The notes under the pieces are model-generated. The model was not told the DNA's origin, ran no database searches, and saw only the letters and a list, made by a program, of their open reading frames with translations. Made by a program: the position numbers and the translations under genes. A stretch of DNA of 52,424 nucleotides from a virus. The DNA is taken from positions 1-52,424 of the IMG/VR virus record IMGVR_UViG_3300045988_144509. One strand, given 5' to 3'. This document shows positions 1 through 52,424 of this stretch, in pieces. How positions within the stretch are numbered: position 1 is the first letter of the stretch; every line of letters begins with the position of its first letter.

Positions 1-931
1 CAGCCTTGATTATAGGTGTTATGATTACGGAATAGATAGATTACAACCAACTTATGCTGAAAGAATTGCTAAATGTTTAGATAAAGACGCACAACCAACA
101 GATATTGAAATTGGCACAAGATACAGCACGATTTCAGATACTTCACCTATTTATTATAAATGTACTGAAAAGCTAGATACAGGAAGTTTTGTGTTAGAAT
201 GTGAAACAGCAGGAACCATAGGAAATGAATACGTAGGCGAGCTTTTACCTATAGAGTATAATAAAAATCTAGGTAGTATTGTTATAAGTACAATTTATAA
301 ACCTGCTAGAGATTTAGAAACTGATGATGAACTAAGAGAAAGAACAATTGAATGGTTAAGAAATAAACCTTTCGGCGGTAACGTTCAAGACTACGTTAAC
401 TGGTGTACAGAATATGACGGTATTGGTCAAGTTCAAGTTTATCCTACTTGGAACGGCGGTGGTACTGTTAAATTATCTATTATAGACCCATCAAATAATA
501 CTTGCTCTCCAGAATTTATTGAGCAAGTAAAAGACTATTTCGACCCAGAGCCTTATGCAACAGGATTGGGACAAGCTCCAATAGGTCATAATGTAACAGT
601 AGTAACGGCAACAGAAAAAGAAATAAATATTTCCGCTGATGTAATGTTAGATGAAACGTATAAGCAAGGACAAATTAAAGAGCCATGTAAACAAGCTATT
701 CAAGGCTATATTGATGAACTACGTTCGGAATGGGGAAAAAGTGACAGATTAAATAAATACTCTTTAACTGTTGCAATATTTAAAATAATAGTAGCTTTAA
801 ATACAGTTAGTGGGATAATCAACGTTACAAATGTAACAATAAATGGAGAAAGTAAAGATTTAGAACTTACGGAAGATAAACTTAAACAAGAATTACCAAA
901 ATTAGGCGAGGTTACAATAAATGCTACATGA
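1..931 (+). CDS. Baseplate J-like protein (XkdT/gpJ-like), C-terminal part; same gene as 52094..52424 across the circular junction
   Basis: Frame 2 is open from nt 2 to the TGA at 929-931. The upstream part of the same frame is found at the window end because of the 119-nt terminal repeat. Position after XkdS-like 51686..52090 matches PBSX-type baseplate order. Confidence 0.55.
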   Translation, partial: SLDYRCYDYGIDRLQPTYAERIAKCLDKDAQPTDIEIGTRYSTISDTSPIYYKCTEKLDTGSFVLECETAGTIGNEYVGELLPIEYNKNLGSIVISTIYKPARDLETDDELRERTIEWLRNKPFGGNVQDYVNWCTEYDGIGQVQVYPTWNGGGTVKLSIIDPSNNTCSPEFIEQVKDYFDPEPYATGLGQAPIGHNVTVVTATEKEINISADVMLDETYKQGQIKEPCKQAIQGYIDELRSEWGKSDRLNKYSLTVAIFKIIVALNTVSGIINVTNVTINGESKDLELTEDKLKQELPKLGEVTINAT

Positions 932-1814
932 CCTTAAAAGATATGTTCCTATTGTTTATAATGGAATACAAGAAATGGATAATATTATAAACACAGAGCA
1001 ACAAGAAATAGATACTTTGTATGGTGAAATGAAACTTGCTTATAATAGGCAAACTGTAATAAATGCTGATGAAAAAGGAATATCTTTATATGAAGCAATA
1101 CTTAATATAAATTCTGATAGTTCAGCAGAAAGCCTAGAATTTAGAAAGCAAAAAGTTATATTTCAATTAACAACTGCACCTCCATTCAGTTTTAATTTTT
1201 TACTGCAACAGCTAGATAAAATAGCAGGTAGAGAAAATTATAAAGCGTGGATAGATTTTAACAATTATACTTTATACATTCAATCTGAAACAAGCAATAA
1301 ATTATGGTTTAACGAATTAACTTTACTTCTTGCTAGAATTAAGCCTGCTAATATTTTATATATTTATATTGGATATAAAAAAACAGAAATAGGAGTAAAA
1401 AGCGAAACTTCTTATAAAATATCTGAATGGAAATATAAATTAAATGGTACATGGCTATTAGGTCAATATCCTTTTTACGTGGACGGTGAAGAAACAAAAA
1501 TGGGTACAAACAGTGTAAAAGATTTTACATTAAATAAAGTAGCCGAATATGTAAAATCTATAATAGATAATGTATATATAAACGACAGCGAGGTATGTTC
1601 TAAAGAACAGTTTTCTTTATTTGATGTATCAGATAATTTAATACAAATAGAATTTATATATCCTTTATTAGCAAAAACAGCAACTAAAGAAATAACTAAT
1701 CTAAAAATAAGAGACGCTTCAAATAATGTTTTGATTGAAAAACAATTATATATTGCCGCAGATGAAAGCGTAACAGTACATCTGGATATAAATACATTGG
1801 AGGTATTAAGTTAA
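921..1814 (+). CDS. Tail/baseplate protein (XkdU/DUF2313-like position)
   Basis: 297-aa ORF directly after baseplate J with overlapping start, upstream of the tail fibre gene; synteny only. Confidence 0.35.
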   Translation: MLHDLKRYVPIVYNGIQEMDNIINTEQQEIDTLYGEMKLAYNRQTVINADEKGISLYEAILNINSDSSAESLEFRKQKVIFQLTTAPPFSFNFLLQQLDKIAGRENYKAWIDFNNYTLYIQSETSNKLWFNELTLLLARIKPANILYIYIGYKKTEIGVKSETSYKISEWKYKLNGTWLLGQYPFYVDGEETKMGTNSVKDFTLNKVAEYVKSIIDNVYINDSEVCSKEQFSLFDVSDNLIQIEFIYPLLAKTATKEITNLKIRDASNNVLIEKQLYIAADESVTVHLDINTLEVLS

Positions 1815-3091
1815 TGGCAGAAGTTATACCACAGATAAATATAGATGGTACAAAAATAAAAAACACATGGACAGAAAAAGAGTATGTTACAGATAAAGTA
1901 TATAATGCTTTAAACAAAGCGGTTATAGATTTAAAAAACAATAACAATTTACTAGACTCAAACTCAATTCTGTTTAGAGAAAAATATAACTCATCTTCTA
2001 AAAACTTAAATAACGCTATTCATCAAGGTGTATATTCTTTCACAAGTTCGGCTATTAACGCTCCTAGCGGTGTTAATGGTGGTAATTTATTAGTAACAAA
2101 TACATCTAAAACAAATCAAGGCTCAAGCATTATCACTCAAATTGCATTTTGCCACAATGGAGCTATATATATAAGAACAAAAAATACTACAGAAAATTTC
2201 ACTAACTGGATTTTAGTAAGCGGTAATACTGGCGGAATTAAAAGTATTAAAGGCTCTAATGATACACTAACTATAACTAAAGGCGATAACAGCACACAAG
2301 ATATAAATATAAATAATGTAAAAATTTCAGAAAAAGCGACTCAAGATAGCCAAGGACAAACAATTAACACAACATATGTAAAAGGTGTATCAGCTAGTAA
2401 TGCTACTTTAACTATAACAAAAGGAAATGGTTCTACTAGCACTATAACAGTTAATAATGTGAATAATGCTATAAATGCAAATAACTCTACTTCTACAGCG
2501 GTATTTAATCTTAGTTATGTAGGCACAAGAGGTGCTAGTGGATTATCCTTTTCCATGGAAGATAGTAGTAATATTATGGAGTTATTAAGAATATCTTCAA
2601 GCCAAGAAAATAAAGCTGTATTAAGAATTAGGAGTATAGGAGATTATATTCAATTTTTAAATTGTAATAACGCAACACAACAAAACAAATTGATATGTAA
2701 TTTCCCTACTTCACCAACAGCGCCAACACCAAGCACCAGTGATAATAGTACAAAAATAGCAACAACAGCTTTTGTTAAATCTTTATTTACAGCAAGTAAA
2801 GCAACTAATGGATGGCATAAAGAAGCAAGCACTGGGTTTATATGGCAATGGGGGCAAGAAGCAAATTATCATGATATTATGGATAGAGATTACAATAGTA
2901 GTGGCTCTTTAAATTTTCCTATATCTTTTCCGAATAAATGTTTAGCAGTAATGCCTTACTTGATAGGAAGTAAAACTTTTTGCTGTGTTAGTGTTTCTAG
3001 CTTCACTAATGAAACAATTACTGTACATTGGGATGAGTGGGCATCTAACGTACAAAGTGTAAAGTTTGGATATATAGCAGTAGGTTATTAG
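1814..3091 (+). CDS. Tail fibre / receptor-binding protein with internal repeats
   Basis: 425 aa, Asn/Thr/Ser-rich. Internal repeats TLTITKGDNSTQDININNVK and TLTITKGNGSTSTITVNNVN. ATGA start overlap with the upstream gene. Located after the baseplate genes. Confidence 0.5.
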   Translation: MAEVIPQINIDGTKIKNTWTEKEYVTDKVYNALNKAVIDLKNNNNLLDSNSILFREKYNSSSKNLNNAIHQGVYSFTSSAINAPSGVNGGNLLVTNTSKTNQGSSIITQIAFCHNGAIYIRTKNTTENFTNWILVSGNTGGIKSIKGSNDTLTITKGDNSTQDININNVKISEKATQDSQGQTINTTYVKGVSASNATLTITKGNGSTSTITVNNVNNAINANNSTSTAVFNLSYVGTRGASGLSFSMEDSSNIMELLRISSSQENKAVLRIRSIGDYIQFLNCNNATQQNKLICNFPTSPTAPTPSTSDNSTKIATTAFVKSLFTASKATNGWHKEASTGFIWQWGQEANYHDIMDRDYNSSGSLNFPISFPNKCLAVMPYLIGSKTFCCVSVSSFTNETITVHWDEWASNVQSVKFGYIAVGY

Positions 3092-3101
3092 GGGTGATTA
3101 A

Positions 3102-3806
3102 ATGGATAAAGATTATTTAATACAATTCAATACAGATGGAAAACGTTTAAACACATACGCAAATGGAGTACATTATCAAATTATCGAACCTCAACCAATA
3201 ATAGAAACAAAAATAGATAAAGAAACAGGCGAAGCAATAGAAGAAGTAATAGGTTATACAGATGAGGAAATATTAAACCTTGTAGACAGCTTCGATTATC
3301 AAACTGTTATAGATAATGGCGGTGTGTGGTTTGGTCAAGATGATTATAATAAACTAATTGGCAATGCAAACAAAGAATACATCTATAAAAATGGTCAAAT
3401 TGTAGAAAAACCACCAGAACCAATTGATATTGAAGCACTTAAAACAGCTAAGATTGCGGAAATGAAAGCCGAACGAGATAATAGAGAAGTGCAAGATATT
3501 GAATACAATGGTAAGATGTTCGACTATGACGATAAATCAAGGGAACGATTAACACTATCACGACAAGCCCTAGAAGATAACAAAACAGAAAGCATTTTAT
3601 GGACTTGTGCCGATAATACTTTTGCTACTCTAACACTAGAAGATTTCAAGGCAATTAATACATTATCTGCAACACGTTCAACCCAGCTGCACGAGCAATA
3701 CAATAAATTAAAACTATTAATTAACTCTTTAGAAACAGAGGAACAAATAAAAGAAGTAACATTTGATACAGATACATCAACAATCACATTAAATACAGGT
3801 AATTAA
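3102..3806 (+). CDS. Tail-associated hypothetical protein (possible second fibre or assembly protein)
   Basis: 234-aa acidic ORF with RBS, between the tail fibre and the lysis genes. Confidence 0.35.
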   Translation: MDKDYLIQFNTDGKRLNTYANGVHYQIIEPQPIIETKIDKETGEAIEEVIGYTDEEILNLVDSFDYQTVIDNGGVWFGQDDYNKLIGNANKEYIYKNGQIVEKPPEPIDIEALKTAKIAEMKAERDNREVQDIEYNGKMFDYDDKSRERLTLSRQALEDNKTESILWTCADNTFATLTLEDFKAINTLSATRSTQLHEQYNKLKLLINSLETEEQIKEVTFDTDTSTITLNTGN

Positions 3807-3807
3807 A

Positions 3808-4077
3808 ATGGACATAAATATTTTATCCACAATTCTTGGTGTTATTATTTCTATTGCCACACTAACTACTGTAATAGTAACAATAGTAAAAAAAGCTATA
3901 ATAAAACCAATGATAGAACCTCTTATTTGTAATATAGAAAAGCAGGCGATATTATTTGATACATTAATAAAAAAAATGGCAGAAATAGAACAAGAACAAC
4001 AATTAATGATGAAAAGACAGCAAGACAACGAAATAAAACTTGCACGTATTGACGAACGAATGAAACATATGTTATAA
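3808..4077 (+). CDS. BhlA/UviB-like holin-like protein
   Basis: 89 aa. N-terminal TM helix (ILSTILGVIISIATLTTVIVTIV) followed by a charged coiled-coil tail, the architecture of BhlA/UviB holin-like proteins. Immediately upstream of the second holin and the endolysin. Confidence 0.45.
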   Translation: MDINILSTILGVIISIATLTTVIVTIVKKAIIKPMIEPLICNIEKQAILFDTLIKKMAEIEQEQQLMMKRQQDNEIKLARIDERMKHML

Positions 4078-4094
4078 TATAACGAGGTGTATAA

Positions 4095-4277
4095 ATGAAT
4101 ATAAATATATTTCATGTATACTTAGTTCTAGCTATAGGTTTAATCATTCTTGATGGTATAGCTCTTTGGCAAGGACAGACAGACGGCTTCATGCTTATTA
4201 CTGGTGGTTTATTAGGTGCTTTAAAAGTAGAAATGCCTAATTCCGCTAAAGGAGGAAAAAGCGACGTTAAACAATAG
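4095..4277 (+). CDS. Holin (class with two TM helices)
   Basis: 60 aa, two hydrophobic helices, Lys-rich C-terminus; RBS GAGGTG. Precedes the endolysin gene. Confidence 0.5.
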   Translation: MNINIFHVYLVLAIGLIILDGIALWQGQTDGFMLITGGLLGALKVEMPNSAKGGKSDVKQ

Positions 4278-4956
4278 TTTAGTTTTAAAATATGAAGCAG
4301 GTGGCAATCCTGCAACAGTTAGCACAGGCGGTGGGGACTTAGGCGGTATTAGCTACGGTTCTTATCAGTTCAGTTCCGAAAGTGGTATCGTTGAAGATTT
4401 TGTTAATTGGTTATGTAATTATAAAGAAGATTGCTACGCTAATTATGGGCGAGTTCTAAAAAATGCTTATCCTGTAAACTCAACTAAATTCATTAACGAA
4501 TGGAAATCTATCGGAACTATTGACAGACAAGGTTTTCAAAAACTTCAAGATGAATACGCAGGCGATATGTATTATAATGCTGGCTATTGGGCTTTAAAAA
4601 ATCATGATTATGATATGGAAAAACACAGTGAAGCAATGAAATCTGTTTTATTTAGTCGCTCAATTCAATATGGTGCTGGCAATATGTACGAACTTTACAC
4701 GGAAGCAGTAAGGTTAATGGGATATCCTAATTTAAGTTATGTAGACCATAAAGCGTTTGATAAGCGAATGATTGAATGTATTTATGATTTCTTAATTCAA
4801 GAGTGTGATAACGCATATCAATTATCTAATGGTAATTACCATAGTCCTAAGGATTGGTGCAATGGCAGTTATACAGTCGTAAAAGTTGGCTTGCGAAATC
4901 GTTTCATCAATGAAAAGCAAGACGCATTAAATTTATTATCTTCGGAGGAAAAATAA
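4264..4956 (+). CDS. Endolysin with GH108-like lysozyme N-terminal domain; canonical start position occupied by ACG
   Basis: Frame 1 is open from 4231 to 4956 with no ATG/GTG/TTG until the M at 4567. Translation ..LNNSLVLKYEAGGNPATVSTGGGDLGGISYGSYQF.. resembles GH108 N-termini (FVLKWEGGY..DPGGAT.YGIT). A GGAGG at 4251-4255 lies 8 nt upstream of ACG 4264-4266, exactly where an ATG would be expected. 3' overlap with the holin is typical of lysis cassettes. Confidence 0.45.
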   Translation, partial: TLNNSLVLKYEAGGNPATVSTGGGDLGGISYGSYQFSSESGIVEDFVNWLCNYKEDCYANYGRVLKNAYPVNSTKFINEWKSIGTIDRQGFQKLQDEYAGDMYYNAGYWALKNHDYDMEKHSEAMKSVLFSRSIQYGAGNMYELYTEAVRLMGYPNLSYVDHKAFDKRMIECIYDFLIQECDNAYQLSNGNYHSPKDWCNGSYTVVKVGLRNRFINEKQDALNLLSSEEK

Positions 4957-5291
4957 TGGTTGATTGTTTTAGTCCTGATATCAAAAAAGATTTTTATGTT
5001 AGTGTAAAAGCTATTCATGCCGTAGAATGTGAAGCATGGAAAGATTTTAAAGGTCATCAAAAAGGTGATAGCGGTTATAAAATTTATTATCCAGATGGAT
5101 ATATTAGTTGGTGTCCTAAAGAAGTTTTTGAAAAACAATATCTAAAACTTGAAAGCGAAGAAGAAGTAAAAGATAATGATGTTCGCAACTATATTTATAG
5201 AAGCGGAATTGAAAAAGATGTTGATTTTTCTTATATTAAATTTTTATTAAAAGATATTTTAAAATGGGCAAAAGAAGGATTAAAAAGATAA
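4956..5291 (+). CDS. Hypothetical protein
   Basis: 111-aa ORF, ATGG overlap with the endolysin stop. Confidence 0.35.
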   Translation: MVDCFSPDIKKDFYVSVKAIHAVECEAWKDFKGHQKGDSGYKIYYPDGYISWCPKEVFEKQYLKLESEEEVKDNDVRNYIYRSGIEKDVDFSYIKFLLKDILKWAKEGLKR

Positions 5292-5519
5292 ATGGATAAA
5301 CTTATTTTATATTCTAAAGAACCAATTTCAGACGCTGACAAAAATAAAATTAAACAAATTTTTGAGCAGTCCAACAATCCGCATGAAAGCCTAATTTCAT
5401 CTATTGAACGTTATTCATTTATGCAAGGATATCAATTATTTTTTGACGGATTAGAAGCAAGAGAACGCTCTCAAGCTCCTTGCGAAGATTATGTCTACTT
5501 TAACGCAAATGATAACTAA
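5292..5519 (+). CDS. Hypothetical protein
   Basis: 75-aa ORF, tightly packed after the previous gene. Confidence 0.3.
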   Translation: MDKLILYSKEPISDADKNKIKQIFEQSNNPHESLISSIERYSFMQGYQLFFDGLEARERSQAPCEDYVYFNANDN

Positions 5520-6102
5520 TATCACAAATTTTATCAAAACGCACAAAAAGGCAGTCGTTATATCGGCTGTCTTAGCGTTTATTTTAATAGTCTTAATGTA
5601 TTTGTATCTACAAGATAAAAAAACTGTCAGCGAGCCTGTAAACGCTGTTAAAATCGAAAGTACTAATATTAAAGACAATGATACACTACAAAAAGACTTA
5701 GACATAAATCAAGATGAAGCAAGTCAAATAATTGACAAAATAGATGAAATTGAGCAAGGTAAAATTGAACCTGTAGCAACTACAACAATAAAATCTGAAA
5801 ATTTAGAAAGTGCAACTAATGAAGTTGTGGATAAAATTAATAATCAAGACACATCTTTACCAAAAGAAGCACTAGAAAAAACAGATAAAACTATTGTTAC
5901 AGATAACCCCAATCAAGATTATGATATTGGAGTTTATAAAATAGACTTAGAAAAAGATTATAAGCTTAAAGTTGGGCAAACAATTTATAAAAATGAAATA
6001 AATTGGGCTGTTGGATATGAGCATAAAAAATTAGAAGTAATAATACATGGTCAAGACAAAGTAAATGGTGTTACTGCTATGTATACTGTTAAGGAGTGGT
6101 AA
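5491..6102 (+). CDS. Membrane-anchored acidic protein
   Basis: 203 aa with N-terminal TM helix (AVVISAVLAFILIVLMYLYL) and an acidic, extended C-terminal region. Confidence 0.4.
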   Translation: MSTLTQMITNITNFIKTHKKAVVISAVLAFILIVLMYLYLQDKKTVSEPVNAVKIESTNIKDNDTLQKDLDINQDEASQIIDKIDEIEQGKIEPVATTTIKSENLESATNEVVDKINNQDTSLPKEALEKTDKTIVTDNPNQDYDIGVYKIDLEKDYKLKVGQTIYKNEINWAVGYEHKKLEVIIHGQDKVNGVTAMYTVKEW

Positions 6103-6377
6103 AAATGGAAAACCAAAACGAAATGAAAGAAACGTTAGAAAAATTAGGCACTGTTATAGCTATGGGTATAAATCTATATAAAAAAATAATAATGGGGCTT
6201 ATGGTTATTATTGTTACTCTTATTCTTACTATTGGCGGAGTTGTTGGCGGTTTTGTGTACTATTTATCACAGTATGACGTTGTTACTACAAACGTCGGGA
6301 GCATGGGTGATGATAATAATGTAGTACGTGGAGACCAAAATAATATGAACGCTGAAACAATTAACAATGGTAAATAA
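6096..6377 (+). CDS. Small membrane protein
   Basis: 93 aa with one TM helix (IIMGLMVIIVTLILTIGGVVGGFVYYL). Confidence 0.35.
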   Translation: MVKMENQNEMKETLEKLGTVIAMGINLYKKIIMGLMVIIVTLILTIGGVVGGFVYYLSQYDVVTTNVGSMGDDNNVVRGDQNNMNAETINNGK

Positions 6378-6379
6378 TA

Positions 6380-6826
6380 ATGCCTAGATATCGTTCAGAT
6401 GGTAGTGCTACTTTCGTAGAGAAAAGGCGAAAAGATGGCAAGGCTCGTGGTGTAATGTACCGCAAGCCTACCAACAACACATACTCTACAGATTTATCTT
6501 TGCAACGTGTTCAAATGGCAGATTTACAAATGGAACAAGATAAAAACAACAGCCTAGATTTAAAGTAGGTGTTAATCATACTAGAACATAGAAAGCAAGC
6601 AAAAGAATATATAGAAAACACAAACAAAACTAATCTAATATACGTCATAGAAGAATTGAATTTAGACGAGGATAAGAGAGAAGTACTAGACTTAAAATTT
6701 ATAAAAGGTTTAAAGAATTATCAAGTTGCTATGGAAACTAACCGCTCACTAGAGAACGTTAATAATATAGTTGGCAGGGCTTATGATAAAGTCTTTAGAT
6801 TAATAAAGAAAGGTATATTTAAATGA
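6380..6826 (+). pseudogene. Late transcriptional regulator-like protein (sigma-70 region-4-type HTH), single frame interrupted by in-frame TAG at 6566-6568
   Basis: ORFs 6380..6568 and 6569..6826 share one reading frame separated only by TAG. The downstream part has no SD or start of its own; its GTG start is part of the sequence directly after the stop. The C-terminal part contains a sigma-r4-like HTH (LKFIKGLKNYQVAMETNRSLENVNNIVGRAYDKV). The combined length of 148 codons fits ArpU/RinA-type late activators. Confidence 0.4.
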
Positions 6827-7290
6827 TATATAGAGCAAAAGGAAAAGACGATAAATTTAAATACGGATATAAACTAATAGTGCCTAAAAAACCATTCACT
6901 AGTCCTCCTGTGGGCAGTGAACCACAAGAGCCTACACTCATTAATTATATCATGCCTTCTGATACAGAAGAATATCGAGATGTAGAAGATTATTCAACGT
7001 TGGCGGTAGAAGTAGTCGAACCATTCCAGATGAATATAGGAACAGCAGGCAAAAACAGTGTTGAGCTTTACGAAGGCGATATCATAACAGCAACAATTTA
7101 TCCGTTCGAAAATTTTAACGGCTTGATTGTATGGAATGACAGCAAGAAAAGCTATATGTGTGAATATCGTAAAAAGCCAACATATATGGGCAAATCAATT
7201 TTTAACGGTATGCAAATACAACTAGAGTATCTAGCAAATGCTAATATAGATGTTATAGGAAATAATATTGACAATACTGATTTATTATGA
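6823..7290 (+). CDS. YopX-family protein
   Basis: 155 aa with the YopX-like core ..VELYEGDIITATIYPFENFNGLIVWND.. Confidence 0.45.
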   Translation: MIYRAKGKDDKFKYGYKLIVPKKPFTSPPVGSEPQEPTLINYIMPSDTEEYRDVEDYSTLAVEVVEPFQMNIGTAGKNSVELYEGDIITATIYPFENFNGLIVWNDSKKSYMCEYRKKPTYMGKSIFNGMQIQLEYLANANIDVIGNNIDNTDLL

Positions 7291-7332
7291 TATTATATAA
7301 GTGTAGATTTCATATAATACCTTCCTGTACTG

Positions 7333-7365
7333 GCGGTCAGATTAATTTCTGACTGCTATTTTTTA
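7333..7365 (+). terminator. Rho-independent terminator
   Basis: Stem gcggtcag / ctgactgc with a 9-nt loop, followed by a T-run. Confidence 0.5.
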
Positions 7366-7374
7366 TAAAAAGTG

Positions 7375-7403
7375 TTGACAATATATAAATTATATGTTAT
7401 ACT
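7375..7403 (+). promoter_or_regulatory. Sigma-A type promoter
   Basis: TTGACA-17 nt-TATACT. Confidence 0.5.
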
Positions 7404-7528
7404 ATATTCATAGTTATAGATTACTATTATTGCCATAATAAAATATCCTACCATTAAGGCAGTCTGAAAAGGCTGTCTTTTTTAATAATATACTACTAAT
7501 ATTTTTATTATAATAATTAGAAAAACTA

Positions 7529-7557
7529 TTGACAATAACTAAACATTATGCTACAAT
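7529..7557 (+). promoter_or_regulatory. Sigma-A type promoter
   Basis: TTGACA-17 nt-TACAAT. Confidence 0.5.
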
Positions 7558-7615
7558 ATAATTATTCTAAGCTTTAAATTTCTTTTTCATAACATTCCTT
7601 TCTTAAATTATTTTT

Positions 7616-7643
7616 AGCGGTTGGCTTCGGCTGACCGCTTTTT
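7616..7643 (+). terminator. Rho-independent terminator (UUCG tetraloop)
   Basis: gcggttggc-ttcg-gctgaccgc stem followed by TTTTT. Confidence 0.45.
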
Positions 7644-7693
7644 AATTTGTTTTATAGGTGTCGCCAATTTTGGATACACCCTATAAATATATA

Positions 7694-7722
7694 TTGATTA
7701 ATGTTTAATTATATGGTATAAT
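7694..7722 (+). promoter_or_regulatory. Sigma-A type promoter of the Rha gene
   Basis: TTGATT-17 nt-TATAAT, about 35 nt upstream of the 7758 ATG. Confidence 0.5.
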
Positions 7723-7757
7723 AATATATAAAAATTTTAATAAGAGAGGTTTACAAA

Positions 7758-8435
7758 ATGGATAAACAAATAAAAAGTTTAGAGAAAGATTTAAAATTGG
7801 TTGATGTAGTTAATAATGAAATCGTGGTATCAAGCAGACAAGTTGCTGAACACTTTGGAAAAGAACACCGTCATGTGCTTGATAGTATTCGTGATATTTT
7901 GGCTGCCGAAATTTCGGCTGCGAAATTTTACCATGAAACCACATTTGAAAATCGTGGTAAACAGTATCCAATGTATCTAATGGATAGGGACGGATTTTCA
8001 CTCTTGGTAATGGGATTTAGTGGCAAAGAAGCTTTAAAGTGGAAAATAAAATATATTGAAGCTTTTAACTCTATGGAACAGCGACTTAAATTAATCGAAC
8101 AGCAAGAAATAGGACGTTTAATCGAGCGTATGAAAGGGAAAGAAGTTCGTAGAACATTAACAGACGCAATTAAGGAAAATGTTCCCGAAACTCCACATAA
8201 AAGATTTATGTATAAGAACTTTACAGATTTAGCCTACAAGACAGTTTTTGGAATGAACACAAAACAAATGAGATATGATAGAGGTTTAGAAAAAGGCGAT
8301 AGCTTAAGAGACTGTTTTAATGAGCAAGAATTAAAACAAGTTAAAGGAGCTGAAAGCGTAATAAAAGGCTTCTTAGACATGGGATATTCTTACAGTGATG
8401 TAAAAGACATATTGGCAAAGAAATATATAAGTTAA
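7758..8435 (+). CDS. Phage regulatory protein, Rha family (N-terminal Rha domain + ORF6C-like C-terminus)
   Basis: 225 aa. N-terminus ..VVSSRQVAEHFGKEHRHVLDSIRDIL.. matches the Phage_pRha signature. RBS AGAGAGG. Confidence 0.6.
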   Translation: MDKQIKSLEKDLKLVDVVNNEIVVSSRQVAEHFGKEHRHVLDSIRDILAAEISAAKFYHETTFENRGKQYPMYLMDRDGFSLLVMGFSGKEALKWKIKYIEAFNSMEQRLKLIEQQEIGRLIERMKGKEVRRTLTDAIKENVPETPHKRFMYKNFTDLAYKTVFGMNTKQMRYDRGLEKGDSLRDCFNEQELKQVKGAESVIKGFLDMGYSYSDVKDILAKKYIS

Positions 8436-8442
8436 TAAAAAT

Positions 8443-8476
8443 AAGGGTGCTAGTTTAATTACTAGTACCCTTTTAG
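8443..8476. terminator. Bidirectional terminator between convergent genes
   Basis: Inverted repeat aagggtgctagt / actagtaccctt with a 6-nt loop and T-runs on both sides. Confidence 0.45.
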
Positions 8477-8487
8477 TTTGCAATAAA

Positions 8488-8739
8488 TTACATAGCATAT
8501 AAAGAATGGTGCTTAATATTTAAATCTTTTGTAGCTTCTTTTCTGAATAAATCATAATCCATTTCTACATAATTTAATATCAGCTCTCTTTTGTCATAAA
8601 ATATAAACTTTGTCATGTTGTCTTTCTTTCTGTACAATCCTAATATTTTGTACGACTCGTTTTCTTCTTTATTTATAAATTCGTATCCACTTTTATAATC
8701 CTCTTCTAACATTTCATCTAATAAACTCATTTTATACAC
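8488..8739 (-). CDS. Hypothetical protein
   Basis: 83-aa ORF; first gene of the minus-strand early block. Confidence 0.35.
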   Translation of the reverse strand: MYKMSLLDEMLEEDYKSGYEFINKEENESYKILGLYRKKDNMTKFIFYDKRELILNYVEMDYDLFRKEATKDLNIKHHSLYAM

Positions 8740-8741
8740 TC

Positions 8742-9146
8742 CTATTTATATTTATACTCTAATTTTAACTGCTTACAGATGTCATAAGCCTTGTAAAGCT
8801 CATCTAAAGAAAGCCAGCTAAAGTGGCAATCTTCTATACTTATGCCTAATCTATCTGCAAGTTTTTGATACAATTCTTTTCTTAAATTTCTGTTACCTCC
8901 TCGTCTTTTCCATATTTTATCAAACACTTCATGACATCTTTTTCTCATTTCCCTAGTTGGTTTGTCTGCAAGTACACCCAAAGCGCGTCTAAAATTATTC
9001 TTGTGTGTGCTTACACTAGCATGACATTTAGTACACACATAACAATAACCACTTCCATATCTATTACCATTTAATTTTTGTGTAGTAGTTAACATTACAT
9101 AACCACCACAAATGGGGCATTTTTTAGGATAATAATTAATTGTCAT
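8742..9146 (-). CDS. Zinc-finger protein (CxxC..CxxC)
   Basis: 134 aa with CPICGG...CYVCTKC and a further CH..C motif; basic. Confidence 0.4.
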   Translation of the reverse strand: MTINYYPKKCPICGGYVMLTTTQKLNGNRYGSGYCYVCTKCHASVSTHKNNFRRALGVLADKPTREMRKRCHEVFDKIWKRRGGNRNLRKELYQKLADRLGISIEDCHFSWLSLDELYKAYDICKQLKLEYKYK

Positions 9147-9159
9147 ATTTTTTCACTCC

Positions 9160-9429
9160 TTAAACCATTATATTGCATATCATATCTTTATTTATCATTC
9201 TATCTATTAATAAATCTAATTTTTCAAATGAATTAATATAGAATACCTTGTTGTTATCTTGAACGACTGTCATTAAATCATTTTCTACGTTTATTTTAAG
9301 GTTACCTATTTTCTTGCGGTAGCCTTTTTTAGTTCGTTTAAAACCTAATTCTTCAAGTTGTTCGGTTTTCTGAACTATATATTTTTTATTCAACGTTAGA
9401 ACCCTCCAATAAATAGATATAATAATCAT
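9160..9429 (-). CDS. Hypothetical protein
   Basis: 89-aa ORF. Confidence 0.3.
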   Translation of the reverse strand: MIIISIYWRVLTLNKKYIVQKTEQLEELGFKRTKKGYRKKIGNLKINVENDLMTVVQDNNKVFYINSFEKLDLLIDRMINKDMICNIMV

Positions 9430-9637
9430 TGTACTTATAATAATTGAATTTCATATCTATTGTTGATATACCTTCACTATCTAAAACTACATTTATATAT
9501 TTACTTGATTTATAAACGTAGCCTATATAAAAGCCACATTCTTTAGCTATATTTTCAATTCTGTTAAGAAATTCAATATAGCTGTAAGCTTTATATATTT
9601 TACCTTTTGTGAAGTTTTCTATTATAACACTGTTCAT
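9386..9637 (-). CDS. Hypothetical protein
   Basis: 83-aa ORF overlapping its neighbour by 44 nt. Confidence 0.3.
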   Translation of the reverse strand: MNSVIIENFTKGKIYKAYSYIEFLNRIENIAKECGFYIGYVYKSSKYINVVLDSEGISTIDMKFNYYKYNDYYIYLLEGSNVE

Positions 9638-9834
9638 TTTTTCACCTCATTAAGTTGTTTCAATACATCATAGAAGCTTTTCTCTGCTTCTTTATTGTTA
9701 TTATACCAAAATCCATTATGTTCACCATCTTTGTAATATATGTGAACACTGTTATCTTCAAGTCTTATTTCTTTTATTTGCTCCTTTCTCATTGCTATTT
9801 TCATATCGTTTCTACCTAATACACAAAACATCAT
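9634..9834 (-). CDS. Small protein, member 1 of tandem paralog array
   Basis: 66 aa ending ..EAEKSFYDVLKQLNEVKK; paralogous to 10019..10213, 10213..10422 and 10442..10666. Confidence 0.4.
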   Translation of the reverse strand: MMFCVLGRNDMKIAMRKEQIKEIRLEDNSVHIYYKDGEHNGFWYNNNKEAEKSFYDVLKQLNEVKK

Positions 9835-10022
9835 TTCACCTCTAATTCAGTATTTCTCATTAACTCAATCTGTTTATCTTTAAAATATTTGATTGAGTGT
9901 TCCAATAAAGCATAAACCAACAAACCTTTTGACACTTTGCATTTATCAGCAGTATCTTTAAGCCATTTATTCATAGTTTCATTTGTTCTAAACGAAACTA
10001 CAATATCTTTTGCTTCTATCAT
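9831..10022 (-). CDS. Ribbon-helix-helix (CopG/Arc-like) DNA-binding protein
   Basis: 63 aa; KDIVVSFRTNETMNKWLKDTADKCKVSKGLLVYALLEH fits the beta-strand plus two-helix RHH pattern. Confidence 0.35.
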   Translation of the reverse strand: MIEAKDIVVSFRTNETMNKWLKDTADKCKVSKGLLVYALLEHSIKYFKDKQIELMRNTELEVK

Positions 10023-10213
10023 TTTTTCGCCCCCAATTCATTACAAAGGTATTCAAGCAATTCGCTTACATTTTCTTTACATGATGTTATTGATGTGTAT
10101 TCGTTGTTGTTTTTAAAATATATTTCAATCTTTTCATCTTCTTTGTAAATATGACTTATATCATCAGAATTTAAAATAACCACAGTATCTTTTGTATCTA
10201 TTCTAATAAACAC
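10019..10213 (-). CDS. Small protein, member 2 of tandem paralog array
   Basis: 64 aa; ..SITSCKENVSELLEYLCNELGAKK. Confidence 0.4.
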   Translation of the reverse strand: MFIRIDTKDTVVILNSDDISHIYKEDEKIEIYFKNNNEYTSITSCKENVSELLEYLCNELGAKK

Positions 10214-10422
10214 TATTCCACCTCGTTTAATTTATTTAATATTTCACAAAAAATTCTTTCTGCTTCTTTTCCAGATATAGCAGTATATTCTGTATTGGAA
10301 TTGTTGTCAAATAAAACTACAACTTTTTTATCATCTAATGAAACTCTTGTAACCTTTTCCTTGCAAAAAGCAGTTATTGAATTTTTGCCTTCTTTATTAA
10401 TACCTTCTAACTTAATAAACAT
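10213..10422 (-). CDS. Small protein, member 3 of tandem paralog array
   Basis: 69 aa; ..ISGKEAERIFCEILNKLNEVE; TAATG-type junction with member 2. Confidence 0.4.
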   Translation of the reverse strand: MFIKLEGINKEGKNSITAFCKEKVTRVSLDDKKVVVLFDNNSNTEYTAISGKEAERIFCEILNKLNEVE

Positions 10423-10441
10423 TATATCACCTATCCTTCTT

Positions 10442-10666
10442 TCATTTTAACACCTCTATTAAATCATTAAAATCTTTTTGTGCTTCTTCTTTAGAGCTGT
10501 AATCAAGTCTTATTTGCTCTTTATTTTTAAAGCATATCAAAATCATTAATTTTTCAAGAAATACAAACTCAATATTTTTATTATAAAATGCAATTTTACC
10601 ATTTTTACCATTAAATACATTAATCTTTTTACTGTTAAACAAATTAATCATTTTAAAACCTCTCAT
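10442..10666 (-). CDS. Small protein, member 4 of tandem paralog array
   Basis: 74 aa; ..SSKEEAQKDFNDLIEVLK. Confidence 0.35.
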   Translation of the reverse strand: MRGFKMINLFNSKKINVFNGKNGKIAFYNKNIEFVFLEKLMILICFKNKEQIRLDYSSKEEAQKDFNDLIEVLK

Positions 10667-10760
10667 TTATATTTTGGTTGCTACCCAATAACAAGCTATA
10701 ATTTTCTATTCAGCAGTTTAATCAAACCCACTGCCAAGCGTTCGTTTTAACTATAATCTT

Positions 10761-10789
10761 ATTATAACACATTATTTACATTTTGTAAA
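10761..10789 (-). promoter_or_regulatory. Minus-strand promoter for the 10666 to 8488 early block
   Basis: Minus strand reads TTTACA-17 nt-TATAAT; same attata...motif family as the 12 repeated promoters further downstream. Confidence 0.4.
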
Positions 10790-10819
10790 CTATTTTCTAC
10801 ATATTATTTGTAATTTATT

Positions 10820-10853
10820 TGTACACTTCAATACTTAATATACCTGCTATAAT
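10820..10853 (+). promoter_or_regulatory. Plus-strand promoter with extended -10 (TGcTATAAT)
   Basis: tgctataat at 10845-10853, about 25 nt upstream of the 10881 ATG; weak -35. Confidence 0.3.
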
Positions 10854-10880
10854 ATAGGTATCGAAAGGCGGTAAGGCAAA

Positions 10881-11276
10881 ATGATTAATTCTAACAATAA
10901 CCCTTATTCTTTACCTTCACAATACATTATAGAAAATGACGATATACTTAATATAGACTTTTACGGAAACAAAAATAAAGTTGGTGTTACTACAAAAAAA
11001 TATGAAGAACTTAGCAACATTTGCGATAAATATTATAATAAATTAGTTGAACTAGGTGCAATAACACCACCTAAAACGCAAGAACAGATTATACAAGAAC
11101 AAACACAGTTAATGCACGAAATGATTAATCAAATGGCACAAATGAAGCAAGAAATAGAGGTATTAAAAAATGCTAAATCCACAAATGTTATCACAGATAA
11201 TGGGGCTAAATCCACAACAAGCGAGCAAACTCCAACAAGTGTGGGGACAAGCAAGCCAAATGGCACAAAACGTTAA
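10881..11276 (+). CDS. Hypothetical protein (coiled-coil C-terminus)
   Basis: 131-aa ORF with RBS AAAGGCGG; 3' end overlaps the next ORF in another frame. Confidence 0.35.
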   Translation: MINSNNNPYSLPSQYIIENDDILNIDFYGNKNKVGVTTKKYEELSNICDKYYNKLVELGAITPPKTQEQIIQEQTQLMHEMINQMAQMKQEIEVLKNAKSTNVITDNGAKSTTSEQTPTSVGTSKPNGTKR

Positions 11277-11532
11277 TACACAACAAGACGCTATAAACGT
11301 TTTACAAAATGCAGGTATAAATTCAGACGCACTAGGTAAAATTAGAGGATTGCTCACAAATCCTATGGCTAGAATTGTAGCAGGTGCGTTAGGTTTAAAT
11401 TTAAATAATATAGCTGTTGGTATAGATACTTTAGCAGGCAGTAATAAAAATACTAATGCTATTTCATATGCTAACGCTAACAATGCAAATAACTTTGATA
11501 AATTTAAACAAGGTTTATCACAGTTAAAATAA
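11170..11532 (+). CDS. Gln/Asn-rich hypothetical protein overlapping 10881..11276
   Basis: 120-aa ORF (MLNPQMLSQIMGLNPQQASKLQQ...). Its ATG directly follows an A6 run. Internal nucleotide direct repeat gctaaatccacaa x2. Confidence 0.35.
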   Translation: MLNPQMLSQIMGLNPQQASKLQQVWGQASQMAQNVNTQQDAINVLQNAGINSDALGKIRGLLTNPMARIVAGALGLNLNNIAVGIDTLAGSNKNTNAISYANANNANNFDKFKQGLSQLK

Positions 11533-11551
11533 ATATAGGAGGTTTTCACAA

Positions 11552-12082
11552 ATGGGTGAAAATGCAACAAACACAGGAATGACTGGTTGGGGATTAATTA
11601 TATTCCTTATCCTATTATTCTGGATGTTCACTGGTAATGGTTTTGGCGGTTTCTTCGGTAATCGCAATTGCGGTTGTCATGGTGTTTCTAGTTGTGAAAT
11701 CGAAAAACAAGAAATTATTGACTCTGCACGTACTCAATACCTTGTTGAACAAACTGCACGACAAACACAGGACATGACAAACGCTGGTTTAGCTGTTATT
11801 GGTAATAAAATCGACTTCTACGAATACCAAAACTTACGCGACCAGTTAGCAGAAGCTAAAAACAAAAACTTAGCTTTAGAAAATCGTATCTATAGTGATA
11901 ATAAATTTAACGCTATTGAACGTCAAAATGAAGGTATGTACACAAGTCTTAAACAGGAAATCGCTTCCTTAGGTTGCGAACTTCCTAAACGTCCTGCATA
12001 CTATGCACAGGGCTATTTAAACTGTGGATACCCAATTCCTCCTGCTTCCGCATACACAACTTCTACATCTTGCGGTTGCTAA
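11552..12082 (+). CDS. Membrane protein with Cys motifs at both ends
   Basis: 176 aa. TM helix GWGLIIFLILLFWMF; CGCHG..SC near the N-terminus and ..SCGC at the C-terminus; central coiled-coil. RBS AGGAGG. Confidence 0.4.
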   Translation: MGENATNTGMTGWGLIIFLILLFWMFTGNGFGGFFGNRNCGCHGVSSCEIEKQEIIDSARTQYLVEQTARQTQDMTNAGLAVIGNKIDFYEYQNLRDQLAEAKNKNLALENRIYSDNKFNAIERQNEGMYTSLKQEIASLGCELPKRPAYYAQGYLNCGYPIPPASAYTTSTSCGC

Positions 12083-12109
12083 ACGCTCCGTCAATAGACG
12101 TGATTTTAT

Positions 12110-12135
12110 AGGCGGTGTAAAAACCGCCTTTTTTA
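12110..12135 (+). terminator. Rho-independent terminator
   Basis: ggcggt-gtaaaaa-accgcc followed by TTTTTT. Confidence 0.55.
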
Positions 12136-12159
12136 TTTACAAGAAAGAGGTTTTATAAA

Positions 12160-12528
12160 ATGAGTTGTATTAATAATTGTCAAGTATGTTCCAACTTAGT
12201 AGCTTCCACAGGTGTTGCTGTCAGTGGTTCTACGCTTCAAATTACTATTCCAACAATGAGTATTAATGATAGCCAAAAAATCTGCTTATTAGTTGCTCAA
12301 ACAATTCCTAGTGGCGCAGGTGTTCTACCAGTAGAAATTATTAATGGTTCTAACACTATAACATTACTAAACAAATGTTGCAAGCCTGTTTATGCAGACC
12401 AAATTAGAAGCAGACGTATTTATGTATTATGTGCTAATACTGCTACACCTTCCGCAACTGTTAAATCTAATAACCTTTGCCCAACTGCTTTCGTGGCTCC
12501 ACAATTAACAGGAACAGCAACAGCATAA
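12160..12528 (+). CDS. Cys-rich small protein
   Basis: 122 aa; MSCINNCQVCS.. plus CCK and further Cys residues, Thr/Ser-rich. RBS AAAGAGG. Confidence 0.4.
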   Translation: MSCINNCQVCSNLVASTGVAVSGSTLQITIPTMSINDSQKICLLVAQTIPSGAGVLPVEIINGSNTITLLNKCCKPVYADQIRSRRIYVLCANTATPSATVKSNNLCPTAFVAPQLTGTATA

Positions 12529-12542
12529 CGAGGTATTAAACT

Positions 12543-12749
12543 ATGAATAATAACGCTACAAGTTTTATCTTAGGTATTGTGGCAGGTTATTTAGTATTTA
12601 CGGAAACAGGTAAAAAGATAGTAAGTAATGTAGCTAATACTGCTGTATCTAGTGCAATGCCTATTTCTACAAATGTGGTAAATGCTTTAACTAGTGCAGT
12701 AAATGGTGTTGCTACTCCTGCACCAACTAAGGAGGAAACTAAGAAATGA
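12543..12749 (+). CDS. YtxH/DUF948-like small membrane protein
   Basis: 68 aa; N-terminal TM (FILGIVAGYLVF) then TETGKKIVSNV.., resembling the YtxH-like general stress protein pattern. Confidence 0.35.
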   Translation: MNNNATSFILGIVAGYLVFTETGKKIVSNVANTAVSSAMPISTNVVNALTSAVNGVATPAPTKEETKK

Positions 12750-13261
12750 TAAGTACTAATGGTTGGACAGATGAACTATTATTCAAGACTGTGCTTAATC
12801 ACCAAATGAAAGGTATCATCTTTCACAATGACATGATGGCACTATATGAATTTTGTTCACTGCATAAGTATTCCCATAAACACAAAGTAAGAACAAAAGA
12901 GGAAATGGGAAACTTCATAAAAACACAACGCTATTACATCAATAACTATGGTAAAATGCCAAAAATTGACGGCAGTTCCAACACTTCTGTAATACCTTCC
13001 CAGGCTTATTCAGCTAACACAAAAGAAATAACCTATGATTATAGATGTAAAATGCTAAAAGAAAGCTTAAATAAATGGCTAGAATGGGAAAAAGAAACAA
13101 TGGAATTATATCTTGCTTGCTGTAGTTATGCTTTAACTAAACAGAAAAAAGATTATGTTTTATGGAAAAAGTTACTCAAAGAAACTTCCGAAGAACACGA
13201 TTGTATCTTAGAAGAAATTAGAAAATTACAAATGATTAGTTATGATGTAAAAGCATTATAA
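12746..13261 (+). CDS. Hypothetical protein (His/Cys-containing helical protein)
   Basis: 171-aa ORF with ATGA overlap to the previous gene; no family recognised. Confidence 0.35.
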   Translation: MISTNGWTDELLFKTVLNHQMKGIIFHNDMMALYEFCSLHKYSHKHKVRTKEEMGNFIKTQRYYINNYGKMPKIDGSSNTSVIPSQAYSANTKEITYDYRCKMLKESLNKWLEWEKETMELYLACCSYALTKQKKDYVLWKKLLKETSEEHDCILEEIRKLQMISYDVKAL

Positions 13262-13266
13262 AAATT

Positions 13267-13304
13267 AAGGGCTGGCACTAATTAAAGTGTCAACCCTTTT
13301 TTAT
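13267..13304. terminator. Imperfect bidirectional terminator between convergent genes
   Basis: aagggctggcac / gtgtcaaccctt inverted repeat (2 mismatches) followed by TTTTTT. Confidence 0.35.
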
Positions 13305-13326
13305 TACTTCTTATTTTAGAATGATT

Positions 13327-13719
13327 TTAAAATTTCTCCGACTCTCTTATGAGCTTCAGCAAAGACGCAAAAGCACCTACTATCATTTTATCTTTCTGTT
13401 TTTCACTTAATACTAATGTGCAATACTTAGTTTTGTGCTGTCTAGGCATTTTGGCTATCGTCAAATCTTTTCTATCGTAATCTTTACTACTAAAACCAAC
13501 TACACCCCAATTATTATAATCATCATAATAAACAGTAGAAATTATAGGCTCTTTATCTTTTGATTTAATCTTAACTGTATCACCTACTAAAAGCCTTTCG
13601 CCGAAATCATCTTTCCATTCTGTTTTTTCTCCTATTAATCCCACTTTACAAAAAACATCATGTGGTAAAAGTACACTACCGCATACATAAGGTTTAAAAG
13701 GTATATATTCTCTATACAT
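13327..13719 (-). CDS. Hypothetical protein
   Basis: 130-aa ORF. Confidence 0.35.
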   Translation of the reverse strand: MYREYIPFKPYVCGSVLLPHDVFCKVGLIGEKTEWKDDFGERLLVGDTVKIKSKDKEPIISTVYYDDYNNWGVVGFSSKDYDRKDLTIAKMPRQHKTKYCTLVLSEKQKDKMIVGAFASLLKLIRESEKF

Positions 13720-13951
13720 TTTGTTTTTTCCTTTCTTCTCTTATTCTCTTTTCTTCTTCAAAGAATGTTTTTAATGTATCAGAAATTATTTTCAAAGACT
13801 CAAAGCGTTGCTCTCTTGTATATTTTTCCCCGTCAGGAGCAATAATAAAAGCTGTCGAAACAAAAACAAGAAACAAAGAAATAAATACGCAAGAAAAAAA
13901 TACAAAAATTTTAGCAATGATACGCAATATAAAATTAATTATTTTACTCAT
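13712..13951 (-). CDS. Small membrane protein
   Basis: 79 aa with a long hydrophobic segment (IFVFFSCVFISLFLVFVSTAFIIA). Confidence 0.3.
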   Translation of the reverse strand: MSKIINFILRIIAKIFVFFSCVFISLFLVFVSTAFIIAPDGEKYTREQRFESLKIISDTLKTFFEEEKRIREERKKQNV

Positions 13952-13963
13952 CTAAAAACCTCA

Positions 13964-14353
13964 TTAAAACGGAATTTCTTCATTTTGCTCTGTACCAAAC
14001 GTATTATATCTCTGTGTTACTTGTTGCATTGGTGTTTGCTGTTCATTTTGTTTTTTACTTTCTAAAAACTCAACATTAGAAGCTATAATTTCTGTAACAG
14101 TTCTTTTACTTCCGCTATTATCTTCATAACTTCTAGTAGTCAACTGCCCTTCAATCAAAACCTTACTTCCTTTAGTTAAATAGTTTCCGCAAAGTTCAGC
14201 AGTTTTGTTCCACGCAACTATATTAAAGAAATAAACATCTTCTTTTTTAAATCCGTTAACTGCCATACTAAACAACGCAACGCATTTTCCGTTTTGCGTA
14301 TATTTAACATCAACATCTTTCGTCAATCTACCTGTTAAGATTACTTTATTCAT
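13964..14353 (-). CDS. ssb: Single-stranded DNA-binding protein
   Basis: 129 aa. OB-fold-like N-terminus MNKVILTGRLTKDVDVKYTQNGKCVALFSMAVN... and acidic C-terminal tail ..EQNEEIPF, the SSB partner-binding motif. Confidence 0.75.
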   Translation of the reverse strand: MNKVILTGRLTKDVDVKYTQNGKCVALFSMAVNGFKKEDVYFFNIVAWNKTAELCGNYLTKGSKVLIEGQLTTRSYEDNSGSKRTVTEIIASNVEFLESKKQNEQQTPMQQVTQRYNTFGTEQNEEIPF

Positions 14354-14657
14354 TATTTACATCTTCCTTTCTTTTCTCATTAATATACATATCATAAGCC
14401 ATATCATCAGCTTGTTTTGCTGTTTTACACATAGCAAATATAATAAAATAAGCTATGCAAAACATAAAAGCAATATAAAAGCAATAACAGCTACTAACAT
14501 ATTATCACCCCACCATTAACAAACCTGCACCAATAACTACAAAACATCCACATAACTTGCTACAAAATAATAGCAAATCTTTTTCGTTTTCTAACTGTTC
14601 CTGCTCATATCTTGTTGGCATTCTTCTAATAATATCTTTATTCATTTTAACACCTCC

Positions 14658-14981
14658 TTAATTATAATCTTCTATTTCACATTCTTTTATTATACCACAT
14701 TCTATAAGTTTTAGCAATATACTAGGCAAATAATAACATGTATAAGTTTTAGTATAACAAATCAAATCTTGATAAATATATACATCTGGACTCAATTCAA
14801 GAAATTCTAATATATATTTATCTTCTTGTTTTCTTATTGCTATATAGGTATTAGTGTCATATTCATAAGCTATAGCACTAAAAGCTTTTTCTCCAACTTC
14901 ATTATATAAAGTTATATTCTTAAATCCAAAATCATCTATCAATCTATTAATATATTTTTCATCTATCATTAAGGCTTTCAT
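14658..14981 (-). CDS. Hypothetical protein
   Basis: 107-aa ORF. Confidence 0.3.
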   Translation of the reverse strand: MKALMIDEKYINRLIDDFGFKNITLYNEVGEKAFSAIAYEYDTNTYIAIRKQEDKYILEFLELSPDVYIYQDLICYTKTYTCYYLPSILLKLIECGIIKECEIEDYN

Positions 14982-15276
14982 TTAATCTTTCCTCCTCCAA
15001 CTTTTCAATAAGTCTAAATAGTAAAGCCATTGTCTGAAAGGCTTCGTTCTCAATTTTATAAACTCCGCCTAACTCTGGCTTAGTTATATATTTACTAGGT
15101 AAGCACGTTTCATTTAAAGCTTGAGCTGTTTCACCTAGTTCCTCTAAAGCAAGCCCTAAGAATTGATGTGGGGTGAGTTCTTTTTCCTTACCCCATTGTC
15201 TTTCTTGTCTTTCAACTTCAACAAGTATTCTATTTAATATAGCTTTCCTGTTTCCTTCTCTTGTAATATATATCAT
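14959..15276 (-). CDS. MazG-like nucleotide pyrophosphohydrolase
   Basis: 105 aa; QWGKEKELTPHQFLGLALEELGETAQAL.. matches the MazG/NTP-PPase EExxE helix. Confidence 0.5.
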   Translation of the reverse strand: MIYITREGNRKAILNRILVEVERQERQWGKEKELTPHQFLGLALEELGETAQALNETCLPSKYITKPELGGVYKIENEAFQTMALLFRLIEKLEEERLNESLNDR

Positions 15277-15280
15277 GTTA

Positions 15281-15490
15281 TCACCATCTATTTTTAAAAT
15301 AATTGTTTTTCTTCTTTCCTTTGTTAAATGCCTTGTCTATGTCTTGCTTGTCAACAAATTTTGGACACCATCTATCACGTTGATAAATACAAACATTATT
15401 ATTTTCAAGAAGAAGCTCAAGCTCTAAATCACCCATTGATGTATATTCTTTTGCTTCTTTCCAACTTAAATATCTTTTTTCCATTTTCAT
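15281..15490 (-). CDS. Small DNA-binding protein (excisionase/AlpA-like HTH_17)
   Basis: 69 aa; YLSWKEAKEYTSMGDLELELLLENNNVCIYQRDRW fits the excisionase-family HTH. Confidence 0.3.
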   Translation of the reverse strand: MKMEKRYLSWKEAKEYTSMGDLELELLLENNNVCIYQRDRWCPKFVDKQDIDKAFNKGKKKNNYFKNRW

Positions 15491-15732
15491 TTCTCCTTCA
15501 CTAAATCCATGTATTCGTCTACATCTTCACCATAGAACAGTAATAGATGTTCTATATTATCGTATCTGAATACTAGATTATCAATATATATCATATCTAC
15601 TGTTTTATTGAAATAGTCAATAAAATCCGTCAAGAACCTGCTGATATTTGATATTGGTATTTCAATAAACATAATTTTATTTTTTCTAGTTATCTTATAC
15701 TTAGATAACTTTTTATATATTTCTTTATTCAT
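15487..15732 (-). CDS. Hypothetical protein
   Basis: 81-aa ORF. Confidence 0.3.
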   Translation of the reverse strand: MNKEIYKKLSKYKITRKNKIMFIEIPISNISRFLTDFIDYFNKTVDMIYIDNLVFRYDNIEHLLLFYGEDVDEYMDLVKEK

Positions 15733-16128
15733 TTAATATACCTCGTAGAAGTCTACATCTGGATATTTCTTCAAAAACATCTTTTTCTTTATTCTGTAAA
15801 CCTCATCTTGAAATTTTTTGCTTGACTTTACGTCAATAACTATTTCCTTACCACTTTTAAACACCACTTTAAAATCAGCAGTATAAGTAGTATCTCTTAG
15901 TTTTCCACATATTTGATTATGTTCAAAACCGCTTGATTTAGCTTCTAAAGGATTTTCTTTTGCTTCATGTCTAAACCCTTCAATTAATAAAAAACGTGGC
16001 TGTAATTCTATTTCTTTTATATCGCCAGCATTTTTTAATGCTAAAAGATATTTATAGTATTTACATTCCTTTTTGCTGTCAAATTTAATTCCATTGAATA
16101 TAACTTTTTTACTTCTTACTTTTGTCAA
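15733..16128 (-). CDS. DUF1064-family (PD-(D/E)XK-like) phage nuclease
   Basis: 131 aa; FDSKKECKYYKYLL..GDIKEIELQPRF..YTADFKVVF..EIVIDVK matches the DUF1064 pattern. Confidence 0.5.
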   Translation of the reverse strand: MTKVRSKKVIFNGIKFDSKKECKYYKYLLALKNAGDIKEIELQPRFLLIEGFRHEAKENPLEAKSSGFEHNQICGKLRDTTYTADFKVVFKSGKEIVIDVKSSKKFQDEVYRIKKKMFLKKYPDVDFYEVY

Positions 16129-16338
16129 TTATTTTCCTCCTAAACAATAAGCATACTAGTTCTCCCAACTATTCTAGGTTCATTTGCGTCCATTCCTTTT
16201 CTTCCTAGATAAGAAGCCATAAATTTAATCTTATTCATATCAGGATACCATTTCTTGACTTCCCCATAAGATAACCCTGTTTCTTTGGATATCTTATTTA
16301 TTTCATTTAAAAGTTCGTTTCCATTTATTTTTTCAATC

Positions 16339-17046
16339 TTAACTTTTCTTCTTTCTTTCTTCTTTTCCTTTCTCTTTCTTTTCTGTATCTTTCAACAGCC
16401 CTATCTTTATTTTTTTCATTCTTCTTTCATTAGCTTCTATTTTACATTTGTCAGAGCAATAATGAAGATAATGTCTATTAGGTTCAAATAATTTTCCACA
16501 GATACCGCATACCTCTATTCTAGGTATTTTGTTTCTTTTGTTAGCGTTTTTAACTCTGCATTCTTCCGAGCAAAATTTCTGGAATGGTCTATTTTTAATA
16601 AAAACCTTTCCACATTCTTGGCAAGTTTCTTTTTCTTTTGGTCTACTGTCTATTTCTTTAGCTCGTTTTTCTCTTTTTAGTTCTACTATGTTTTTTACTT
16701 TTTCTTTATAGTTTGTGTATACAATATTTCTGCATTCATCACTACAATATTTCACGCAACTATTATTAGTGATAAACTCTTTACCACATATTGCACATTT
16801 CTTTACAATTTCTTTAGCTCTTTTTTGCTTTAACTGGTGGTTTCTTTGTACACATTTATTACTACAAAAAACTTTATCTGCTCTGTGTGCTATAAATTTT
16901 TCTCCACACATTAGGCAAACACGCTCAAATGAATTTGCATTATTTCTTTTTATCCAGCTTCCTTCATATCTACATTCAGGACTGCAATATTTAGCGTACC
17001 CTGTACCGTCAAATTCTTTACCGCAAAATTCACATTTTTTAATCAT
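16339..17046 (-). CDS. Tandem zinc-ribbon repeat protein (5 repeats of Cx2CGK-x13-YCSxEC)
   Basis: 235 aa with five repeats: CEFCGKEF..YCSPECR, CLMCGEKF..FCSNKCV, CAICGKEF..YCSDECR, CQECGKVF..FCSEECR, CGICGKLF..YCSDKCK. Lys/Glu-rich C-terminal tail. Confidence 0.5.
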   Translation of the reverse strand: MIKKCEFCGKEFDGTGYAKYCSPECRYEGSWIKRNNANSFERVCLMCGEKFIAHRADKVFCSNKCVQRNHQLKQKRAKEIVKKCAICGKEFITNNSCVKYCSDECRNIVYTNYKEKVKNIVELKREKRAKEIDSRPKEKETCQECGKVFIKNRPFQKFCSEECRVKNANKRNKIPRIEVCGICGKLFEPNRHYLHYCSDKCKIEANERRMKKIKIGLLKDTEKKEKGKEERKKKS

Positions 17047-17357
17047 GCTTTTTTCTCCTTTCTAGCTAGACTAATTCTTTTATATCTAGCCTTCATTCTG
17101 CACTCATAGCCACAGTATAGAGTGCTTTTCTTATGTGCAATAACTTCTTTACCACATATTGCACATCTTATTTTAAACTCTACTTTTGGCTTTTTATTAG
17201 CCGATTTTGAACATTCATTACTACAATATTTATTTAATGGCACTGTTGGCTTAAACATCTTTCCACAGTACGCACATGGCTTTTCCTTTAAATCCATACT
17301 ACACCTTCTTTCTTTATCTGATACATATATTATAACATAACATTCAAATAAATGCAA
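17043..17357 (-). CDS. Zinc-ribbon repeat protein (2 repeats), paralogous module to 16339..17046
   Basis: 104 aa; CAYCGKMF..YCSNECS and CAICGKEV..YCGYECR. Confidence 0.5.
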   Translation of the reverse strand: MHLFECYVIIYVSDKERRCSMDLKEKPCAYCGKMFKPTVPLNKYCSNECSKSANKKPKVEFKIRCAICGKEVIAHKKSTLYCGYECRMKARYKRISLARKEKKA

Positions 17358-17359
17358 TA

Positions 17360-17390
17360 AAAAAAAGACCTAGAATTTTAATCTAGGTCA
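17360..17390 (-). terminator. Rho-independent terminator downstream of dnaB (member of tctaggNc repeat family)
   Basis: gacctaga-attttaa-tctaggtc with a T-run on the minus strand. Confidence 0.5.
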
Positions 17391-17396
17391 ATAATT

Positions 17397-18728
17397 TTAT
17401 CTATTTTTTTCTAAATCAGCGAAAGCACAGAACTCTTTCTTATAAAAGAGTTTTACTGTTCCTGTAGCTCCCTTTCTGTGCTTAGATATAATAACCTCTG
17501 CAATGTTTTTATCTTGAGTATTTTCATTATAGTATTCATCACGATATAAAAACATAACCAAATCCGCGTCTTGTTCTATTGCACCACTTTCGCGGATATC
17601 GCTCATTATTGGTCGTTTATCTTGTCTAGCTTCTAACCCTCTACTAAGTTGGGATAAAGCTATAATTGGTATATCAAGTTCACGAGCCAATAATTTCAAC
17701 TGTCTTGATATTTCAGACACTTCTTGCTGTTTATTTTCGGTGCGTCTATCACCTGCCATAAGTTGCAAGTAATCTATTACTATCAATTCTATTCCTTTTT
17801 CTCTTTTGAGCCTTCTTGCTCGTCTTTTCAATATTTGTGGTGTTAGGTAAGGCTCATCATTTACATACAAAGGAGCATTTGAAAGAATAGAAAATTTTTG
17901 TGTAAGTTTTTCCCATTCTTTATCAGTCAAATTACCTTCTCTTATCTTTTGTAAATCTACACAAGCCAAAGCACCTAATAACCTTTCGTCAAGCTGTTGC
18001 TTGCTCATTTCAAGAGAAAAAATCGCTACAGGTTTATTAAATTTAGCTGAAATTTTAGTTGCTAAATTTAAAGCAAATGCAGTTTTACCCATTGCTGGTC
18101 TTCCACCTATGATAATGAAATCAGACTTTTGAAATCCTCCTAGTATTTTATTTAGGTCTTTATATCCTGTATCTATACCAAGACATTTGCCTTCCTCTCT
18201 ATTATTATATCTTTCTTCTAGTGCCTTGAATGTATCCAACATTCTATCTATAGGTTCTTGAATAGAGTCATCACCGCTTGAGTCTTTCGATATGTCAATC
18301 ATTATTTTTTCAGCTTCCGCAAGCGTCTGGTTTATGTCTTTGCTTTCTGTGGCAAGACTTGTAATCATATTACCTGCATTAAAAAGCTTTCTTTGAATAG
18401 ATTTTTCTTTTACTATCTTAGCATAATTGATACAATTTTTAGCAGACGGAACATAATTACATAAATTGGTTATATAAGCTATTCCTCCTACTTTTTCAAG
18501 TTTATTATTTTTTTGCAATTGTTCTATTAAGGTAACACTATCTATATTAATGTTTTTCTTATATAGTTCAATCATTGAATTATATATGTCTTTGTGTGCA
18601 GTTCTGTAAAAATCGTCCGCACTTATAACGCTTGTTATTTCGTCCATAACTTCTAAGCTAGATATTAGTATACTTCCTAATACACTGCTTTCTGCTTCAA
18701 TATTATAAGGTGTCATTTCTTTAGTCAT
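17397..18728 (-). CDS. dnaB: Replicative DNA helicase DnaB
   Basis: 443 aa. Walker A (GGRPAMGKT), the SVLGSIL N-terminal motif, and overall DnaB organisation. Confidence 0.8.
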   Translation of the reverse strand: MTKEMTPYNIEAESSVLGSILISSLEVMDEITSVISADDFYRTAHKDIYNSMIELYKKNINIDSVTLIEQLQKNNKLEKVGGIAYITNLCNYVPSAKNCINYAKIVKEKSIQRKLFNAGNMITSLATESKDINQTLAEAEKIMIDISKDSSGDDSIQEPIDRMLDTFKALEERYNNREEGKCLGIDTGYKDLNKILGGFQKSDFIIIGGRPAMGKTAFALNLATKISAKFNKPVAIFSLEMSKQQLDERLLGALACVDLQKIREGNLTDKEWEKLTQKFSILSNAPLYVNDEPYLTPQILKRRARRLKREKGIELIVIDYLQLMAGDRRTENKQQEVSEISRQLKLLARELDIPIIALSQLSRGLEARQDKRPIMSDIRESGAIEQDADLVMFLYRDEYYNENTQDKNIAEVIISKHRKGATGTVKLFYKKEFCAFADLEKNR

Positions 18729-19041
18729 TTTGATTATCTCCTTTACATTTGCTACATATTATTTCATTATCATTTATAAATGTGGCTTCATCTTCGAATG
18801 TTAGGTTTCCGCACTTACTGCAAGTATAACCCCAACCATGTGCAAAATAGTCTTTTATTTTTATGTTTTCTGTGCAACCAAAATTATCTGCCCATTTAAC
18901 CCTATGGACTTTTGTATCTGTAAATGGTATACCTTCCATACAAGCTATCTCATATTTAGCCTTCCCTGCTGTTTCACACCATACAATATCGTTAAAGCCT
19001 GTATCGTCATCATGCCAAGTATAAGCTTTTAATTTGCTCAT
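18721..19041 (-). CDS. Hypothetical protein with C-terminal zinc ribbon
   Basis: 106 aa; CSKCGN..CSKCKG. Confidence 0.35.
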   Translation of the reverse strand: MSKLKAYTWHDDDTGFNDIVWCETAGKAKYEIACMEGIPFTDTKVHRVKWADNFGCTENIKIKDYFAHGWGYTCSKCGNLTFEDEATFINDNEIICSKCKGDNQND

Positions 19042-19053
19042 TATTAATCCTCC

Positions 19054-19422
19054 TTAAAATGGTATATAAATTTCTTCCATGCTTTTATCAATTTCTTCCA
19101 TTTTCGCCTTAGATGAAGCCATAACCATTCTAATATAAGAAATATCGTCAATTACTTTTTCTACTTCTAGGCTATAACTTCTAGGCTCATCACTATAGTT
19201 TAATTCAGAATAGTGAATATTGTTAATTTCACCATTAATCATTACCACCTTAATATCACTATTATTGTAATAAGTTGAAACCAAAGTCCCATACTTATTA
19301 TTATATTTAACTCTTATTCTTCTTTTTTCATTTCTATCAATCATTTTATATCCTCCTAAAATCGTCTTAGAACCATTCAAAATCTTTTGACGGCTCATTA
19401 TATTCACTTTGTTTTTTCTCAC
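19054..19422 (-). CDS. Hypothetical protein
   Basis: 122-aa ORF. Confidence 0.3.
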   Translation of the reverse strand: MRKNKVNIMSRQKILNGSKTILGGYKMIDRNEKRRIRVKYNNKYGTLVSTYYNNSDIKVVMINGEINNIHYSELNYSDEPRSYSLEVEKVIDDISYIRMVMASSKAKMEEIDKSMEEIYIPF

Positions 19423-20140
19423 TTGTATGGGGCTGTGGCTGGCTCAAAGTGGCGAGTTCATCTTCCCAACGTCTACCATTAAGCCATGTAGAAGGATATG
19501 GGATATATTGCCCTCCGTTTTTCTGCCAATCATAAGAATTTTTAGCTTGCGAGAGTGAAGCCATCATCTGATTAAACAGTTTAACATCTACATTTAATTT
19601 TGTAAATGCTTTTCGTGATGTCTGTTTATCTCTCTTTTTTGGGTATTCTGCCCAAAACTTATTAAACAACTCCTCGTCTTGTGTACTGTTTTTCTTAACC
19701 TTCTTAGCTTCTTTTGTACCCTTATCGTTAGATGAGGATATATTATTATTTGTATTATTCATACTTGTATTATTATGTGCGAAGTTTTCTTCATGGGAGG
19801 GGGTGAAGATTTCTTCATGGGGGTATGAAGTTTTTGTATCAGCAAAATTGTTATCACAGATATATAAATATCTACGTTCTGACTCAACGTTCTTATTTAT
19901 TACTGATTTAGATTTTATATATCCTTTATTGATTAGTTGCTTTAACCAAGTTTGTATAGAACGTACAGAAACGTTGTATAATTTTGCGAAGTAGTTATTT
20001 GTAGCCCAACAATAGCCTTCTTTATTACATAGTGCAGTTATTTCTCCATAAAGAAGTTTAGCATTGGCTGACAAATCTTTATCGTATCTCACGCTTGCTG
20101 GTATTATAGCATAGTAAGAAGGATTTTCATTATTATTCAT
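19367..20140 (-). CDS. Replication initiation / replisome-organiser protein (DnaD-like, N-terminal HTH)
   Basis: 257 aa. N-terminal ..YYAIIPASVRYDKDLSANAKLLYGEITALCNKEGYCWATNNYFAKLYNVSVRSIQTWLKQLINKGYI is a typical phage initiator HTH. C-terminal conserved block FNKFWAEYPKK..YIPYPSTWLNGRRWEDE. Upstream of dnaB. Confidence 0.55.
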   Translation of the reverse strand: MNNNENPSYYAIIPASVRYDKDLSANAKLLYGEITALCNKEGYCWATNNYFAKLYNVSVRSIQTWLKQLINKGYIKSKSVINKNVESERRYLYICDNNFADTKTSYPHEEIFTPSHEENFAHNNTSMNNTNNNISSSNDKGTKEAKKVKKNSTQDEELFNKFWAEYPKKRDKQTSRKAFTKLNVDVKLFNQMMASLSQAKNSYDWQKNGGQYIPYPSTWLNGRRWEDELATLSQPQPHTSEKKQSEYNEPSKDFEWF

Positions 20141-20351
20141 GCTTTAAACCTCCTACAAAGAATATCTCCAACATTTCTTCATCTGTAAGTTGTAAGATTT
20201 CTTTTATTTTTTTTACTTCTCCTAAAGTGAAATCAAATTTTAGATTGAATTTTCTTAGAATACTCATGTAGCTAATATTCATCATCTTTGCTAAATCCTT
20301 TTTAGATATTTCAGATATTGATAAATAGTATTCCAATAATTTGATATTCAT
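20133..20351 (-). CDS. XRE/Cro-like HTH transcriptional regulator
   Basis: 72 aa; SISEISKKDLAKMMNISYMSILRKF HTH. Confidence 0.45.
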   Translation of the reverse strand: MNIKLLEYYLSISEISKKDLAKMMNISYMSILRKFNLKFDFTLGEVKKIKEILQLTDEEMLEIFFVGGLKHE

Positions 20352-20453
20352 ATAAATGCACCTCTTTTTTATTTATGTATTTATTATAACATACAATCAT
20401 GTAGATGTAAATAACAAATTTGTAAATAAATAGATAAAAATAAAAGCAGGACT

Positions 20454-20738
20454 TTAAATCCTGCTAATCTTTTGTAATCTGTATAATTTAACATCTATCT
20501 TTCTAAAGGACATCATTAATAACATATCATCTTTATAATTTGCTTCATTACAACACATATCGTTATATAGTGCTTGCAAAACAACTTTGTCTGATAACTC
20601 AAAACATTCTATAAAGAATGGCTTTCCTTTAATATATATTGAGTTACCATTTACTATAGAACCTATAATATTTCTAATATCCAATACTGTCGGTTTGTTT
20701 TTGTCGTTAATATGGACTATTGCTTCAAATAAATTCAT
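20454..20738 (-). CDS. Hypothetical protein
   Basis: 94-aa ORF. Confidence 0.3.
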   Translation of the reverse strand: MNLFEAIVHINDKNKPTVLDIRNIIGSIVNGNSIYIKGKPFFIECFELSDKVVLQALYNDMCCNEANYKDDMLLMMSFRKIDVKLYRLQKISRI

Positions 20739-20911
20739 TATTTATCCTCCATTAATATATCTTGTATGATGTCGCTTAGAAGTTCATCAACACTTTGTAA
20801 GCGACTGCAAAATGTTCTTTCTTTAATATATTCTCCTTCGTTTGCGTCATCTATTAAATCTCTTACTTTTTCTCTTTCTTCCCAAATTCTTTTTCTTAGT
20901 TCTTTATTCAT
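20738..20911 (-). CDS. Small hypothetical protein (57 aa), not in ORF track
   Basis: ATG at 20911 with AAGGAG 8 nt upstream; MNKELRKRIWEEREKVRDLIDD... Confidence 0.35.
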   Translation of the reverse strand: MNKELRKRIWEEREKVRDLIDDANEGEYIKERTFCSRLQSVDELLSDIIQDILMEDK

Positions 20912-20915
20912 TTTA

Positions 20916-21395
20916 TCAATCTCCTTTTATATCGTTACTTACTTTTCTGTAGTCATATCCTAATATATCTGATAATACTTCTAATTTAGCAATTATTTTA
21001 TTACTTTCAAATGTTCTCTTAGCACCGCCTATAAAATCTGTTGGTTCTATGGAATTGTTCTTATTATGTTCTTTAGCTAATTTTATATATTTACAATAAA
21101 GTTTATCAGCATTTCTTTTTACATCTATAGGTTTTATTTCTTTATCGCCGACAAATTCAATCTCAATATCGTTTTTATTATCAAATAATAAGTCTAAAAG
21201 CATTAATGAAGTAATATTTTTTTCTTTGGCTAATCTTAATACATATTCGCCATTTATTAATGATAATTCAAAAACCTGTTCTTCATTTAGTGTTGCGTAG
21301 TTTAATTCGTTATATTTAGCCTTAAATGGTCTATCTAATTCTAAACCACGTCTTTTTATTGCTTCTTGAATTAAATCGTTATTATTAATTCTCAT
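20916..21395 (-). CDS. Hypothetical protein (first gene of leftward early transcript)
   Basis: 159-aa ORF. Confidence 0.35.
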   Translation of the reverse strand: MRINNNDLIQEAIKRRGLELDRPFKAKYNELNYATLNEEQVFELSLINGEYVLRLAKEKNITSLMLLDLLFDNKNDIEIEFVGDKEIKPIDVKRNADKLYCKYIKLAKEHNKNNSIEPTDFIGGAKRTFESNKIIAKLEVLSDILGYDYRKVSNDIKGD

Positions 21396-21507
21396 TTTAT
21401 TAAGCTCCTTTTCTTTGCCATTTTTCCAACGTCGGAATAATGGGTGATATTATTGGCTTCTGCCTTATATTAATATTATAACATATATAAAAATATTAAT
21501 ATAAGTG

Positions 21508-21536
21508 TTGACATTTTATTATGTATAGTTTATAAT
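21508..21536 (+). promoter_or_regulatory. Sigma-A type promoter
   Basis: TTGACA-17 nt-TATAAT. Confidence 0.5.
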
Positions 21537-21634
21537 ATAAGTATGTTAAGACGTTTTAGATAATATCTTTAGAGAATAATTATAAACTCTTCGCAATCTA
21601 CTTCCATAACTTTACTTTTTATATCTAAGACGTA

Positions 21635-21663
21635 TTGACATATAATATAATAAAGTGTATAAT
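21635..21663 (+). promoter_or_regulatory. Sigma-A type promoter
   Basis: TTGACA-17 nt-TATAAT. Confidence 0.5.
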
Positions 21664-21754
21664 GTAATTGTTAAAGCACTACGGAATAAATAAAATCATC
21701 TTTTCACTCTCAATCTAAATATAGGTGATTTAACTAGGCATTAAATAACCCCTT

Positions 21755-21790
21755 TAGCACGTTACTTTTTAAGTAGCGTGTATTTTTTTA
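21755..21790 (+). terminator. Terminator/attenuator hairpin in the leader of the rightward transcript
   Basis: agcacgttact / agtagcgtg stem followed by a T8 run. Confidence 0.4.
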
Positions 21791-21800
21791 TATATTTTCA

Positions 21801-21829
21801 TTGCATTGAATTATGATGTATGTTATAAT
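21801..21829 (+). promoter_or_regulatory. Sigma-A type promoter
   Basis: TTGCAT-17 nt-TATAAT, 18 nt upstream of the 21847 ATG. Confidence 0.45.
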
Positions 21830-21846
21830 ATAAACGAGGTGATATA

Positions 21847-22071
21847 ATGATTAAGTGTGAATTAACAGAAAAACAAAAGGAATATTTTAAGTACTTCAAT
21901 TTTGAATATTGTACACTTGATTATGAGTTTCAAGGTCGTTACAGACATCAATTCAATTTTGATGTAGTACATCTTATAAAAAGAAGATACGCCAATCTAC
22001 CAGTAGATAAAGAGTTATTATCTCAAATGGTAGATGATGTAATCAAGGTAATTGAAGCGTTGAGGTGGTAA
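21847..22071 (+). CDS. Hypothetical protein
   Basis: 74 aa, RBS GAGGTG. Confidence 0.4.
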   Translation: MIKCELTEKQKEYFKYFNFEYCTLDYEFQGRYRHQFNFDVVHLIKRRYANLPVDKELLSQMVDDVIKVIEALRW

Positions 22072-22072
22072 A

Positions 22073-22357
22073 ATGTGTATGGATTTTGTTAATGAAATGC
22101 AATTTAGTATTGATTATGCTGATTTTGAAGATATATGCAGACATTTTAATTTAAATGAAAGCACGAGAGAGGTTTTACTTAAAAGACTTAAATAAGTTGA
22201 AGGTATAGCTATATATAAAAATAAAACTCTTGTGCATTTGGATAAGTTTTACAATGCTATTATCGTGTTTAAAGATTTACAACCGATTAATGAAACAGTA
22301 AAAGAAGAAACTGCTAAAATTTTAGTTAATTTGATTAAGAAAGATGTTGACAATAAG
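22073..22357 (+). pseudogene. Hypothetical gene interrupted by in-frame TAA at 22193-22195
   Basis: A 40-codon ORF (MCMDFVNEMQF...LLKRLK) and a 54-codon open continuation (VEGIAIYKNK...DVDNK) lie in the same frame. The continuation has no start codon or SD. Confidence 0.35.
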
Positions 22358-22406
22358 TAAACAACTTGCTATAATGTAAATATAAACAATAAAGGAGATT
22401 AATAAA

Positions 22407-22664
22407 ATGAAGAAAAATGAAAAGATTAAATCAATGATTAATACTTGTAATACGTCAAAAAGTATGATAGAAAGACAAATTTTTGAGCGTTTTAATGTAA
22501 TTGAAAGATATTGCGATTATGCAAAAGAAAGGATTTCTAATGGTATAGTTGACGATTGTTATATAAATACTATTGAATTTGAAATCGAATTAATTAAACG
22601 ACATTATAACAGATATAAAACAGAAGAAGAAAAGATACAACAGTTAGAAGCATTAAATAAATAA
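22407..22664 (+). CDS. Hypothetical protein
   Basis: 85 aa with RBS AAAGGAG. Confidence 0.4.
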   Translation: MKKNEKIKSMINTCNTSKSMIERQIFERFNVIERYCDYAKERISNGIVDDCYINTIEFEIELIKRHYNRYKTEEEKIQQLEALNK

Positions 22665-22672
22665 GATATTTA

Positions 22673-22702
22673 GGCGCGTTATGAAAATAGCGTGCTTTTT
22701 TT
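22673..22702 (+). terminator. Rho-independent terminator
   Basis: gcgcgtta-tgaaaa-tagcgtgc (two G.U pairs) followed by T7. Confidence 0.45.
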
Positions 22703-22703
22703 A

Positions 22704-22732
22704 TTGACAAAATTAAGATAAAATGGTATAAT
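22704..22732 (+). promoter_or_regulatory. Sigma-A type promoter of the antirepressor gene
   Basis: TTGACA-17 nt-TATAAT; followed by a structured leader (ggcaga...aagag...ctcttctgcc). Confidence 0.5.
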
Positions 22733-22836
22733 ATATCAAAGGCAGATAGGGACGTATACACCGACAAGAGTAAGCTCCTGCTCTTCTGCCTTATCTTTAT
22801 ATAACGGAGTAAAATATAATGACAGGAGTTTTCATC

Positions 22837-23574
22837 ATGGAACTAAAAATATTTGAAAATGAAAAATTCGGAAAAGTTAGAACTGCCATCTTAGACAATG
22901 ATGTATGGTTCGTAGGAAAAGATGTTGCTATCGCTTTAGGATATAGCAATCCATCAAATGCAGTTGTAAATCATGTTGATAGTGAAGATAAAACCACATA
23001 CCTAAATCAAGTATCTGGTTCAAATTACAAAACTAAAACAACTGTTATCAATGAAAGTGGTTTATATAGCTTGGTTCTTTCTTCTAAGTTACCAACAGCT
23101 AAAGAGTTTAAGCGTTGGATAACTAAAGACGTTATACCTTCTATTCGTAAATATGGTATGTATGCTACTATGGATACAATAGATAAGATGTTGGCAGACC
23201 CCAACAATGCTATAAAAATATTTACGGCTTTAAAAGAAGAAAGAGAAGCCAAAGAAAAAGCATTAAAGCTTGTGCAGGAAAAACAAGAAAAAATTGACTT
23301 GTTATCTCACTCTAAAAAGCTTTATACTACGTCTGAAATAGCTAAGGAGTTGGGTTTTAAATCACCTCAAGAGCTAAATAAAAAACTTTGCGATTTAAAT
23401 ATTCAATATAAAGTGAATAATTCTTGGCTATTGTATAGTAAATATTCCGACAAAGGTTATATTTCTATTAAGCAAGAAATAATAAGACATGGAAGTAAAT
23501 GCAGTCCAGTAGTTTATAATAGTAAATGGACGCAAAAAGGTAGAGAATTTATTTTAAAACTCTTGACAAATTGA
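22837..23574 (+). CDS. Antirepressor, Bro-N domain + KilAC C-terminal domain
   Basis: Bro-N signature MELKIFENEKFGKVRTAILDNDVWFVGKDVAIALGY..; RBS ACAGGAG 7 nt upstream of the ATG at 22837. The ORF track starts 18 nt earlier at 22819. Confidence 0.6.
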   Translation: MELKIFENEKFGKVRTAILDNDVWFVGKDVAIALGYSNPSNAVVNHVDSEDKTTYLNQVSGSNYKTKTTVINESGLYSLVLSSKLPTAKEFKRWITKDVIPSIRKYGMYATMDTIDKMLADPNNAIKIFTALKEEREAKEKALKLVQEKQEKIDLLSHSKKLYTTSEIAKELGFKSPQELNKKLCDLNIQYKVNNSWLLYSKYSDKGYISIKQEIIRHGSKCSPVVYNSKWTQKGREFILKLLTN

Positions 23575-23637
23575 TATAGATATGTTAATATATATGTGTT
23601 GAACATATTTCATTTTTTATTCTCCTTTTTATATTAG

Positions 23638-23672
23638 AAAGGCACTAGCTTTAATTAGTTAGTGCCTTTTAT
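23638..23672. terminator. Bidirectional terminator between convergent genes
   Basis: aaggcacta-gctttaattagt-tagtgcctt, T-runs on both strands. Confidence 0.5.
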
Positions 23673-23683
23673 ATTACTTATTT

Positions 23684-23953
23684 TTATTTCATAATAGAAG
23701 AAGCTGTCAATAATATTATAGTGTTAGATGTATTTAAATCTTTATTTAGATTTTTATTGTACGTTTCTGCAAGCTCTATATTTTTCTTTATTTCGCTTAT
23801 TATTTGTTTATACGGAATGTTTTCACGTTGTCTGATTATATCAATTATGTTATCTAGGCATTTATTAAAATTATTATCGTTTTCATCTATGCTGTTTTTT
23901 AGGTCTTTAAGAAAAGATATTGCTTCTTTCTTTAATTCGTCATTATCCATCAT
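23684..23953 (-). CDS. Hypothetical protein
   Basis: 89-aa ORF. Confidence 0.35.
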   Translation of the reverse strand: MMDNDELKKEAISFLKDLKNSIDENDNNFNKCLDNIIDIIRQRENIPYKQIISEIKKNIELAETYNKNLNKDLNTSNTIILLTASSIMK

Positions 23954-24216
23954 TAAATAAACCCTCCGTCTATATCTTCTTTGATACGTTGTATAGCCAT
24001 TTCGGTTCTTAATCTTATACCAGCAGATAATTCATTTATTTTGTTTGTATCTTCGTTGTCTGGTAAATCGTTTAATACGTCAATTATTTCCTCGCTAAAG
24101 TCGTTAATAGTTCTTAGTTGACTTGATATTTCATCAATTAGTTTTAAGCGTTTTTCTTTGTAATAAAGCATATCATTCACCTTTTCATATTCATCATTAA
24201 AATATATTTCTGCCAT
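23953..24216 (-). CDS. Hypothetical protein
   Basis: 87-aa ORF preceded by a minus-strand promoter at 24247-24275. Confidence 0.35.
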   Translation of the reverse strand: MAEIYFNDEYEKVNDMLYYKEKRLKLIDEISSQLRTINDFSEEIIDVLNDLPDNEDTNKINELSAGIRLRTEMAIQRIKEDIDGGFI

Positions 24217-24246
24217 GTGCTTATCCTCCTTTATTTGTATAATAAT

Positions 24247-24275
24247 ATTATATCATATGTGGCGATTTATTGCAA
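24247..24275 (-). promoter_or_regulatory. Repeated minus-strand promoter unit (copy 1)
   Basis: Minus strand reads TTGCAA-17 nt-TATAAT. Confidence 0.45.
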
Positions 24276-24278
24276 TAA

Positions 24279-24302
24279 AAAAGGCACTCGTTAAAGTGCC
24301 TG
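24279..24302 (-). terminator. Terminator downstream of the ERF gene
   Basis: aggcact-cgttaa-agtgcct with a T-run on the minus strand. Confidence 0.45.
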
Positions 24303-24307
24303 TAGTT

Positions 24308-24955
24308 TTATTCTGTTTCGGTAATCATTATTTGACCTAGATAATTATTAAAGTTCTCATCTAATTCTTTTACTTCTTGAAGTGTTAAATCTTTAGAAGA
24401 TGTTTTATTGAAGTTTGTTTTTAATACAGATAAAATGCCTTGTTTGGATACATTATGAGTTTTCATCTTGCTTAATACACTAGATAAGTGTTTAGCTTTT
24501 TCGTCTATTGGCTTTTGTTTTGGTGCTGGTTTATTAATCTGTTTTGATTGCTGTCTGTTATCTCTTGTATCGTCGTCTTTTTCATCATCAAGAGCGAACA
24601 TGGCTGAAAGTGCGTACTTTCTAGCGTATGAAGAACAGGCTCCAGTTAATTGGCTCTCGCTCATTCCGCTTTTTGGTTCTGCTTCACGAGCTAAAGCTTT
24701 TGTTGATATTTCCTCACCACTTTCTACATCAAATAATGTGATTGTAGCTTCTACATAATAACGACCGTTAATTTCTTTTATGTCGTCATTTATAACTATT
24801 ACGCAATTATTTTTATTTGCTATAGGTCTTGCACTTTCTAATATATCCTCGCAACTTCTGTAATTGTATTTTCCAAAAGAGTTGAATTGATTTTTAGGTA
24901 CTTTCAACTCTTGCTGAATTAATAATAATTTTTTTAAAATATTTTTTGCCATCAT
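24308..24955 (-). CDS. ERF-family single-strand annealing protein (recombinase)
   Basis: 215 aa; N-terminal LLLIQQELKVPKNQFNSFGKYNYRSCEDILESARPIANKNNC.. matches the ERF pattern; disordered acidic C-terminus. Confidence 0.5.
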   Translation of the reverse strand: MMAKNILKKLLLIQQELKVPKNQFNSFGKYNYRSCEDILESARPIANKNNCVIVINDDIKEINGRYYVEATITLFDVESGEEISTKALAREAEPKSGMSESQLTGACSSYARKYALSAMFALDDEKDDDTRDNRQQSKQINKPAPKQKPIDEKAKHLSSVLSKMKTHNVSKQGILSVLKTNFNKTSSKDLTLQEVKELDENFNNYLGQIMITETE

Positions 24956-24987
24956 TTTTATTACTCCTTTATTAATTTATATGTTTA

Positions 24988-25016
24988 TTATAGCATAATT
25001 GCTTATAAAATGCAAG
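24988..25016 (-). promoter_or_regulatory. Repeated minus-strand promoter unit (copy 2)
   Basis: TTGCAT-17 nt-TATAAT on the minus strand; conserved atgcaagtat / ttatagcata flanks. Confidence 0.5.
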
Positions 25017-25068
25017 TATAAATTTAAAAGAAAAAAGGCTACAACTTTAAAAGTCATAGCCAATAATG

Positions 25069-25566
25069 TTATTTAATTATAGAACCATCATTCATTATTA
25101 TTTTTGCGTTAGCAAGTTTTATAGCTTTTTTCTTTAACTCATTATAAGCGTCGTTTTTAAAAGTGTATTGCTGTACAATTCTTTTCTTTGTTCTTAAATC
25201 ATAAGTTGGTATTGTTTCGCCAGTACTTAAAAGACGCTTACCTTTTTCTATAAAGTAAGTTTCTTTTGCAATAACACAAATTATTTTTATATTTTTTTCT
25301 TTATTTTCTTTTATAGCTTTTTCTTTGTTTTTACTTTGCTGTAAAAGGAATTTGTAATGCAATGCTACTTCTTCATAAGATAGAGGTTTGGCATTTTTGT
25401 ATTTATTTCTTTCTATAGCTTTTACATAGCTGAATTTTACTTTGTTTGTATCAAATACTCTACAAGCCCAATCAACTATATTGTACATATGCCATTTAGC
25501 TTCTCCAATATCCTCGAAAGTAAAAATAAACTCTTTTTGTTCAACTTTTAATACACATGTTTTCAT
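25069..25566 (-). CDS. Hypothetical protein
   Basis: 165-aa ORF. Confidence 0.35.
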   Translation of the reverse strand: MKTCVLKVEQKEFIFTFEDIGEAKWHMYNIVDWACRVFDTNKVKFSYVKAIERNKYKNAKPLSYEEVALHYKFLLQQSKNKEKAIKENKEKNIKIICVIAKETYFIEKGKRLLSTGETIPTYDLRTKKRIVQQYTFKNDAYNELKKKAIKLANAKIIMNDGSIIK

Positions 25567-25596
25567 TTTATTATCTCCTTTATTGTTTATACTTTT

Positions 25597-25625
25597 ATTA
25601 TAACATACTTTATTGACAAATGCAA
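25597..25625 (-). promoter_or_regulatory. Repeated minus-strand promoter unit (copy 3)
   Basis: TTGCAT-17 nt-TATAAT on the minus strand. Confidence 0.5.
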
Positions 25626-25634
25626 GTTATTTTT

Positions 25635-25928
25635 TTATAAATTTACGAAGAGAGTAAAATCTCCGTATCTGTCGGTTGGTTCGCAACCTTCAAGCCATAT
25701 AGCTTTGTATATGCCGTCTGTTTCGTATACCACCCAATTTTTGCCTTGTTTAACGATATGATAATCTTGAGTAATTCTTGACTTAGCAAGTAAAAAGTTT
25801 CCACGTTTTTTACTTGGTTTATCAAACTGCACCCTATAAACTCTTTGGCAAGAGAACCCACATTTTTGAAGTGTGGAAGTAGGGAATTTTACCTGTTCTG
25901 TTTTGTAATAATGATTATAGTTTTTCAT
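25635..25928 (-). CDS. Hypothetical protein (start revised to MKNYNHYYK)
   Basis: AAGGAG 8 nt upstream of ATG 25928. The longer track ORF (to 25988) would run through its own promoter. Confidence 0.4.
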   Translation of the reverse strand: MKNYNHYYKTEQVKFPTSTLQKCGFSCQRVYRVQFDKPSKKRGNFLLAKSRITQDYHIVKQGKNWVVYETDGIYKAIWLEGCEPTDRYGDFTLFVNL

Positions 25929-25959
25929 AAATAAAATCTCCTTTTTTAACTTTATATAT

Positions 25960-25988
25960 ATTATAGCATAGATAAATAAAATATGCAA
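25960..25988 (-). promoter_or_regulatory. Repeated minus-strand promoter unit (copy 4)
   Basis: TTGCAT-17 nt-TATAAT on the minus strand. Confidence 0.5.
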
Positions 25989-25992
25989 GTAT

Positions 25993-26274
25993 TTATTTAG
26001 ATTTTTCGTATATTTCTCTTATCTTTTTACAACTGACTTTATTAGCTTTATATTTATCGTTGTTTTCAAGAAGCTTATTGGAATACTCTATAATCTTGTT
26101 TAGTATGATTTTATTCTTGTTTGTGTTTTTAACATCTTTTAACATATATAAGCAATCCTCGATTAAACCTTTATACTCTTTGAATATAAAACTGTTACTG
26201 CTTAAATCGTTTTCAAATTGTTCTAAAATATTTTTTAAACCTTCTTTTTCAATCCTAATATTTACTTTATCCAT
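25993..26274 (-). CDS. Hypothetical protein
   Basis: 93-aa ORF. Confidence 0.35.
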   Translation of the reverse strand: MDKVNIRIEKEGLKNILEQFENDLSSNSFIFKEYKGLIEDCLYMLKDVKNTNKNKIILNKIIEYSNKLLENNDKYKANKVSCKKIREIYEKSK

Positions 26275-26306
26275 TATATCAGTTCCTTTCTTTATCTTAT
26301 GTACTT

Positions 26307-26335
26307 ATTATAGCATATATTATAAAAGTATGCAA
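26307..26335 (-). promoter_or_regulatory. Repeated minus-strand promoter unit (copy 5)
   Basis: TTGCAT-17 nt-TATAAT on the minus strand. Confidence 0.5.
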
Positions 26336-26387
26336 GTATTATTTTAAAATAAATTAAAAAAAGACACGAATTAACGTGCCTTTAATA

Positions 26388-26861
26388 TTATTTGATTGAT
26401 ATATTGGATTTTTCTACAATGCTAACACCGTTGATTACTTCACCAGATTGAATTGCTTTCTTTAAGCCTGCTTTATCTGGTTTAGGTTGTTGCTGTATTA
26501 AGAACTCGTTAGGTATTTCGGCATCTGGATTGATTTCAACGGACTTGCTTTTTCTAAAGCTGACTACCACCTTAGCAGTTTCAAATTTATTCCCCTGTAA
26601 ATCATTAGCTAGATATTGCTTAAGCCAATCTACTTTATTATTAATTGACTTCTTGCGTGCTGTAAGGTTCTTTATTTCTTCATCAATAGCTTTGCTATCT
26701 GCAACAAGGTTTTTGATGTATAGAGCGATATTTTCACGCTTAATATTTAGTTGTTCGTTTAGATTGTCTAATAGTTCAGGGTTTATAATTTCCCCTGTTT
26801 CCATATCAATACATTTATCAATAGCTTCTTGTATAGATTGTTTAATTTCATATAAATTCAT
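26388..26861 (-). CDS. Sipho_Gp157-family protein
   Basis: 157 aa; MNLYEIKQSIQEAIDKCIDMETGEIINPELLDNLNEQL.. matches the Gp157 N-terminal signature. Confidence 0.45.
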   Translation of the reverse strand: MNLYEIKQSIQEAIDKCIDMETGEIINPELLDNLNEQLNIKRENIALYIKNLVADSKAIDEEIKNLTARKKSINNKVDWLKQYLANDLQGNKFETAKVVVSFRKSKSVEINPDAEIPNEFLIQQQPKPDKAGLKKAIQSGEVINGVSIVEKSNISIK

Positions 26862-26925
26862 TGTTGATTTTCCTTTCTTTTTGTTGGTTTATGTGGTTAT
26901 GTTGTTTTTACAACAAATGAACATC

Positions 26926-27174
26926 TTAAAATGGTAACCAATCGCCCCATTCCCTTGATACGTTGCCACCTAGATAGTATTTACCATTCTTATTTTCTAC
27001 TGTAAAACCTAATTCAATAGCCTTATTAGCTTCTTTATAGCTAACTTGCCTATCTTCCTTCAAAATCTTATCTCTAAATATAAAATCTTGAACAATATCT
27101 TTTGCTTTTATTTCTGGATTTCTTCTGCATAGAACGTATTTTCCTTTATAGTCTTTAGTTAAGAACTTTATCAT
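26926..27174 (-). CDS. Hypothetical protein
   Basis: 82-aa ORF. Confidence 0.3.
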   Translation of the reverse strand: MIKFLTKDYKGKYVLCRRNPEIKAKDIVQDFIFRDKILKEDRQVSYKEANKAIELGFTVENKNGKYYLGGNVSREWGDWLPF

Positions 27175-27198
27175 CTTTATTTCTCCCCTTTTATTTTT

Positions 27199-27384
27199 TT
27201 ATTTACCGCTTGCGTATTGGTAGCAAGCTTTTATAACAAGTTTTGTCAAGCTTATTCCTTCATCAGAAGCAATCTGGCAAAGTTTAGCCTTTATATCTGG
27301 CTTAACTCTAAAGCTAAGCCCAACATAGTTATTTTTGTTGTATTCATTTGTTTTGTTGTATTTGCTCATATTAAATTTCCTCAA
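27199..27384 (-). CDS. Hypothetical protein
   Basis: 61-aa ORF. Confidence 0.3.
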   Translation of the reverse strand: MRKFNMSKYNKTNEYNKNNYVGLSFRVKPDIKAKLCQIASDEGISLTKLVIKACYQYASGK

Positions 27385-27625
27385 TTCTTTTAATATTTAC
27401 TACTGTATCAATAGGGCTATCTTCTTTGTAATCAATTACATCAAATAATATGTTTATGCCTTGACTATCATCTACCCAATAGGAAACGCTTTCGTCTTCA
27501 ATTAAACTATCTGGGTCTATTTCATCATATACAGAAGGCACACCGTAAGCAATTAATACGTTATCGAGTTCACATAAAGTCATTTCTTTTCCTTCTAATT
27601 CGTTTACTAAGTTAATATTAATCAT
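27371..27625 (-). CDS. Hypothetical acidic protein
   Basis: 84-aa ORF; first gene of a 4-gene operon driven by promoter copy 6. Confidence 0.35.
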   Translation of the reverse strand: MININLVNELEGKEMTLCELDNVLIAYGVPSVYDEIDPDSLIEDESVSYWVDDSQGINILFDVIDYKEDSPIDTVVNIKRIEEI

Positions 27626-27658
27626 TTAAAATCAATCCTTTCGTTTATCTTTATTTAT

Positions 27659-27687
27659 ATTATATCACACTTATAAATAATATGCAA
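27659..27687 (-). promoter_or_regulatory. Repeated minus-strand promoter unit (copy 6)
   Basis: TTGCAT-17 nt-TATAAT on the minus strand. Confidence 0.5.
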
Positions 27688-27695
27688 GCATATTT

Positions 27696-28163
27696 TTAAA
27701 AAAGTTTATTTAATTCTAATAAATTGTACTCACTTAAGCAAACACCGTTTTGAGAACCATCTTTATAAATGATGTAATAGTTTACACCATGTTTTTTTGC
27801 ATGGCTTAATCTTTTATATATTTTATTTAGATTTAATTTTATATTTTTATCTAAGCTATCGCCATTATCCGTTACTTCATTGTATGAACTTTTGTGTACG
27901 TTATTTGCTTCGTATACGTGTTCATACTGTACATTATTTATTATTTTTTGAACAACTATATATTTTATATCAGAAGCTTTACCAACTTTGTTTACAATGG
28001 TTTTTTCTATAGCTTCTTTTTTATAGTTATATAATACCAAACATAAATCCTTATTTAATTCTTCTGCTCTTTTTAAAGCTTCTTTGTAATCAAAGAAAAA
28101 TTCTAAATTAGCACCATTTTTAATTTCGTATCTTTCGAATAATTTGTTTGTCATGTTAATCAA
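27696..28163 (-). CDS. Hypothetical protein
   Basis: 155-aa ORF. Confidence 0.35.
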   Translation of the reverse strand: MINMTNKLFERYEIKNGANLEFFFDYKEALKRAEELNKDLCLVLYNYKKEAIEKTIVNKVGKASDIKYIVVQKIINNVQYEHVYEANNVHKSSYNEVTDNGDSLDKNIKLNLNKIYKRLSHAKKHGVNYYIIYKDGSQNGVCLSEYNLLELNKLF

Positions 28164-28190
28164 TCTCCTTTTTGTTTAACTTACATATAT

Positions 28191-28219
28191 ATTGTAGCAT
28201 ATTTTTATAATGTATGCAA
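28191..28219 (-). promoter_or_regulatory. Repeated minus-strand promoter unit (copy 7)
   Basis: TTGCAT-17 nt-TACAAT on the minus strand. Confidence 0.5.
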
Positions 28220-28262
28220 GTATATTTTTTATTTTTTACGATTTTTTTTGATAAAAAATTAT

Positions 28263-28607
28263 TTATGCAAATGCAAACAAATAAGCTAAGTCAACATATT
28301 TATCAACTTGTTCATTATGAACTTTTATAGCTTCTTGCTTGCTATTTGTTCTGTATTCAAATATTGGGTCAGCATAATCAAAAATATCTGCCGAGCCGTC
28401 AGCTCTAAATACCATTGTTTCGTATTGTTTGCCAACTGTAGCGGTTGAAATTAAGAACTTATCATCAACAACTTTTCTTAATTTTAGTTGTCTAGCTTGT
28501 TTATAAAGTTTGATAAGTGCTAGAGTGAAACAATCTCTGTAATTGCCTTCCATTGTTTTAGCTAATTGATGAGCTTTCTTAAATAATTCTTTTTTATTGA
28601 TTTCCAT
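28263..28607 (-). CDS. Hypothetical protein
   Basis: 114-aa ORF. Confidence 0.35.
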   Translation of the reverse strand: MEINKKELFKKAHQLAKTMEGNYRDCFTLALIKLYKQARQLKLRKVVDDKFLISTATVGKQYETMVFRADGSADIFDYADPIFEYRTNSKQEAIKVHNEQVDKYVDLAYLFAFA

Positions 28608-28640
28608 TTTAAACTCTCCTTTGCTTTAACTTATGTATTT

Positions 28641-28669
28641 ATTATAACACACTTGCAAAATATATGCAA
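28641..28669 (-). promoter_or_regulatory. Repeated minus-strand promoter unit (copy 8)
   Basis: TTGCAT-17 nt-TATAAT on the minus strand. Confidence 0.5.
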
Positions 28670-28685
28670 GCATATATTTAAATAA

Positions 28686-28716
28686 AATAAAAAATCCTAG
28701 AAATTAATCTAGGATA
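28686..28716 (-). terminator. Terminator, member of atcctaga/tctaggat repeat family
   Basis: atcctaga-aattaa-tctaggat with a T-run on the minus strand. Confidence 0.5.
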
Positions 28717-28727
28717 ATTTATTGGTG

Positions 28728-29087
28728 CTACATAATTAAATCTTTTACAATGTTTAATAATAAGCAAGACCAAACCAATATCATACATATAGATGATACA
28801 TTATTTAGTTTTTTATTGTCTTTAAATGAAGTATCTAATATTAAAGATAAGATACAAGCTAAGAAAGAAATTACATTTAATATAAAAAATAAATTAATAT
28901 CAATCAAGCCTGTATTATATTTATTGATATCTATAAATATATATCTTATTAACAAATAAGAACAACCAACATTTACATAAATAGGCTTTCTCATATAATT
29001 GAAAGATAGACTACCTAAATTTATATTTATTCTATCTATACAAATTAACATAATGACAATAAAGTCTATAAAATCTAATACACTCAT
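28728..29087 (-). CDS. Polytopic membrane protein
   Basis: 119 aa with 3-4 hydrophobic helices. Confidence 0.35.
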   Translation of the reverse strand: MSVLDFIDFIVIMLICIDRININLGSLSFNYMRKPIYVNVGCSYLLIRYIFIDINKYNTGLIDINLFFILNVISFLACILSLILDTSFKDNKKLNNVSSICMILVWSCLLLNIVKDLIM

Positions 29088-29299
29088 TATTTATCCCCCA
29101 TTTTAAATATATTGTACTTTTTAACAATGATAAATATAGCCTTAATTATTATATAAGACCAACCAACTATTAAAAAGTAAGTGTTAGGTGTGTAGTAAAT
29201 ATTTACATAATCAGACGTTAACGAAAATTCTGTTATGCAAAGAATGAAAATAATTATAAAATCTAATTTACTAAACTTCATTTTAATTCCTCCTTTCAT
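29087..29299 (-). CDS. Small membrane protein
   Basis: 70 aa with two hydrophobic helices; overlapping start/stop with the downstream membrane protein. Confidence 0.35.
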   Translation of the reverse strand: MKGGIKMKFSKLDFIIIFILCITEFSLTSDYVNIYYTPNTYFLIVGWSYIIIKAIFIIVKKYNIFKMGDK

Positions 29300-29310
29300 G
29301 TTATGACTAT

Positions 29311-29339
29311 ATTATATCATATATCATTTAACAATGCAA
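29311..29339 (-). promoter_or_regulatory. Repeated minus-strand promoter unit (copy 9)
   Basis: TTGCAT-17 nt-TATAAT on the minus strand. Confidence 0.5.
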
Positions 29340-29351
29340 TACATATTTAAA

Positions 29352-29380
29352 AGAAAAATCCTAGATTAAATTCTAGGATT
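29352..29380 (-). terminator. Terminator, member of atcctaga/tctaggat repeat family
   Basis: atcctaga-ttaaat-tctaggat with a T-run on the minus strand; near-identical to 28686-28716. Confidence 0.5.
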
Positions 29381-29385
29381 ATAAA

Positions 29386-29601
29386 TTAAAACTCGCTATA
29401 TGTTGATATATCAACCATGCTTTTATTATTTTCTATAGCTTCCATTATTTTATCATAAACCTCACGAGCATAAAAACCTTTATATAATACCAACTTATTA
29501 CTATCAATTGTTGATACAACTTCATTATATTTGTAAACTATACAGCCTAACTGGTTAGCGTTTACTAGCTCTTTATCTGAAACTTTTATCCACATAATCA
29601 C
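29386..29601 (-). CDS. Hypothetical protein
   Basis: 71-aa ORF. Confidence 0.3.
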   Translation of the reverse strand: MIMWIKVSDKELVNANQLGCIVYKYNEVVSTIDSNKLVLYKGFYAREVYDKIMEAIENNKSMVDISTYSEF

Positions 29602-29915
29602 ACCGCCAATTTTAATTTTAGATTATAATAATAATGAGTTGCTACCAATTCATCAAAATGGTATATATCGTCTTTCCTTATCAAAGTCTTATGCCAACTA
29701 AAATATTTTGGCAATTTCATTTTCTCTATTTGTTCCGTATTCTGAACAAGCTCATACATACCATCTTTTGTTTTTAACTTACTACCACTAAAATGGTTAT
29801 CCTCTATATATTCAATATCAGAAAGTTTTATTTCTTTGGTATTATAATGTTCATCAACAATTGAAGCATATATACGGCTGTTGAACGTGAAATAATAAAT
29901 AAGTTTATAATACAT
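29598..29915 (-). CDS. Hypothetical protein
   Basis: 105-aa ORF. Confidence 0.3.
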   Translation of the reverse strand: MYYKLIYYFTFNSRIYASIVDEHYNTKEIKLSDIEYIEDNHFSGSKLKTKDGMYELVQNTEQIEKMKLPKYFSWHKTLIRKDDIYHFDELVATHYYYNLKLKLAV

Positions 29916-29929
29916 TGTTATACCTCCTA

Positions 29930-30238
29930 TTATATTGCAGTAAATATATCAACATCAAGCTTATCTTTGCCTGTTAATTCTTTGTAGCTTTCTTTTGATA
30001 GCTCACAATATTTTTTTAAATCAACATCTATACTATGTGTCTTAGATATATATATGCTGTTAATTAAAGCTTTAGCAACTTTTATTGCACTTGTTAAATC
30101 ACCTGTTATTATAAATAAGTTGTATTCTTCATTATCGAAATCATTTGCTACTACCTTGAAGCAATATTCAAACCTTTTTATCTTAATCGTTTTAATTGCT
30201 TCCATGTTTATTATTATCTTTCTTCCTTTTATAAACAT
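29930..30238 (-). CDS. Hypothetical protein (start uncertain: 30238 or 30205)
   Basis: The track ORF extends to 30310, but the plausible starts are MFIKGRK (30238) or MEAIK (30205). It overlaps the 55-aa ORF 30192..30359, which has a strong RBS. Confidence 0.3.
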   Translation of the reverse strand: MFIKGRKIIINMEAIKTIKIKRFEYCFKVVANDFDNEEYNLFIITGDLTSAIKVAKALINSIYISKTHSIDVDLKKYCELSKESYKELTGKDKLDVDIFTAI

Positions 30239-30359
30239 TATCTTCAACCCTTTCTTTGTTCTGCATACTTTTATAATCACGCAAATATTTAGGTGGCTTA
30301 CGTGCTTCACTTATTGCTTTCCTATACATATTTATTATCATTTCGTCTATTTTATCCAT
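30192..30359 (-). CDS. Small basic protein (55 aa), not in ORF track
   Basis: AGGAGG 7 nt upstream of ATG 30359; MDKIDEMIINMYRKAISEARKPPKYLRDYKSMQNKERVEDN... Confidence 0.4.
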   Translation of the reverse strand: MDKIDEMIINMYRKAISEARKPPKYLRDYKSMQNKERVEDNVYKRKKDNNKHGSN

Positions 30360-30379
30360 TATTGAACCTCCTTTATCTT

Positions 30380-30408
30380 ATTATAGCATATTTTATAAAT
30401 TAATGCAA
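30380..30408 (-). promoter_or_regulatory. Repeated minus-strand promoter unit (copy 10)
   Basis: TTGCAT-17 nt-TATAAT on the minus strand. Confidence 0.5.
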
Positions 30409-30409
30409 T

Positions 30410-30435
30410 AGAAAAAGCACCCTTTCGAGTGCTTA
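30410..30435 (-). terminator. Terminator after the disrupted paralog gene
   Basis: agcac-cctttcgag-gtgct with a T-run on the minus strand. Confidence 0.4.
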
Positions 30436-30612
30436 AGTATTAATATATTTATTTTGCATTTTACTAATCTTTAACGGTTTATTTATTTCTGATATTAATT
30501 TACGTATAACACTAAGTGAATAATTAAGACAATCATCACCTGTTTTACTTTGGTTTTCATAATTATTTACAATTGTTTCAATCTATTTTTTCATTTTTTC
30601 CACGCTTACCAT
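30433..30612 (-). pseudogene. Paralog of 30612..30782 interrupted by in-frame TAG at codon 10
   Basis: MVSVEKMKK-TAG-IETIVNNYENQSKTGDDCLNYS... aligns with MASVEELNKAIEIISSHCESFDNCEENY... from the neighbouring gene. The TAG sits where the paralog has Ala. The downstream 49 codons are open and lack their own start. Confidence 0.4.
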
Positions 30613-30782
30613 TATTTTTCGTCTTCTTCACATACATTAAACCAAGATGAAGGCGGTTCTATTTCTCCTTTTATTGGGCAGTTTACAATAAATGGGCAGT
30701 AATTTTCCTCACAATTATCAAAACTTTCGCAATGACTGCTAATTATTTCAATTGCCTTATTTAATTCTTCCACGCTTGCCAT
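30612..30782 (-). CDS. Small Cys-rich protein (56 aa), not in ORF track
   Basis: AGGAGG RBS; MASVEELNKAIEIISSHCESFDNCEENYCPFIVNCPIKGEIEPPSSWFNVCEEDEK. Confidence 0.45.
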   Translation of the reverse strand: MASVEELNKAIEIISSHCESFDNCEENYCPFIVNCPIKGEIEPPSSWFNVCEEDEK

Positions 30783-30794
30783 TTTTATTCCTCC

Positions 30795-31202
30795 TTAAAT
30801 AACTTCAATACCTAGAACACAATAACCATCTTTCAAACCTTCTACTTGATTGCTTGTCATCATGTACACTATTTTTAAACAAAGCATTTCACCTGTATAG
30901 CCTTTGCCAATGTCAAATTCTCTTAGGTCAATATATTCGCCTACGTTATAGTTTTTATCATTTTTTACAACTTCAAACTTTTTCTTACCTTCTTTAATTG
31001 CTTTGAAGTTTTCTGGAAATACTCTCATTTCGTATACTGTTACCATTTTATTATCCTCCAATATAAATTCTTTTATATATGATAAATCTTTCCATATTTG
31101 TTTTTGTGCAATCCTAGCTTCTGTATAAGTTTTATATACACCTTGTATTTTATGTTCATACGTAGAATAATTGTAACATACAAACAATATATATACTTTC
31201 AT
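30795..31202 (-). CDS. DUF3850/ASCH-like (PUA-fold) protein with N-terminal MKVYI module
   Basis: 135 aa. C-terminal ..VFPENFKAIKEGKKKFEVVKNDKNYNVGEYIDLREFD..YTGEMLCLKIVYM.. resembles DUF3850. The N-terminal 45 aa are paralogous to the two upstream small genes. Confidence 0.4.
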   Translation of the reverse strand: MKVYILFVCYNYSTYEHKIQGVYKTYTEARIAQKQIWKDLSYIKEFILEDNKMVTVYEMRVFPENFKAIKEGKKKFEVVKNDKNYNVGEYIDLREFDIGKGYTGEMLCLKIVYMMTSNQVEGLKDGYCVLGIEVI

Positions 31203-31214
31203 TATTTTTTTCTC

Positions 31215-31421
31215 CTACACGTTAGCATTACAAAACATATGAACACATTTAACTACTACATAAGTATAAAAATAAAAACCAAATAATCTAAACAAGGCTT
31301 TATCTTTTTTAGTTGGCAATTTATCATTATATATAATAGCGTCCATTCTTAACATCAAGAAAAAGAATGATATCTGATATGCGAATAATAATAAATATTC
31401 TATGATGTCTACATATTTCAT
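31215..31421 (-). CDS. Small membrane protein
   Basis: 68 aa with two hydrophobic helices. Confidence 0.3.
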   Translation of the reverse strand: MKYVDIIEYLLLFAYQISFFFLMLRMDAIIYNDKLPTKKDKALFRLFGFYFYTYVVVKCVHMFCNANV

Positions 31422-31585
31422 TCTATTACCTCGTATTCTAATATATCTACATAATAATCATAATCGAAACCATATTTTTTGATGTAGCTTTCTAACAAAT
31501 ATCTTTTCCAGCTTTCAGCCATAGCTTTATTTTTATATACACCATAAATATATTCACCACATACATTAACTATATATACTTTCAT
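31418..31585 (-). CDS. MKVYI-module small protein (55 aa), not in ORF track
   Basis: MKVYIVNVCGEYIYGVYKNKAMAESWKRYLLE...; ATGA overlap with the downstream gene and a TAG-ATG junction with the upstream gene. Confidence 0.4.
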   Translation of the reverse strand: MKVYIVNVCGEYIYGVYKNKAMAESWKRYLLESYIKKYGFDYDYYVDILEYEVIE

Positions 31586-31759
31586 CTACTTCACCTCAAA
31601 TTCTTCTATATAAGATTTAAAACAATCGTGATAACTATGCTCTTTTATTAAATCTCCTTTTACTTTTTCAGCCTTCGCTTTTTCTTTGTACACACCGTAT
31701 GTGTATTGCTTTGCATATTCATAATCTTTGATTACTACGCTAACAATATATACTTTCAT
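31586..31759 (-). CDS. MKVYI-module small protein (57 aa), not in ORF track
   Basis: MKVYIVSVVIKDYEYAKQYTYGVYKEKAKAEKVKGDLIKE...; paralog of 31418..31585 and of the N-terminus of 30795..31202. Confidence 0.4.
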   Translation of the reverse strand: MKVYIVSVVIKDYEYAKQYTYGVYKEKAKAEKVKGDLIKEHSYHDCFKSYIEEFEVK

Positions 31760-31761
31760 TA

Positions 31762-31940
31762 CCATAACCCTACCTTTTCAAAATACTCATCTACTGTCAT
31801 ACCATCAATTCTAGCAACACCGTCTTTTGATGGTTTGTTAGGTATATTATATTTTTTAAGTTCCTCATCAAGCAATTCAAAAGCTCTTTTTAATCTTAAA
31901 TCACTTTCCTTTATTTCCTCATCTGTAAAATTATCATCAT
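31762..31940 (-). pseudogene. Small gene with apparent 1-nt frameshift near its start
   Basis: SD GGTAGGTGA + ATGATG at 31940 opens a frame that stops after 9 codons. The 61-codon open frame (..DDNFTDEEIKESDLRLKRAFELLDEELKKYNIPNKPSKDGVARIDGMTVDEYFEKVGLW) is in the -1 frame. One extra A in the run ataa would fuse them. Confidence 0.35.
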
Positions 31941-31958
31941 ATCACCTACCTTAATATT

Positions 31959-31987
31959 ATTATAGCACATATTGAAAAATAATGCAA
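31959..31987 (-). promoter_or_regulatory. Repeated minus-strand promoter unit (copy 11)
   Basis: TTGCAT-17 nt-TATAAT on the minus strand. Confidence 0.5.
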
Positions 31988-31988
31988 A

Positions 31989-32014
31989 TAAAAATGGCGG
32001 TAATTAAACCGCCA
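31989..32014 (-). terminator. Terminator downstream of 32021..32932
   Basis: tggcggt-aattaa-accgcca with a T-run on the minus strand. Confidence 0.5.
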
Positions 32015-32020
32015 ATATTG

Positions 32021-32932
32021 TTATTCAATTATTAAGTTATCAAGATTAACATTTTCTTCAATTTCAAAAGTTATGCCTAGAAACTCTAACAATTTAACTA
32101 AAAATAAAGTTCTAGGGTTTAATTCAGTTGTATTTCTTAGATATCGTGAATAATCGCCTAAGTCAAAATCATAAAATAAAACAAAAAAATCATTAGCTTT
32201 ATGTTCTGATAATAAATCAAAATCTTTAAAGCTTTTATTCTCTGAACATAAACTTCTATCTTCTCTTACATAGTAAGTAAAAGTTTGCTCTTCTTTCCAG
32301 CCTTTTAGTTCTAAAATAAACGGTATTTTTTTAATTTCATCACTCATTAAATCACTTAAATAGCGAACTGTTAGACTTGAATATTTTGTAGGAGTCCCAC
32401 TTTCTAAAATATTAATACTTTCAATTCTTTTATTATCTAGCAAAATATTTAAGTGAAATTTTGAAGAAGGCTTGCAAGTTGACTCTTTTAATTTTTTAGC
32501 AAAAGAGTTATCGTATTTCATTTTAGAATAAATAGACATTAAAGAAAGTAACTCTGTATCGTTTTCCAACTTTAAAGGTTTTGATATTATTTCGCCAACG
32601 TAAGGAAGCTTGTCTTTATATTTATATCCTCTTAAAGAGAATGTTCCATTTTTGTATATATCTATCGCTAAATAATTTTCGCTATATGGTATTTCCATAT
32701 AATATATTTTTCCATTTTCTAGTCCTGCTTTTTCTACAATCAATTTAAAGTATTTGTCAATTAAGCAATCGTAAGATTGTATTTCTTTTAATTCTTTTTT
32801 ACAGAAGCTAAAATTTTTTCTTAAACTTTCTATCAATTGTTCATTATATTCATCAACATATTTTTCCCAATACTCTTTTGCGTTGTTGCCTTCCATATCG
32901 CAACCAAATTTAGGGGATTGTGGATATTCCAT
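32021..32932 (-). CDS. Hypothetical 303-aa protein, candidate PD-(D/E)XK nuclease partner of the adjacent Dam-like MTase
   Basis: Directly downstream (same strand) of the MTase. Contains a possible D-x11-E-L-K motif (..SDEIKKIPFILELKGWK..). Has its own repeated promoter (copy 12) and terminator. Confidence 0.3.
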   Translation of the reverse strand: MEYPQSPKFGCDMEGNNAKEYWEKYVDEYNEQLIESLRKNFSFCKKELKEIQSYDCLIDKYFKLIVEKAGLENGKIYYMEIPYSENYLAIDIYKNGTFSLRGYKYKDKLPYVGEIISKPLKLENDTELLSLMSIYSKMKYDNSFAKKLKESTCKPSSKFHLNILLDNKRIESINILESGTPTKYSSLTVRYLSDLMSDEIKKIPFILELKGWKEEQTFTYYVREDRSLCSENKSFKDFDLLSEHKANDFFVLFYDFDLGDYSRYLRNTTELNPRTLFLVKLLEFLGITFEIEENVNLDNLIIE

Positions 32933-32946
32933 ATTAAATCACTCCT

Positions 32947-33030
32947 TATAAAAATATCTTAGCAATTTCTAGAACTACTAAAAGAACATTTAACACAATA
33001 AACAATGCAAGCAAACTTTGAAAAGTCATG
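32947..33030 (-). CDS. Tiny hydrophobic peptide (27 aa), speculative
   Basis: AAAGGAG RBS before ATG 33030; MTFQSLLALFIVLNVLLVVLEIAKIFL. Confidence 0.2.
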
Positions 33031-33052
33031 TATTATCGCTCCTTTCAAATAT

Positions 33053-33081
33053 ATTATATCACACTTATAAGAATAATGCAA
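33053..33081 (-). promoter_or_regulatory. Repeated minus-strand promoter unit (copy 12)
   Basis: TTGCAT-17 nt-TATAAT on the minus strand. Confidence 0.5.
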
Positions 33082-33100
33082 TATATAAACATAATAAAAT

Positions 33101-33140
33101 AAGCGAAAATATCTTCATGGGGTGGTGAAAATATTTTCGC
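33101..33140 (-). terminator. Long-loop hairpin terminator downstream of the MTase gene
   Basis: agcgaaaatat ...18-nt loop... atattttcgct, T-rich on the minus strand. Confidence 0.35.
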
Positions 33141-33146
33141 TTGCGG

Positions 33147-33869
33147 TTAACATTCATAGGTGAATAGTTTTTCTGTTCTATCAATACTTTTTCTATTTTC
33201 TCTATGACCTAGACCACACTTTATTTCTTTAGACCATAAACATTTAAAATCAGAAGGTGCAACATATTCACTTATAAATATTTTATAACCTTCTCTCGCC
33301 TTATTTCTGCACCATTCCCAAAATTCATCATGATTAAAATTGCCTGTTATGTATCCTGTTGAATTTTTATATGGCGGGTCGCAATATATCAAACTATTAC
33401 TAGGGATATACAAATCCTTGTAATCTGAATATACAAAATTAACACCTTTTATGTTATTTAATTGCTTAAGTATGTTGTTAGAACACTCAATCATATAATT
33501 TCTTGATTTACTTGTTCCCTCTTTATACTCTTTCCCAGAATATCCATTCATAAACATTCCCCTATAGCATAAAGCGGTAAAACCTACCCACCCAACATAA
33601 TAATCTGGATATTTATCTTTATTTTCTTTAACTTTTAGAGCTTCTTCTTTTGATATACCTATTAGCGGTTTATATCCTTTTTGAAGTTCTTTGAATAACG
33701 CTATCAAATATTTATTATTATCTGCTCCTATTCTTTTACCGCCAACCTTATCAATGACGTTAGCACCACCGACGAAAGGCTCAACCCATGTCATACCTTC
33801 TTTTCTGTGAGCTTGCATTATTGGTATTATATACTTTGCTATCCTTGATTTACTGCCCATATATCTCAA
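33147..33869 (-). CDS. N6-adenine DNA methyltransferase, Dam/D12 class
   Basis: 240 aa. N-terminal MRYMGSKSRIAKYIIP..EPFVGGANV (AdoMet motif) and catalytic DPPY motif (LIYCDPPYKNS). Confidence 0.7.
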   Translation of the reverse strand: MRYMGSKSRIAKYIIPIMQAHRKEGMTWVEPFVGGANVIDKVGGKRIGADNNKYLIALFKELQKGYKPLIGISKEEALKVKENKDKYPDYYVGWVGFTALCYRGMFMNGYSGKEYKEGTSKSRNYMIECSNNILKQLNNIKGVNFVYSDYKDLYIPSNSLIYCDPPYKNSTGYITGNFNHDEFWEWCRNKAREGYKIFISEYVAPSDFKCLWSKEIKCGLGHRENRKSIDRTEKLFTYEC

Positions 33870-33880
33870 TTATTATCACC

Positions 33881-34183
33881 TTATACCATTTGCTGTTTAA
33901 TTTTGTATCTACCATTTGCGGTTTTAGCACGGAAAATGTAAAATTCCTTGTAACGTCTTTTAACAATGAAGTCAAACGCACTTTTAATATCCATGAAGTA
34001 CCAATTCATCTTTACGTTATTTCTAATTGTCTTAACTATGAAGAAGGTAACCTTACTACCACAACTTATGATATCGCTTAACTCAACGTTACTCTTAATG
34101 TTACTTAGCAACTTTATCTTTTCTTGTTTCGTCATGTTCTCACCTACTTTGTATTTTCTACTCAATCTCTTGACAACCAACAA
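33881..34183 (-). CDS. Hypothetical basic protein
   Basis: 100-aa ORF with RBS AGGTGAG; preceded on the minus strand by a ~400-nt GC-rich leader. Confidence 0.35.
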   Translation of the reverse strand: MLVVKRLSRKYKVGENMTKQEKIKLLSNIKSNVELSDIISCGSKVTFFIVKTIRNNVKMNWYFMDIKSAFDFIVKRRYKEFYIFRAKTANGRYKIKQQMV

Positions 34184-34185
34184 TC

Positions 34186-34590
34186 AATCAACTAATGCTG
34201 GTAGAGAGTTAACTCAAGAAGCGTAGTCTTTGCCCCCGCCACTTGGGGGACGTTAAAGACCACGTTAAAAGTTCTAATGCTGTATATCGAGCTGAACTCT
34301 TTCGCTTCATCTAAACCACCTAAGAGCCTAGGTCTGCCGTTATCTCCACAACTGCCACGTTGTACGGTGGTTCGCCTCACTTACCTTATCAATGGTATCA
34401 CAGGACGGTTTTGTATATGGTGATAAAATCCATATACGCAGTACAAGGAGTTTCACCCTGTACGCATCTAGGATTGTCTTACCCTCTAACGGCAACTGAC
34501 ACTGTGGCAAGCAGTGAATTTTATTTTAAGGTGGTTTGAATATCAACACCCGCATTTTTCAAGTTGCGGTTTAACTCTCTATTAACTTAA
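34186..34590 (-). ncRNA. Candidate structured untranslated RNA / long 5' leader (GC-rich, about 45% GC vs about 29% for the genome)
   Basis: No ORF. Numerous GC hairpins, including gtcttt-gccccc-gccactt-ggggg-ac...aaagac, ccgca-tttttcaagt-tgcgg, tatatgg-tgataaaat-ccatata and gtacaagg-agtttca-ccctgtac. A perfect minus-strand TTGACA-17-TATAAT promoter lies at 34595-34623. Confidence 0.35.
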
Positions 34591-34594
34591 CTAC

Positions 34595-34623
34595 ATTATA
34601 GCATTATATATTTTTATTGTCAA
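34595..34623 (-). promoter_or_regulatory. Minus-strand consensus promoter
   Basis: Minus strand reads TTGACA-17 nt-TATAAT; divergent from the plus-strand promoters at 34630 and 34699. Confidence 0.5.
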
Positions 34624-34629
34624 TAGGTA

Positions 34630-34658
34630 TTTACAAATTTATTTTAATGTGCTATAAT
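34630..34658 (+). promoter_or_regulatory. Plus-strand promoter
   Basis: TTTACA-17 nt-TATAAT. Confidence 0.45.
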
Positions 34659-34698
34659 AAATTTATTCCTTTTATCGCTAAATTTTTATAGAAAGGTG

Positions 34699-34727
34699 TT
34701 GACAAATTAAAATTAATATAGTATAAT
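34699..34727 (+). promoter_or_regulatory. Plus-strand consensus promoter driving the ncRNA/tRNA transcript
   Basis: TTGACA-17 nt-TATAAT (perfect consensus). Confidence 0.55.
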
Positions 34728-34733
34728 ATAAAC

Positions 34734-35380
34734 ATAGACAACTTAATATAGCCTAGATGGGAAACTGTTCGATTGATTTGGGGGCGAAAGCTCCCAATAC
34801 ATAATTTGATATCTTTATCAAGTATACATTCTAACCATGTGTAAACGTTCTAATCAAACCTCATGGAGTGCTGGTTTGTTGAGTAGGGTTGTAGTGGGAT
34901 ACTGCTATAATTGAGCTTTTATTTATTGGTAACAGTAAATAACAATTGGGTAAACCAAAAGAAGTACAGCACGTACAAATTATAACGCTAGTTAAAACAC
35001 AAGTTGTATGGCGGTGATAATAAACGACCCTGTGGGTAATAATCAGCTATGCCATTTAGTTTACAACTAAATCGAGCTAACTGAAATGTAAAAGTAAACC
35101 GTGTGGCTTTGAAGTATAGAAATATACTATAACATATTACTTGGTTAAAGTAGCATAATAGCCTATTTGATGATAATACGTAATTTATTAATTACTCTTG
35201 TAATCCGAATGATATGTGAAATTTGCAGACAAACATTTCTGCGTGAGGTAAAAGGGGGCAAGAAGTTATAAGGTAGCTCCTTATAGCTCGGACTTGTCTT
35301 TCTCACTGGTTGAATAAGCTAGAAGTTATAAAGAGTAGAGCGAAAGTTCATAATGTATACTTAATAAAGATATCAAATAA
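34734..35380 (+). ncRNA. Candidate large noncoding RNA / about 650-nt untranslated precursor upstream of two tRNAs
   Basis: No ORF of meaningful length. GNRA-capped helix ggggc-GAAA-gctccc at 34781-34796, hairpins taagg-tagct-cctta and gcaga-caaacatt-tctgc, and a long-range gtgag...ctcac pairing. Consensus promoter upstream and tRNAs immediately downstream. Confidence 0.35.
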
Positions 35381-35457
35381 ACGTGAGTGGTGGAATAGGC
35401 ATACACACAAGTCTTAGAAACTTGATTTTGAAGGTTCGAGTCCTTTCTCACGTACCA
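35381..35457 (+). tRNA. tRNA with anticodon UAG (Leu by anticodon; atypical short variable arm, A73 discriminator)
   Basis: Acceptor acgtgag/ctcacgt; T-arm gaagg-TTCGAGT-ccttt; anticodon stem caagt/acttg with loop cTTAGaa; encoded 3' CCA. Confidence 0.55.
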
Positions 35458-35460
35458 TAT

Positions 35461-35537
35461 GATGATATAGCCAAAATGGTTAAGGCGAAGGTCTGCAAAA
35501 CCTTTATTTCTCGGTTCAAGTCCGAGTATCATCTCCA
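35461..35537 (+). tRNA. tRNA-Cys (anticodon GCA)
   Basis: Acceptor gatgata/tatcatc with U73; D-stem gcc/ggc with GG in the loop; anticodon stem aaggt/acctt with loop cTGCAaa; T-arm ctcgg-TTCAAGT-ccgag; encoded CCA. Confidence 0.65.
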
Positions 35538-35612
35538 CGAAAGAAATAAGCAAGACATCTTAACAAAAATAATAACTTTACGACATCTTGCACAATTAAA
35601 GCACTTAGTATA

Positions 35613-36011
35613 ATGCTAGGTGCTTATTTTGTATATAAGGAGTTCGGAAATGTGAACAAATACGATAAATTAATTGATTGGTTATGCTATAAATATAGTA
35701 TACTTCATAAGTTAGAAATAAGACATCAGAAAAGCATTAAAGTTAGATATAGAAAAAGAAATTACATAACTAGAATAGTAAATAAGAAAAAGAGTTATGT
35801 TTTTAGATTACCGAATTTTGATAAATTGACGTTTATTAGTGATGAAGATAAACATAAATTAGTAATAAGTGAATTTATCAGATTTTTCTTAATTGGTGCG
35901 GTTTATAAGAAAATTAAGAATGAAAACCATTTAAGAAAGGTAATAATGAACAACACAGAAAAACTATATTATCTGTATAATAAGGAGGTGTTAGCAGGTG
36001 GCAAAGTATGA
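35613..36011 (+). CDS. Hypothetical basic protein upstream of the terminase
   Basis: 132 aa, Lys/Arg-rich; a long ORF for AT-rich DNA. Confidence 0.35.
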   Translation: MLGAYFVYKEFGNVNKYDKLIDWLCYKYSILHKLEIRHQKSIKVRYRKRNYITRIVNKKKSYVFRLPNFDKLTFISDEDKHKLVISEFIRFFLIGAVYKKIKNENHLRKVIMNNTEKLYYLYNKEVLAGGKV

Positions 36012-36459
36012 CCAATGGAATACAGAAGAAGGCTTTATTAAAATTGAAGGCTGGGCAAAAGATGGATTAACAAATGAGCAGATAGCAAACAAAATGGAAA
36101 TAAACAGAATTACATTATATAATTGGTCTTTAAAAAATCCTAAGATTGCAGAAGCTCTCAAAAAAGGTAAAGATGTGATTGATAGAAAAGTTGAGAACTC
36201 TCTCTTAAAACGTGCGTTAGGTTATGAATATGACGAAACGACTACAATCACAGATAGCGAAGGCAACGAAACAACTAAGGTTATAAGAAAACATGTAATA
36301 CCAGATACAACGGCTCAAATATTCTGGCTCAAGAATAGAAAACCTACAGAATGGCGAGATAAACGAGAATACAAAGATAATGAAGCGCTTGAAAAACTCG
36401 ACAAAATTCTTAGTAAAATACCTAATAAATTAGAAAAAGGTATTAGTAAAGATGTTTAA
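35998..36459 (+). CDS. terS: Terminase small subunit
   Basis: 153 aa; N-terminal HTH (GLTNEQIANKMEINRITLYNWSLKNPKIAEALKKGK) typical of TerS; overlaps the TerL start. Confidence 0.65.
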   Translation: MAKYDQWNTEEGFIKIEGWAKDGLTNEQIANKMEINRITLYNWSLKNPKIAEALKKGKDVIDRKVENSLLKRALGYEYDETTTITDSEGNETTKVIRKHVIPDTTAQIFWLKNRKPTEWRDKREYKDNEALEKLDKILSKIPNKLEKGISKDV

Positions 36460-38047
36460 TTTTAGTAAAAACCAGCTAGAATATTTAAATGACGCTTGCC
36501 ATAGATGGAACATAAAAAGCGGTGCAGTAAGAAGTGGTAAGACTTACCTTGATATAGCTGTTGTTATACCATGTAGAATAAGAGCAGTAGCAGGAAAAGA
36601 AGGTTTGACAGTATTTCTAGGCAATACCAAAGGTACAATACAACGTAACGTAATTGAACCACTTCAGCAAATGTACGGTAAAAACTTAGTTAGTAGTATA
36701 AGAGCAGACAATACCGCCACAATATTCGGAGAAAAAGTTTACTGCTTAGGTGCAAGCAAAATAAATCAAGTTGATGTTTTGCGAGGTATGTCTATAAAGT
36801 ATTGTTATGGTGATGAAGTTGTAACATGGTGTAAAGAAGTATTTGAAATGCTTAAATCACGTCTTGATAAATCTTATAGTAGGTGTGATTTAACTTGCAA
36901 CCCAGATAGTCCTTTACATTGGTTTAAAGAATTTATTGATAGTGATGTTGATAAATACTTGCAAGAATACACGATTGATGATAATCCATTCTTACCAGAA
37001 GAATTTGTAAGAAACCTTAAAAAAGAGTATGAAGGCTCCGTTTGGTATGATAGGCTTATATTAGGGAAATGGGTACGTGCAGAAGGTTTAGTTTATCCTA
37101 TGTTTTATAAAGATAAACATTGCTTTATTGAACCGCCAACAAATAAATATGAGCAGTATTATATAAGTGCGGACTATGGTATATTAAATCCATTTAGTGC
37201 TGGCTTATGGGGTAAATATAATGGCAAATGGTACAGAATTGCAGAATATTACCATGATGGACGTAAAACGAATAAACAATACACAGATGAAGAATATCAC
37301 ACTAAACTATTAGACCTTGCAGGTGATTTGCCAATTAGAAGCATAATTATCGACCCTTCTGCAAGTTCCATGATTGCTACTATCAGAAAGCATGGAAATT
37401 TTAATATTAGGAAAGCAAAAAATGACGTATTAGAAGGAATTAGAAACACCGCCACAGAATTAAACAAAGGTAACATACTCATAAACTCTAAATGTAAAGC
37501 CTTCATCAATGAAATTGAGGGGTATAGCTGGGACAAGGATAACACAAAAGAGGACAAGCCACTTAAAGAAAAGGACCACTGTCTTACAGGTGATACAATA
37601 ATAAATACAATAAATGGTGATATTCCTATTAAAGATTTAGTAGGTAAAAGTGGACTTGTTAAGGCTTATGACACATATAACAATAAAGTTGTAACTGCTA
37701 AATTTAAAGATGTTAGACTTACACAGAAAAACGCAAGAGTATTTGAGGTGAAGCTTAATAGCGGTAAAATAATAAAAGCAACTGCTGAACACCCTATGTA
37801 CACTAAAAGAGGGTGGGTAATGGTAAGAGATTTAAGAACAGATGATACTATCTTAGATATAAATATTGGATATTCTTATATCTATAGTATAACTTTTGAT
37901 AGCTTTCAAGATGTGTACAATATGGAAGTTGAAAAATATCATAACTTTTCTATAAATGGCGGTTTGATAGTTCATAACTGCATGGACGATTTTAGATATT
38001 TTGTTAATACAGTAGTAGCACGTGGCAATACGTTTGAGGTTGCTTAA
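36452..38047 (+). CDS. terL: Terminase large subunit containing a mini-intein
   Basis: 531 aa. ATPase N-terminal region with Walker A-like SGAVRSGKT and a C-terminal nuclease region. A 133-aa Hint-domain insertion (CLTGDT...IVHN|C) interrupts the C-terminal part. Confidence 0.7.
   Translation: MFNFSKNQLEYLNDACHRWNIKSGAVRSGKTYLDIAVVIPCRIRAVAGKEGLTVFLGNTKGTIQRNVIEPLQQMYGKNLVSSIRADNTATIFGEKVYCLGASKINQVDVLRGMSIKYCYGDEVVTWCKEVFEMLKSRLDKSYSRCDLTCNPDSPLHWFKEFIDSDVDKYLQEYTIDDNPFLPEEFVRNLKKEYEGSVWYDRLILGKWVRAEGLVYPMFYKDKHCFIEPPTNKYEQYYISADYGILNPFSAGLWGKYNGKWYRIAEYYHDGRKTNKQYTDEEYHTKLLDLAGDLPIRSIIIDPSASSMIATIRKHGNFNIRKAKNDVLEGIRNTATELNKGNILINSKCKAFINEIEGYSWDKDNTKEDKPLKEKDHCLTGDTIINTINGDIPIKDLVGKSGLVKAYDTYNNKVVTAKFKDVRLTQKNARVFEVKLNSGKIIKATAEHPMYTKRGWVMVRDLRTDDTILDINIGYSYIYSITFDSFQDVYNMEVEKYHNFSINGGLIVHNCMDDFRYFVNTVVARGNTFEVA
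37580..37978 (+). mobile_element. Mini-intein (Hint domain, no homing endonuclease) within terL
   Basis: N-terminal splice block CLTGDTIINT. Block B ATAEHPMYT (Thr/His). C-terminal block ..GGLIVHN followed by +1 Cys (CMDD). 399 nt, in frame. Confidence 0.7.
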
Positions 38048-38059
38048 AGAGGTGATAAA

Positions 38060-39502
38060 GTGTTTTTTGATAATGATGATGTAACAGAAATAAATGAGAA
38101 TATAAAAAATAATGCTCCAATGGATATTGATACAATAGTTAATCTTGAAATTGGTGAGCATGTAAACTCTTTGGAATACAAAAAGATTATTAAATCTGAA
38201 CAGTACTATAAAAACAATACAGATATAAATATTAATGGAAGAATGGTTCTAGGCGAAAATGGGATTGAAAGAGCTGAAAATGTAGCAGATAATAGATTAT
38301 GTCATGACTATTTTTCTCTTATTGTAGACCAAAAAATACAGTATCTATTAAGTAAAGAGTGGACAGTGGAAAGCGACGACGATAATATTTTGGAGCAGTT
38401 AAACAAAATATTTAATCAGGATTTCAAAAACAAATTCCAAAGAGTAGCAAAAGACGCTGTAGTTAAATATTATGGCTGGTTATTCGTATACCCACAAGGA
38501 AATGATTTAAAATTCCAAAGGTTAGAAGCTAAAAACGTGATACCTTTTTGGTCAGACATTGATAAAACTGAATTAAATGCAGTTATATACTTTTATTCTA
38601 AGGTTGAGTATGAAGGCACGCAAAAGAAGGAAAAAAGATACGCTCAATACTGGGATAATACAGGGGTAATTTTCTATGAAGCCAACGACTCGGCACGATA
38701 TGAAAGAACAAATAAAAGCGGTATGGTAAGTTTTGAAGGTAAGCCGTACAACTGGGAAAAGATACCATTTATTCCAATAAAATACAATGACGAAGATATA
38801 TTTTTATTAGATAAAATTAAATCTTTAATTGATGACTACGACAGACAGACAAGCCGAAATAGTAACGGACTAGAAGATGACTTGAATAAAACTTTAGTTG
38901 TAAAAAACTATGATGGAACAAATGCAGGACAATTAAGAAGAGATGTAAAGACACATAAAATAATTAAGGTTAGTGATGATGGCGGAGTAGACGTGCTAGA
39001 TTTAACTGTAGATGTTGATAACTCAAATAGCCATTTAGATAGATTGAAAAAAGATATATTCATGTTCGGTCGTGCAGTAGATATTACTAGCGAATTTGGA
39101 GCAAATGCAAGTGCAGAAGCTAGACAATATTTATACGCAAGTTTAGACATGGACTGCAATACACTAGAAAGAAATTGCAAAAATGCACTACATTCTTTAT
39201 TATGGTTCATATCTAAATATTACAACATGGGCGATATTCAAGACACAGTCGATTTTGTATTTAATCGTGATGTTATTACAAATGAAGCTAGTGCAATAGA
39301 TATGTGTGTTAAATCTCAAGGTGTTCAAGGTTTGTCTACTCGTACAATTCTAAGCAATCACCCATTTGTGAAAAATGTTGATGATGAACTTAACACATGG
39401 AAGCAGGAACAAAAAGAAAACGCACAAATGCAAGATGATTTATACGACAATCCTTCTTTTGGCAATAATGACGATAATAGCAATGGTGGTATAGATGAAT
39501 AA
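38060..39502 (+). CDS. Portal protein
   Basis: 480-aa ORF (GTG start, RBS AAGAGGTGA) directly after TerL; size and acidic C-terminus typical of portals. Confidence 0.6.
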   Translation: MFFDNDDVTEINENIKNNAPMDIDTIVNLEIGEHVNSLEYKKIIKSEQYYKNNTDININGRMVLGENGIERAENVADNRLCHDYFSLIVDQKIQYLLSKEWTVESDDDNILEQLNKIFNQDFKNKFQRVAKDAVVKYYGWLFVYPQGNDLKFQRLEAKNVIPFWSDIDKTELNAVIYFYSKVEYEGTQKKEKRYAQYWDNTGVIFYEANDSARYERTNKSGMVSFEGKPYNWEKIPFIPIKYNDEDIFLLDKIKSLIDDYDRQTSRNSNGLEDDLNKTLVVKNYDGTNAGQLRRDVKTHKIIKVSDDGGVDVLDLTVDVDNSNSHLDRLKKDIFMFGRAVDITSEFGANASAEARQYLYASLDMDCNTLERNCKNALHSLLWFISKYYNMGDIQDTVDFVFNRDVITNEASAIDMCVKSQGVQGLSTRTILSNHPFVKNVDDELNTWKQEQKENAQMQDDLYDNPSFGNNDDNSNGGIDE

Positions 39503-40511
39503 TGCGGAGTATTGGCAAAAGCGAGCTGAACAAGATGTATTAAAAGTAGAAAAAGAAATTGACAAAATTAATGATGATTTAAAAGTAGCTTTTACTACTA
39601 CTACACAAAAGTTAATAAATGAAATATATAAGTTTTATTCTCTTTATGATTTAACAGATTATAGCAATATGTATAAAATATTGTCTGCTGATGAAGCAAA
39701 AGAATTAAGAGATAAAGCAAGAAAAGTTTATAAAACTGCATGCAGTGAAGAACTTAAATCATTAGCTAAAAACATGAAAGGCTCTTACAGAATACAGGCT
39801 ATAAAAGCTTTACTATTTAACTTAATATCTGATATTGAAGAACTTTACCAACTACAACAAGATGACTACGACAATGACTTACCTTCTATTTATAAAGCTA
39901 TGTATTATAAAAAGATTTACGATATGCAGGTTGGTACAGGTTTTGGATATGATGTAGATAGGTTAGAAGATGGCAAGGTTAAACAAGCTGTATCTCAAAG
40001 TTGGCTAGGCGAGAATTATTCGGAACGTATATGGAGTAATAGATATAAGTTATCTCAAGTTATTCAGCAAGAGTTGCCACAAGCAATAATACAAGGTCAA
40101 AATCCTAAACAGCTTGCTAAAACAATACAAAAAAGAATGAATACATCTTATTTTAATGCTGAACGATTAGCAAGAACAGAATATTTACACGTATTAAATG
40201 AAGCTAATTATAAAGCAATGAACGGCAGTGGATTATTTAAAAAATATCAATACATGGCAACGCTAGATTACAGAACATCTCAAATTTGTAGAGATATGGA
40301 CGGAAAAGTTTTTGATATGAGTAAAAAGCAAACAGGGGTAAATTACCCACCATTACACCCTAATTGCAGAAGTACAACAGCACCATATTTTAAAGATTTA
40401 CAAGGTACAAGAATTGCCAAAACAAAAGAAGGCACGTATTATGAAATAGATAGAAATATAACGTATAGAGAATGGGAAAAAATGCAAAAATTGGAGGAAA
40501 ATAATAAATGA
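39495..40511 (+). CDS. Minor head protein (SPP1 gp7 / Mu F-like head morphogenesis protein)
   Basis: 338 aa after the portal; conserved C-terminal block ..RTEYLHVLNEANYKAMNGSG..YQYMATLDYRTSQICRDMDGKVF..PPLHPNCRST typical of the Phage_Mu_F family. Confidence 0.6.
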   Translation: MNNAEYWQKRAEQDVLKVEKEIDKINDDLKVAFTTTTQKLINEIYKFYSLYDLTDYSNMYKILSADEAKELRDKARKVYKTACSEELKSLAKNMKGSYRIQAIKALLFNLISDIEELYQLQQDDYDNDLPSIYKAMYYKKIYDMQVGTGFGYDVDRLEDGKVKQAVSQSWLGENYSERIWSNRYKLSQVIQQELPQAIIQGQNPKQLAKTIQKRMNTSYFNAERLARTEYLHVLNEANYKAMNGSGLFKKYQYMATLDYRTSQICRDMDGKVFDMSKKQTGVNYPPLHPNCRSTTAPYFKDLQGTRIAKTKEGTYYEIDRNITYREWEKMQKLEENNK

Positions 40512-40798
40512 TTATTAAAGCCAGAAAAAAGCCTGTAGTTATAGAAGCTGTACAATTAAAATAAAGTTATGATAGTATAAGAGAATGTCTTTCTTTTTTA
40601 GGCAGGATATACGAAGAATATACAGAAGCTTCTATAAACAACATGATAGCGGAAGTAAAACAAGATGAAGGTATTAATATATTCACTTTAGAAGGTACAC
40701 ATCATGCAAGCTTTGGAGATTACATTATAAAAGGTGTGAAAGGCGAGTTCTACCCATGTAAACCAGATATTTTTGAAAAAACTTACGATAAAATATAA
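40508..40798 (+). pseudogene. Small conserved phage gene interrupted by in-frame TAA at codon 19
   Basis: [32 protein letters not shown]...[27 protein letters not shown] form one continuous frame (ATGA overlap with the upstream gene). The downstream 77 codons lack a start or SD. Confidence 0.4.
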
Positions 40799-40936
40799 AA
40801 TTTTGTAATAAAAGTAAAAATTTTTGTATAAACATATTGACAAATGTATAAAATTTTGTTATAATATAGTATCAAAAAATAATTCTCTAAGTGGCACTAA
40901 CCACTATAAAAAAAGTATACGGAGGTTTATATATAA

Positions 40937-41515
40937 ATGGATATCATGGAAATGATTAAAAAATACAAGTTAGAACAAGAGGGGGCGGACGTTGACGGAT
41001 TTAATAAAGAATTTCGTGAAACTTTTAAACACGTTGAAGAAGTTAAGGGAATTAGACAAAAGACTGAAACTCTTGAGAAACAAAATAAAGAACTTGTAGA
41101 TAAGCTTAAAAGCTTTGATGGTGTAGATGTAGAAAAATACAAAAAAGAAATTGAAGATTTAAAAGCACAGCAAGCAAAAGAATTAGAAAAACAAAAAATT
41201 AATAATTTTGCACTACAGGAACTTTATAAAAATAATATCAAAAGCGTCAATGTTGGTATGAAGCTTCTAAATTTAGATGATATCAATTCTGACAATTTTG
41301 AAAAAGAAATTCCTAATAGAGTTAAGACTTTGATGGAAGATGAAACAACTTCTTTCGCTTTCAAAGTTCAGAAAACCGAACCAAAAGATAAAAATATTGC
41401 AGGATTAAATCCAGCAGGCGGACAAGGCGGAAAAGAAGGAAACCCACCTGAAATATCTATTGGTAAGCAAATGGCTGAAAAATATAACGCTAAATACATT
41501 AAAAATAAGGAGTAA
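40937..41515 (+). CDS. Scaffolding protein
   Basis: 192 aa, highly charged coiled-coil (KELVDKLK..EIEDLKAQQAKELEKQK), located between the minor head and capsid genes. Confidence 0.55.
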   Translation: MDIMEMIKKYKLEQEGADVDGFNKEFRETFKHVEEVKGIRQKTETLEKQNKELVDKLKSFDGVDVEKYKKEIEDLKAQQAKELEKQKINNFALQELYKNNIKSVNVGMKLLNLDDINSDNFEKEIPNRVKTLMEDETTSFAFKVQKTEPKDKNIAGLNPAGGQGGKEGNPPEISIGKQMAEKYNAKYIKNKE

Positions 41516-41519
41516 ATAA

Positions 41520-41882
41520 ATGGCAAACGCAAGATACACATATACAGAAAAATCAAGAAAAATGCCTAACTTCTTAGAGAGTGAAGTTGGCTTGTTACTA
41601 AAAACATGGAAATTTGATACAGCAACAGCAGTTACAACAGAAGCTGACGGAACAAAATACGTACCAGCAGGAACAGTATATCCTAGCAATGACAGCAGTG
41701 CAAAAGGAATTGTTTTTGAAGATGTAGATGTTACGCACGGAGACGCTATCGGCTCTTTAATCGTAGCTGGTAGAGTTTATGGGAATAGATTGTCTGCAAC
41801 TATTGAAACATTAGCAGAAGAACCATTAAAAGCACAAGGTTTATACTGGTCTGACGCTCCAGAAACAACAAGAGATGAGTAA
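41520..41882 (+). CDS. Head decoration/structural protein (DUF2190-like position)
   Basis: 120-aa ORF immediately upstream of the major capsid gene. Confidence 0.4.
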   Translation: MANARYTYTEKSRKMPNFLESEVGLLLKTWKFDTATAVTTEADGTKYVPAGTVYPSNDSSAKGIVFEDVDVTHGDAIGSLIVAGRVYGNRLSATIETLAEEPLKAQGLYWSDAPETTRDE

Positions 41883-41898
41883 TAATGGAGGTTGAATA

Positions 41899-42933
41899 AT
41901 GGATATTGAAAAATTACTGACAAATGAGGAGTTAATAAACTTTTCTCAAAACTTATCCCCAAATAGGGATAGATTAGGGGATAGAATTTTCCCGAACGAA
42001 AAAACACAGAATTTAAAAGCAAGTTTTTATAGATTAACTGACCAAATGCAATTACCTTCTATTGCGTTAGTACATGGATTTGACACAGAAGCACGAATTG
42101 GCGAACGTCCTACATTTGAAAAAGTTAACTTTGAAAAAATGTTGATTAAAGAAAAAATCAACTTAAGCGAATTAGTTGACCAATATATTAGCAATGGTGT
42201 ATCTAGTGATAACGCTATTTTAAACTATGTTTTTGATGACATGGGACGTTTAGCAGAAAGCGTGTTAACACGTGTAGAAGTAATGAAATGCGAACTCTTA
42301 CAAAGTGGTAAGGTTAAAATCAAAGAAAATAATATTGATATTACTTTGGATTACGGAGTCCCTAGCGGTAATACAAGTTTTTCTATTGCCGATATGAGCG
42401 AAAGTGCTGACATTTTGGCAGAGTTCCAAAAAGTTTACGATAAAGCAAAAAGCATGGGTCAAAACATTAAAGAATGTATTATGTCTACAAAAGCTTTAGG
42501 TAAATTGAGAACTAACAAATATATTCAAACTGCAATCATGGGTACACTAGGACAAGGTACATTGTTAACTACTGCGCAAATTAATACACTCATGAATGAA
42601 ATGTTTGGTTTCACTATTACAACATATGATGAGCAGTATAAATATGTTAAAGCAAACGGAACAGAAGCTTCTAAACGCTATATTGATGAAAATAAAATTA
42701 TCTTCTTGGCTCAAACTTCTATCATTAATGAATACGGAAAAGGTCTTTGGGGTGTAACACAAGAAGAGAAAAAACAAGGACCTTGGACAATGAAATCTAG
42801 TCAGCAGTATGTAACTATTACAAAATGGACTACACCAGACCCTGTAGCAACATGGACAAAAGCAAGCGGTTTATTTGTACCTGCTTTATATAACCCTAAC
42901 GGATTATTTATTGCTACAGCCACATTAGCGTGA
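41899..42933 (+). CDS. Major capsid protein (HK97-fold, gpE-like family)
   Basis: 344 aa. Position after scaffold/decoration genes, strong RBS GGAGG. Size typical of lambda-E-like major capsid proteins. Confidence 0.6.
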   Translation: MDIEKLLTNEELINFSQNLSPNRDRLGDRIFPNEKTQNLKASFYRLTDQMQLPSIALVHGFDTEARIGERPTFEKVNFEKMLIKEKINLSELVDQYISNGVSSDNAILNYVFDDMGRLAESVLTRVEVMKCELLQSGKVKIKENNIDITLDYGVPSGNTSFSIADMSESADILAEFQKVYDKAKSMGQNIKECIMSTKALGKLRTNKYIQTAIMGTLGQGTLLTTAQINTLMNEMFGFTITTYDEQYKYVKANGTEASKRYIDENKIIFLAQTSIINEYGKGLWGVTQEEKKQGPWTMKSSQQYVTITKWTTPDPVATWTKASGLFVPALYNPNGLFIATATLA

Positions 42934-42937
42934 TGTT

Positions 42938-43318
42938 ATGGATAGCAAATATCTAACAAAAGAAGAAGTAATACAAGTTGTTAACGCACTCCTAGTGGGT
43001 GCGTTTGATAACCTAGAAAAGTATACTTCTATTATTGATTTAACAACCGAAGAAGCTTTGCAAAAGGTTGAAAATTATCTAAATAGAAAAGTTCCTAAAC
43101 AGTTAAAATTTGTAGTAGCTAGAATGGTACAGACTTCTATACTTACAACTTATGCAAATGAAAGCAATTTGCAAAGTGGTGAAAGTATTAAACGTATCAA
43201 AGAGGATGCCAAAGAAGTAGAGTTTGACACAGCTAGCGAAAGCCCTAATCTTAATATCTTATCTTTTAATACTGACATTCTAAAAGAATTGCATAGATAT
43301 AGGGTAATGAGCAGATGA
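42938..43318 (+). CDS. Head-tail connector (gp6-like)
   Basis: 126 aa; MDSKYLTKEEVIQVVNAL.. matches the gp6-like connector N-terminal pattern. Confidence 0.45.
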   Translation: MDSKYLTKEEVIQVVNALLVGAFDNLEKYTSIIDLTTEEALQKVENYLNRKVPKQLKFVVARMVQTSILTTYANESNLQSGESIKRIKEDAKEVEFDTASESPNLNILSFNTDILKELHRYRVMSR

Positions 43319-43677
43319 TAAATATAAACTCATATCTTAGGTATTTTGATAACGATTTAATTGATATCAGCAGACGTTTCTATAATAAGGAAACAGGCAG
43401 AGAAGAATTAAAAGAACTGTACACTGATGTAAAATGCGATATACAATTAAAAGAAATAGATAATCCAGATACCAACGCACTAGCTACAGCACCAATTATA
43501 ACAGTTTTAAAAATATACTGCAACAATGATGTAGATATACAAAATAATGATTATGTAACCGCTTATAAGAAAGATAACAAAAATAATATCATTGCTACTT
43601 ATAAAGGAAACAGTGGGCAACCATACAAAGATTTAAGTCGTACGCAATTTGTAATGACCATAAAGGAACGGTTATAA
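43315..43677 (+). CDS. Head-tail adaptor / head closure protein
   Basis: 120 aa, translationally coupled in the neck gene block. Confidence 0.4.
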   Translation: MININSYLRYFDNDLIDISRRFYNKETGREELKELYTDVKCDIQLKEIDNPDTNALATAPIITVLKIYCNNDVDIQNNDYVTAYKKDNKNNIIATYKGNSGQPYKDLSRTQFVMTIKERL

Positions 43678-44129
43678 TGGGTGGTATGGATTTAACACAG
43701 ATAAGAAGATTTCAGCGGAATTATGAAAAAGCTAAGACTGAATTTAAGGATTGGCTGGCTGATTTCTTAATAAAAGAGGGGTACAAGGTTGTTAATTTAG
43801 CACAGGGTAGAACACCTGTTGATACAGGTGCGTTGAGGGCTAGTTGGGCTGTAGGTAACCAAAAGATAAAGAAAGTTGTTGGTGAAGATGGTAAAATTGT
43901 TGCAGAAATAGAACAGCAAGCAACAAGAGAAAGCTTAAAAATCGCAGGCAATATATATTATGTAACAATATCTAACGGTCAATTCTACGCTTCTTATGTT
44001 GAGTATGGAACTGTAAAAAGACGTGCTGAATACATGCTTACACGTTCGCTAGATGATATAAGGCGAGAAATGCCAATAAGATTTAGTAACGAATTTGAAG
44101 ATTTTATAAAGCGTTTAGGTGGTGCTTAA
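43677..44129 (+). CDS. HK97 gp10-family neck protein
   Basis: 150 aa; ..GRTPVDTGALRASWAV.. matches the gp10-family motif. Confidence 0.55.
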   Translation: MGGMDLTQIRRFQRNYEKAKTEFKDWLADFLIKEGYKVVNLAQGRTPVDTGALRASWAVGNQKIKKVVGEDGKIVAEIEQQATRESLKIAGNIYYVTISNGQFYASYVEYGTVKRRAEYMLTRSLDDIRREMPIRFSNEFEDFIKRLGGA

Positions 44130-44574
44130 TATGGATATAAATTATGATACTGTATTAAATGCTATCTATAAACAATTACAAAAACTATATCCAGAATATA
44201 CTGTATATAAAAATCTTATATCTAATCCTGAATACCCTAATTTTTTTATAAACAAGATATCAGTTATTCCTATACCAGATACTAAAAATTTTTGGTGGTT
44301 AGACTATTTGTTTGCTATAGAATATAGACATGCAGAAGATTTAACCATAGCAATGAATTTAGAGGAAAAGCTTGACGAAGTAGGATTTAATTTAAATGAA
44401 AACTTGTGGTATTTAGAGGATATAAAAACATGGATTAAAGACCCTAGTATAAACAAGGGCGAAGGTGTTCTTTCTTTTACTTTTAATGTTAGAATTAGAG
44501 TAAGAAAAGAAGAATTAGAAGAATTAATGAGAACTTTAACAATAAACGATAAGGAAAATCAAACGGAGGTCTAA
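44119..44574 (+). CDS. Tail terminator / neck protein (positional)
   Basis: 151-aa ORF just upstream of the sheath gene. Confidence 0.35.
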   Translation: MVLNMDINYDTVLNAIYKQLQKLYPEYTVYKNLISNPEYPNFFINKISVIPIPDTKNFWWLDYLFAIEYRHAEDLTIAMNLEEKLDEVGFNLNENLWYLEDIKTWIKDPSINKGEGVLSFTFNVRIRVRKEELEELMRTLTINDKENQTEV

Positions 44575-44577
44575 TTA

Positions 44578-45972
44578 ATGGCAAGTGCGGGCGGAAGTTG
44601 GCAAACACAAAATAAAGTAAGACCAGGGGCTTACATCAACTTTAGTAACGTAGAAACACCGTTAATTAATGTAGGTGATAGAGGTATTGCCACTGTTGCT
44701 ATGGAAATGAGCTGGGGTGCAGAAGGTGAATTAATTGACGTTTATTCTTCTGACCTTACAGACGGTAAAAGTCGTAAGAAAATAGGTTATACAGCAACAG
44801 ACAAAGAAGAAAGCTTAATTGCAAGAGCTATGCTTTCTAATTGCTACATGGTTAAATTCTATAACCTTAATTCTGGCGGTGCTAAAGCTACTAAAAAAGA
44901 TGATACAAGCACACTTACTGCTACTGCTAAATACAATGGTACAGCAGGAAATAAAATAACAATTCAAGTAACAAAATCAAAAATTAATGAGTCTAAATAT
45001 ACAGTAACTACTTTATGGGACGGCTTGGAAGTTGATATTCAGACTGTAACAGCATTAGAAGAAATAAAAGATAATGATTATGTTACATTTACCCATGAAG
45101 AAGGTTATATTGCAGAGATTGCAGGAATGCCGCTCGAAGGCGGTTCTGATGGAACATACAGCAAGTCGAATTATGATAACTATTTTAATTTATTAAAAAC
45201 CGCTAAATGGCAATGTATGGCTATTATTAAAGATGGCTCAAATATAAATGCTACTGCACAGCAAGTAATTCAAGACATGAGGGACGAGAACGGGCGTAAG
45301 GTTCAATGTTGTCTTTATGATACCACTGCTGGTAAATATGACTATGAAGGAATTATAAGAAGTGAGCAAGGATTAAAAAACGTTGCTGATGACGAAGAAC
45401 TTACTGCTGAACAAGTTCCAGCTTTAGTATGTGGACTTACAGCAGGTGCAAGTATTACACAGAGCAACACACATAAAGCATTAACAGATTTCTATGTAGA
45501 CACTATTGTACCAGAATATACTAATAATGAAATCATTGAAAAACTTGGCGAAGGTGCTTTCTTATTCTCTAGTAGAGATGATGGTACTGTACAAGTAGAA
45601 AAAGATATTAACACTTTTAGAACATATACACCTACAAAATCATACCCATTCTCTAAAAATAAAGTTATTCGTGTCATTGATGAAATGAACCAAAGTATCA
45701 AAGATGTTTGGGATGTTTCCTATTGTGGTAAAGTTGGCAATAGCGCTACAGGTAGAGATATATTCAAAGGCGATATTATTAGTTATATTAAAAAGCTTCA
45801 AAACATGGGTGCAGTAGATACAGTGTTGAAAGATGGCAGTAATTATGATTTAGTTTCTAACATCAAAGTAACACGTGGCGAAAATATTGACGCAGTAGTA
45901 ACTAATATTTATAACTTGCCTGTTATTGACAATATGGATATTCTATACTGTGATGTAGTTATCCAGTCTTAA
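44578..45972 (+). CDS. Contractile tail sheath protein
   Basis: 464 aa; N-terminus MASAGGSWQTQNKVRPGAYINF.. typical of XkdK-like sheath proteins; followed by the tube gene. Confidence 0.65.
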   Translation: MASAGGSWQTQNKVRPGAYINFSNVETPLINVGDRGIATVAMEMSWGAEGELIDVYSSDLTDGKSRKKIGYTATDKEESLIARAMLSNCYMVKFYNLNSGGAKATKKDDTSTLTATAKYNGTAGNKITIQVTKSKINESKYTVTTLWDGLEVDIQTVTALEEIKDNDYVTFTHEEGYIAEIAGMPLEGGSDGTYSKSNYDNYFNLLKTAKWQCMAIIKDGSNINATAQQVIQDMRDENGRKVQCCLYDTTAGKYDYEGIIRSEQGLKNVADDEELTAEQVPALVCGLTAGASITQSNTHKALTDFYVDTIVPEYTNNEIIEKLGEGAFLFSSRDDGTVQVEKDINTFRTYTPTKSYPFSKNKVIRVIDEMNQSIKDVWDVSYCGKVGNSATGRDIFKGDIISYIKKLQNMGAVDTVLKDGSNYDLVSNIKVTRGENIDAVVTNIYNLPVIDNMDILYCDVVIQS

Positions 45973-45984
45973 GGAGGTTAATCA

Positions 45985-46452
45985 ATGAGTTATTTATTGG
46001 CTGGCGATACCGTAAATGGTAGAGAAGGCACAGTTTATGCTACAATAAAAGGTAAAGTATATAACCTTTTGGAAATTAAGACACTTGAAGCAAAAGTTGA
46101 AAAGCAAAAAAGTGATATACCTGTTCTTGGATTTAGAGGCATGCAAACAAAAGCAAAAGGGTATAAAGGTTCTGGAAGTATTGAAGCGTACTATGTTTCT
46201 TCTTTACCTAGACAAACACTTATAGATTATATGAATACTGGTGTTGATACCTATTTTACAATAGTGGTAACAAATGAAGATAAAACAACGTCTTTGGGCG
46301 CTCAACGCATTCAATTAAACAATGTTAATATTGATAGTGCTGTTATTGCAAAAGTTGATGTTGACGCAGATAACCTTACAGAAAGCTATGACTTTACTTT
46401 TGACAGCGCTGAAATATTACAAGCTTTTGACAGACCAGATTATTTTGATTAA
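45985..46452 (+). CDS. Tail tube protein (XkdM-like)
   Basis: 155 aa directly after the sheath; RBS AAGGAGG. Confidence 0.55.
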   Translation: MSYLLAGDTVNGREGTVYATIKGKVYNLLEIKTLEAKVEKQKSDIPVLGFRGMQTKAKGYKGSGSIEAYYVSSLPRQTLIDYMNTGVDTYFTIVVTNEDKTTSLGAQRIQLNNVNIDSAVIAKVDVDADNLTESYDFTFDSAEILQAFDRPDYFD

Positions 46453-46463
46453 GAGGTAAATAA

Positions 46464-46844
46464 ATGACTTTAAAAGAATTTTTATTAGGTAGAAATATTA
46501 CAGATATTGAAGAAGTAACAGTTATTGAAGGTCAAGAACCTTTTAAAATTAAACCTGTTACTAATAAACAACTTGACGATATTACCAAACAATGTACAAA
46601 AGTAAAAGATGGCGAAGTAATCTTTAATACAAGAAAACAAAATCTTTTATTCATTGTAGATAATTGCGTTGAGCCAGATTTTAGGGACGCTGAATTTTTA
46701 AAACAATTAAATTGCGTAGACCCTATGGAAGCAGTAGAAAAAGTTTTAAAAGCTGGCGAAATCGCTACACTCGTTAAGAAAATTTCTGAAATTAGTGGTT
46801 TTGATACAGGTATCAATAAAAAAATTAAACTCGCAAAAAACTAA
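46464..46844 (+). CDS. Tail assembly chaperone (XkdN-like)
   Basis: 126-aa ORF between the tube and tape measure genes. Confidence 0.45.
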   Translation: MTLKEFLLGRNITDIEEVTVIEGQEPFKIKPVTNKQLDDITKQCTKVKDGEVIFNTRKQNLLFIVDNCVEPDFRDAEFLKQLNCVDPMEAVEKVLKAGEIATLVKKISEISGFDTGINKKIKLAKN

Positions 46845-46873
46845 TAAAGAAAGATGGCGAGGCTGGATATTGT

Positions 46874-47014
46874 ATGTATGCAGTTTTAAAACTCCGTTGG
46901 AAACCAGCGGAGTTCGTCAATCTTTCTGACGAAGAAAAAGCATTTGTTATTGCTTGTATAGATGAACAACTAGAAGCAGATAAAAAAGCTAGTAGAGAAG
47001 CCAAAAGGAGGTAA
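46874..47014 (+). CDS. Small ORF between chaperone and tape measure (46 aa), not in ORF track
   Basis: MYAVLKLRWKPAEFVNLSDEEKAFVIACIDEQLEADKKASREAKRR; occupies the position of the second chaperone ORF in XkdN/XkdO-type clusters. Confidence 0.3.
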   Translation: MYAVLKLRWKPAEFVNLSDEEKAFVIACIDEQLEADKKASREAKRR

Positions 47015-47019
47015 AAACA

Positions 47020-49365
47020 GTGGCTGAAATACGAAGTAGAATAAGCCTTGAGGACGCAATGAGCGGTCGATTGGGGCAAATATCCAACTCTTTAAATATA
47101 ATGATTGGACATATGGAAACAGCCAACGCTACAACTAGACAATTAGAAAGTAGCTTAAATAGTGCTATCAGTTCCTCCATTACTAGCTCTATTAGCGGTT
47201 TATCTCAAGAAATGCAAAGAGTCGCTCAAAATACAGAGGTAATGTCTACCAATATTGAAAGAGCGTTGACACGTATAAGCAGTGGTGCAAGCAGAGCAAC
47301 TGAAAACGTAGGAATATTCGGAAGAATGTTTAAAGGCGCTTTCGGTCAATATTTTTTAGCTGAATTGATGAGCGAAGCAGTATGGCGAGTAGCCGAAGCA
47401 TTATTTCAAGTGCCTGGAGCTGTTATCGATTTAGCTGATGAATTTGCAAGTACGCAAGCCAGAATAGGATTGATAACAGATGACGTACAAGGTTTAAGCG
47501 ACGCTATTTATCAAGCTTCTTTGCGTTCTCGTGGCTCTTATGCTCAAATGGCAGACACTGTAGCTAAGTTAGGTTTAACAGCTAGAAATGCTTTTAAATC
47601 TACAGAAGAAATAGTCCCATTTGTAGAAAATATACAAAAAATGTTTGCTATTGGTGGAACAGGAACAGCACAACAACAGGCTTCACTACTTCAATTAAGG
47701 CAAGCGTTAGGTAGTGGCAAGCTACAAGGTGATGAATTTAGGTCTATTGCGGAAAATGCCCCAATGTTAGAACAGATAATATCTAAGTATATGGGTGTTA
47801 CACAAGGAGAACTAAAAGACCTAGCAAAAGACGGAGAAATAACTGCTAGTATAATGAGAAATGCAATATTAGGTGCTACTGATGAAATAGAAGCTAAGTT
47901 CAAAAACATGCCGAGAACATTCGGGCAAAACATGCAACTACTAGGAACTATTGCATTTAACGCATTTACTCCATTTTGGCAACAGTTATCAGCCATAGCA
48001 GACTCACCTGCAATGAACCAAATATTTGACGGATTTTATATGGGTGTTACATTAGCAGGTAAAGCACTAGCAGGACTTGTTAATAATATTAGATGGTTCG
48101 TTGGTGTGATAGGGCAAGCTTATACAGCTACTAAAGATTTTATAAATCCATTTGTCGGCGGTCTTTTGACTACCATAGGGCTACTTGCTATATTTAAAAC
48201 TTCTTTAATTGCTGTTAGTGCAATAAGTTTTCTTTCTGGTGGTATTAGAACGCTAATAACAATGATACAATTATTGCCTACCGCAATATCATTGATAAGA
48301 AGTTTAGGATTAGCACAAGCCTTGGCTTCTATGTCTGCTTTGGAAATGTGGGGTTCTTTGATACTACCAATAGGCTTAGTATTGGGTGCTATATATCTAA
48401 TTGTTGACGCTTTTGGAGCTTGGCAAACTGTAGCAGAATACGCATTATCTTTTCTTATAGGTGCATTAATGACTGCTTTTTATACTGTTACTGTGCTAGC
48501 TGGTGCTTGGCTAGTTTGGAACGGATTAAAATTTATAGGTACTTTATATGAACTAGCTTATGCTGGCGTTGTTCTAGTTACAAATAGTTATTTAGCAGTT
48601 ATGTATATTAGAACGTTGGCTGTAGCAGGTGCGCAGGCTGTTTTAAATGCTATAATAAGCATGAACCCTTTACCATTTCTTATAGGGTTAATATTTGTTG
48701 TAATTAGTGCTTTTGTTGGCTGGCAAGTAGCAAGCAATGGTTTAAGAAATACATTGGTTAGTGTATTTTCAGAAATAGCAAGTGCAATAGCAAGTGCAAT
48801 AAACTTTATAATAGATAAAATAAACGGCCTTATAAGTGCCTTTAATGCTGTTAAAAGCGCTTCTAATGAGATATTCGGAACAGGCTTTTCCACAACAGGC
48901 GAAATATCTTGGAGAGCTGATACTTACGCTTGGAAATCTGCTGGAGCTAGTTTTGGCAATAGTGTTGCTGATTTTATAGAAAACCCTATGGGGTCTATAC
49001 AAGAAGCTATGGGAAATGTTATGCCTTCTAGTGTAATGAGTGGTGCTGGTGGTTATGATTTCGGAGCGATACCACCAATGGATAGTTTAGGCGGTGCAGG
49101 AAAAGAAGGAAAAGCGCCTAAGCCTGTAAAAGTTAAAGGTGGAAAACTAGACAAAGACCAACAAATAACACTAGCAGAAGAAAATTTGCAGTTAATAACA
49201 GACCTAGCGAGAAAAGAAGTAATATTAAATTATCAACAACTTACCCCACAGGTAACAATTACAATGGGTGATATAAGAGAAACGGCAGATGTTGATACTG
49301 TTATAGATAGATTAGAAACACGATTAACCGAACTTTACGACGGCAGTTTGCAAGGTGGTGTTTAA
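47020..49365 (+). CDS. Tail tape measure protein
   Basis: 781 aa; GTG start with AGGAGG 8 nt upstream; Ala/Gly/Ser-rich N-terminal half and hydrophobic central region. Confidence 0.65.
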   Translation: MAEIRSRISLEDAMSGRLGQISNSLNIMIGHMETANATTRQLESSLNSAISSSITSSISGLSQEMQRVAQNTEVMSTNIERALTRISSGASRATENVGIFGRMFKGAFGQYFLAELMSEAVWRVAEALFQVPGAVIDLADEFASTQARIGLITDDVQGLSDAIYQASLRSRGSYAQMADTVAKLGLTARNAFKSTEEIVPFVENIQKMFAIGGTGTAQQQASLLQLRQALGSGKLQGDEFRSIAENAPMLEQIISKYMGVTQGELKDLAKDGEITASIMRNAILGATDEIEAKFKNMPRTFGQNMQLLGTIAFNAFTPFWQQLSAIADSPAMNQIFDGFYMGVTLAGKALAGLVNNIRWFVGVIGQAYTATKDFINPFVGGLLTTIGLLAIFKTSLIAVSAISFLSGGIRTLITMIQLLPTAISLIRSLGLAQALASMSALEMWGSLILPIGLVLGAIYLIVDAFGAWQTVAEYALSFLIGALMTAFYTVTVLAGAWLVWNGLKFIGTLYELAYAGVVLVTNSYLAVMYIRTLAVAGAQAVLNAIISMNPLPFLIGLIFVVISAFVGWQVASNGLRNTLVSVFSEIASAIASAINFIIDKINGLISAFNAVKSASNEIFGTGFSTTGEISWRADTYAWKSAGASFGNSVADFIENPMGSIQEAMGNVMPSSVMSGAGGYDFGAIPPMDSLGGAGKEGKAPKPVKVKGGKLDKDQQITLAEENLQLITDLARKEVILNYQQLTPQVTITMGDIRETADVDTVIDRLETRLTELYDGSLQGGV

Positions 49366-50259
49366 ATGGGATTTATAGGGAATATAGGCAACATAGGAAA
49401 CACTGTCGAAGGCTTAGGAAATAGCTTGAGCGGTTTAGGTAGTAATATCGGCAATACAATATTAAGTGCTATAGGCGGAGCAGGTACTTCAATAGTAAAT
49501 ATGTATATCGGTTCAAAGTCGGAAATTGATATATATTTCGAAAGTGAGCTAGTCTCTATTAAAATACCTGTAAATCCTGCCGACTTGACAATACCTTATA
49601 AGTATGCTAATAAGACAGAGGAAATAGTGGCACTAGGTGAGATTAATGTTTTAGGAAATCCAAAACTTGCAGATATAACAATAGAAAGTTATTTTCCTAA
49701 GCAGGGACTATTACAATTTATAAATGGTCAAGGAATTAATTATCCTCCAGAATATTTTTTTGGCTTCTTTAAGGATACAGCAGATAATAAAAAAATCATG
49801 AAGATGACAGTTACTAGACTAGATATATCTATGTTGGTATCTATAGAAAGTATTGAGCGTAAGAACGAAGCTGGCGACCATGACGATATATATTATACTT
49901 TAAAAATAAAAGAGTTCAAACCTTTCGGTGCGGTTAAATTAGATTTTGAAAAAGACAAAAACGGAAATATTAAAACAGCAGATGATGGCTCTTGGATTGT
50001 GAAAAGTCAAAACGTTGTTAAACAAAATGATGACATATTGACTGGTGAAAAAGTTATTCCTAGCGAGGTAAAATCCACAGAGGATAATCTTGCAACGGCA
50101 AGCAGAAAATATACAGGCGGTTTTGATAACTGGAAAGACATATATCAAGCCAACAAAGATACTTTAGGGGACGGATTGGGCGACTATATAGGATATAGTT
50201 TAAAAATACCTAGCGATATAAGAACGGCAGTTAAGAATAACACAGATTGGAGAATGTAA
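49366..50259 (+). CDS. Tail protein with C-terminal LysM-like domain (XkdP-like)
   Basis: 297 aa. N-terminal GNIGNIGN repeats. C-terminal ..DNWKDIYQANKDTLGDGLGDYIGYSLKIP resembles a LysM fold. Confidence 0.45.
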   Translation: MGFIGNIGNIGNTVEGLGNSLSGLGSNIGNTILSAIGGAGTSIVNMYIGSKSEIDIYFESELVSIKIPVNPADLTIPYKYANKTEEIVALGEINVLGNPKLADITIESYFPKQGLLQFINGQGINYPPEYFFGFFKDTADNKKIMKMTVTRLDISMLVSIESIERKNEAGDHDDIYYTLKIKEFKPFGAVKLDFEKDKNGNIKTADDGSWIVKSQNVVKQNDDILTGEKVIPSEVKSTEDNLATASRKYTGGFDNWKDIYQANKDTLGDGLGDYIGYSLKIPSDIRTAVKNNTDWRM

Positions 50260-50260
50260 A

Positions 50261-51328
50261 ATGCTACAGATGTTACTACAAAATAGCGAAAATGGCGACG
50301 TATTTGATATAACGTCTGTAGTGTCAGATATTCAGATAACTACAGAGATTGAAGGTCAAGCAGGAAAGCTGACCTTCTTTACTCTAAAGGATGATGTTTT
50401 AAAAATATCTAGTGGTAGCAGATTACAAGTTAAATGGGGAGATAAAGGGATATTCTTTGGATATGTCTTTAATACCCAAACGGATAAAAAAGGGAATATA
50501 AAAGTAACAGCTTACGACCAGTTAAGATATCTTAAAAACACAGATTTTTATATCAATAAAGGTGAAACATTAGCACAGACGTTTGAAAAAGAATGTACTA
50601 AATTTAACCTACAATACAGTATAGAAGAAGATAGTCAATATATCGTACCACCTAAGTTGTTTGATGGGAAAAGCATATATGATATACTTAAATATTCTGT
50701 AGAAGCTAACTTAAGAGGTAAAAAGAAGTATTATATAATTTATGATGACTACGGAACTATAAAGCTTAATAACATTGAAAACTTAAGAACAGGTTATGTT
50801 ATCGGTGATTACTCTATGGCAACAGATTATAGATATAGTAAATCTATAGATAAAGATACTTACAATCAGATTTTACTATTTACAGAAAGTAAAGATGATA
50901 GCGGACGTATTATTTCCAATCAGCAGATAGCAAAAGATAGCGATAATCAGAAGCGGTGGGGTGTTCTTCAATTAGCTAAAAAAGTTAATGAAAAAGCAAC
51001 TCAAGAAGAAATTACAGACTTTGCGAAAAACTTATTAAGTCTATACAACAGAGAAAGAGAAACATTGACTATAAACGTAATAGCAATACCGAATGATAAT
51101 GATGTATGGGATATAAGAGCAGGGGCAGGAATATTTATTGATATATCTTCTGCATTAGGTGATATAGGTAAAACAAAAACAACAGATAACCAAGGAAAAG
51201 AAGCAACTAAAAGAGAAATGTATATAATAAGTAGATGTACGCACGCTCTTAAAAATGAAAACTATCATACAATTAGACTTGATATAATAAAAGAAACTAT
51301 GACACCACAAGAAAAGGCAGGTGTATAA
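50261..51328 (+). CDS. Baseplate hub/gpD-like protein (XkdQ-like)
   Basis: 355 aa following the LysM protein, in the conserved PBSX-like order. Confidence 0.45.
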   Translation: MLQMLLQNSENGDVFDITSVVSDIQITTEIEGQAGKLTFFTLKDDVLKISSGSRLQVKWGDKGIFFGYVFNTQTDKKGNIKVTAYDQLRYLKNTDFYINKGETLAQTFEKECTKFNLQYSIEEDSQYIVPPKLFDGKSIYDILKYSVEANLRGKKKYYIIYDDYGTIKLNNIENLRTGYVIGDYSMATDYRYSKSIDKDTYNQILLFTESKDDSGRIISNQQIAKDSDNQKRWGVLQLAKKVNEKATQEEITDFAKNLLSLYNRERETLTINVIAIPNDNDVWDIRAGAGIFIDISSALGDIGKTKTTDNQGKEATKREMYIISRCTHALKNENYHTIRLDIIKETMTPQEKAGV

Positions 51329-51689
51329 GTTGAACATTATTGATATAATGAGAAAAGTTGCAGATGATAAAAATCCACAGGCTGACAAAACTGGAATTGT
51401 TTTTGCTACTATTACAAGTGTAAATCCTATAGAAATATTGGTTGACGGATACACAGAAAGCATACCACAAGATTTTATTATACTTAGTCCATTCTGTAGA
51501 AGATATGTTTTACCAAAACCACATAAACACAATGATATAGCACCAGATACACCACAAACAGATACAGAAACAGACGAAATTGAAGTATGGAGAGATATTC
51601 AAGCTGGTGATAGAGTTATTTGTCAAAAAACAAACGAAGGGCAAACTTATTATATTTTGCAACGTGTTGAAATGGAGGGATTTAGATGA
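51321..51689 (+). CDS. Baseplate protein (XkdR/DUF2577-like)
   Basis: 122-aa ORF in the conserved position. Confidence 0.4.
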   Translation: MYKLNIIDIMRKVADDKNPQADKTGIVFATITSVNPIEILVDGYTESIPQDFIILSPFCRRYVLPKPHKHNDIAPDTPQTDTETDEIEVWRDIQAGDRVICQKTNEGQTYYILQRVEMEGFR

Positions 51690-52090
51690 TACCAGAAATA
51701 CAAAATATTACATTCCCTAGACAAACAGCACAGCCTTCTAAAACATACAAAATTGATACAGTTAGTGGTAGATTGGTAAGCAAAATAGACGGAAAAGAAG
51801 CCATAAGGCAAGCGGTAGATAAAATATTAATAACCGAACGTTACGCATGGTTGATATATGATTGGAATTATGGTATTGGTCTTGATAAATATATTGGAAA
51901 AGATTTTGCTTACATAAAAGCAGATATAAAGAAAAACGCTGAAAATGCCATATTATATGATGATAGAGTTTTATCTATAAATAGTGTTGATGTTATTAAA
52001 ATCGGTATAGATAGTATGTATATAAGATATAACATTAGTACGACAGACGGAGAAATAACAAGTACAGTAAAAATAGCAGGGGAGGAATGA
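51686..52090 (+). CDS. Baseplate wedge protein (XkdS/gp25-like)
   Basis: 134-aa ORF in the conserved position, same frame as the downstream baseplate J. Confidence 0.4.
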   Translation: MIPEIQNITFPRQTAQPSKTYKIDTVSGRLVSKIDGKEAIRQAVDKILITERYAWLIYDWNYGIGLDKYIGKDFAYIKADIKKNAENAILYDDRVLSINSVDVIKIGIDSMYIRYNISTTDGEITSTVKIAGEE

Positions 52091-52093
52091 TTT

Positions 52094-52424
52094 TTGGCTT
52101 ATGAATGGGAATATCTTGACAGTAGTCAATACACGTTTGACGGCTTAATGCAACAATGTTTAGCACGTATTCCAGATGATTTTGATAAGCGTCAAGGTTC
52201 AGTAATCTATGATGCTATAGCGCCTTGTATCGTAGAAATAGCTAAAAACTACCAACAATTACAGCTATTCTATATGAATACGTATTTAATGACAGCTAGT
52301 GGCAACAGCCTTGATTATAGGTGTTATGATTACGGAATAGATAGATTACAACCAACTTATGCTGAAAGAATTGCTAAATGTTTAGATAAAGACGCACAAC
52401 CAACAGATATTGAAATTGGCACAA
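52094..52424 (+). CDS. Baseplate J-like protein, N-terminal part (continues at 1..931 across the circular junction)
   Basis: TTG at 52094, 8 nt after GGGAGGAA; the frame stays open to the window end. The last 119 nt duplicate 1-119. Confidence 0.5.
   Translation, partial: MAYEWEYLDSSQYTFDGLMQQCLARIPDDFDKRQGSVIYDAIAPCIVEIAKNYQQLQLFYMNTYLMTASGNSLDYRCYDYGIDRLQPTYAERIAKCLDKDAQPTDIEIGT
52306..52424. repeat. Terminal direct repeat of the window (identical to 1..119): circular or circularly permuted genome of 52,305 bp
   Basis: Exact 119/119 identity between the two ends. Confidence 0.9.

Follow-up and report, generated by a model that had tools for sequence, protein, structure and literature searches.

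What has happened to six apparently damaged genes within one phage genome? The DNA analysed here, a stretch of 52,424 nucleotides referred to below as the window, belongs to an uncultured, myovirus-like phage of the gut. An initial annotation had described six gene-disrupting lesions in it: in-frame stop codons at 6566, 22193, 30583 and 40562, a 1-nt frameshift at about 31935, and an ACG in place of an ATG start codon at 4264. All six sequence features are present where they were reported. They are, however, not all lesions, as 6566 is a gene boundary and the ACG at 4264 leaves the lysin gene un-inactivated, and the six sites have four different causes rather than representing one phenomenon. 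A combination of decayed accessory genes, a gene boundary at 6566 and a functional lysin gene with an ACG start is, in our judgement, very probably the correct explanation of the whole set. No additional lesions emerged from a scan of the window against its relatives, and a scan of the gaps between genes revealed no further unexplained non-coding stretches of this kind.

An endolysin gene with a probable ACG start

The lysis locus comprises the following features.

4095–4277, plus strand: 60-codon ORF for a small protein with two transmembrane segments, holin-like by its position and hydrophobic segments
4248–4255, plus strand: Shine-Dalgarno (SD) sequence AAAGGAGG, its GGAGG core ending 8 nt before the ACG at 4264
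4264–4956, plus strand: endolysin with a VgrG3-like C-terminal muramidase domain (Pfam PF21277, E=2.4e-32, residues 8–191 counted from the ACG)

The first codon of the endolysin gene, ACG at 4264–4266, lies exactly where homologous lysins have ATG. These homologues share 72–82% identity and begin MLNNSLVLKYEAGG, and the DNA at the corresponding start in one of the relatives, L114, reads AAGAGGTGATACAA-ATG-TTA-AAT. In the window the open lysin frame extends back to 4231, and the first ATG, GTG or TTG within it occurs only at 4567. The ACG and the SD sequence are invariant in 13 relatives, and 13 contigs from other samples show the same sequence context around the ACG; the relatives that keep the ACG are L092–L101 and L110–L113. 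Among the 15 members listed for the corresponding 34-member cluster at 90%, none has the 230-aa, ATG-started form of the lysin. Between the ACG and the first canonical start (4267–4566), pN/pS is 0.10 in frame as against 1.7 and 2.6 in the other two frames, and the value is 0.10 on both sides of the first canonical ATG. Thus, the 5′ third of the gene is under selection, and the lysin is functional.

Translation of the lysin most likely initiates at the ACG itself, as judged from the sequence surrounding it. Where a gene of this genome is preceded by a perfect GGAGG core, the distance to the start codon is 7–12 nt, mostly 7–8 nt. The two strands together contain 22 AGGAGG hexamers, 16 of which have a canonical start 4–10 nt downstream (15 of them at 7–10 nt); the SD sequence of the lysin gene belongs to the six that have none at that distance. 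It is carried by the 3′ end of the 60-codon ORF, which overlaps the lysin frame. The protein encoded by this ORF is identical in 65 collection blocks (pN/pS 0.065) and has no match in Pfam or PHROG; its position and hydrophobic segments suggest that it acts as a holin. The start codon of the lysin gene would have changed from ATG to ACG in an ancestor of the present lineage, and the gene would still yield a full-length, functional enzyme, with the initiator tRNA presumably recognizing ACG weakly, a process that the perfect SD sequence 8 nt before the codon and coupling to the overlapping 60-codon ORF would assist.

An alternative that we consider improbable is that the lysin arises by programmed +1 frameshifting from the 60-codon membrane-protein ORF, through a slip on A-AAA-A at 4256–4260, which would yield a membrane-anchored fusion in which the ACG is simply an internal Thr codon. 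The lysin frame is indeed +1 relative to the upstream ORF and overlaps its 3′ end by 47 nt, an overlap that is unchanged in 9 relatives. In prfB, +1 shifting is stimulated by an SD sequence located shortly before the slip site, and here the slip site GGA-AAA-AGC directly follows an SD-like GGAGG located 1 nt before the AAA codon. The codon in the A site at the slip is nevertheless AGC, which is neither a stop nor an obviously hungry codon, and in L110–L113 the arrangement is kept even though the A-run is shorter (GGA-AAA-GAC). Homologous lysins, moreover, are free-standing proteins of about 230 aa. Escherichia coli initiates at ACG only very weakly, which would favor a frameshift; ACG is a poor initiator belonging to a group of codons that operate at 0.1–1% of AUG, although low-level initiation at ACG does occur and gives an N-terminal Met (Hecht et al., bioRxiv 10.1101/063800). 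Because the ACG stands precisely at the ATG of the homologues, and because an SD spacing of 8 nt is normal for initiation in this genome, substitution of the start codon is a simpler reading than a +1 slip.

Two genes that meet at position 6566

The TAG at 6566 separates two features.

6380–6568, plus strand: 62-codon gene ending at TAG 6566–6568, with divergent alleles in relatives and a pN/pS of 0.30
6569–6826, plus strand: 85-codon gene for a sigma-70 region-4-like regulator, with a GTG start directly after the TAG and a pN/pS of 0.07

The TAG at 6566–6568 is followed in frame by GTG at 6569, forming a stop-start arrangement. The TAG recurs in 9 other contigs, and the TAG-GTG junction is invariant in 9 relatives and in L116. 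Alleles of the 62-codon gene diverge strongly among relatives and converge about 15 nt before the TAG, and a search with this gene alone gave no PHROG match. The sigma-like homology resides entirely inside the 85-codon ORF. Most remote homologues of the regulator (27 of 31) are free-standing proteins of 76–83 aa that align from their residue 2–6, and L114 contains a colinear, stand-alone homologue of 82 aa. The sole database protein that appears fused across 6566 was rejected as an artefact of gene calling with code 15.

The TAG is therefore the true terminator of the 62-codon gene, and the next gene encodes an independent regulator, which is probably translated by termination-reinitiation coupling at the TAG-GTG junction. 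The initial annotation had itself allowed that a stop shared by relatives would indicate separate ORFs, and this is what we observe; its statement that the segments downstream of the lesions lack a start of their own does not hold for the one beginning at 6569, which has GTG. It had also argued that damage to a late activator and an endolysin speaks against simple dispensability of the affected genes. This objection falls, since the regulator is a separate, intact gene and purifying selection acts along the whole length of the endolysin. Both of the supposedly essential genes are unbroken.

Accessory-gene decay at the remaining four sites

Comparison with relatives supports the view that the other four sites (22193, 30583, about 31935 and 40562) represent pseudogenes or deletion scars in dispensable accessory genes.

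22073–22360, plus strand: putative pseudogene of a 96–98-codon accessory gene, with a CAA-to-TAA nonsense change at 22193–22195 (codon 41)
30433–30612, minus strand: putative pseudogene of an accessory gene of about 55–59 codons, with a Glu-to-TAG nonsense change at 30585–30583 (codon 10)
31759–31941, minus strand: 3′ part (60 codons and the stop codon) surviving from a 75-codon accessory gene, the start apparently lost by deletion
31911–31940, minus strand: out-of-frame, 9-codon fusion ORF (ATGATGATAATTTTAC joined to AGATGAGGAAATAA), with its junction at the microhomology TTTAC (31929–31925)
40508–40798, plus strand: putative pseudogene of a conserved phage gene of about 96 codons (phrog_419 family), with a GAA-to-TAA nonsense change at 40562–40564 (codon 19)

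The three stop codons are plain nonsense mutations in small accessory genes. The stop at 22193 interrupts an ORF that begins at ATG 22073, and intact counterparts in L103 (98 aa) and L105 (120 aa) both have CAA, encoding Gln, at this position. Three other contigs also carry a stop here, TAA in L107 and TAG in L106 and L108, and the four stop-bearing copies differ only in this choice of TAA or TAG. The TAG at 30585–30583 lies in a minus-strand ORF starting at ATG 30612, which is a paralogue of the adjoining gene (30612–30782); intact homologues (P0221–P0225) read MASVEKMKKEIETIVNNYE where the window encodes MVSVEKMKK*IETIVNNYE, with Glu at the position of the stop. At 40562, the phrog_419 match (E=1.7e-31) extends across the stop; close intact homologues (P0001–P0005) read QLKE[NS]YDSIRECL with Glu at this position, and more distant ones have K, D, N, H or E.

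The site at about 31935, previously described as a 1-nt frameshift, is actually a deletion junction, with no 1-nt indel in an otherwise intact gene. On the minus strand, ATGATG at 31940–31935 is out of frame with the 60-codon body at 31941–31762. The 75-codon gene is intact in L103, where it begins MDNKNSSIGSSWDDFEKEAFTDEEIKE. The promoter, SD sequence and ATGATGATAATTTTAC of the window recur in L001 and L004, where they open a 65-codon gene (MMIILPRNK...) that is followed by about 2 kb of genes missing from the window. After this shared beginning of the L001/L004 operon, the window jumps into the 75-codon gene that L103 carries intact. The 3′ stump of this gene would be what remained when about 2 kb were lost through an illegitimate deletion at the 5-nt microhomology (31925–31929). 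The same gene has been hit independently in L001 and L004, by a TCA-to-TAA change and a 1-nt insertion, and L009, L093 and L098 have stops or frameshifts of their own in other small genes. Such pseudogenes would be tolerated because the genes are dispensable, with purifying selection presumably keeping comparable mutations out of essential genes.

The suggestion that a prophage is accumulating mutations in dispensable genes is borne out for these four sites, whose genes are intact in relatives, in respect of the genes but not of the prophage. Several pseudogenes do occur within one 52-kb element, and anti-repressor-type genes of kinds common in temperate phages (Bro-N/ANT, pRha) are present, as would suit an integrated element that mutates since viral replication is no longer needed. 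The contig nevertheless closes on itself through a 119-nt terminal overlap, leaving 52,305 bp of unique sequence, and its relatives assemble in many samples as free contigs of 50–53 kb. None of the called genes was assigned to an integrase or recombinase family, the terminase has no match in 185,579 species-representative genomes, and the structural, packaging, replication and lysis genes are all intact and under selection. A decaying prophage is thus quite unlikely, and the element looks like a complete, circular phage genome of about 52.3 kb.

We regard as very unlikely a second alternative, in which a host or phage suppressor decodes the in-frame TAA and TAG codons at some level and the interrupted genes are expressed at full length. 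The frame past each stop is open to the original gene end with no second lesion, as read-through would require; this is, however, accounted for by recency, since over 350 nt the copies with the stop are 100% identical, with divergence patchy across the lineage. The stop at 22193 remains a stop while varying between TAA and TAG, and the stop allele at 40562 is widespread, being common to 20 contigs; the same gene families, on the other hand, decay in relatives by frameshift and deletion as well. No suppressor tRNA is encoded in the window, whose two tRNAs have the anticodons UAG and GCA and do not read stop codons. Its 108 genes end in TAA (73), TGA (25) or TAG (10). The replaced residues, Gln once and Glu twice, fit no single decoding rule, and the affected genes are small accessory ones, unlike the late genes in which recoded phages reportedly have their in-frame stops. 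These observations uphold the initial view that reassignment of the code is unlikely and count against programmed read-through, although low-level read-through, or a function of the truncated products, may occur at the three premature stops.

Errors of sequencing or assembly, as might arise in a metagenome contig of low coverage, are scarcely credible as a cause. The window is a metagenome assembly, and two of the sites (30583 and about 31935) occur in no more than two assemblies, one by MEGAHIT and one a scaffold assembly, which probably derive from a single sample. The other four, however, reappear with the same bases in contigs obtained from different samples and with different assemblers. 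An assembler using k=119 would not make the 31935 junction, where sequences separated by 2 kb meet at a 5-nt microhomology, and substitution errors that yield exactly stop codons in three genes are unlikely.

Comparison with known systems

Overall, the window exhibits accessory-gene decay of an ordinary kind; the one mildly novel feature is the ACG start. In mosaic tailed phages, pseudogenes and deletion scars occur in accessory ("moron" or early) gene regions. There, as here, small genes of variable modules remain whole in certain lineages but are broken or missing in others, and breakpoints fall at short homologies amid patchy divergence; for the four decayed sites nothing substantial differs.

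In recoded phages, such as those reported by Borges et al. (2022), TAG or TGA is reassigned and the suppressor tRNA is phage-encoded. The window shares with them in-frame TAG or TAA codons in recognizable phage genes, and one contig of this lineage was translated with code 15 by the gene caller. It differs in having only three such codons in about 108 genes, each of them in a small accessory gene, in the replacement of two different amino acids, and in its lack of a suppressor tRNA and its use of TAG and TAA as normal terminators.

With the +1 shift of prfB, the lysin locus has in common an SD-like element next to a slippery codon and a two-frame overlap with the downstream frame at +1. Unlike prfB, it has no in-frame stop at the shift site, its shift-prone codon is AAA rather than CUU, and the lysin ORF preserves a relic of its own start at the very position used by homologues.

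In plant organelle genes, ACG start codons are restored to AUG by C-to-U RNA editing. As in the lysin gene, a conserved genomic ACG occupies the position of the AUG start of a functional gene. Bacteria and phages are not known to have mRNA C-to-U editing of this type, and the window offers no hint of such a system.

A limited literature search returned no natural ACG start in bacteria or phages, and AUU is the sole confirmed natural non-canonical start codon in E. coli (Hecht et al., bioRxiv 10.1101/063800). The lysin differs from infC and pcnB in starting with ACG, apparently, rather than AUU, and shows no sign of the autoregulation seen with infC. Like those AUU starts, its putative start codon is near-cognate, one base removed from AUG, and accompanies a good SD sequence in a functional gene.

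Relatives and gene complement of the phage genome

The main value of comparing this genome with its relatives is one of caution: in-frame stops and missing starts in metagenomic phages invite claims of recoding, and the comparison gives five of the six suspected sites mundane causes, namely dispensable genes hit by nonsense mutations or a deletion, and a misread gene boundary. The sole element that goes beyond the ordinary is a lineage-wide ACG at the start of the lysin gene.

The window is the MEGAHIT contig ena:ERZ27229662:k119_81682 (52,424 bases, about 30% GC). Its bases 1-119 are identical to 52306-52424 and correspond to the k=119 overlap of a circular MEGAHIT assembly; the assembly is closed and circular, with a unique genome of 52,305 bp. 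The genome carries a contractile-tail virion module, genes for terminase, portal, DnaB, SSB, ERF and a methyltransferase, and numerous small ORFs. Among its called genes, no integrase family was reported. The large terminase (36452-38047, + strand) includes an intein/HINT-like segment at about residues 391-509 (PF14890 Intein_splicing, 40.3 bits, cutoff 35.8; PF07591 PT-HINT, 31.3 bits, cutoff 27.7), and the identical protein is found in 9 contigs.

A terminase scan of 185,579 species-representative genomes returned no relative, neither a prophage nor a host, and megablast of a 15-kb stretch against phage records gave no match. Since the capsid protein finds matches only at 49% identity (an uncultured fecal phage) and 32% (Clostridium perfringens phages), the phage has no annotated close relative, and cultured phages lie at a great distance from it. 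Exact-protein look-ups with the products of 5491-6102, 921-1814 and 4567-4956 led back to nothing but the window's own contig and its twin, and that of 22819-23574 had nothing on record. Relatives were instead found through the 60-aa, 74-aa and 51-aa products, which are short and highly conserved; the close ones are 50-53 kb contigs from many human metagenomes, and it is these that resolve the finding. Divergence across 35000-48047 from three of them (L001, L003 and L005) is strongly patchy, with many 500-nt bins showing 0 mismatches and their neighbours 25-58 (as in 38500-40000 and 47500-48000), a pattern that indicates frequent recombination between lineages.

The gene list comprises 108 ORFs covering 90% of the window, with ATG (80), GTG (18) and TTG (10) as start codons. 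Four of the 13 non-coding gaps longer than 120 nt match suspected sites (4278-4566, 30311-30611, 31766-32020 and 40512-40642); the remainder are the 190 nt ahead of the first ORF and intergenic stretches, including a region of structured RNAs:

34811-35368, + strand: full-length ROOL RNA
35381-35457, + strand: tRNA with anticodon UAG (reading CUA), called Leu, 77 nt
35461-35537, + strand: tRNA-Cys, anticodon GCA

The ROOL RNA (Rfam RF03087; 300.6 bits, gathering score 99.1; model positions 1-574) takes up most of the largest gap, and the two tRNA genes and the packaging module follow directly downstream of it. The tRNA called Leu has a 5-nt variable region and lacks the long arm typical of bacterial tRNA-Leu. 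Scanning the relatives' ORFs against the window revealed no interrupted gene beyond that at 22193; together with the gap scan, this makes the list of lesions essentially complete.

Nonsense mutations, a deletion scar and a gene boundary

Three of the sites are in-frame stops for which uninterrupted counterparts are available:

22193, + strand: TAA; intact with CAA in relatives L103 (98 aa) and L105 (120 aa)
30583, - strand: TAG; intact homologues read MASVEKMKKEIETIVNNYE and the window MVSVEKMKK*IETIVNNYE, with Glu replaced
40562, + strand: TAA; spanned by phrog_419 (E=1.7e-31)

At each of these positions the sense codon in relatives is a single substitution away from the stop (CAA versus TAA at 22193, a Glu codon versus TAG at 30583, and GAA versus TAA at 40562). 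For the last of these, the nearest proteins without a stop, at 88-94% identity, have the sequence QLKE[NS]YDSIRECL, and GAA was deduced from their Glu. All 26 IMG/VR homologues of the 40562 gene are uninterrupted; the IMG/VR scan with this gene yielded homologues of at most 59% identity, which served for the family alignment and not as relatives. The TAA at 40562 and 350 nt around it are identical in 20 contigs from many samples. This zero divergence was rejected as evidence of selection because the lineage has diverged in a patchwork in which many 500-nt bins show no mismatch at all. The stop-bearing copies are identical downstream of the stop, leaving no substitutions from which selection could be gauged. 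The gene adjoining the pseudogene at 30583 is a paralogue. At 22193, L106 and L108 carry TAG where L107, like the window, carries TAA; this is the sole difference among the four stop-bearing copies over 360 nt, and may have arisen by chance. Taken together, the alignments identify the stops at 22193, 30583 and 40562 as probable nonsense mutations.

The frameshift at about 31935 has the appearance of a deletion scar. In relatives L001 and L004, the same terminator, promoter, Shine-Dalgarno (SD) sequence and ATGATGATAATTTTAC begin a 65-codon gene that is followed by approximately 2 kb of further small genes. In the window, the sequence after TTTAC (31929-31925) continues directly as the body of a 75-codon gene, of which L103 has an intact copy (MDNKNSSIGSSWDDFEKEAFTDEEIKE...). 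The junction is out of frame, and what is left is an ORF of 9 codons and a startless stump of 60. The copies of the 75-codon gene in L001 and L004 have been hit independently, by a TCA-to-TAA change and a 1-nt insertion (L001 3245-3480, - strand); this gene appears to be undergoing repeated loss. Other relatives, as assembled, harbor private lesions when window proteins are compared with them. In L009, the pRha gene has a stop and a gene of 69 codons is frameshifted; L093 has a frameshifted gene of 171 codons; in L098, a gene of 89 codons is frameshifted and the 69-codon gene has both a stop and a frameshift; and in L099 the reading frame of the sheath-initiator gene shifts close to its 3′ end. 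Small accessory genes therefore seem to decay as a rule in this group.

The site at 6566 is of a different kind and concerns two adjacent ORFs:

6380-6568, + strand: 62-codon ORF
6569-6826, + strand: 85-codon ORF, sigma-region-4-like

The string GATTTAAAGTAGGTGTTAATCATA, which contains the TAG-GTG junction between them, is invariant in nine relatives and in the 1.5-kb contig L116, and the junction persists even in relatives with a strongly divergent allele of the upstream ORF. Queried against PHROG, the 62-aa part alone matches no family, and the 85-aa part alone yields the same sigma/regulator matches as the concatenation of the two (E=9e-5 to 4e-3). The 85-aa protein resembles the sigma-70 region 4 fold family, its score of 19.5 bits against PF08281 / PF04545 placing membership below the curated cutoff of 25.7. 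An exhaustive search with this part recovered 31 proteins. Of these, 27 have lengths of 76-83 aa, and in their alignments residue 2-6 of the homologue is the first to be paired, with query residue 5-9 (17 in one case); moreover, L114 encodes a colinear, stand-alone homologue of 82 aa. Across relatives, the 85-codon ORF has a pN/pS ratio of 0.07 and the 62-codon ORF one of 0.30. A single 148-aa regulator broken by TAG was rejected, given the free-standing homologues and the lack of a family match for the 62-aa part. The two ORFs are best regarded as separate genes that share a frame by chance and meet in a stop-then-start arrangement. A public protein of 148 aa, P0226, does fuse them (L116 88-534; logan:SRR32653615_730). 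We considered whether it represents an allele in which TAG has become CAG, and rejected this, since the DNA reads TAG and Q appears only under code 15, making the fusion a gene-calling artefact. Database entries of this type could mislead surveys of recoding.

The initial annotation had listed six gene-disrupting lesions. The bases at all six positions are as it described, but only four of the sites are disruptions: its proposal of accessory-gene decay holds for 22193, 30583, about 31935 and 40562 and does not extend to 6566 or 4264. Indeed, it had itself named a stop shared with relatives as grounds for recognizing separate ORFs, and this is what is observed at 6566. Its alternative of assembly error finds no support. 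The structural genes are uninterrupted, as it had pointed out, although with only four true lesions this is not statistically striking alone; lesion-free structural genes are what purifying selection predicts.

The ACG at the start of the lysin gene

The remaining site lies where two genes overlap:

4095-4277, + strand: 60-codon ORF for a small holin-like membrane protein
4264-4956, + strand: lysin, counted from the ACG at 4264

Counted from this ACG, the lysin matches Pfam PF21277 (VgrG3-like C-terminal peptidoglycan hydrolase) with 112.8 bits (cutoff 27, E=2.4e-32), its residues 8-191 corresponding to profile positions 6-171 of 183. The lysin frame contains no ATG, GTG or TTG across 4231-4566, and a start at the first canonical ATG, at 4567, would forfeit half of the domain. 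No other endolysin-type domain was reported among the window's called genes. Homologues with 72-82% identity begin MLNNSL[VI][LM]KYEAGG, the window reads (ACG)T-LNNSLVLKYEAGG, and the ACG aligns with the initial M. In L114 the corresponding DNA is AAGAGGTGATACAA-ATG-TTA-AAT-AAT. The ACG therefore stands at the site of the ancestral ATG and reflects a T-to-C transition. Upstream lies AAAGGAGG, the SD sequence of the lysin, whose GGAGG core ends 8 nt before the ACG, in keeping with the usual spacing of 7-8 nt in this genome.

Nine relatives share the segment AAAGGAGGAAAAAGCGACGTTAAACAATAG without change despite differences elsewhere, and the ACG is kept in four further relatives despite three altered bases just upstream; it is conserved in every sampled member of the lineage, which is widespread in the gut. 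Among seven distinct sequences, pN/pS for codons 4267-4566 is 0.10, equal to that of the 3′ part of the lysin, as compared with 1.7 and 2.6 in the other frames. Purifying selection in frame, combined with conservation of the ACG and its SD sequence, argues that the full-length lysin is made and needed. The lysin gene is thus functional and under selection, and the ACG is its only plausible start. With the regulator intact and the lysin functional, the earlier argument that essential genes had been hit fails.

Two other starts were rejected, a TTG in L110-L113 and an upstream TTG in the public protein P0267, as both are without an SD sequence and the ACG with its SD sequence is retained. Public lysin entries (P0257-P0270 and DAZ69238.1) are either fragments of 113 or 129 aa or have starts giving 223 or 242 aa, and none fits the N-terminus of the homologues. 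The lysin lengths listed for a 34-member 90% cluster are likewise 113, 129, 223 and 242 aa, and an ATG-started form of 230 aa is absent among the listed members. Owing to the ACG, the gene is mis-annotated in public data, as standard gene callers truncate it or choose implausible starts.

In the simplest mechanism, weak initiation at the ACG would yield the lysin. Met-started GFP has been recovered from an ACG start in E. coli, with ACG among 57 codons measured at 0.1-1% of AUG (Hecht et al., bioRxiv 10.1101/063800). Our literature search found no natural bacterial or phage ACG start, which is a weak negative only. Reversion to ATG would change GAC to GAT in the overlapping ORF, a synonymous substitution, and is not seen in the relatives; at the sampled diversity, this absence is suggestive and falls short of significance. 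Synonymous sites of the lysin gene have diverged by 12-15% within the lineage while the ACG has persisted. It is conceivable, and we propose it only tentatively, that the ACG is selectively maintained as a natural start that holds lysin synthesis very low and acts as a translational throttle on a lysis gene.

A +1 slip could also deliver ribosomes into the lysin frame, from the overlapping membrane-protein ORF at GGA-AAA-AGC. Shifts of the prfB type combine a slippery codon in the P site, a slow or stop codon in the A site and an SD sequence approximately 3 nt upstream. The site reads GGAGG-A-AAA-AGC, such that an SD sequence is adjacent and the A-run would permit re-pairing; against this, the codon in the A site is a sense codon, and the A-run is shortened in L110-L113. 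We consider such a slip improbable. If initiation at the ACG is true, it would add a natural case to the very few non-canonical start codons listed for bacteria, and would suggest that lysin dosage may be set by the choice of start codon.

Recoding and suppression

A single mechanism of recoding or suppression acting at all six sites was rejected, and a code change or systematic suppression in the window is in itself very unlikely, on three grounds that also deprive the earlier suggestion of programmed read-through of support. The two tRNAs of the window have the anticodons UAG and GCA, and no suppressor (CUA, UUA or UCA) is present in the window; the 108 ORFs terminate normally, in TAA (73), TGA (25) and TAG (10); and the residues that homologues place at the stops are mixed, being Gln at 22193 and Glu at 30583 and 40562. 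The sole likely programmed recoding event in the window is found in the tail assembly chaperone (46464-47014, + strand), in which the 0 frame stops at 46844, the -1 frame is open to approximately 47014, and A-runs precede it (AAAAAAA at 46818 and AAAAAAC at 46835). This arrangement is consistent with the -1 frameshift that is canonical and programmed in tailed phages, and it has no relation to the six sites.

In recoded phages of the code 15 or code 4 type, the reassigned stop seldom or never terminates genes and is common within them, especially in late ones. In contrast, the window has only three in-frame stops, all located in small accessory genes, and its structural genes run uninterrupted.

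Follow-up and report, generated by a model that had tools for sequence, protein, structure and literature searches.

In an uncultured Caudoviricetes phage from the gut, the stretch at 34136-35651, which lacks open reading frames (ORFs), forms an island of non-coding RNA. Gut samples with this phage include ERZ27229662 and SRR10084758. These positions refer to the window, which is the entire 52,424-nucleotide IMG/VR record (IMGVR_UViG_3300045988_144509) that we analyzed. As a whole, the island is very likely best explained as two independent transcription units that lie back to back: a ROOL RNA with two tRNAs, transcribed rightward, and a divergent, enlarged EGFOA-type RNA, transcribed leftward (Table 1). 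Terminase and SPP1-type portal genes are 0.6-2.7 kb from the ROOL RNA.

The original prediction described 34186-35540 as having no protein-coding potential. All of the ORFs in this interval are indeed 62 amino acids or shorter, and gene callers left the stretch empty in all 20 of the related contigs that we inspected. The non-coding span is slightly larger than was proposed (about 1.5 kb): the left flanking gene has its true start at ATG 34135, and the right flanking gene starts at GTG 35652, as inferred from 119-amino-acid calls on related contigs. The two ORFs (33 and 56 amino acids) that one GenBank annotation places on the stretch are spurious. The description of the rest of the genome as wall-to-wall coding was overstated, as 21400-22800 holds only ORFs of up to 85 amino acids and four perfect promoters.

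The left part of the island was described as GC-rich, and its GC content is 0.40-0.475 (200-nucleotide windows across 34100-34500), versus 0.24-0.33 on both flanks. The GC helix that had been singled out (gtcttt-ccccc-gccactt-ggggg-aaagac, 34228-34262) is present; read on the minus strand, it is the predicted hairpin P12 of the left RNA. However, this segment is not part of the same feature as the rightward RNA, as had been supposed: it corresponds to a separate RNA from the opposite strand that is related to EGFOA, a family that the original prediction had not considered.

Table 1. Features of the non-coding RNA island and its left flank. Positions are those of the window; helices of the left RNA are listed in 5' to 3' order where possible.
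Feature	Position	Strand	Basis or remark
84-aa basic protein gene, pI 10.2	33881..34135	-	follows the left RNA after 66 nt
Extended EGFOA-like RNA, ~387 nt (5' domain, EGFOA-type core with 59-nt two-hairpin insert, 3' domain)	34202..34588	-	Rfam, model R1, covariation
Predicted long-range helix P1	34202-34212 with 34571-34582	-	energy and analogy
5' domain and insert	34396..34552	-	full-length match to model R1
Hairpin P2b, conserved 13-nt loop	34530-34550	-	
Hairpin P3	34500-34516	-	
Motif GCCGUUAGAGGGU	34481-34493	-	
PK1 5' strand CCUAG	34468-34472	-	
Insert hairpin hp1	34437-34465	-	
Insert hairpin hp2	34414-34436	-	
PK2 5' strand CCGUCCUGU	34400-34408	-	
CCGUCCU motif	34402-34408	-	
EGFOA core helices	34314..34397	-	cmscan alignment
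Pa	34382-34397	-	
Outer helix Pb	34366-34372 with 34314-34320	-	
Pc	34349-34362	-	
Pd with conserved 17-nt loop AUAACGGCAGACCUAGG	34323-34347	-	closed by GGAG/CUCU; loop holds the 3' strands of PK1 and PK2
Predicted 3' domain	34202..34308	-	energy folds and analogy
Predicted closing helix P10, GAAGCG/CGCUUC	34303-34308 with 34218-34223	-	
Predicted P11	34267-34302	-	
Predicted G+C-rich hairpin P12	34223-34263	-	contains the GC helix of the original prediction
Leftward promoter TTGACA-N17-TATAAT with TG extension	34595..34623	-	12/12 match; inferred start ~34588
Second rightward site, TG extension	34630-34658	+	11/12 match
Rightward promoter TTGACA-N17-TATAAT	34699..34727	+	12/12 match; inferred start ~34734
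Leader, ~70 nt, with GAAA-capped hairpin	34735..34803	+	outside the Rfam ROOL model
ROOL RNA	34804..35378	+	RF03087; Rfam match 34811-35368
tRNA-Leu(UAG)	35381..35457	+	ARAGORN; RF00005, 61 bits
tRNA-Cys(GCA)	35461..35537	+	ARAGORN; 65.8 bits
Intrinsic terminator, 12-bp stem and U-rich tail	35599..35635	+	ends the ROOL-tRNA unit, shortly ahead of the next gene's ribosome-binding site

Both promoters are of the consensus sigma-70 type and are set back to back. The perfect sites that were reported on the minus strand and on the plus strand are both there, at the positions given. Across the whole window, we found seven perfect sites (TTGACA-N16-18-TATAAT) versus 0.15 expected, and none of 100 shuffles reached seven. 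Among clade variants, the hexamers of the leftward promoter are constant, and the sole change is in one base of the spacer.

AT-rich phage genomes carry promoter-like sites by chance, and transcription here, its start sites, and the 3' terminus of the left RNA are inferred from the sequence. The region might then lack a function, being a spacer or the remains of a coding sequence, with the "leader" just a long tRNA precursor. We consider this to be extremely improbable. Perfect promoters are about 50-fold more common than expected, and a ROOL match of about 300 bits is incompatible with chance. Also, some 20 contigs from different samples carry the left RNA with little or no change, even though the flanking genes have been swapped, and the changes that we see in it are compensatory or are in loops. 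The match to our model of the 5' domain and the covariation across subfamilies (both described below) contradict the spacer explanation as well.

The rightward unit contains a full-length ROOL RNA. It scores 300.6 bits against RF03087 (E = 3.4e-68; the gathering score is 99.1 bits) and aligns to positions 1-574 of the 574 in the model. Nearly all of the helices and every bracketed pseudoknot strand are kept in the consensus alignment. The closing helix P1 is an inverted repeat of 27 base pairs (34804-34830 with 35352-35378), and the RNA is 575 nucleotides long if this helix is counted. The ROOL RNA of the clade variant L041 scores 294.9 bits. Overall, this ROOL RNA is an ordinary member of its class in a textbook context.

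The original prediction had pointed to the typical context of GOLLD and ROOL RNAs. For the right-hand part, this was correct for ROOL; GOLLD had no match. Specifically, GOLLD, HEARO, OLE, group I or II introns, and riboswitches did not match the window at Rfam's gathering thresholds, and within 34100-34850 GOLLD, HEARO, OLE, and the introns did not match even at E ≤ 10. The expected tandem of tRNA(UAG) and tRNA-Cys is present, as tRNA-Leu(UAG) and tRNA-Cys(GCA), and the ~650 nucleotides of non-coding sequence before the tRNAs contain the full-length ROOL RNA directly upstream of them. The GAAA-capped helix in the leader was confirmed too (UUGGGGGC-GAAA-GCUCCCAA, 34778-34797). This hairpin is conserved, while the part of the leader upstream of it is variable, with an insertion in L001. 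Taken alone, the hairpin has unremarkable stability (z = -1.65).

The ROOL RNA and the two tRNAs very probably form one precursor, in which case a single transcript would run from the promoter through the leader, ROOL, tRNA-Leu, and tRNA-Cys to the terminator. The original prediction had mentioned a long processed tRNA precursor; this seems right for the ROOL RNA and the tRNAs together, but the upstream part is a conserved RNA class and not a spacer. Because tRNA-Leu(UAG) begins just 2 nucleotides past the closing helix of ROOL, we suggest that cleavage by RNase P at the 5' end of this tRNA would also fix the 3' end of ROOL. The locus is a clean example of this close spacing. Once released, the RNA would assemble into an RNA-only homo-octameric cage, as another ROOL RNA does, if we can extrapolate from other members of the family.

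For the left RNA, the sole Rfam match with E < 1 was to EGFOA (RF02955), on the minus strand (27.1 bits, E = 0.0087 in a search of 751 nucleotides). This does not reach the curated cut-off of 37.7 bits. The score is low because 59 nucleotides with two hairpins take the place of a linker, about 8 nucleotides long in the family, that joins the 5' strands of the two pseudoknots. Similarly long linkers are found in L071, L141, L155, L167, L174, L078, L152, and L070, and the members of the subfamily that have the insert score 31.4-38.7 bits, which straddles the cut-off. EGFOA scores form a continuum, from canonical members (57-69 bits) to long-linker members (31-39 bits) to the window.

The left RNA has the motifs of the EGFOA family, namely CCGUCcU and a 17-nucleotide loop (GUAAAGCUAGACCUgGG) that is closed by a 5-bp stem. 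It also has the family's helices: Pa follows CCGUCcUAG, and an outer helix then encloses two hairpins (Pb, Pc, and Pd). Both of the family's pseudoknots can form. PK1 pairs CCNAG with CUNGG (CCUAG with CUAGG in the window), and PK2 pairs GUC(c)UNN with NNAGAC in the loop (GUC(C)UGU with GCAGAC in the window). We deduced these pseudoknots in this analysis, and they are absent from the Rfam model. Features of the long-linker subfamily are present as well: P2b, P3, GCCGUUAGAGGG, and two insert hairpins before CCGUCCUGUGAU.

We collected relatives of the left RNA with a pattern that was partly derived from the window, so the evidence from the core sequence is partly circular. For instance, a sequence-only profile of the relatives gave E = 3.7e-10, but this match vanishes once the 24 nucleotides of the pattern are masked, so we do not count it as independent evidence. 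Independent support for kinship with EGFOA comes from the Rfam match, a model of the 5' domain, a search with the flank, and covariation. The covariance model of the 5' domain (R1) was built from six sequences from the rumen or from Selenomonas and without this clade. It has one match in the window, which is full length (67.7 bits, E = 3.9e-17) and is the best non-training match among all of the loci that we searched. In contrast, about 80 loci that have the search pattern only score under 15 bits or do not match R1. Also, the 190 nucleotides of 5' flank, which are free of the search pattern, match L152 (E = 1.7e-4) and L078 (E = 1.8e-3) at the collinear position.

Alternatively, the left RNA might be a new, lineage-specific class that resembles EGFOA by convergence or by chance. 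Its score is under Rfam's gathering score, its nearest relatives (L078 and L152) are not reported by Rfam at E < 0.1, and the masked sequence-only search is empty. Nevertheless, we think that a new class is very unlikely, given the continuum of scores from canonical to long-linker members to the window. Furthermore, the order of the helices is the same, both pseudoknots covary, and L062, which is a canonical EGFOA (61.6 bits), has motifs in common with the window (GCCGUUAGAKGGU, AUCCUAGAUG, AACCGUCCUGU, and GAGAUAAMGGCAGACCUAGGCUC). The core of the left RNA is, by its sequence features, a divergent EGFOA-family fold within a "long-linker" subfamily that also occurs in rumen metagenomes and Selenomonas genomes.

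The original prediction had suggested a test of structural conservation among homologues of this region. For the left RNA, such conservation is seen: among close variants, there are compensatory changes in 4-5 helices and in one pseudoknot. L041 has compensatory double changes in hp2 (one), Pa (C-G to U-A), Pb (C-G to A-U), and PK2 (U-G to A-U), and its changes in Pc and Pd are single and compatible. Also within the clade, P3 of the phage L047 carries two compensatory changes. Across subfamilies (12 sequences, 5' domain), both sides change in 20 of 26 pairs and 96.6% of cells are paired, although this alignment (A5) was fitted to the model structure, which flatters the counts. The covariation score across subfamilies, again with an alignment fitted to the model structure, is 0.714, versus 0.266 for shuffles and at most 0.22 for slid controls.

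The pseudoknots were also examined family-wide. At positions that are free of the search pattern, one PK2 pair is G-C in 57 loci and A-U in 22 and is never mixed (79/81 paired), and the neighboring pair shows five pair types (72/81 paired). The complement for PK1 is present in 63 of 81 EGFOA-family loci.

The core architecture is common to 14 relatives that we folded under constraint, and the Rfam match, the R1 match, and the G-U pairs are all compatible with the minus strand only. P1 and P10-P12 are predicted from energy and analogy, rather than from covariation. One common clade variant breaks one pair of P1, and the folds of L152, L078, L071, L062, and L058 have a comparable hairpin with a C-run and a G-run and a closing helix. 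The minimum-free-energy structure paired AAACCACCU (34532-34540, within P2b) with AGGUGGUUU. We rejected this pairing because the compensation for a G-to-U change in L041 lies in the other copy (AACCACC, 34366-34372) and because the 5' copy forms the covarying P2b hairpin in relatives. We also set aside the output of RNAalifold on a plain MAFFT alignment, as some of its long-range helices are spurious due to misalignment of the 3' half.

Downstream of the left RNA is a gene for an 84-amino-acid protein, which has no match in Pfam. This protein belongs to two protein clusters that are limited to this clade, and it is absent from other EGFOA loci. We did not find a minus-strand terminator between the left RNA and this gene (34200-34136). 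Read-through into the gene is probable, and the two are probably co-transcribed. The left RNA would then be the 5' part of the 84-amino-acid protein's mRNA or would be excised from it.

This arrangement raises the possibility that the left segment is a cis-regulatory leader (a riboswitch, or a leader that senses a protein or tRNA) for the 84-amino-acid gene and for the operon with a Dam-type methyltransferase that follows. A strong promoter upstream, a co-oriented gene downstream, and the lack of an intervening terminator are compatible with a role as a 5' UTR, and the RNA and the 84-amino-acid gene occur together in all members of the clade, while the genes further downstream vary. Still, we consider a cis-regulatory leader to be unlikely, and the earlier suggestion of a riboswitch-like leader for the gene at 33881..34183 did not hold up. 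There is no expression platform: we saw neither a terminator/antiterminator pair nor pairing that masks the ribosome-binding site, and the structured part stops 66 nucleotides short of the start codon. Homologous RNAs elsewhere precede unrelated or convergent genes and are not accompanied by the 84-amino-acid protein. In these other loci, the RNA lies in gaps of 650-1060 nucleotides that are free of ORFs of at least 80 amino acids, and the next gene downstream often has a convergent orientation (L060, L063, L065, and L067). With ~390 nucleotides and ~14 helices, the left RNA is far above the size of known leaders, and no riboswitch family matches it. Instead of being a gene leader, it would work as a free trans-acting RNA.

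The pairing of ROOL and EGFOA looks lineage-specific. We found the EGFOA core in none of 118 other loci with the ROOL pattern (with fetched flanks of uneven length), and ROOL in none of about 20 other EGFOA loci that we scanned with Rfam. Neither RNA is present in 30 loci that have homologues of the methyltransferase. Blastn with 33800-35700 against the INPHARED phages gave no match, and the portal protein was found in its own IMG/VR phage only and in none of 185,579 genomes. A 19-mer from the core matches coding DNA in L002, which we discarded as chance. EGFOA-like RNAs are not generally associated with tRNAs: of 79 loci, just 2 have one within 1 kb.

This is the only lineage that we found to have ROOL and an EGFOA-type RNA as neighbors, and RNAs of both families have recently been seen by cryo-EM to self-assemble without protein. 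We can imagine that the two RNAs are back to back because they cooperate: the EGFOA-type RNA might form its own assembly, or it might join the ROOL cage as its partner, adaptor, or cargo, which would make a phage-encoded, two-component machine built only of RNA. We rate this idea as unlikely. In a weaker version of it, the catalogued 108-nucleotide EGFOA may be the mere core of a much larger, multi-domain class of RNAs. The curated model misses or barely catches the subfamily with the two-hairpin insert, and the homologous unit here is ~390 nucleotides long; its 5' and 3' domains are conserved, and its two pseudoknots covary. We rejected direct base pairing of the left RNA with the ROOL-tRNA transcript, as their longest complementary run is 8 nucleotides, which is at or below the value for shuffles. 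In any case, this phage is a compact natural system for asking whether such RNA assemblies cooperate.

Among known systems, GOLLD is also a large phage RNA that is found near tRNAs and forms an RNA-only cage (PMC12286853), but besides not matching the window, it is unrelated in sequence and fold to either RNA here. ROOL (~580 nucleotides) has multistem junctions and pseudoknots, is encoded by phages or prophages, and is often beside tRNA genes (Weinberg et al. 2017, PMC5737381), and the ROOL RNA env-120 forms an RNA-only, D4 homo-octameric cage, as seen by cryo-EM (Kretsch et al. 2025, PMC12286853). The RNA in the window agrees with this description: it matches at full length (~575 nucleotides), has a long closing helix, is encoded by a phage, is adjacent to tRNAs, and is AU-rich and variable over the stretch that corresponds to the disordered linker of the solved ROOL. 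The differences are the extra 70-nucleotide leader with the GAAA hairpin before the start of the model and the EGFOA-like neighbor; otherwise, nothing essential differs.

The left RNA shares with EGFOA (108 nucleotides; Weinberg et al. 2017) the CCGUCCU motif, the helices Pa, Pb, Pc, and Pd, the 17-nucleotide loop (RUAAMGNYAGACCUNRG), the two pseudoknots from the 5' strand to the loop, and a position within a phage genome in a gap that is unusually large and free of ORFs. Besides the long linker with two hairpins and the size of the homologous unit, it differs in having a 5' domain (P2b with its 13-nucleotide loop, an A-rich linker, P3, and GCCGUUAGAGGG) and a 3' domain of three helices that are outside of the Rfam model. 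Two short EGFOA RNAs were seen by cryo-EM as a trimer and as a strand-swapped dimer (bioRxiv 10.64898/2026.07.01.735769), and by analogy, the left RNA may self-associate as well.

Finally, the EGFOA-assoc-1 motif (RF02970) does not match the window at E ≤ 10, and R1 does not match L056. However, in the phage loci L056 and L057, this 250-nucleotide motif is 12 nucleotides upstream of EGFOA and on the same strand, so that EGFOA forms the 3' part of a unit of ~370 nucleotides. By eye, the 3' part of EGFOA-assoc-1 (AUGCAAAC and UAAAACAAAUAAU) resembles the P2b loop and the A-rich linker of the window, which we view as a lead.

The stretch at 34136-35651 holds no credible gene: its longest ORF is 62 aa, and it was empty of gene calls in all 20 of the related contigs that we inspected. 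One GenBank record places two ORFs within it, and these are evidently spurious calls. They are the "hypothetical proteins" DAZ69296.1 (33 aa) and DAZ69297.1 (56 aa), at 34209-34310 and 34340-34510 on the minus strand, over the left structured RNA. Among 15 billion proteins, each forms a cluster of its own. Both are almost certainly annotation artefacts. The GC content is 0.40-0.475 over 34100-34500, compared with 0.24-0.33 in the surroundings. The two perfect promoters of this RNA island are divergent; the expected number of perfect sites for the window is 0.15, and it has seven. The GC-rich helices, the GAAA hairpin, and the two tRNAs of the original prediction are all in the sequence, which confirms its overall observation. 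The island is two RNA genes rather than one.

Features of the RNA island and its borders
Feature	Position	Strand	Remarks
Left gene	start ATG 34135	-	84 aa; RBS AGGTGAG before start
Left RNA	~34588-34202	-	EGFOA-like; ~387 nt
Leftward promoter	34623-34595	-	perfect TTGACA-N17-TATAAT
Additional promoter site	34630-34658	+	11/12 match
Rightward promoter	34699-34727	+	perfect TTGACA-N17-TATAAT
GAAA hairpin	34778-34797
ROOL closing helix	34804-34830 with 35352-35378	+	27-nt inverted repeat; 26/27 pairs
ROOL, Rfam match	34811-35368	+	model 1-574 of 574
tRNA-Leu(UAG)	start 35381	+	2 nt past ROOL closing helix
tRNA-Cys(GCA)		+	next after tRNA-Leu(UAG)
Intrinsic terminator	35599-35635	+	after tRNA-Cys
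Right gene	start GTG 35652	+

A second gene-poor stretch, 21400-22800 (ORFs of at most 85 aa), holds four of the seven perfect promoters (21508, 21635, 22347, and 22704, all on the plus strand). It has no Rfam match and is probably an early or regulatory region.

The ENA contig ERZ27229662:k119_81682, which GenBank lists as an uncultured Caudoviricetes MAG, is identical to the window. The portal protein shares no more than 37% identity with portals of Brevibacillus, Staphylococcus, and Bacillus phages, and the RNA-island region has no nucleotide match in INPHARED. Other samples yielded about 20 near-identical contigs of ~50 kb each; the most divergent of this clade, L041, is 93.6% identical over the RNA-island region. 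The window's terminase large subunit (36452-38047, plus strand; 531 aa) contains an intein (Pfam Intein_splicing and PT-HINT, residues ~390-510), while the terminases of the close relatives L041, L046-L048, and L050 have 398 aa and no intein. Downstream of the 84-aa ORF, gene content is swapped among near-identical phages: the window has a Dam-type methyltransferase (33147-33869, minus strand), L038 has an added C5 methylase, and L040, L041, and L046 have unrelated small genes. The RNA island stays fixed in these phages while the neighboring genes swap.

The guess that the rightward RNA belongs to the ROOL class was right: the full-length Rfam match scores 300.6 bits, and the family's gathering score is 99.1. 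Most economically, ROOL and the tRNAs would be made as one precursor from the perfect rightward promoter, and RNase P cleavage at tRNA-Leu would then give the 3' end of ROOL. One 3.2-kb contig (L044, ERZ27269897:k141_12101), otherwise 99% identical, lacks ~240 nt of mid-ROOL, corresponding to 34902-35142. The alignments on either side share 15 nt where they meet, and the gap could reflect natural deletion or an artefact of assembly.

In the left half, no Rfam family reached its own gathering score. A permissive scan of 34100-34850 gave EGFOA (RF02955) as the sole match with E < 1 (34314-34426, minus strand; 27.1 bits instead of the required 37.7; E = 0.0087). The left segment folds more stably than shuffled sequences on both strands (z of about -3.8 to -4.0), so folding stability is no guide to the strand. 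Searching via neighboring proteins found relatives in the same clade only. We used a pattern, CCGTCCT plus a gap plus RTAAMGNYAGACCTNRG, drawn from positions common to the window and the Rfam consensus. This found 12 loci in IMG/VR, 8 in genomes (including Selenomonas ruminis and a S. ruminantium MAG), and 105 in metagenomes. After deduplication, 81 of 101 loci had a loop-closing stem with at least 4 of 5 pairs, and many are EGFOA according to Rfam (38-69 bits). All the relatives that we folded have the same order of elements, with which the window agrees: CCGUCCU, Pa, and the outer helix Pb around Pc and Pd (17-nt loop). Most members have 10-20 nt between the two 5' pseudoknot strands. This interval is 59-69 nt and contains two hairpins (hp1 and hp2) in the window's clade and in L071, L141, L155, L167, L174, L078, L152, and L070. 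Because Rfam's EGFOA model gives this long-linker subfamily just 31.4-38.7 bits or does not report it, the window's score is typical of the subfamily and not an outlier. The left RNA belongs to the EGFOA family as a divergent and enlarged member, with a score under the Rfam cut-off.

Homology extends outside the Rfam model. The window shares with L058, L062, L152, and L078 the motif GCCGUUAGAGGGU upstream of PK1; a hairpin whose conserved loop of 13 nt reads UUGAUAUUCAAAC in the window and CUGAGAUGCCAAC in L078, and after it an A-rich linker; AGUGAGGC past Pa; and a 3' domain (a closing helix and a C-run/G-run hairpin). We discounted a match of a sequence profile of the relatives to the window (E = 3.7e-10), which disappeared once the 24 pattern nucleotides were masked. 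The 190-nt 5' flank, which has no pattern nucleotides, has collinear matches in L152 (E = 1.7e-4) and L078 (E = 1.8e-3). Most decisively, R1, a covariance model of the 5' domain (P2b, P3, hp1, hp2, and CCGUCCUGUGAUG) trained only on six rumen or Selenomonas sequences, has a single match in the window, which is full-length (34396-34552, minus strand; 67.7 bits, E = 3.9e-17). Across 100 pattern-bearing loci, the top non-training match was L070 (55 bits); canonical EGFOA members scored ~30 bits, and most loci scored below 15 bits or not at all, so the seven pattern nucleotides in R1 do not explain the window's score.

In two loci (L056, 10793-11165, and L057, 5517-5889; minus strand), EGFOA-assoc-1 (RF02970, ~250 bits) precedes EGFOA on the same strand with a 12-nt spacing, and together they look like one RNA of ~370 nt. 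Parts of EGFOA-assoc-1 are similar to the window's P2b loop and A-rich linker. In L062 (5131-5214) and L104 (1156-1239), the tRNA-like ends of an 84-nt element, and these alone, match RF00023 (tmRNA; 76.3 bits), with 13 nt instead of the usual 304-nt body. On a phage contig, it directly follows a tRNA, ~180 nt upstream of a canonical EGFOA RNA.

The sequence consensus implies two EGFOA pseudoknots, beyond what an Rfam model can encode: PK1 (CCNAG with loop CUNGG) and PK2 (GUC(c)UNN with loop NNAGAC). In 63 of 81 sequences, the 75 nt upstream include an exact complement for PK1. At the first variable pair of PK2, whose positions are free in the pattern, 79 of 81 sequences are paired (57 G-C, 22 A-U, none mixed); at the second, 72 of 81 are paired, as U-G, G-C, C-G, U-A, or A-U. 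In the window, CCUAG pairs with CUAGG (PK1) and GUC(C)UGU with GCAGAC (PK2); the U-G pair of this PK2 is A-U in L041. Within the clade (at least 93% identity), L041 also shows double compensatory substitutions: G-C to A-U in hp2, C-G to U-A in Pa, and C-G to A-U in Pb. Its single changes in Pc and Pd are compatible with pairing, and its remaining changes are in loops. L047 has two compensatory changes within P3. The minimum-free-energy pairing via the other AACCACC copy is ruled out by the Pb change. Across subfamilies, in an alignment fitted to the R1 structure, which flatters the counts, 96.6% of cells are paired and both sides change in 20 of 26 pairs. Its covariation score, similarly flattered, is 0.714, compared with 0.266 ± 0.026 for shuffled alignments (0/500 reach 0.714) and at most 0.22 for slid controls. 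The within-clade changes and the family-wide PK1 and PK2 counts are independent of this alignment. Covariation supports neither P1 (34571-34582 with 34202-34212) nor P10-P12 of the 3' domain, which are putative helices, based on energy and analogy with relatives.

Is the left RNA the leader of the 84-aa gene? We found no terminator between them, so read-through is likely. On the other hand, EGFOA-type RNAs at other loci lie in 650-1060-nt gaps that lack ORFs of at least 80 aa, often with a convergent gene as their next neighbor. The 84-aa protein is basic, has no Pfam match, and was not found outside the clade, either in protein clusters or at other EGFOA loci. Also, we saw no expression platform. 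The large gaps with often convergent neighbors, the clade-specific protein, and the lack of an expression platform favor a trans-acting RNA, as proposed for EGFOA.

Pairing of ROOL with EGFOA-type RNAs does not appear to be general among phages. An Rfam scan of EGFOA loci found no ROOL; the EGFOA core was in 0 of 118 other IMG/VR ROOL-pattern loci, even with a relaxed pattern, in flanks of uneven length; of 79 EGFOA-like loci, just 2 lie within 1 kb of a tRNA; and complementarity between the left RNA and the ROOL-tRNA transcript did not exceed chance. These results suggest that the back-to-back arrangement is peculiar to this phage lineage; it could be either meaningful or accidental. Within the conserved EGFOA-type loop, GCAGACCU (34327-34334, minus strand) is the complement of AGGUCUGC (35489-35496, plus strand) from the tRNA-Cys anticodon arm, but an 8-nt match is at chance level for these lengths, and PK1 and PK2 already engage the loop.

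Both RNAs are new members of families already described; what they add is an extended EGFOA architecture and an unusual neighbor for ROOL. Cryo-EM of two short EGFOA RNAs showed a trimer and a strand-swapped dimer (bioRxiv 10.64898/2026.07.01.735769); the window's enlarged form may self-associate too. ROOL RNAs are described as phage-encoded and adjoining tRNAs (PMC5737381; PMC12286853), and the window's setting agrees. A cow-rumen ROOL is a D4 homo-octameric hollow cage (PMC12286853); by extrapolation, the window's ROOL might form an octameric cage as well.
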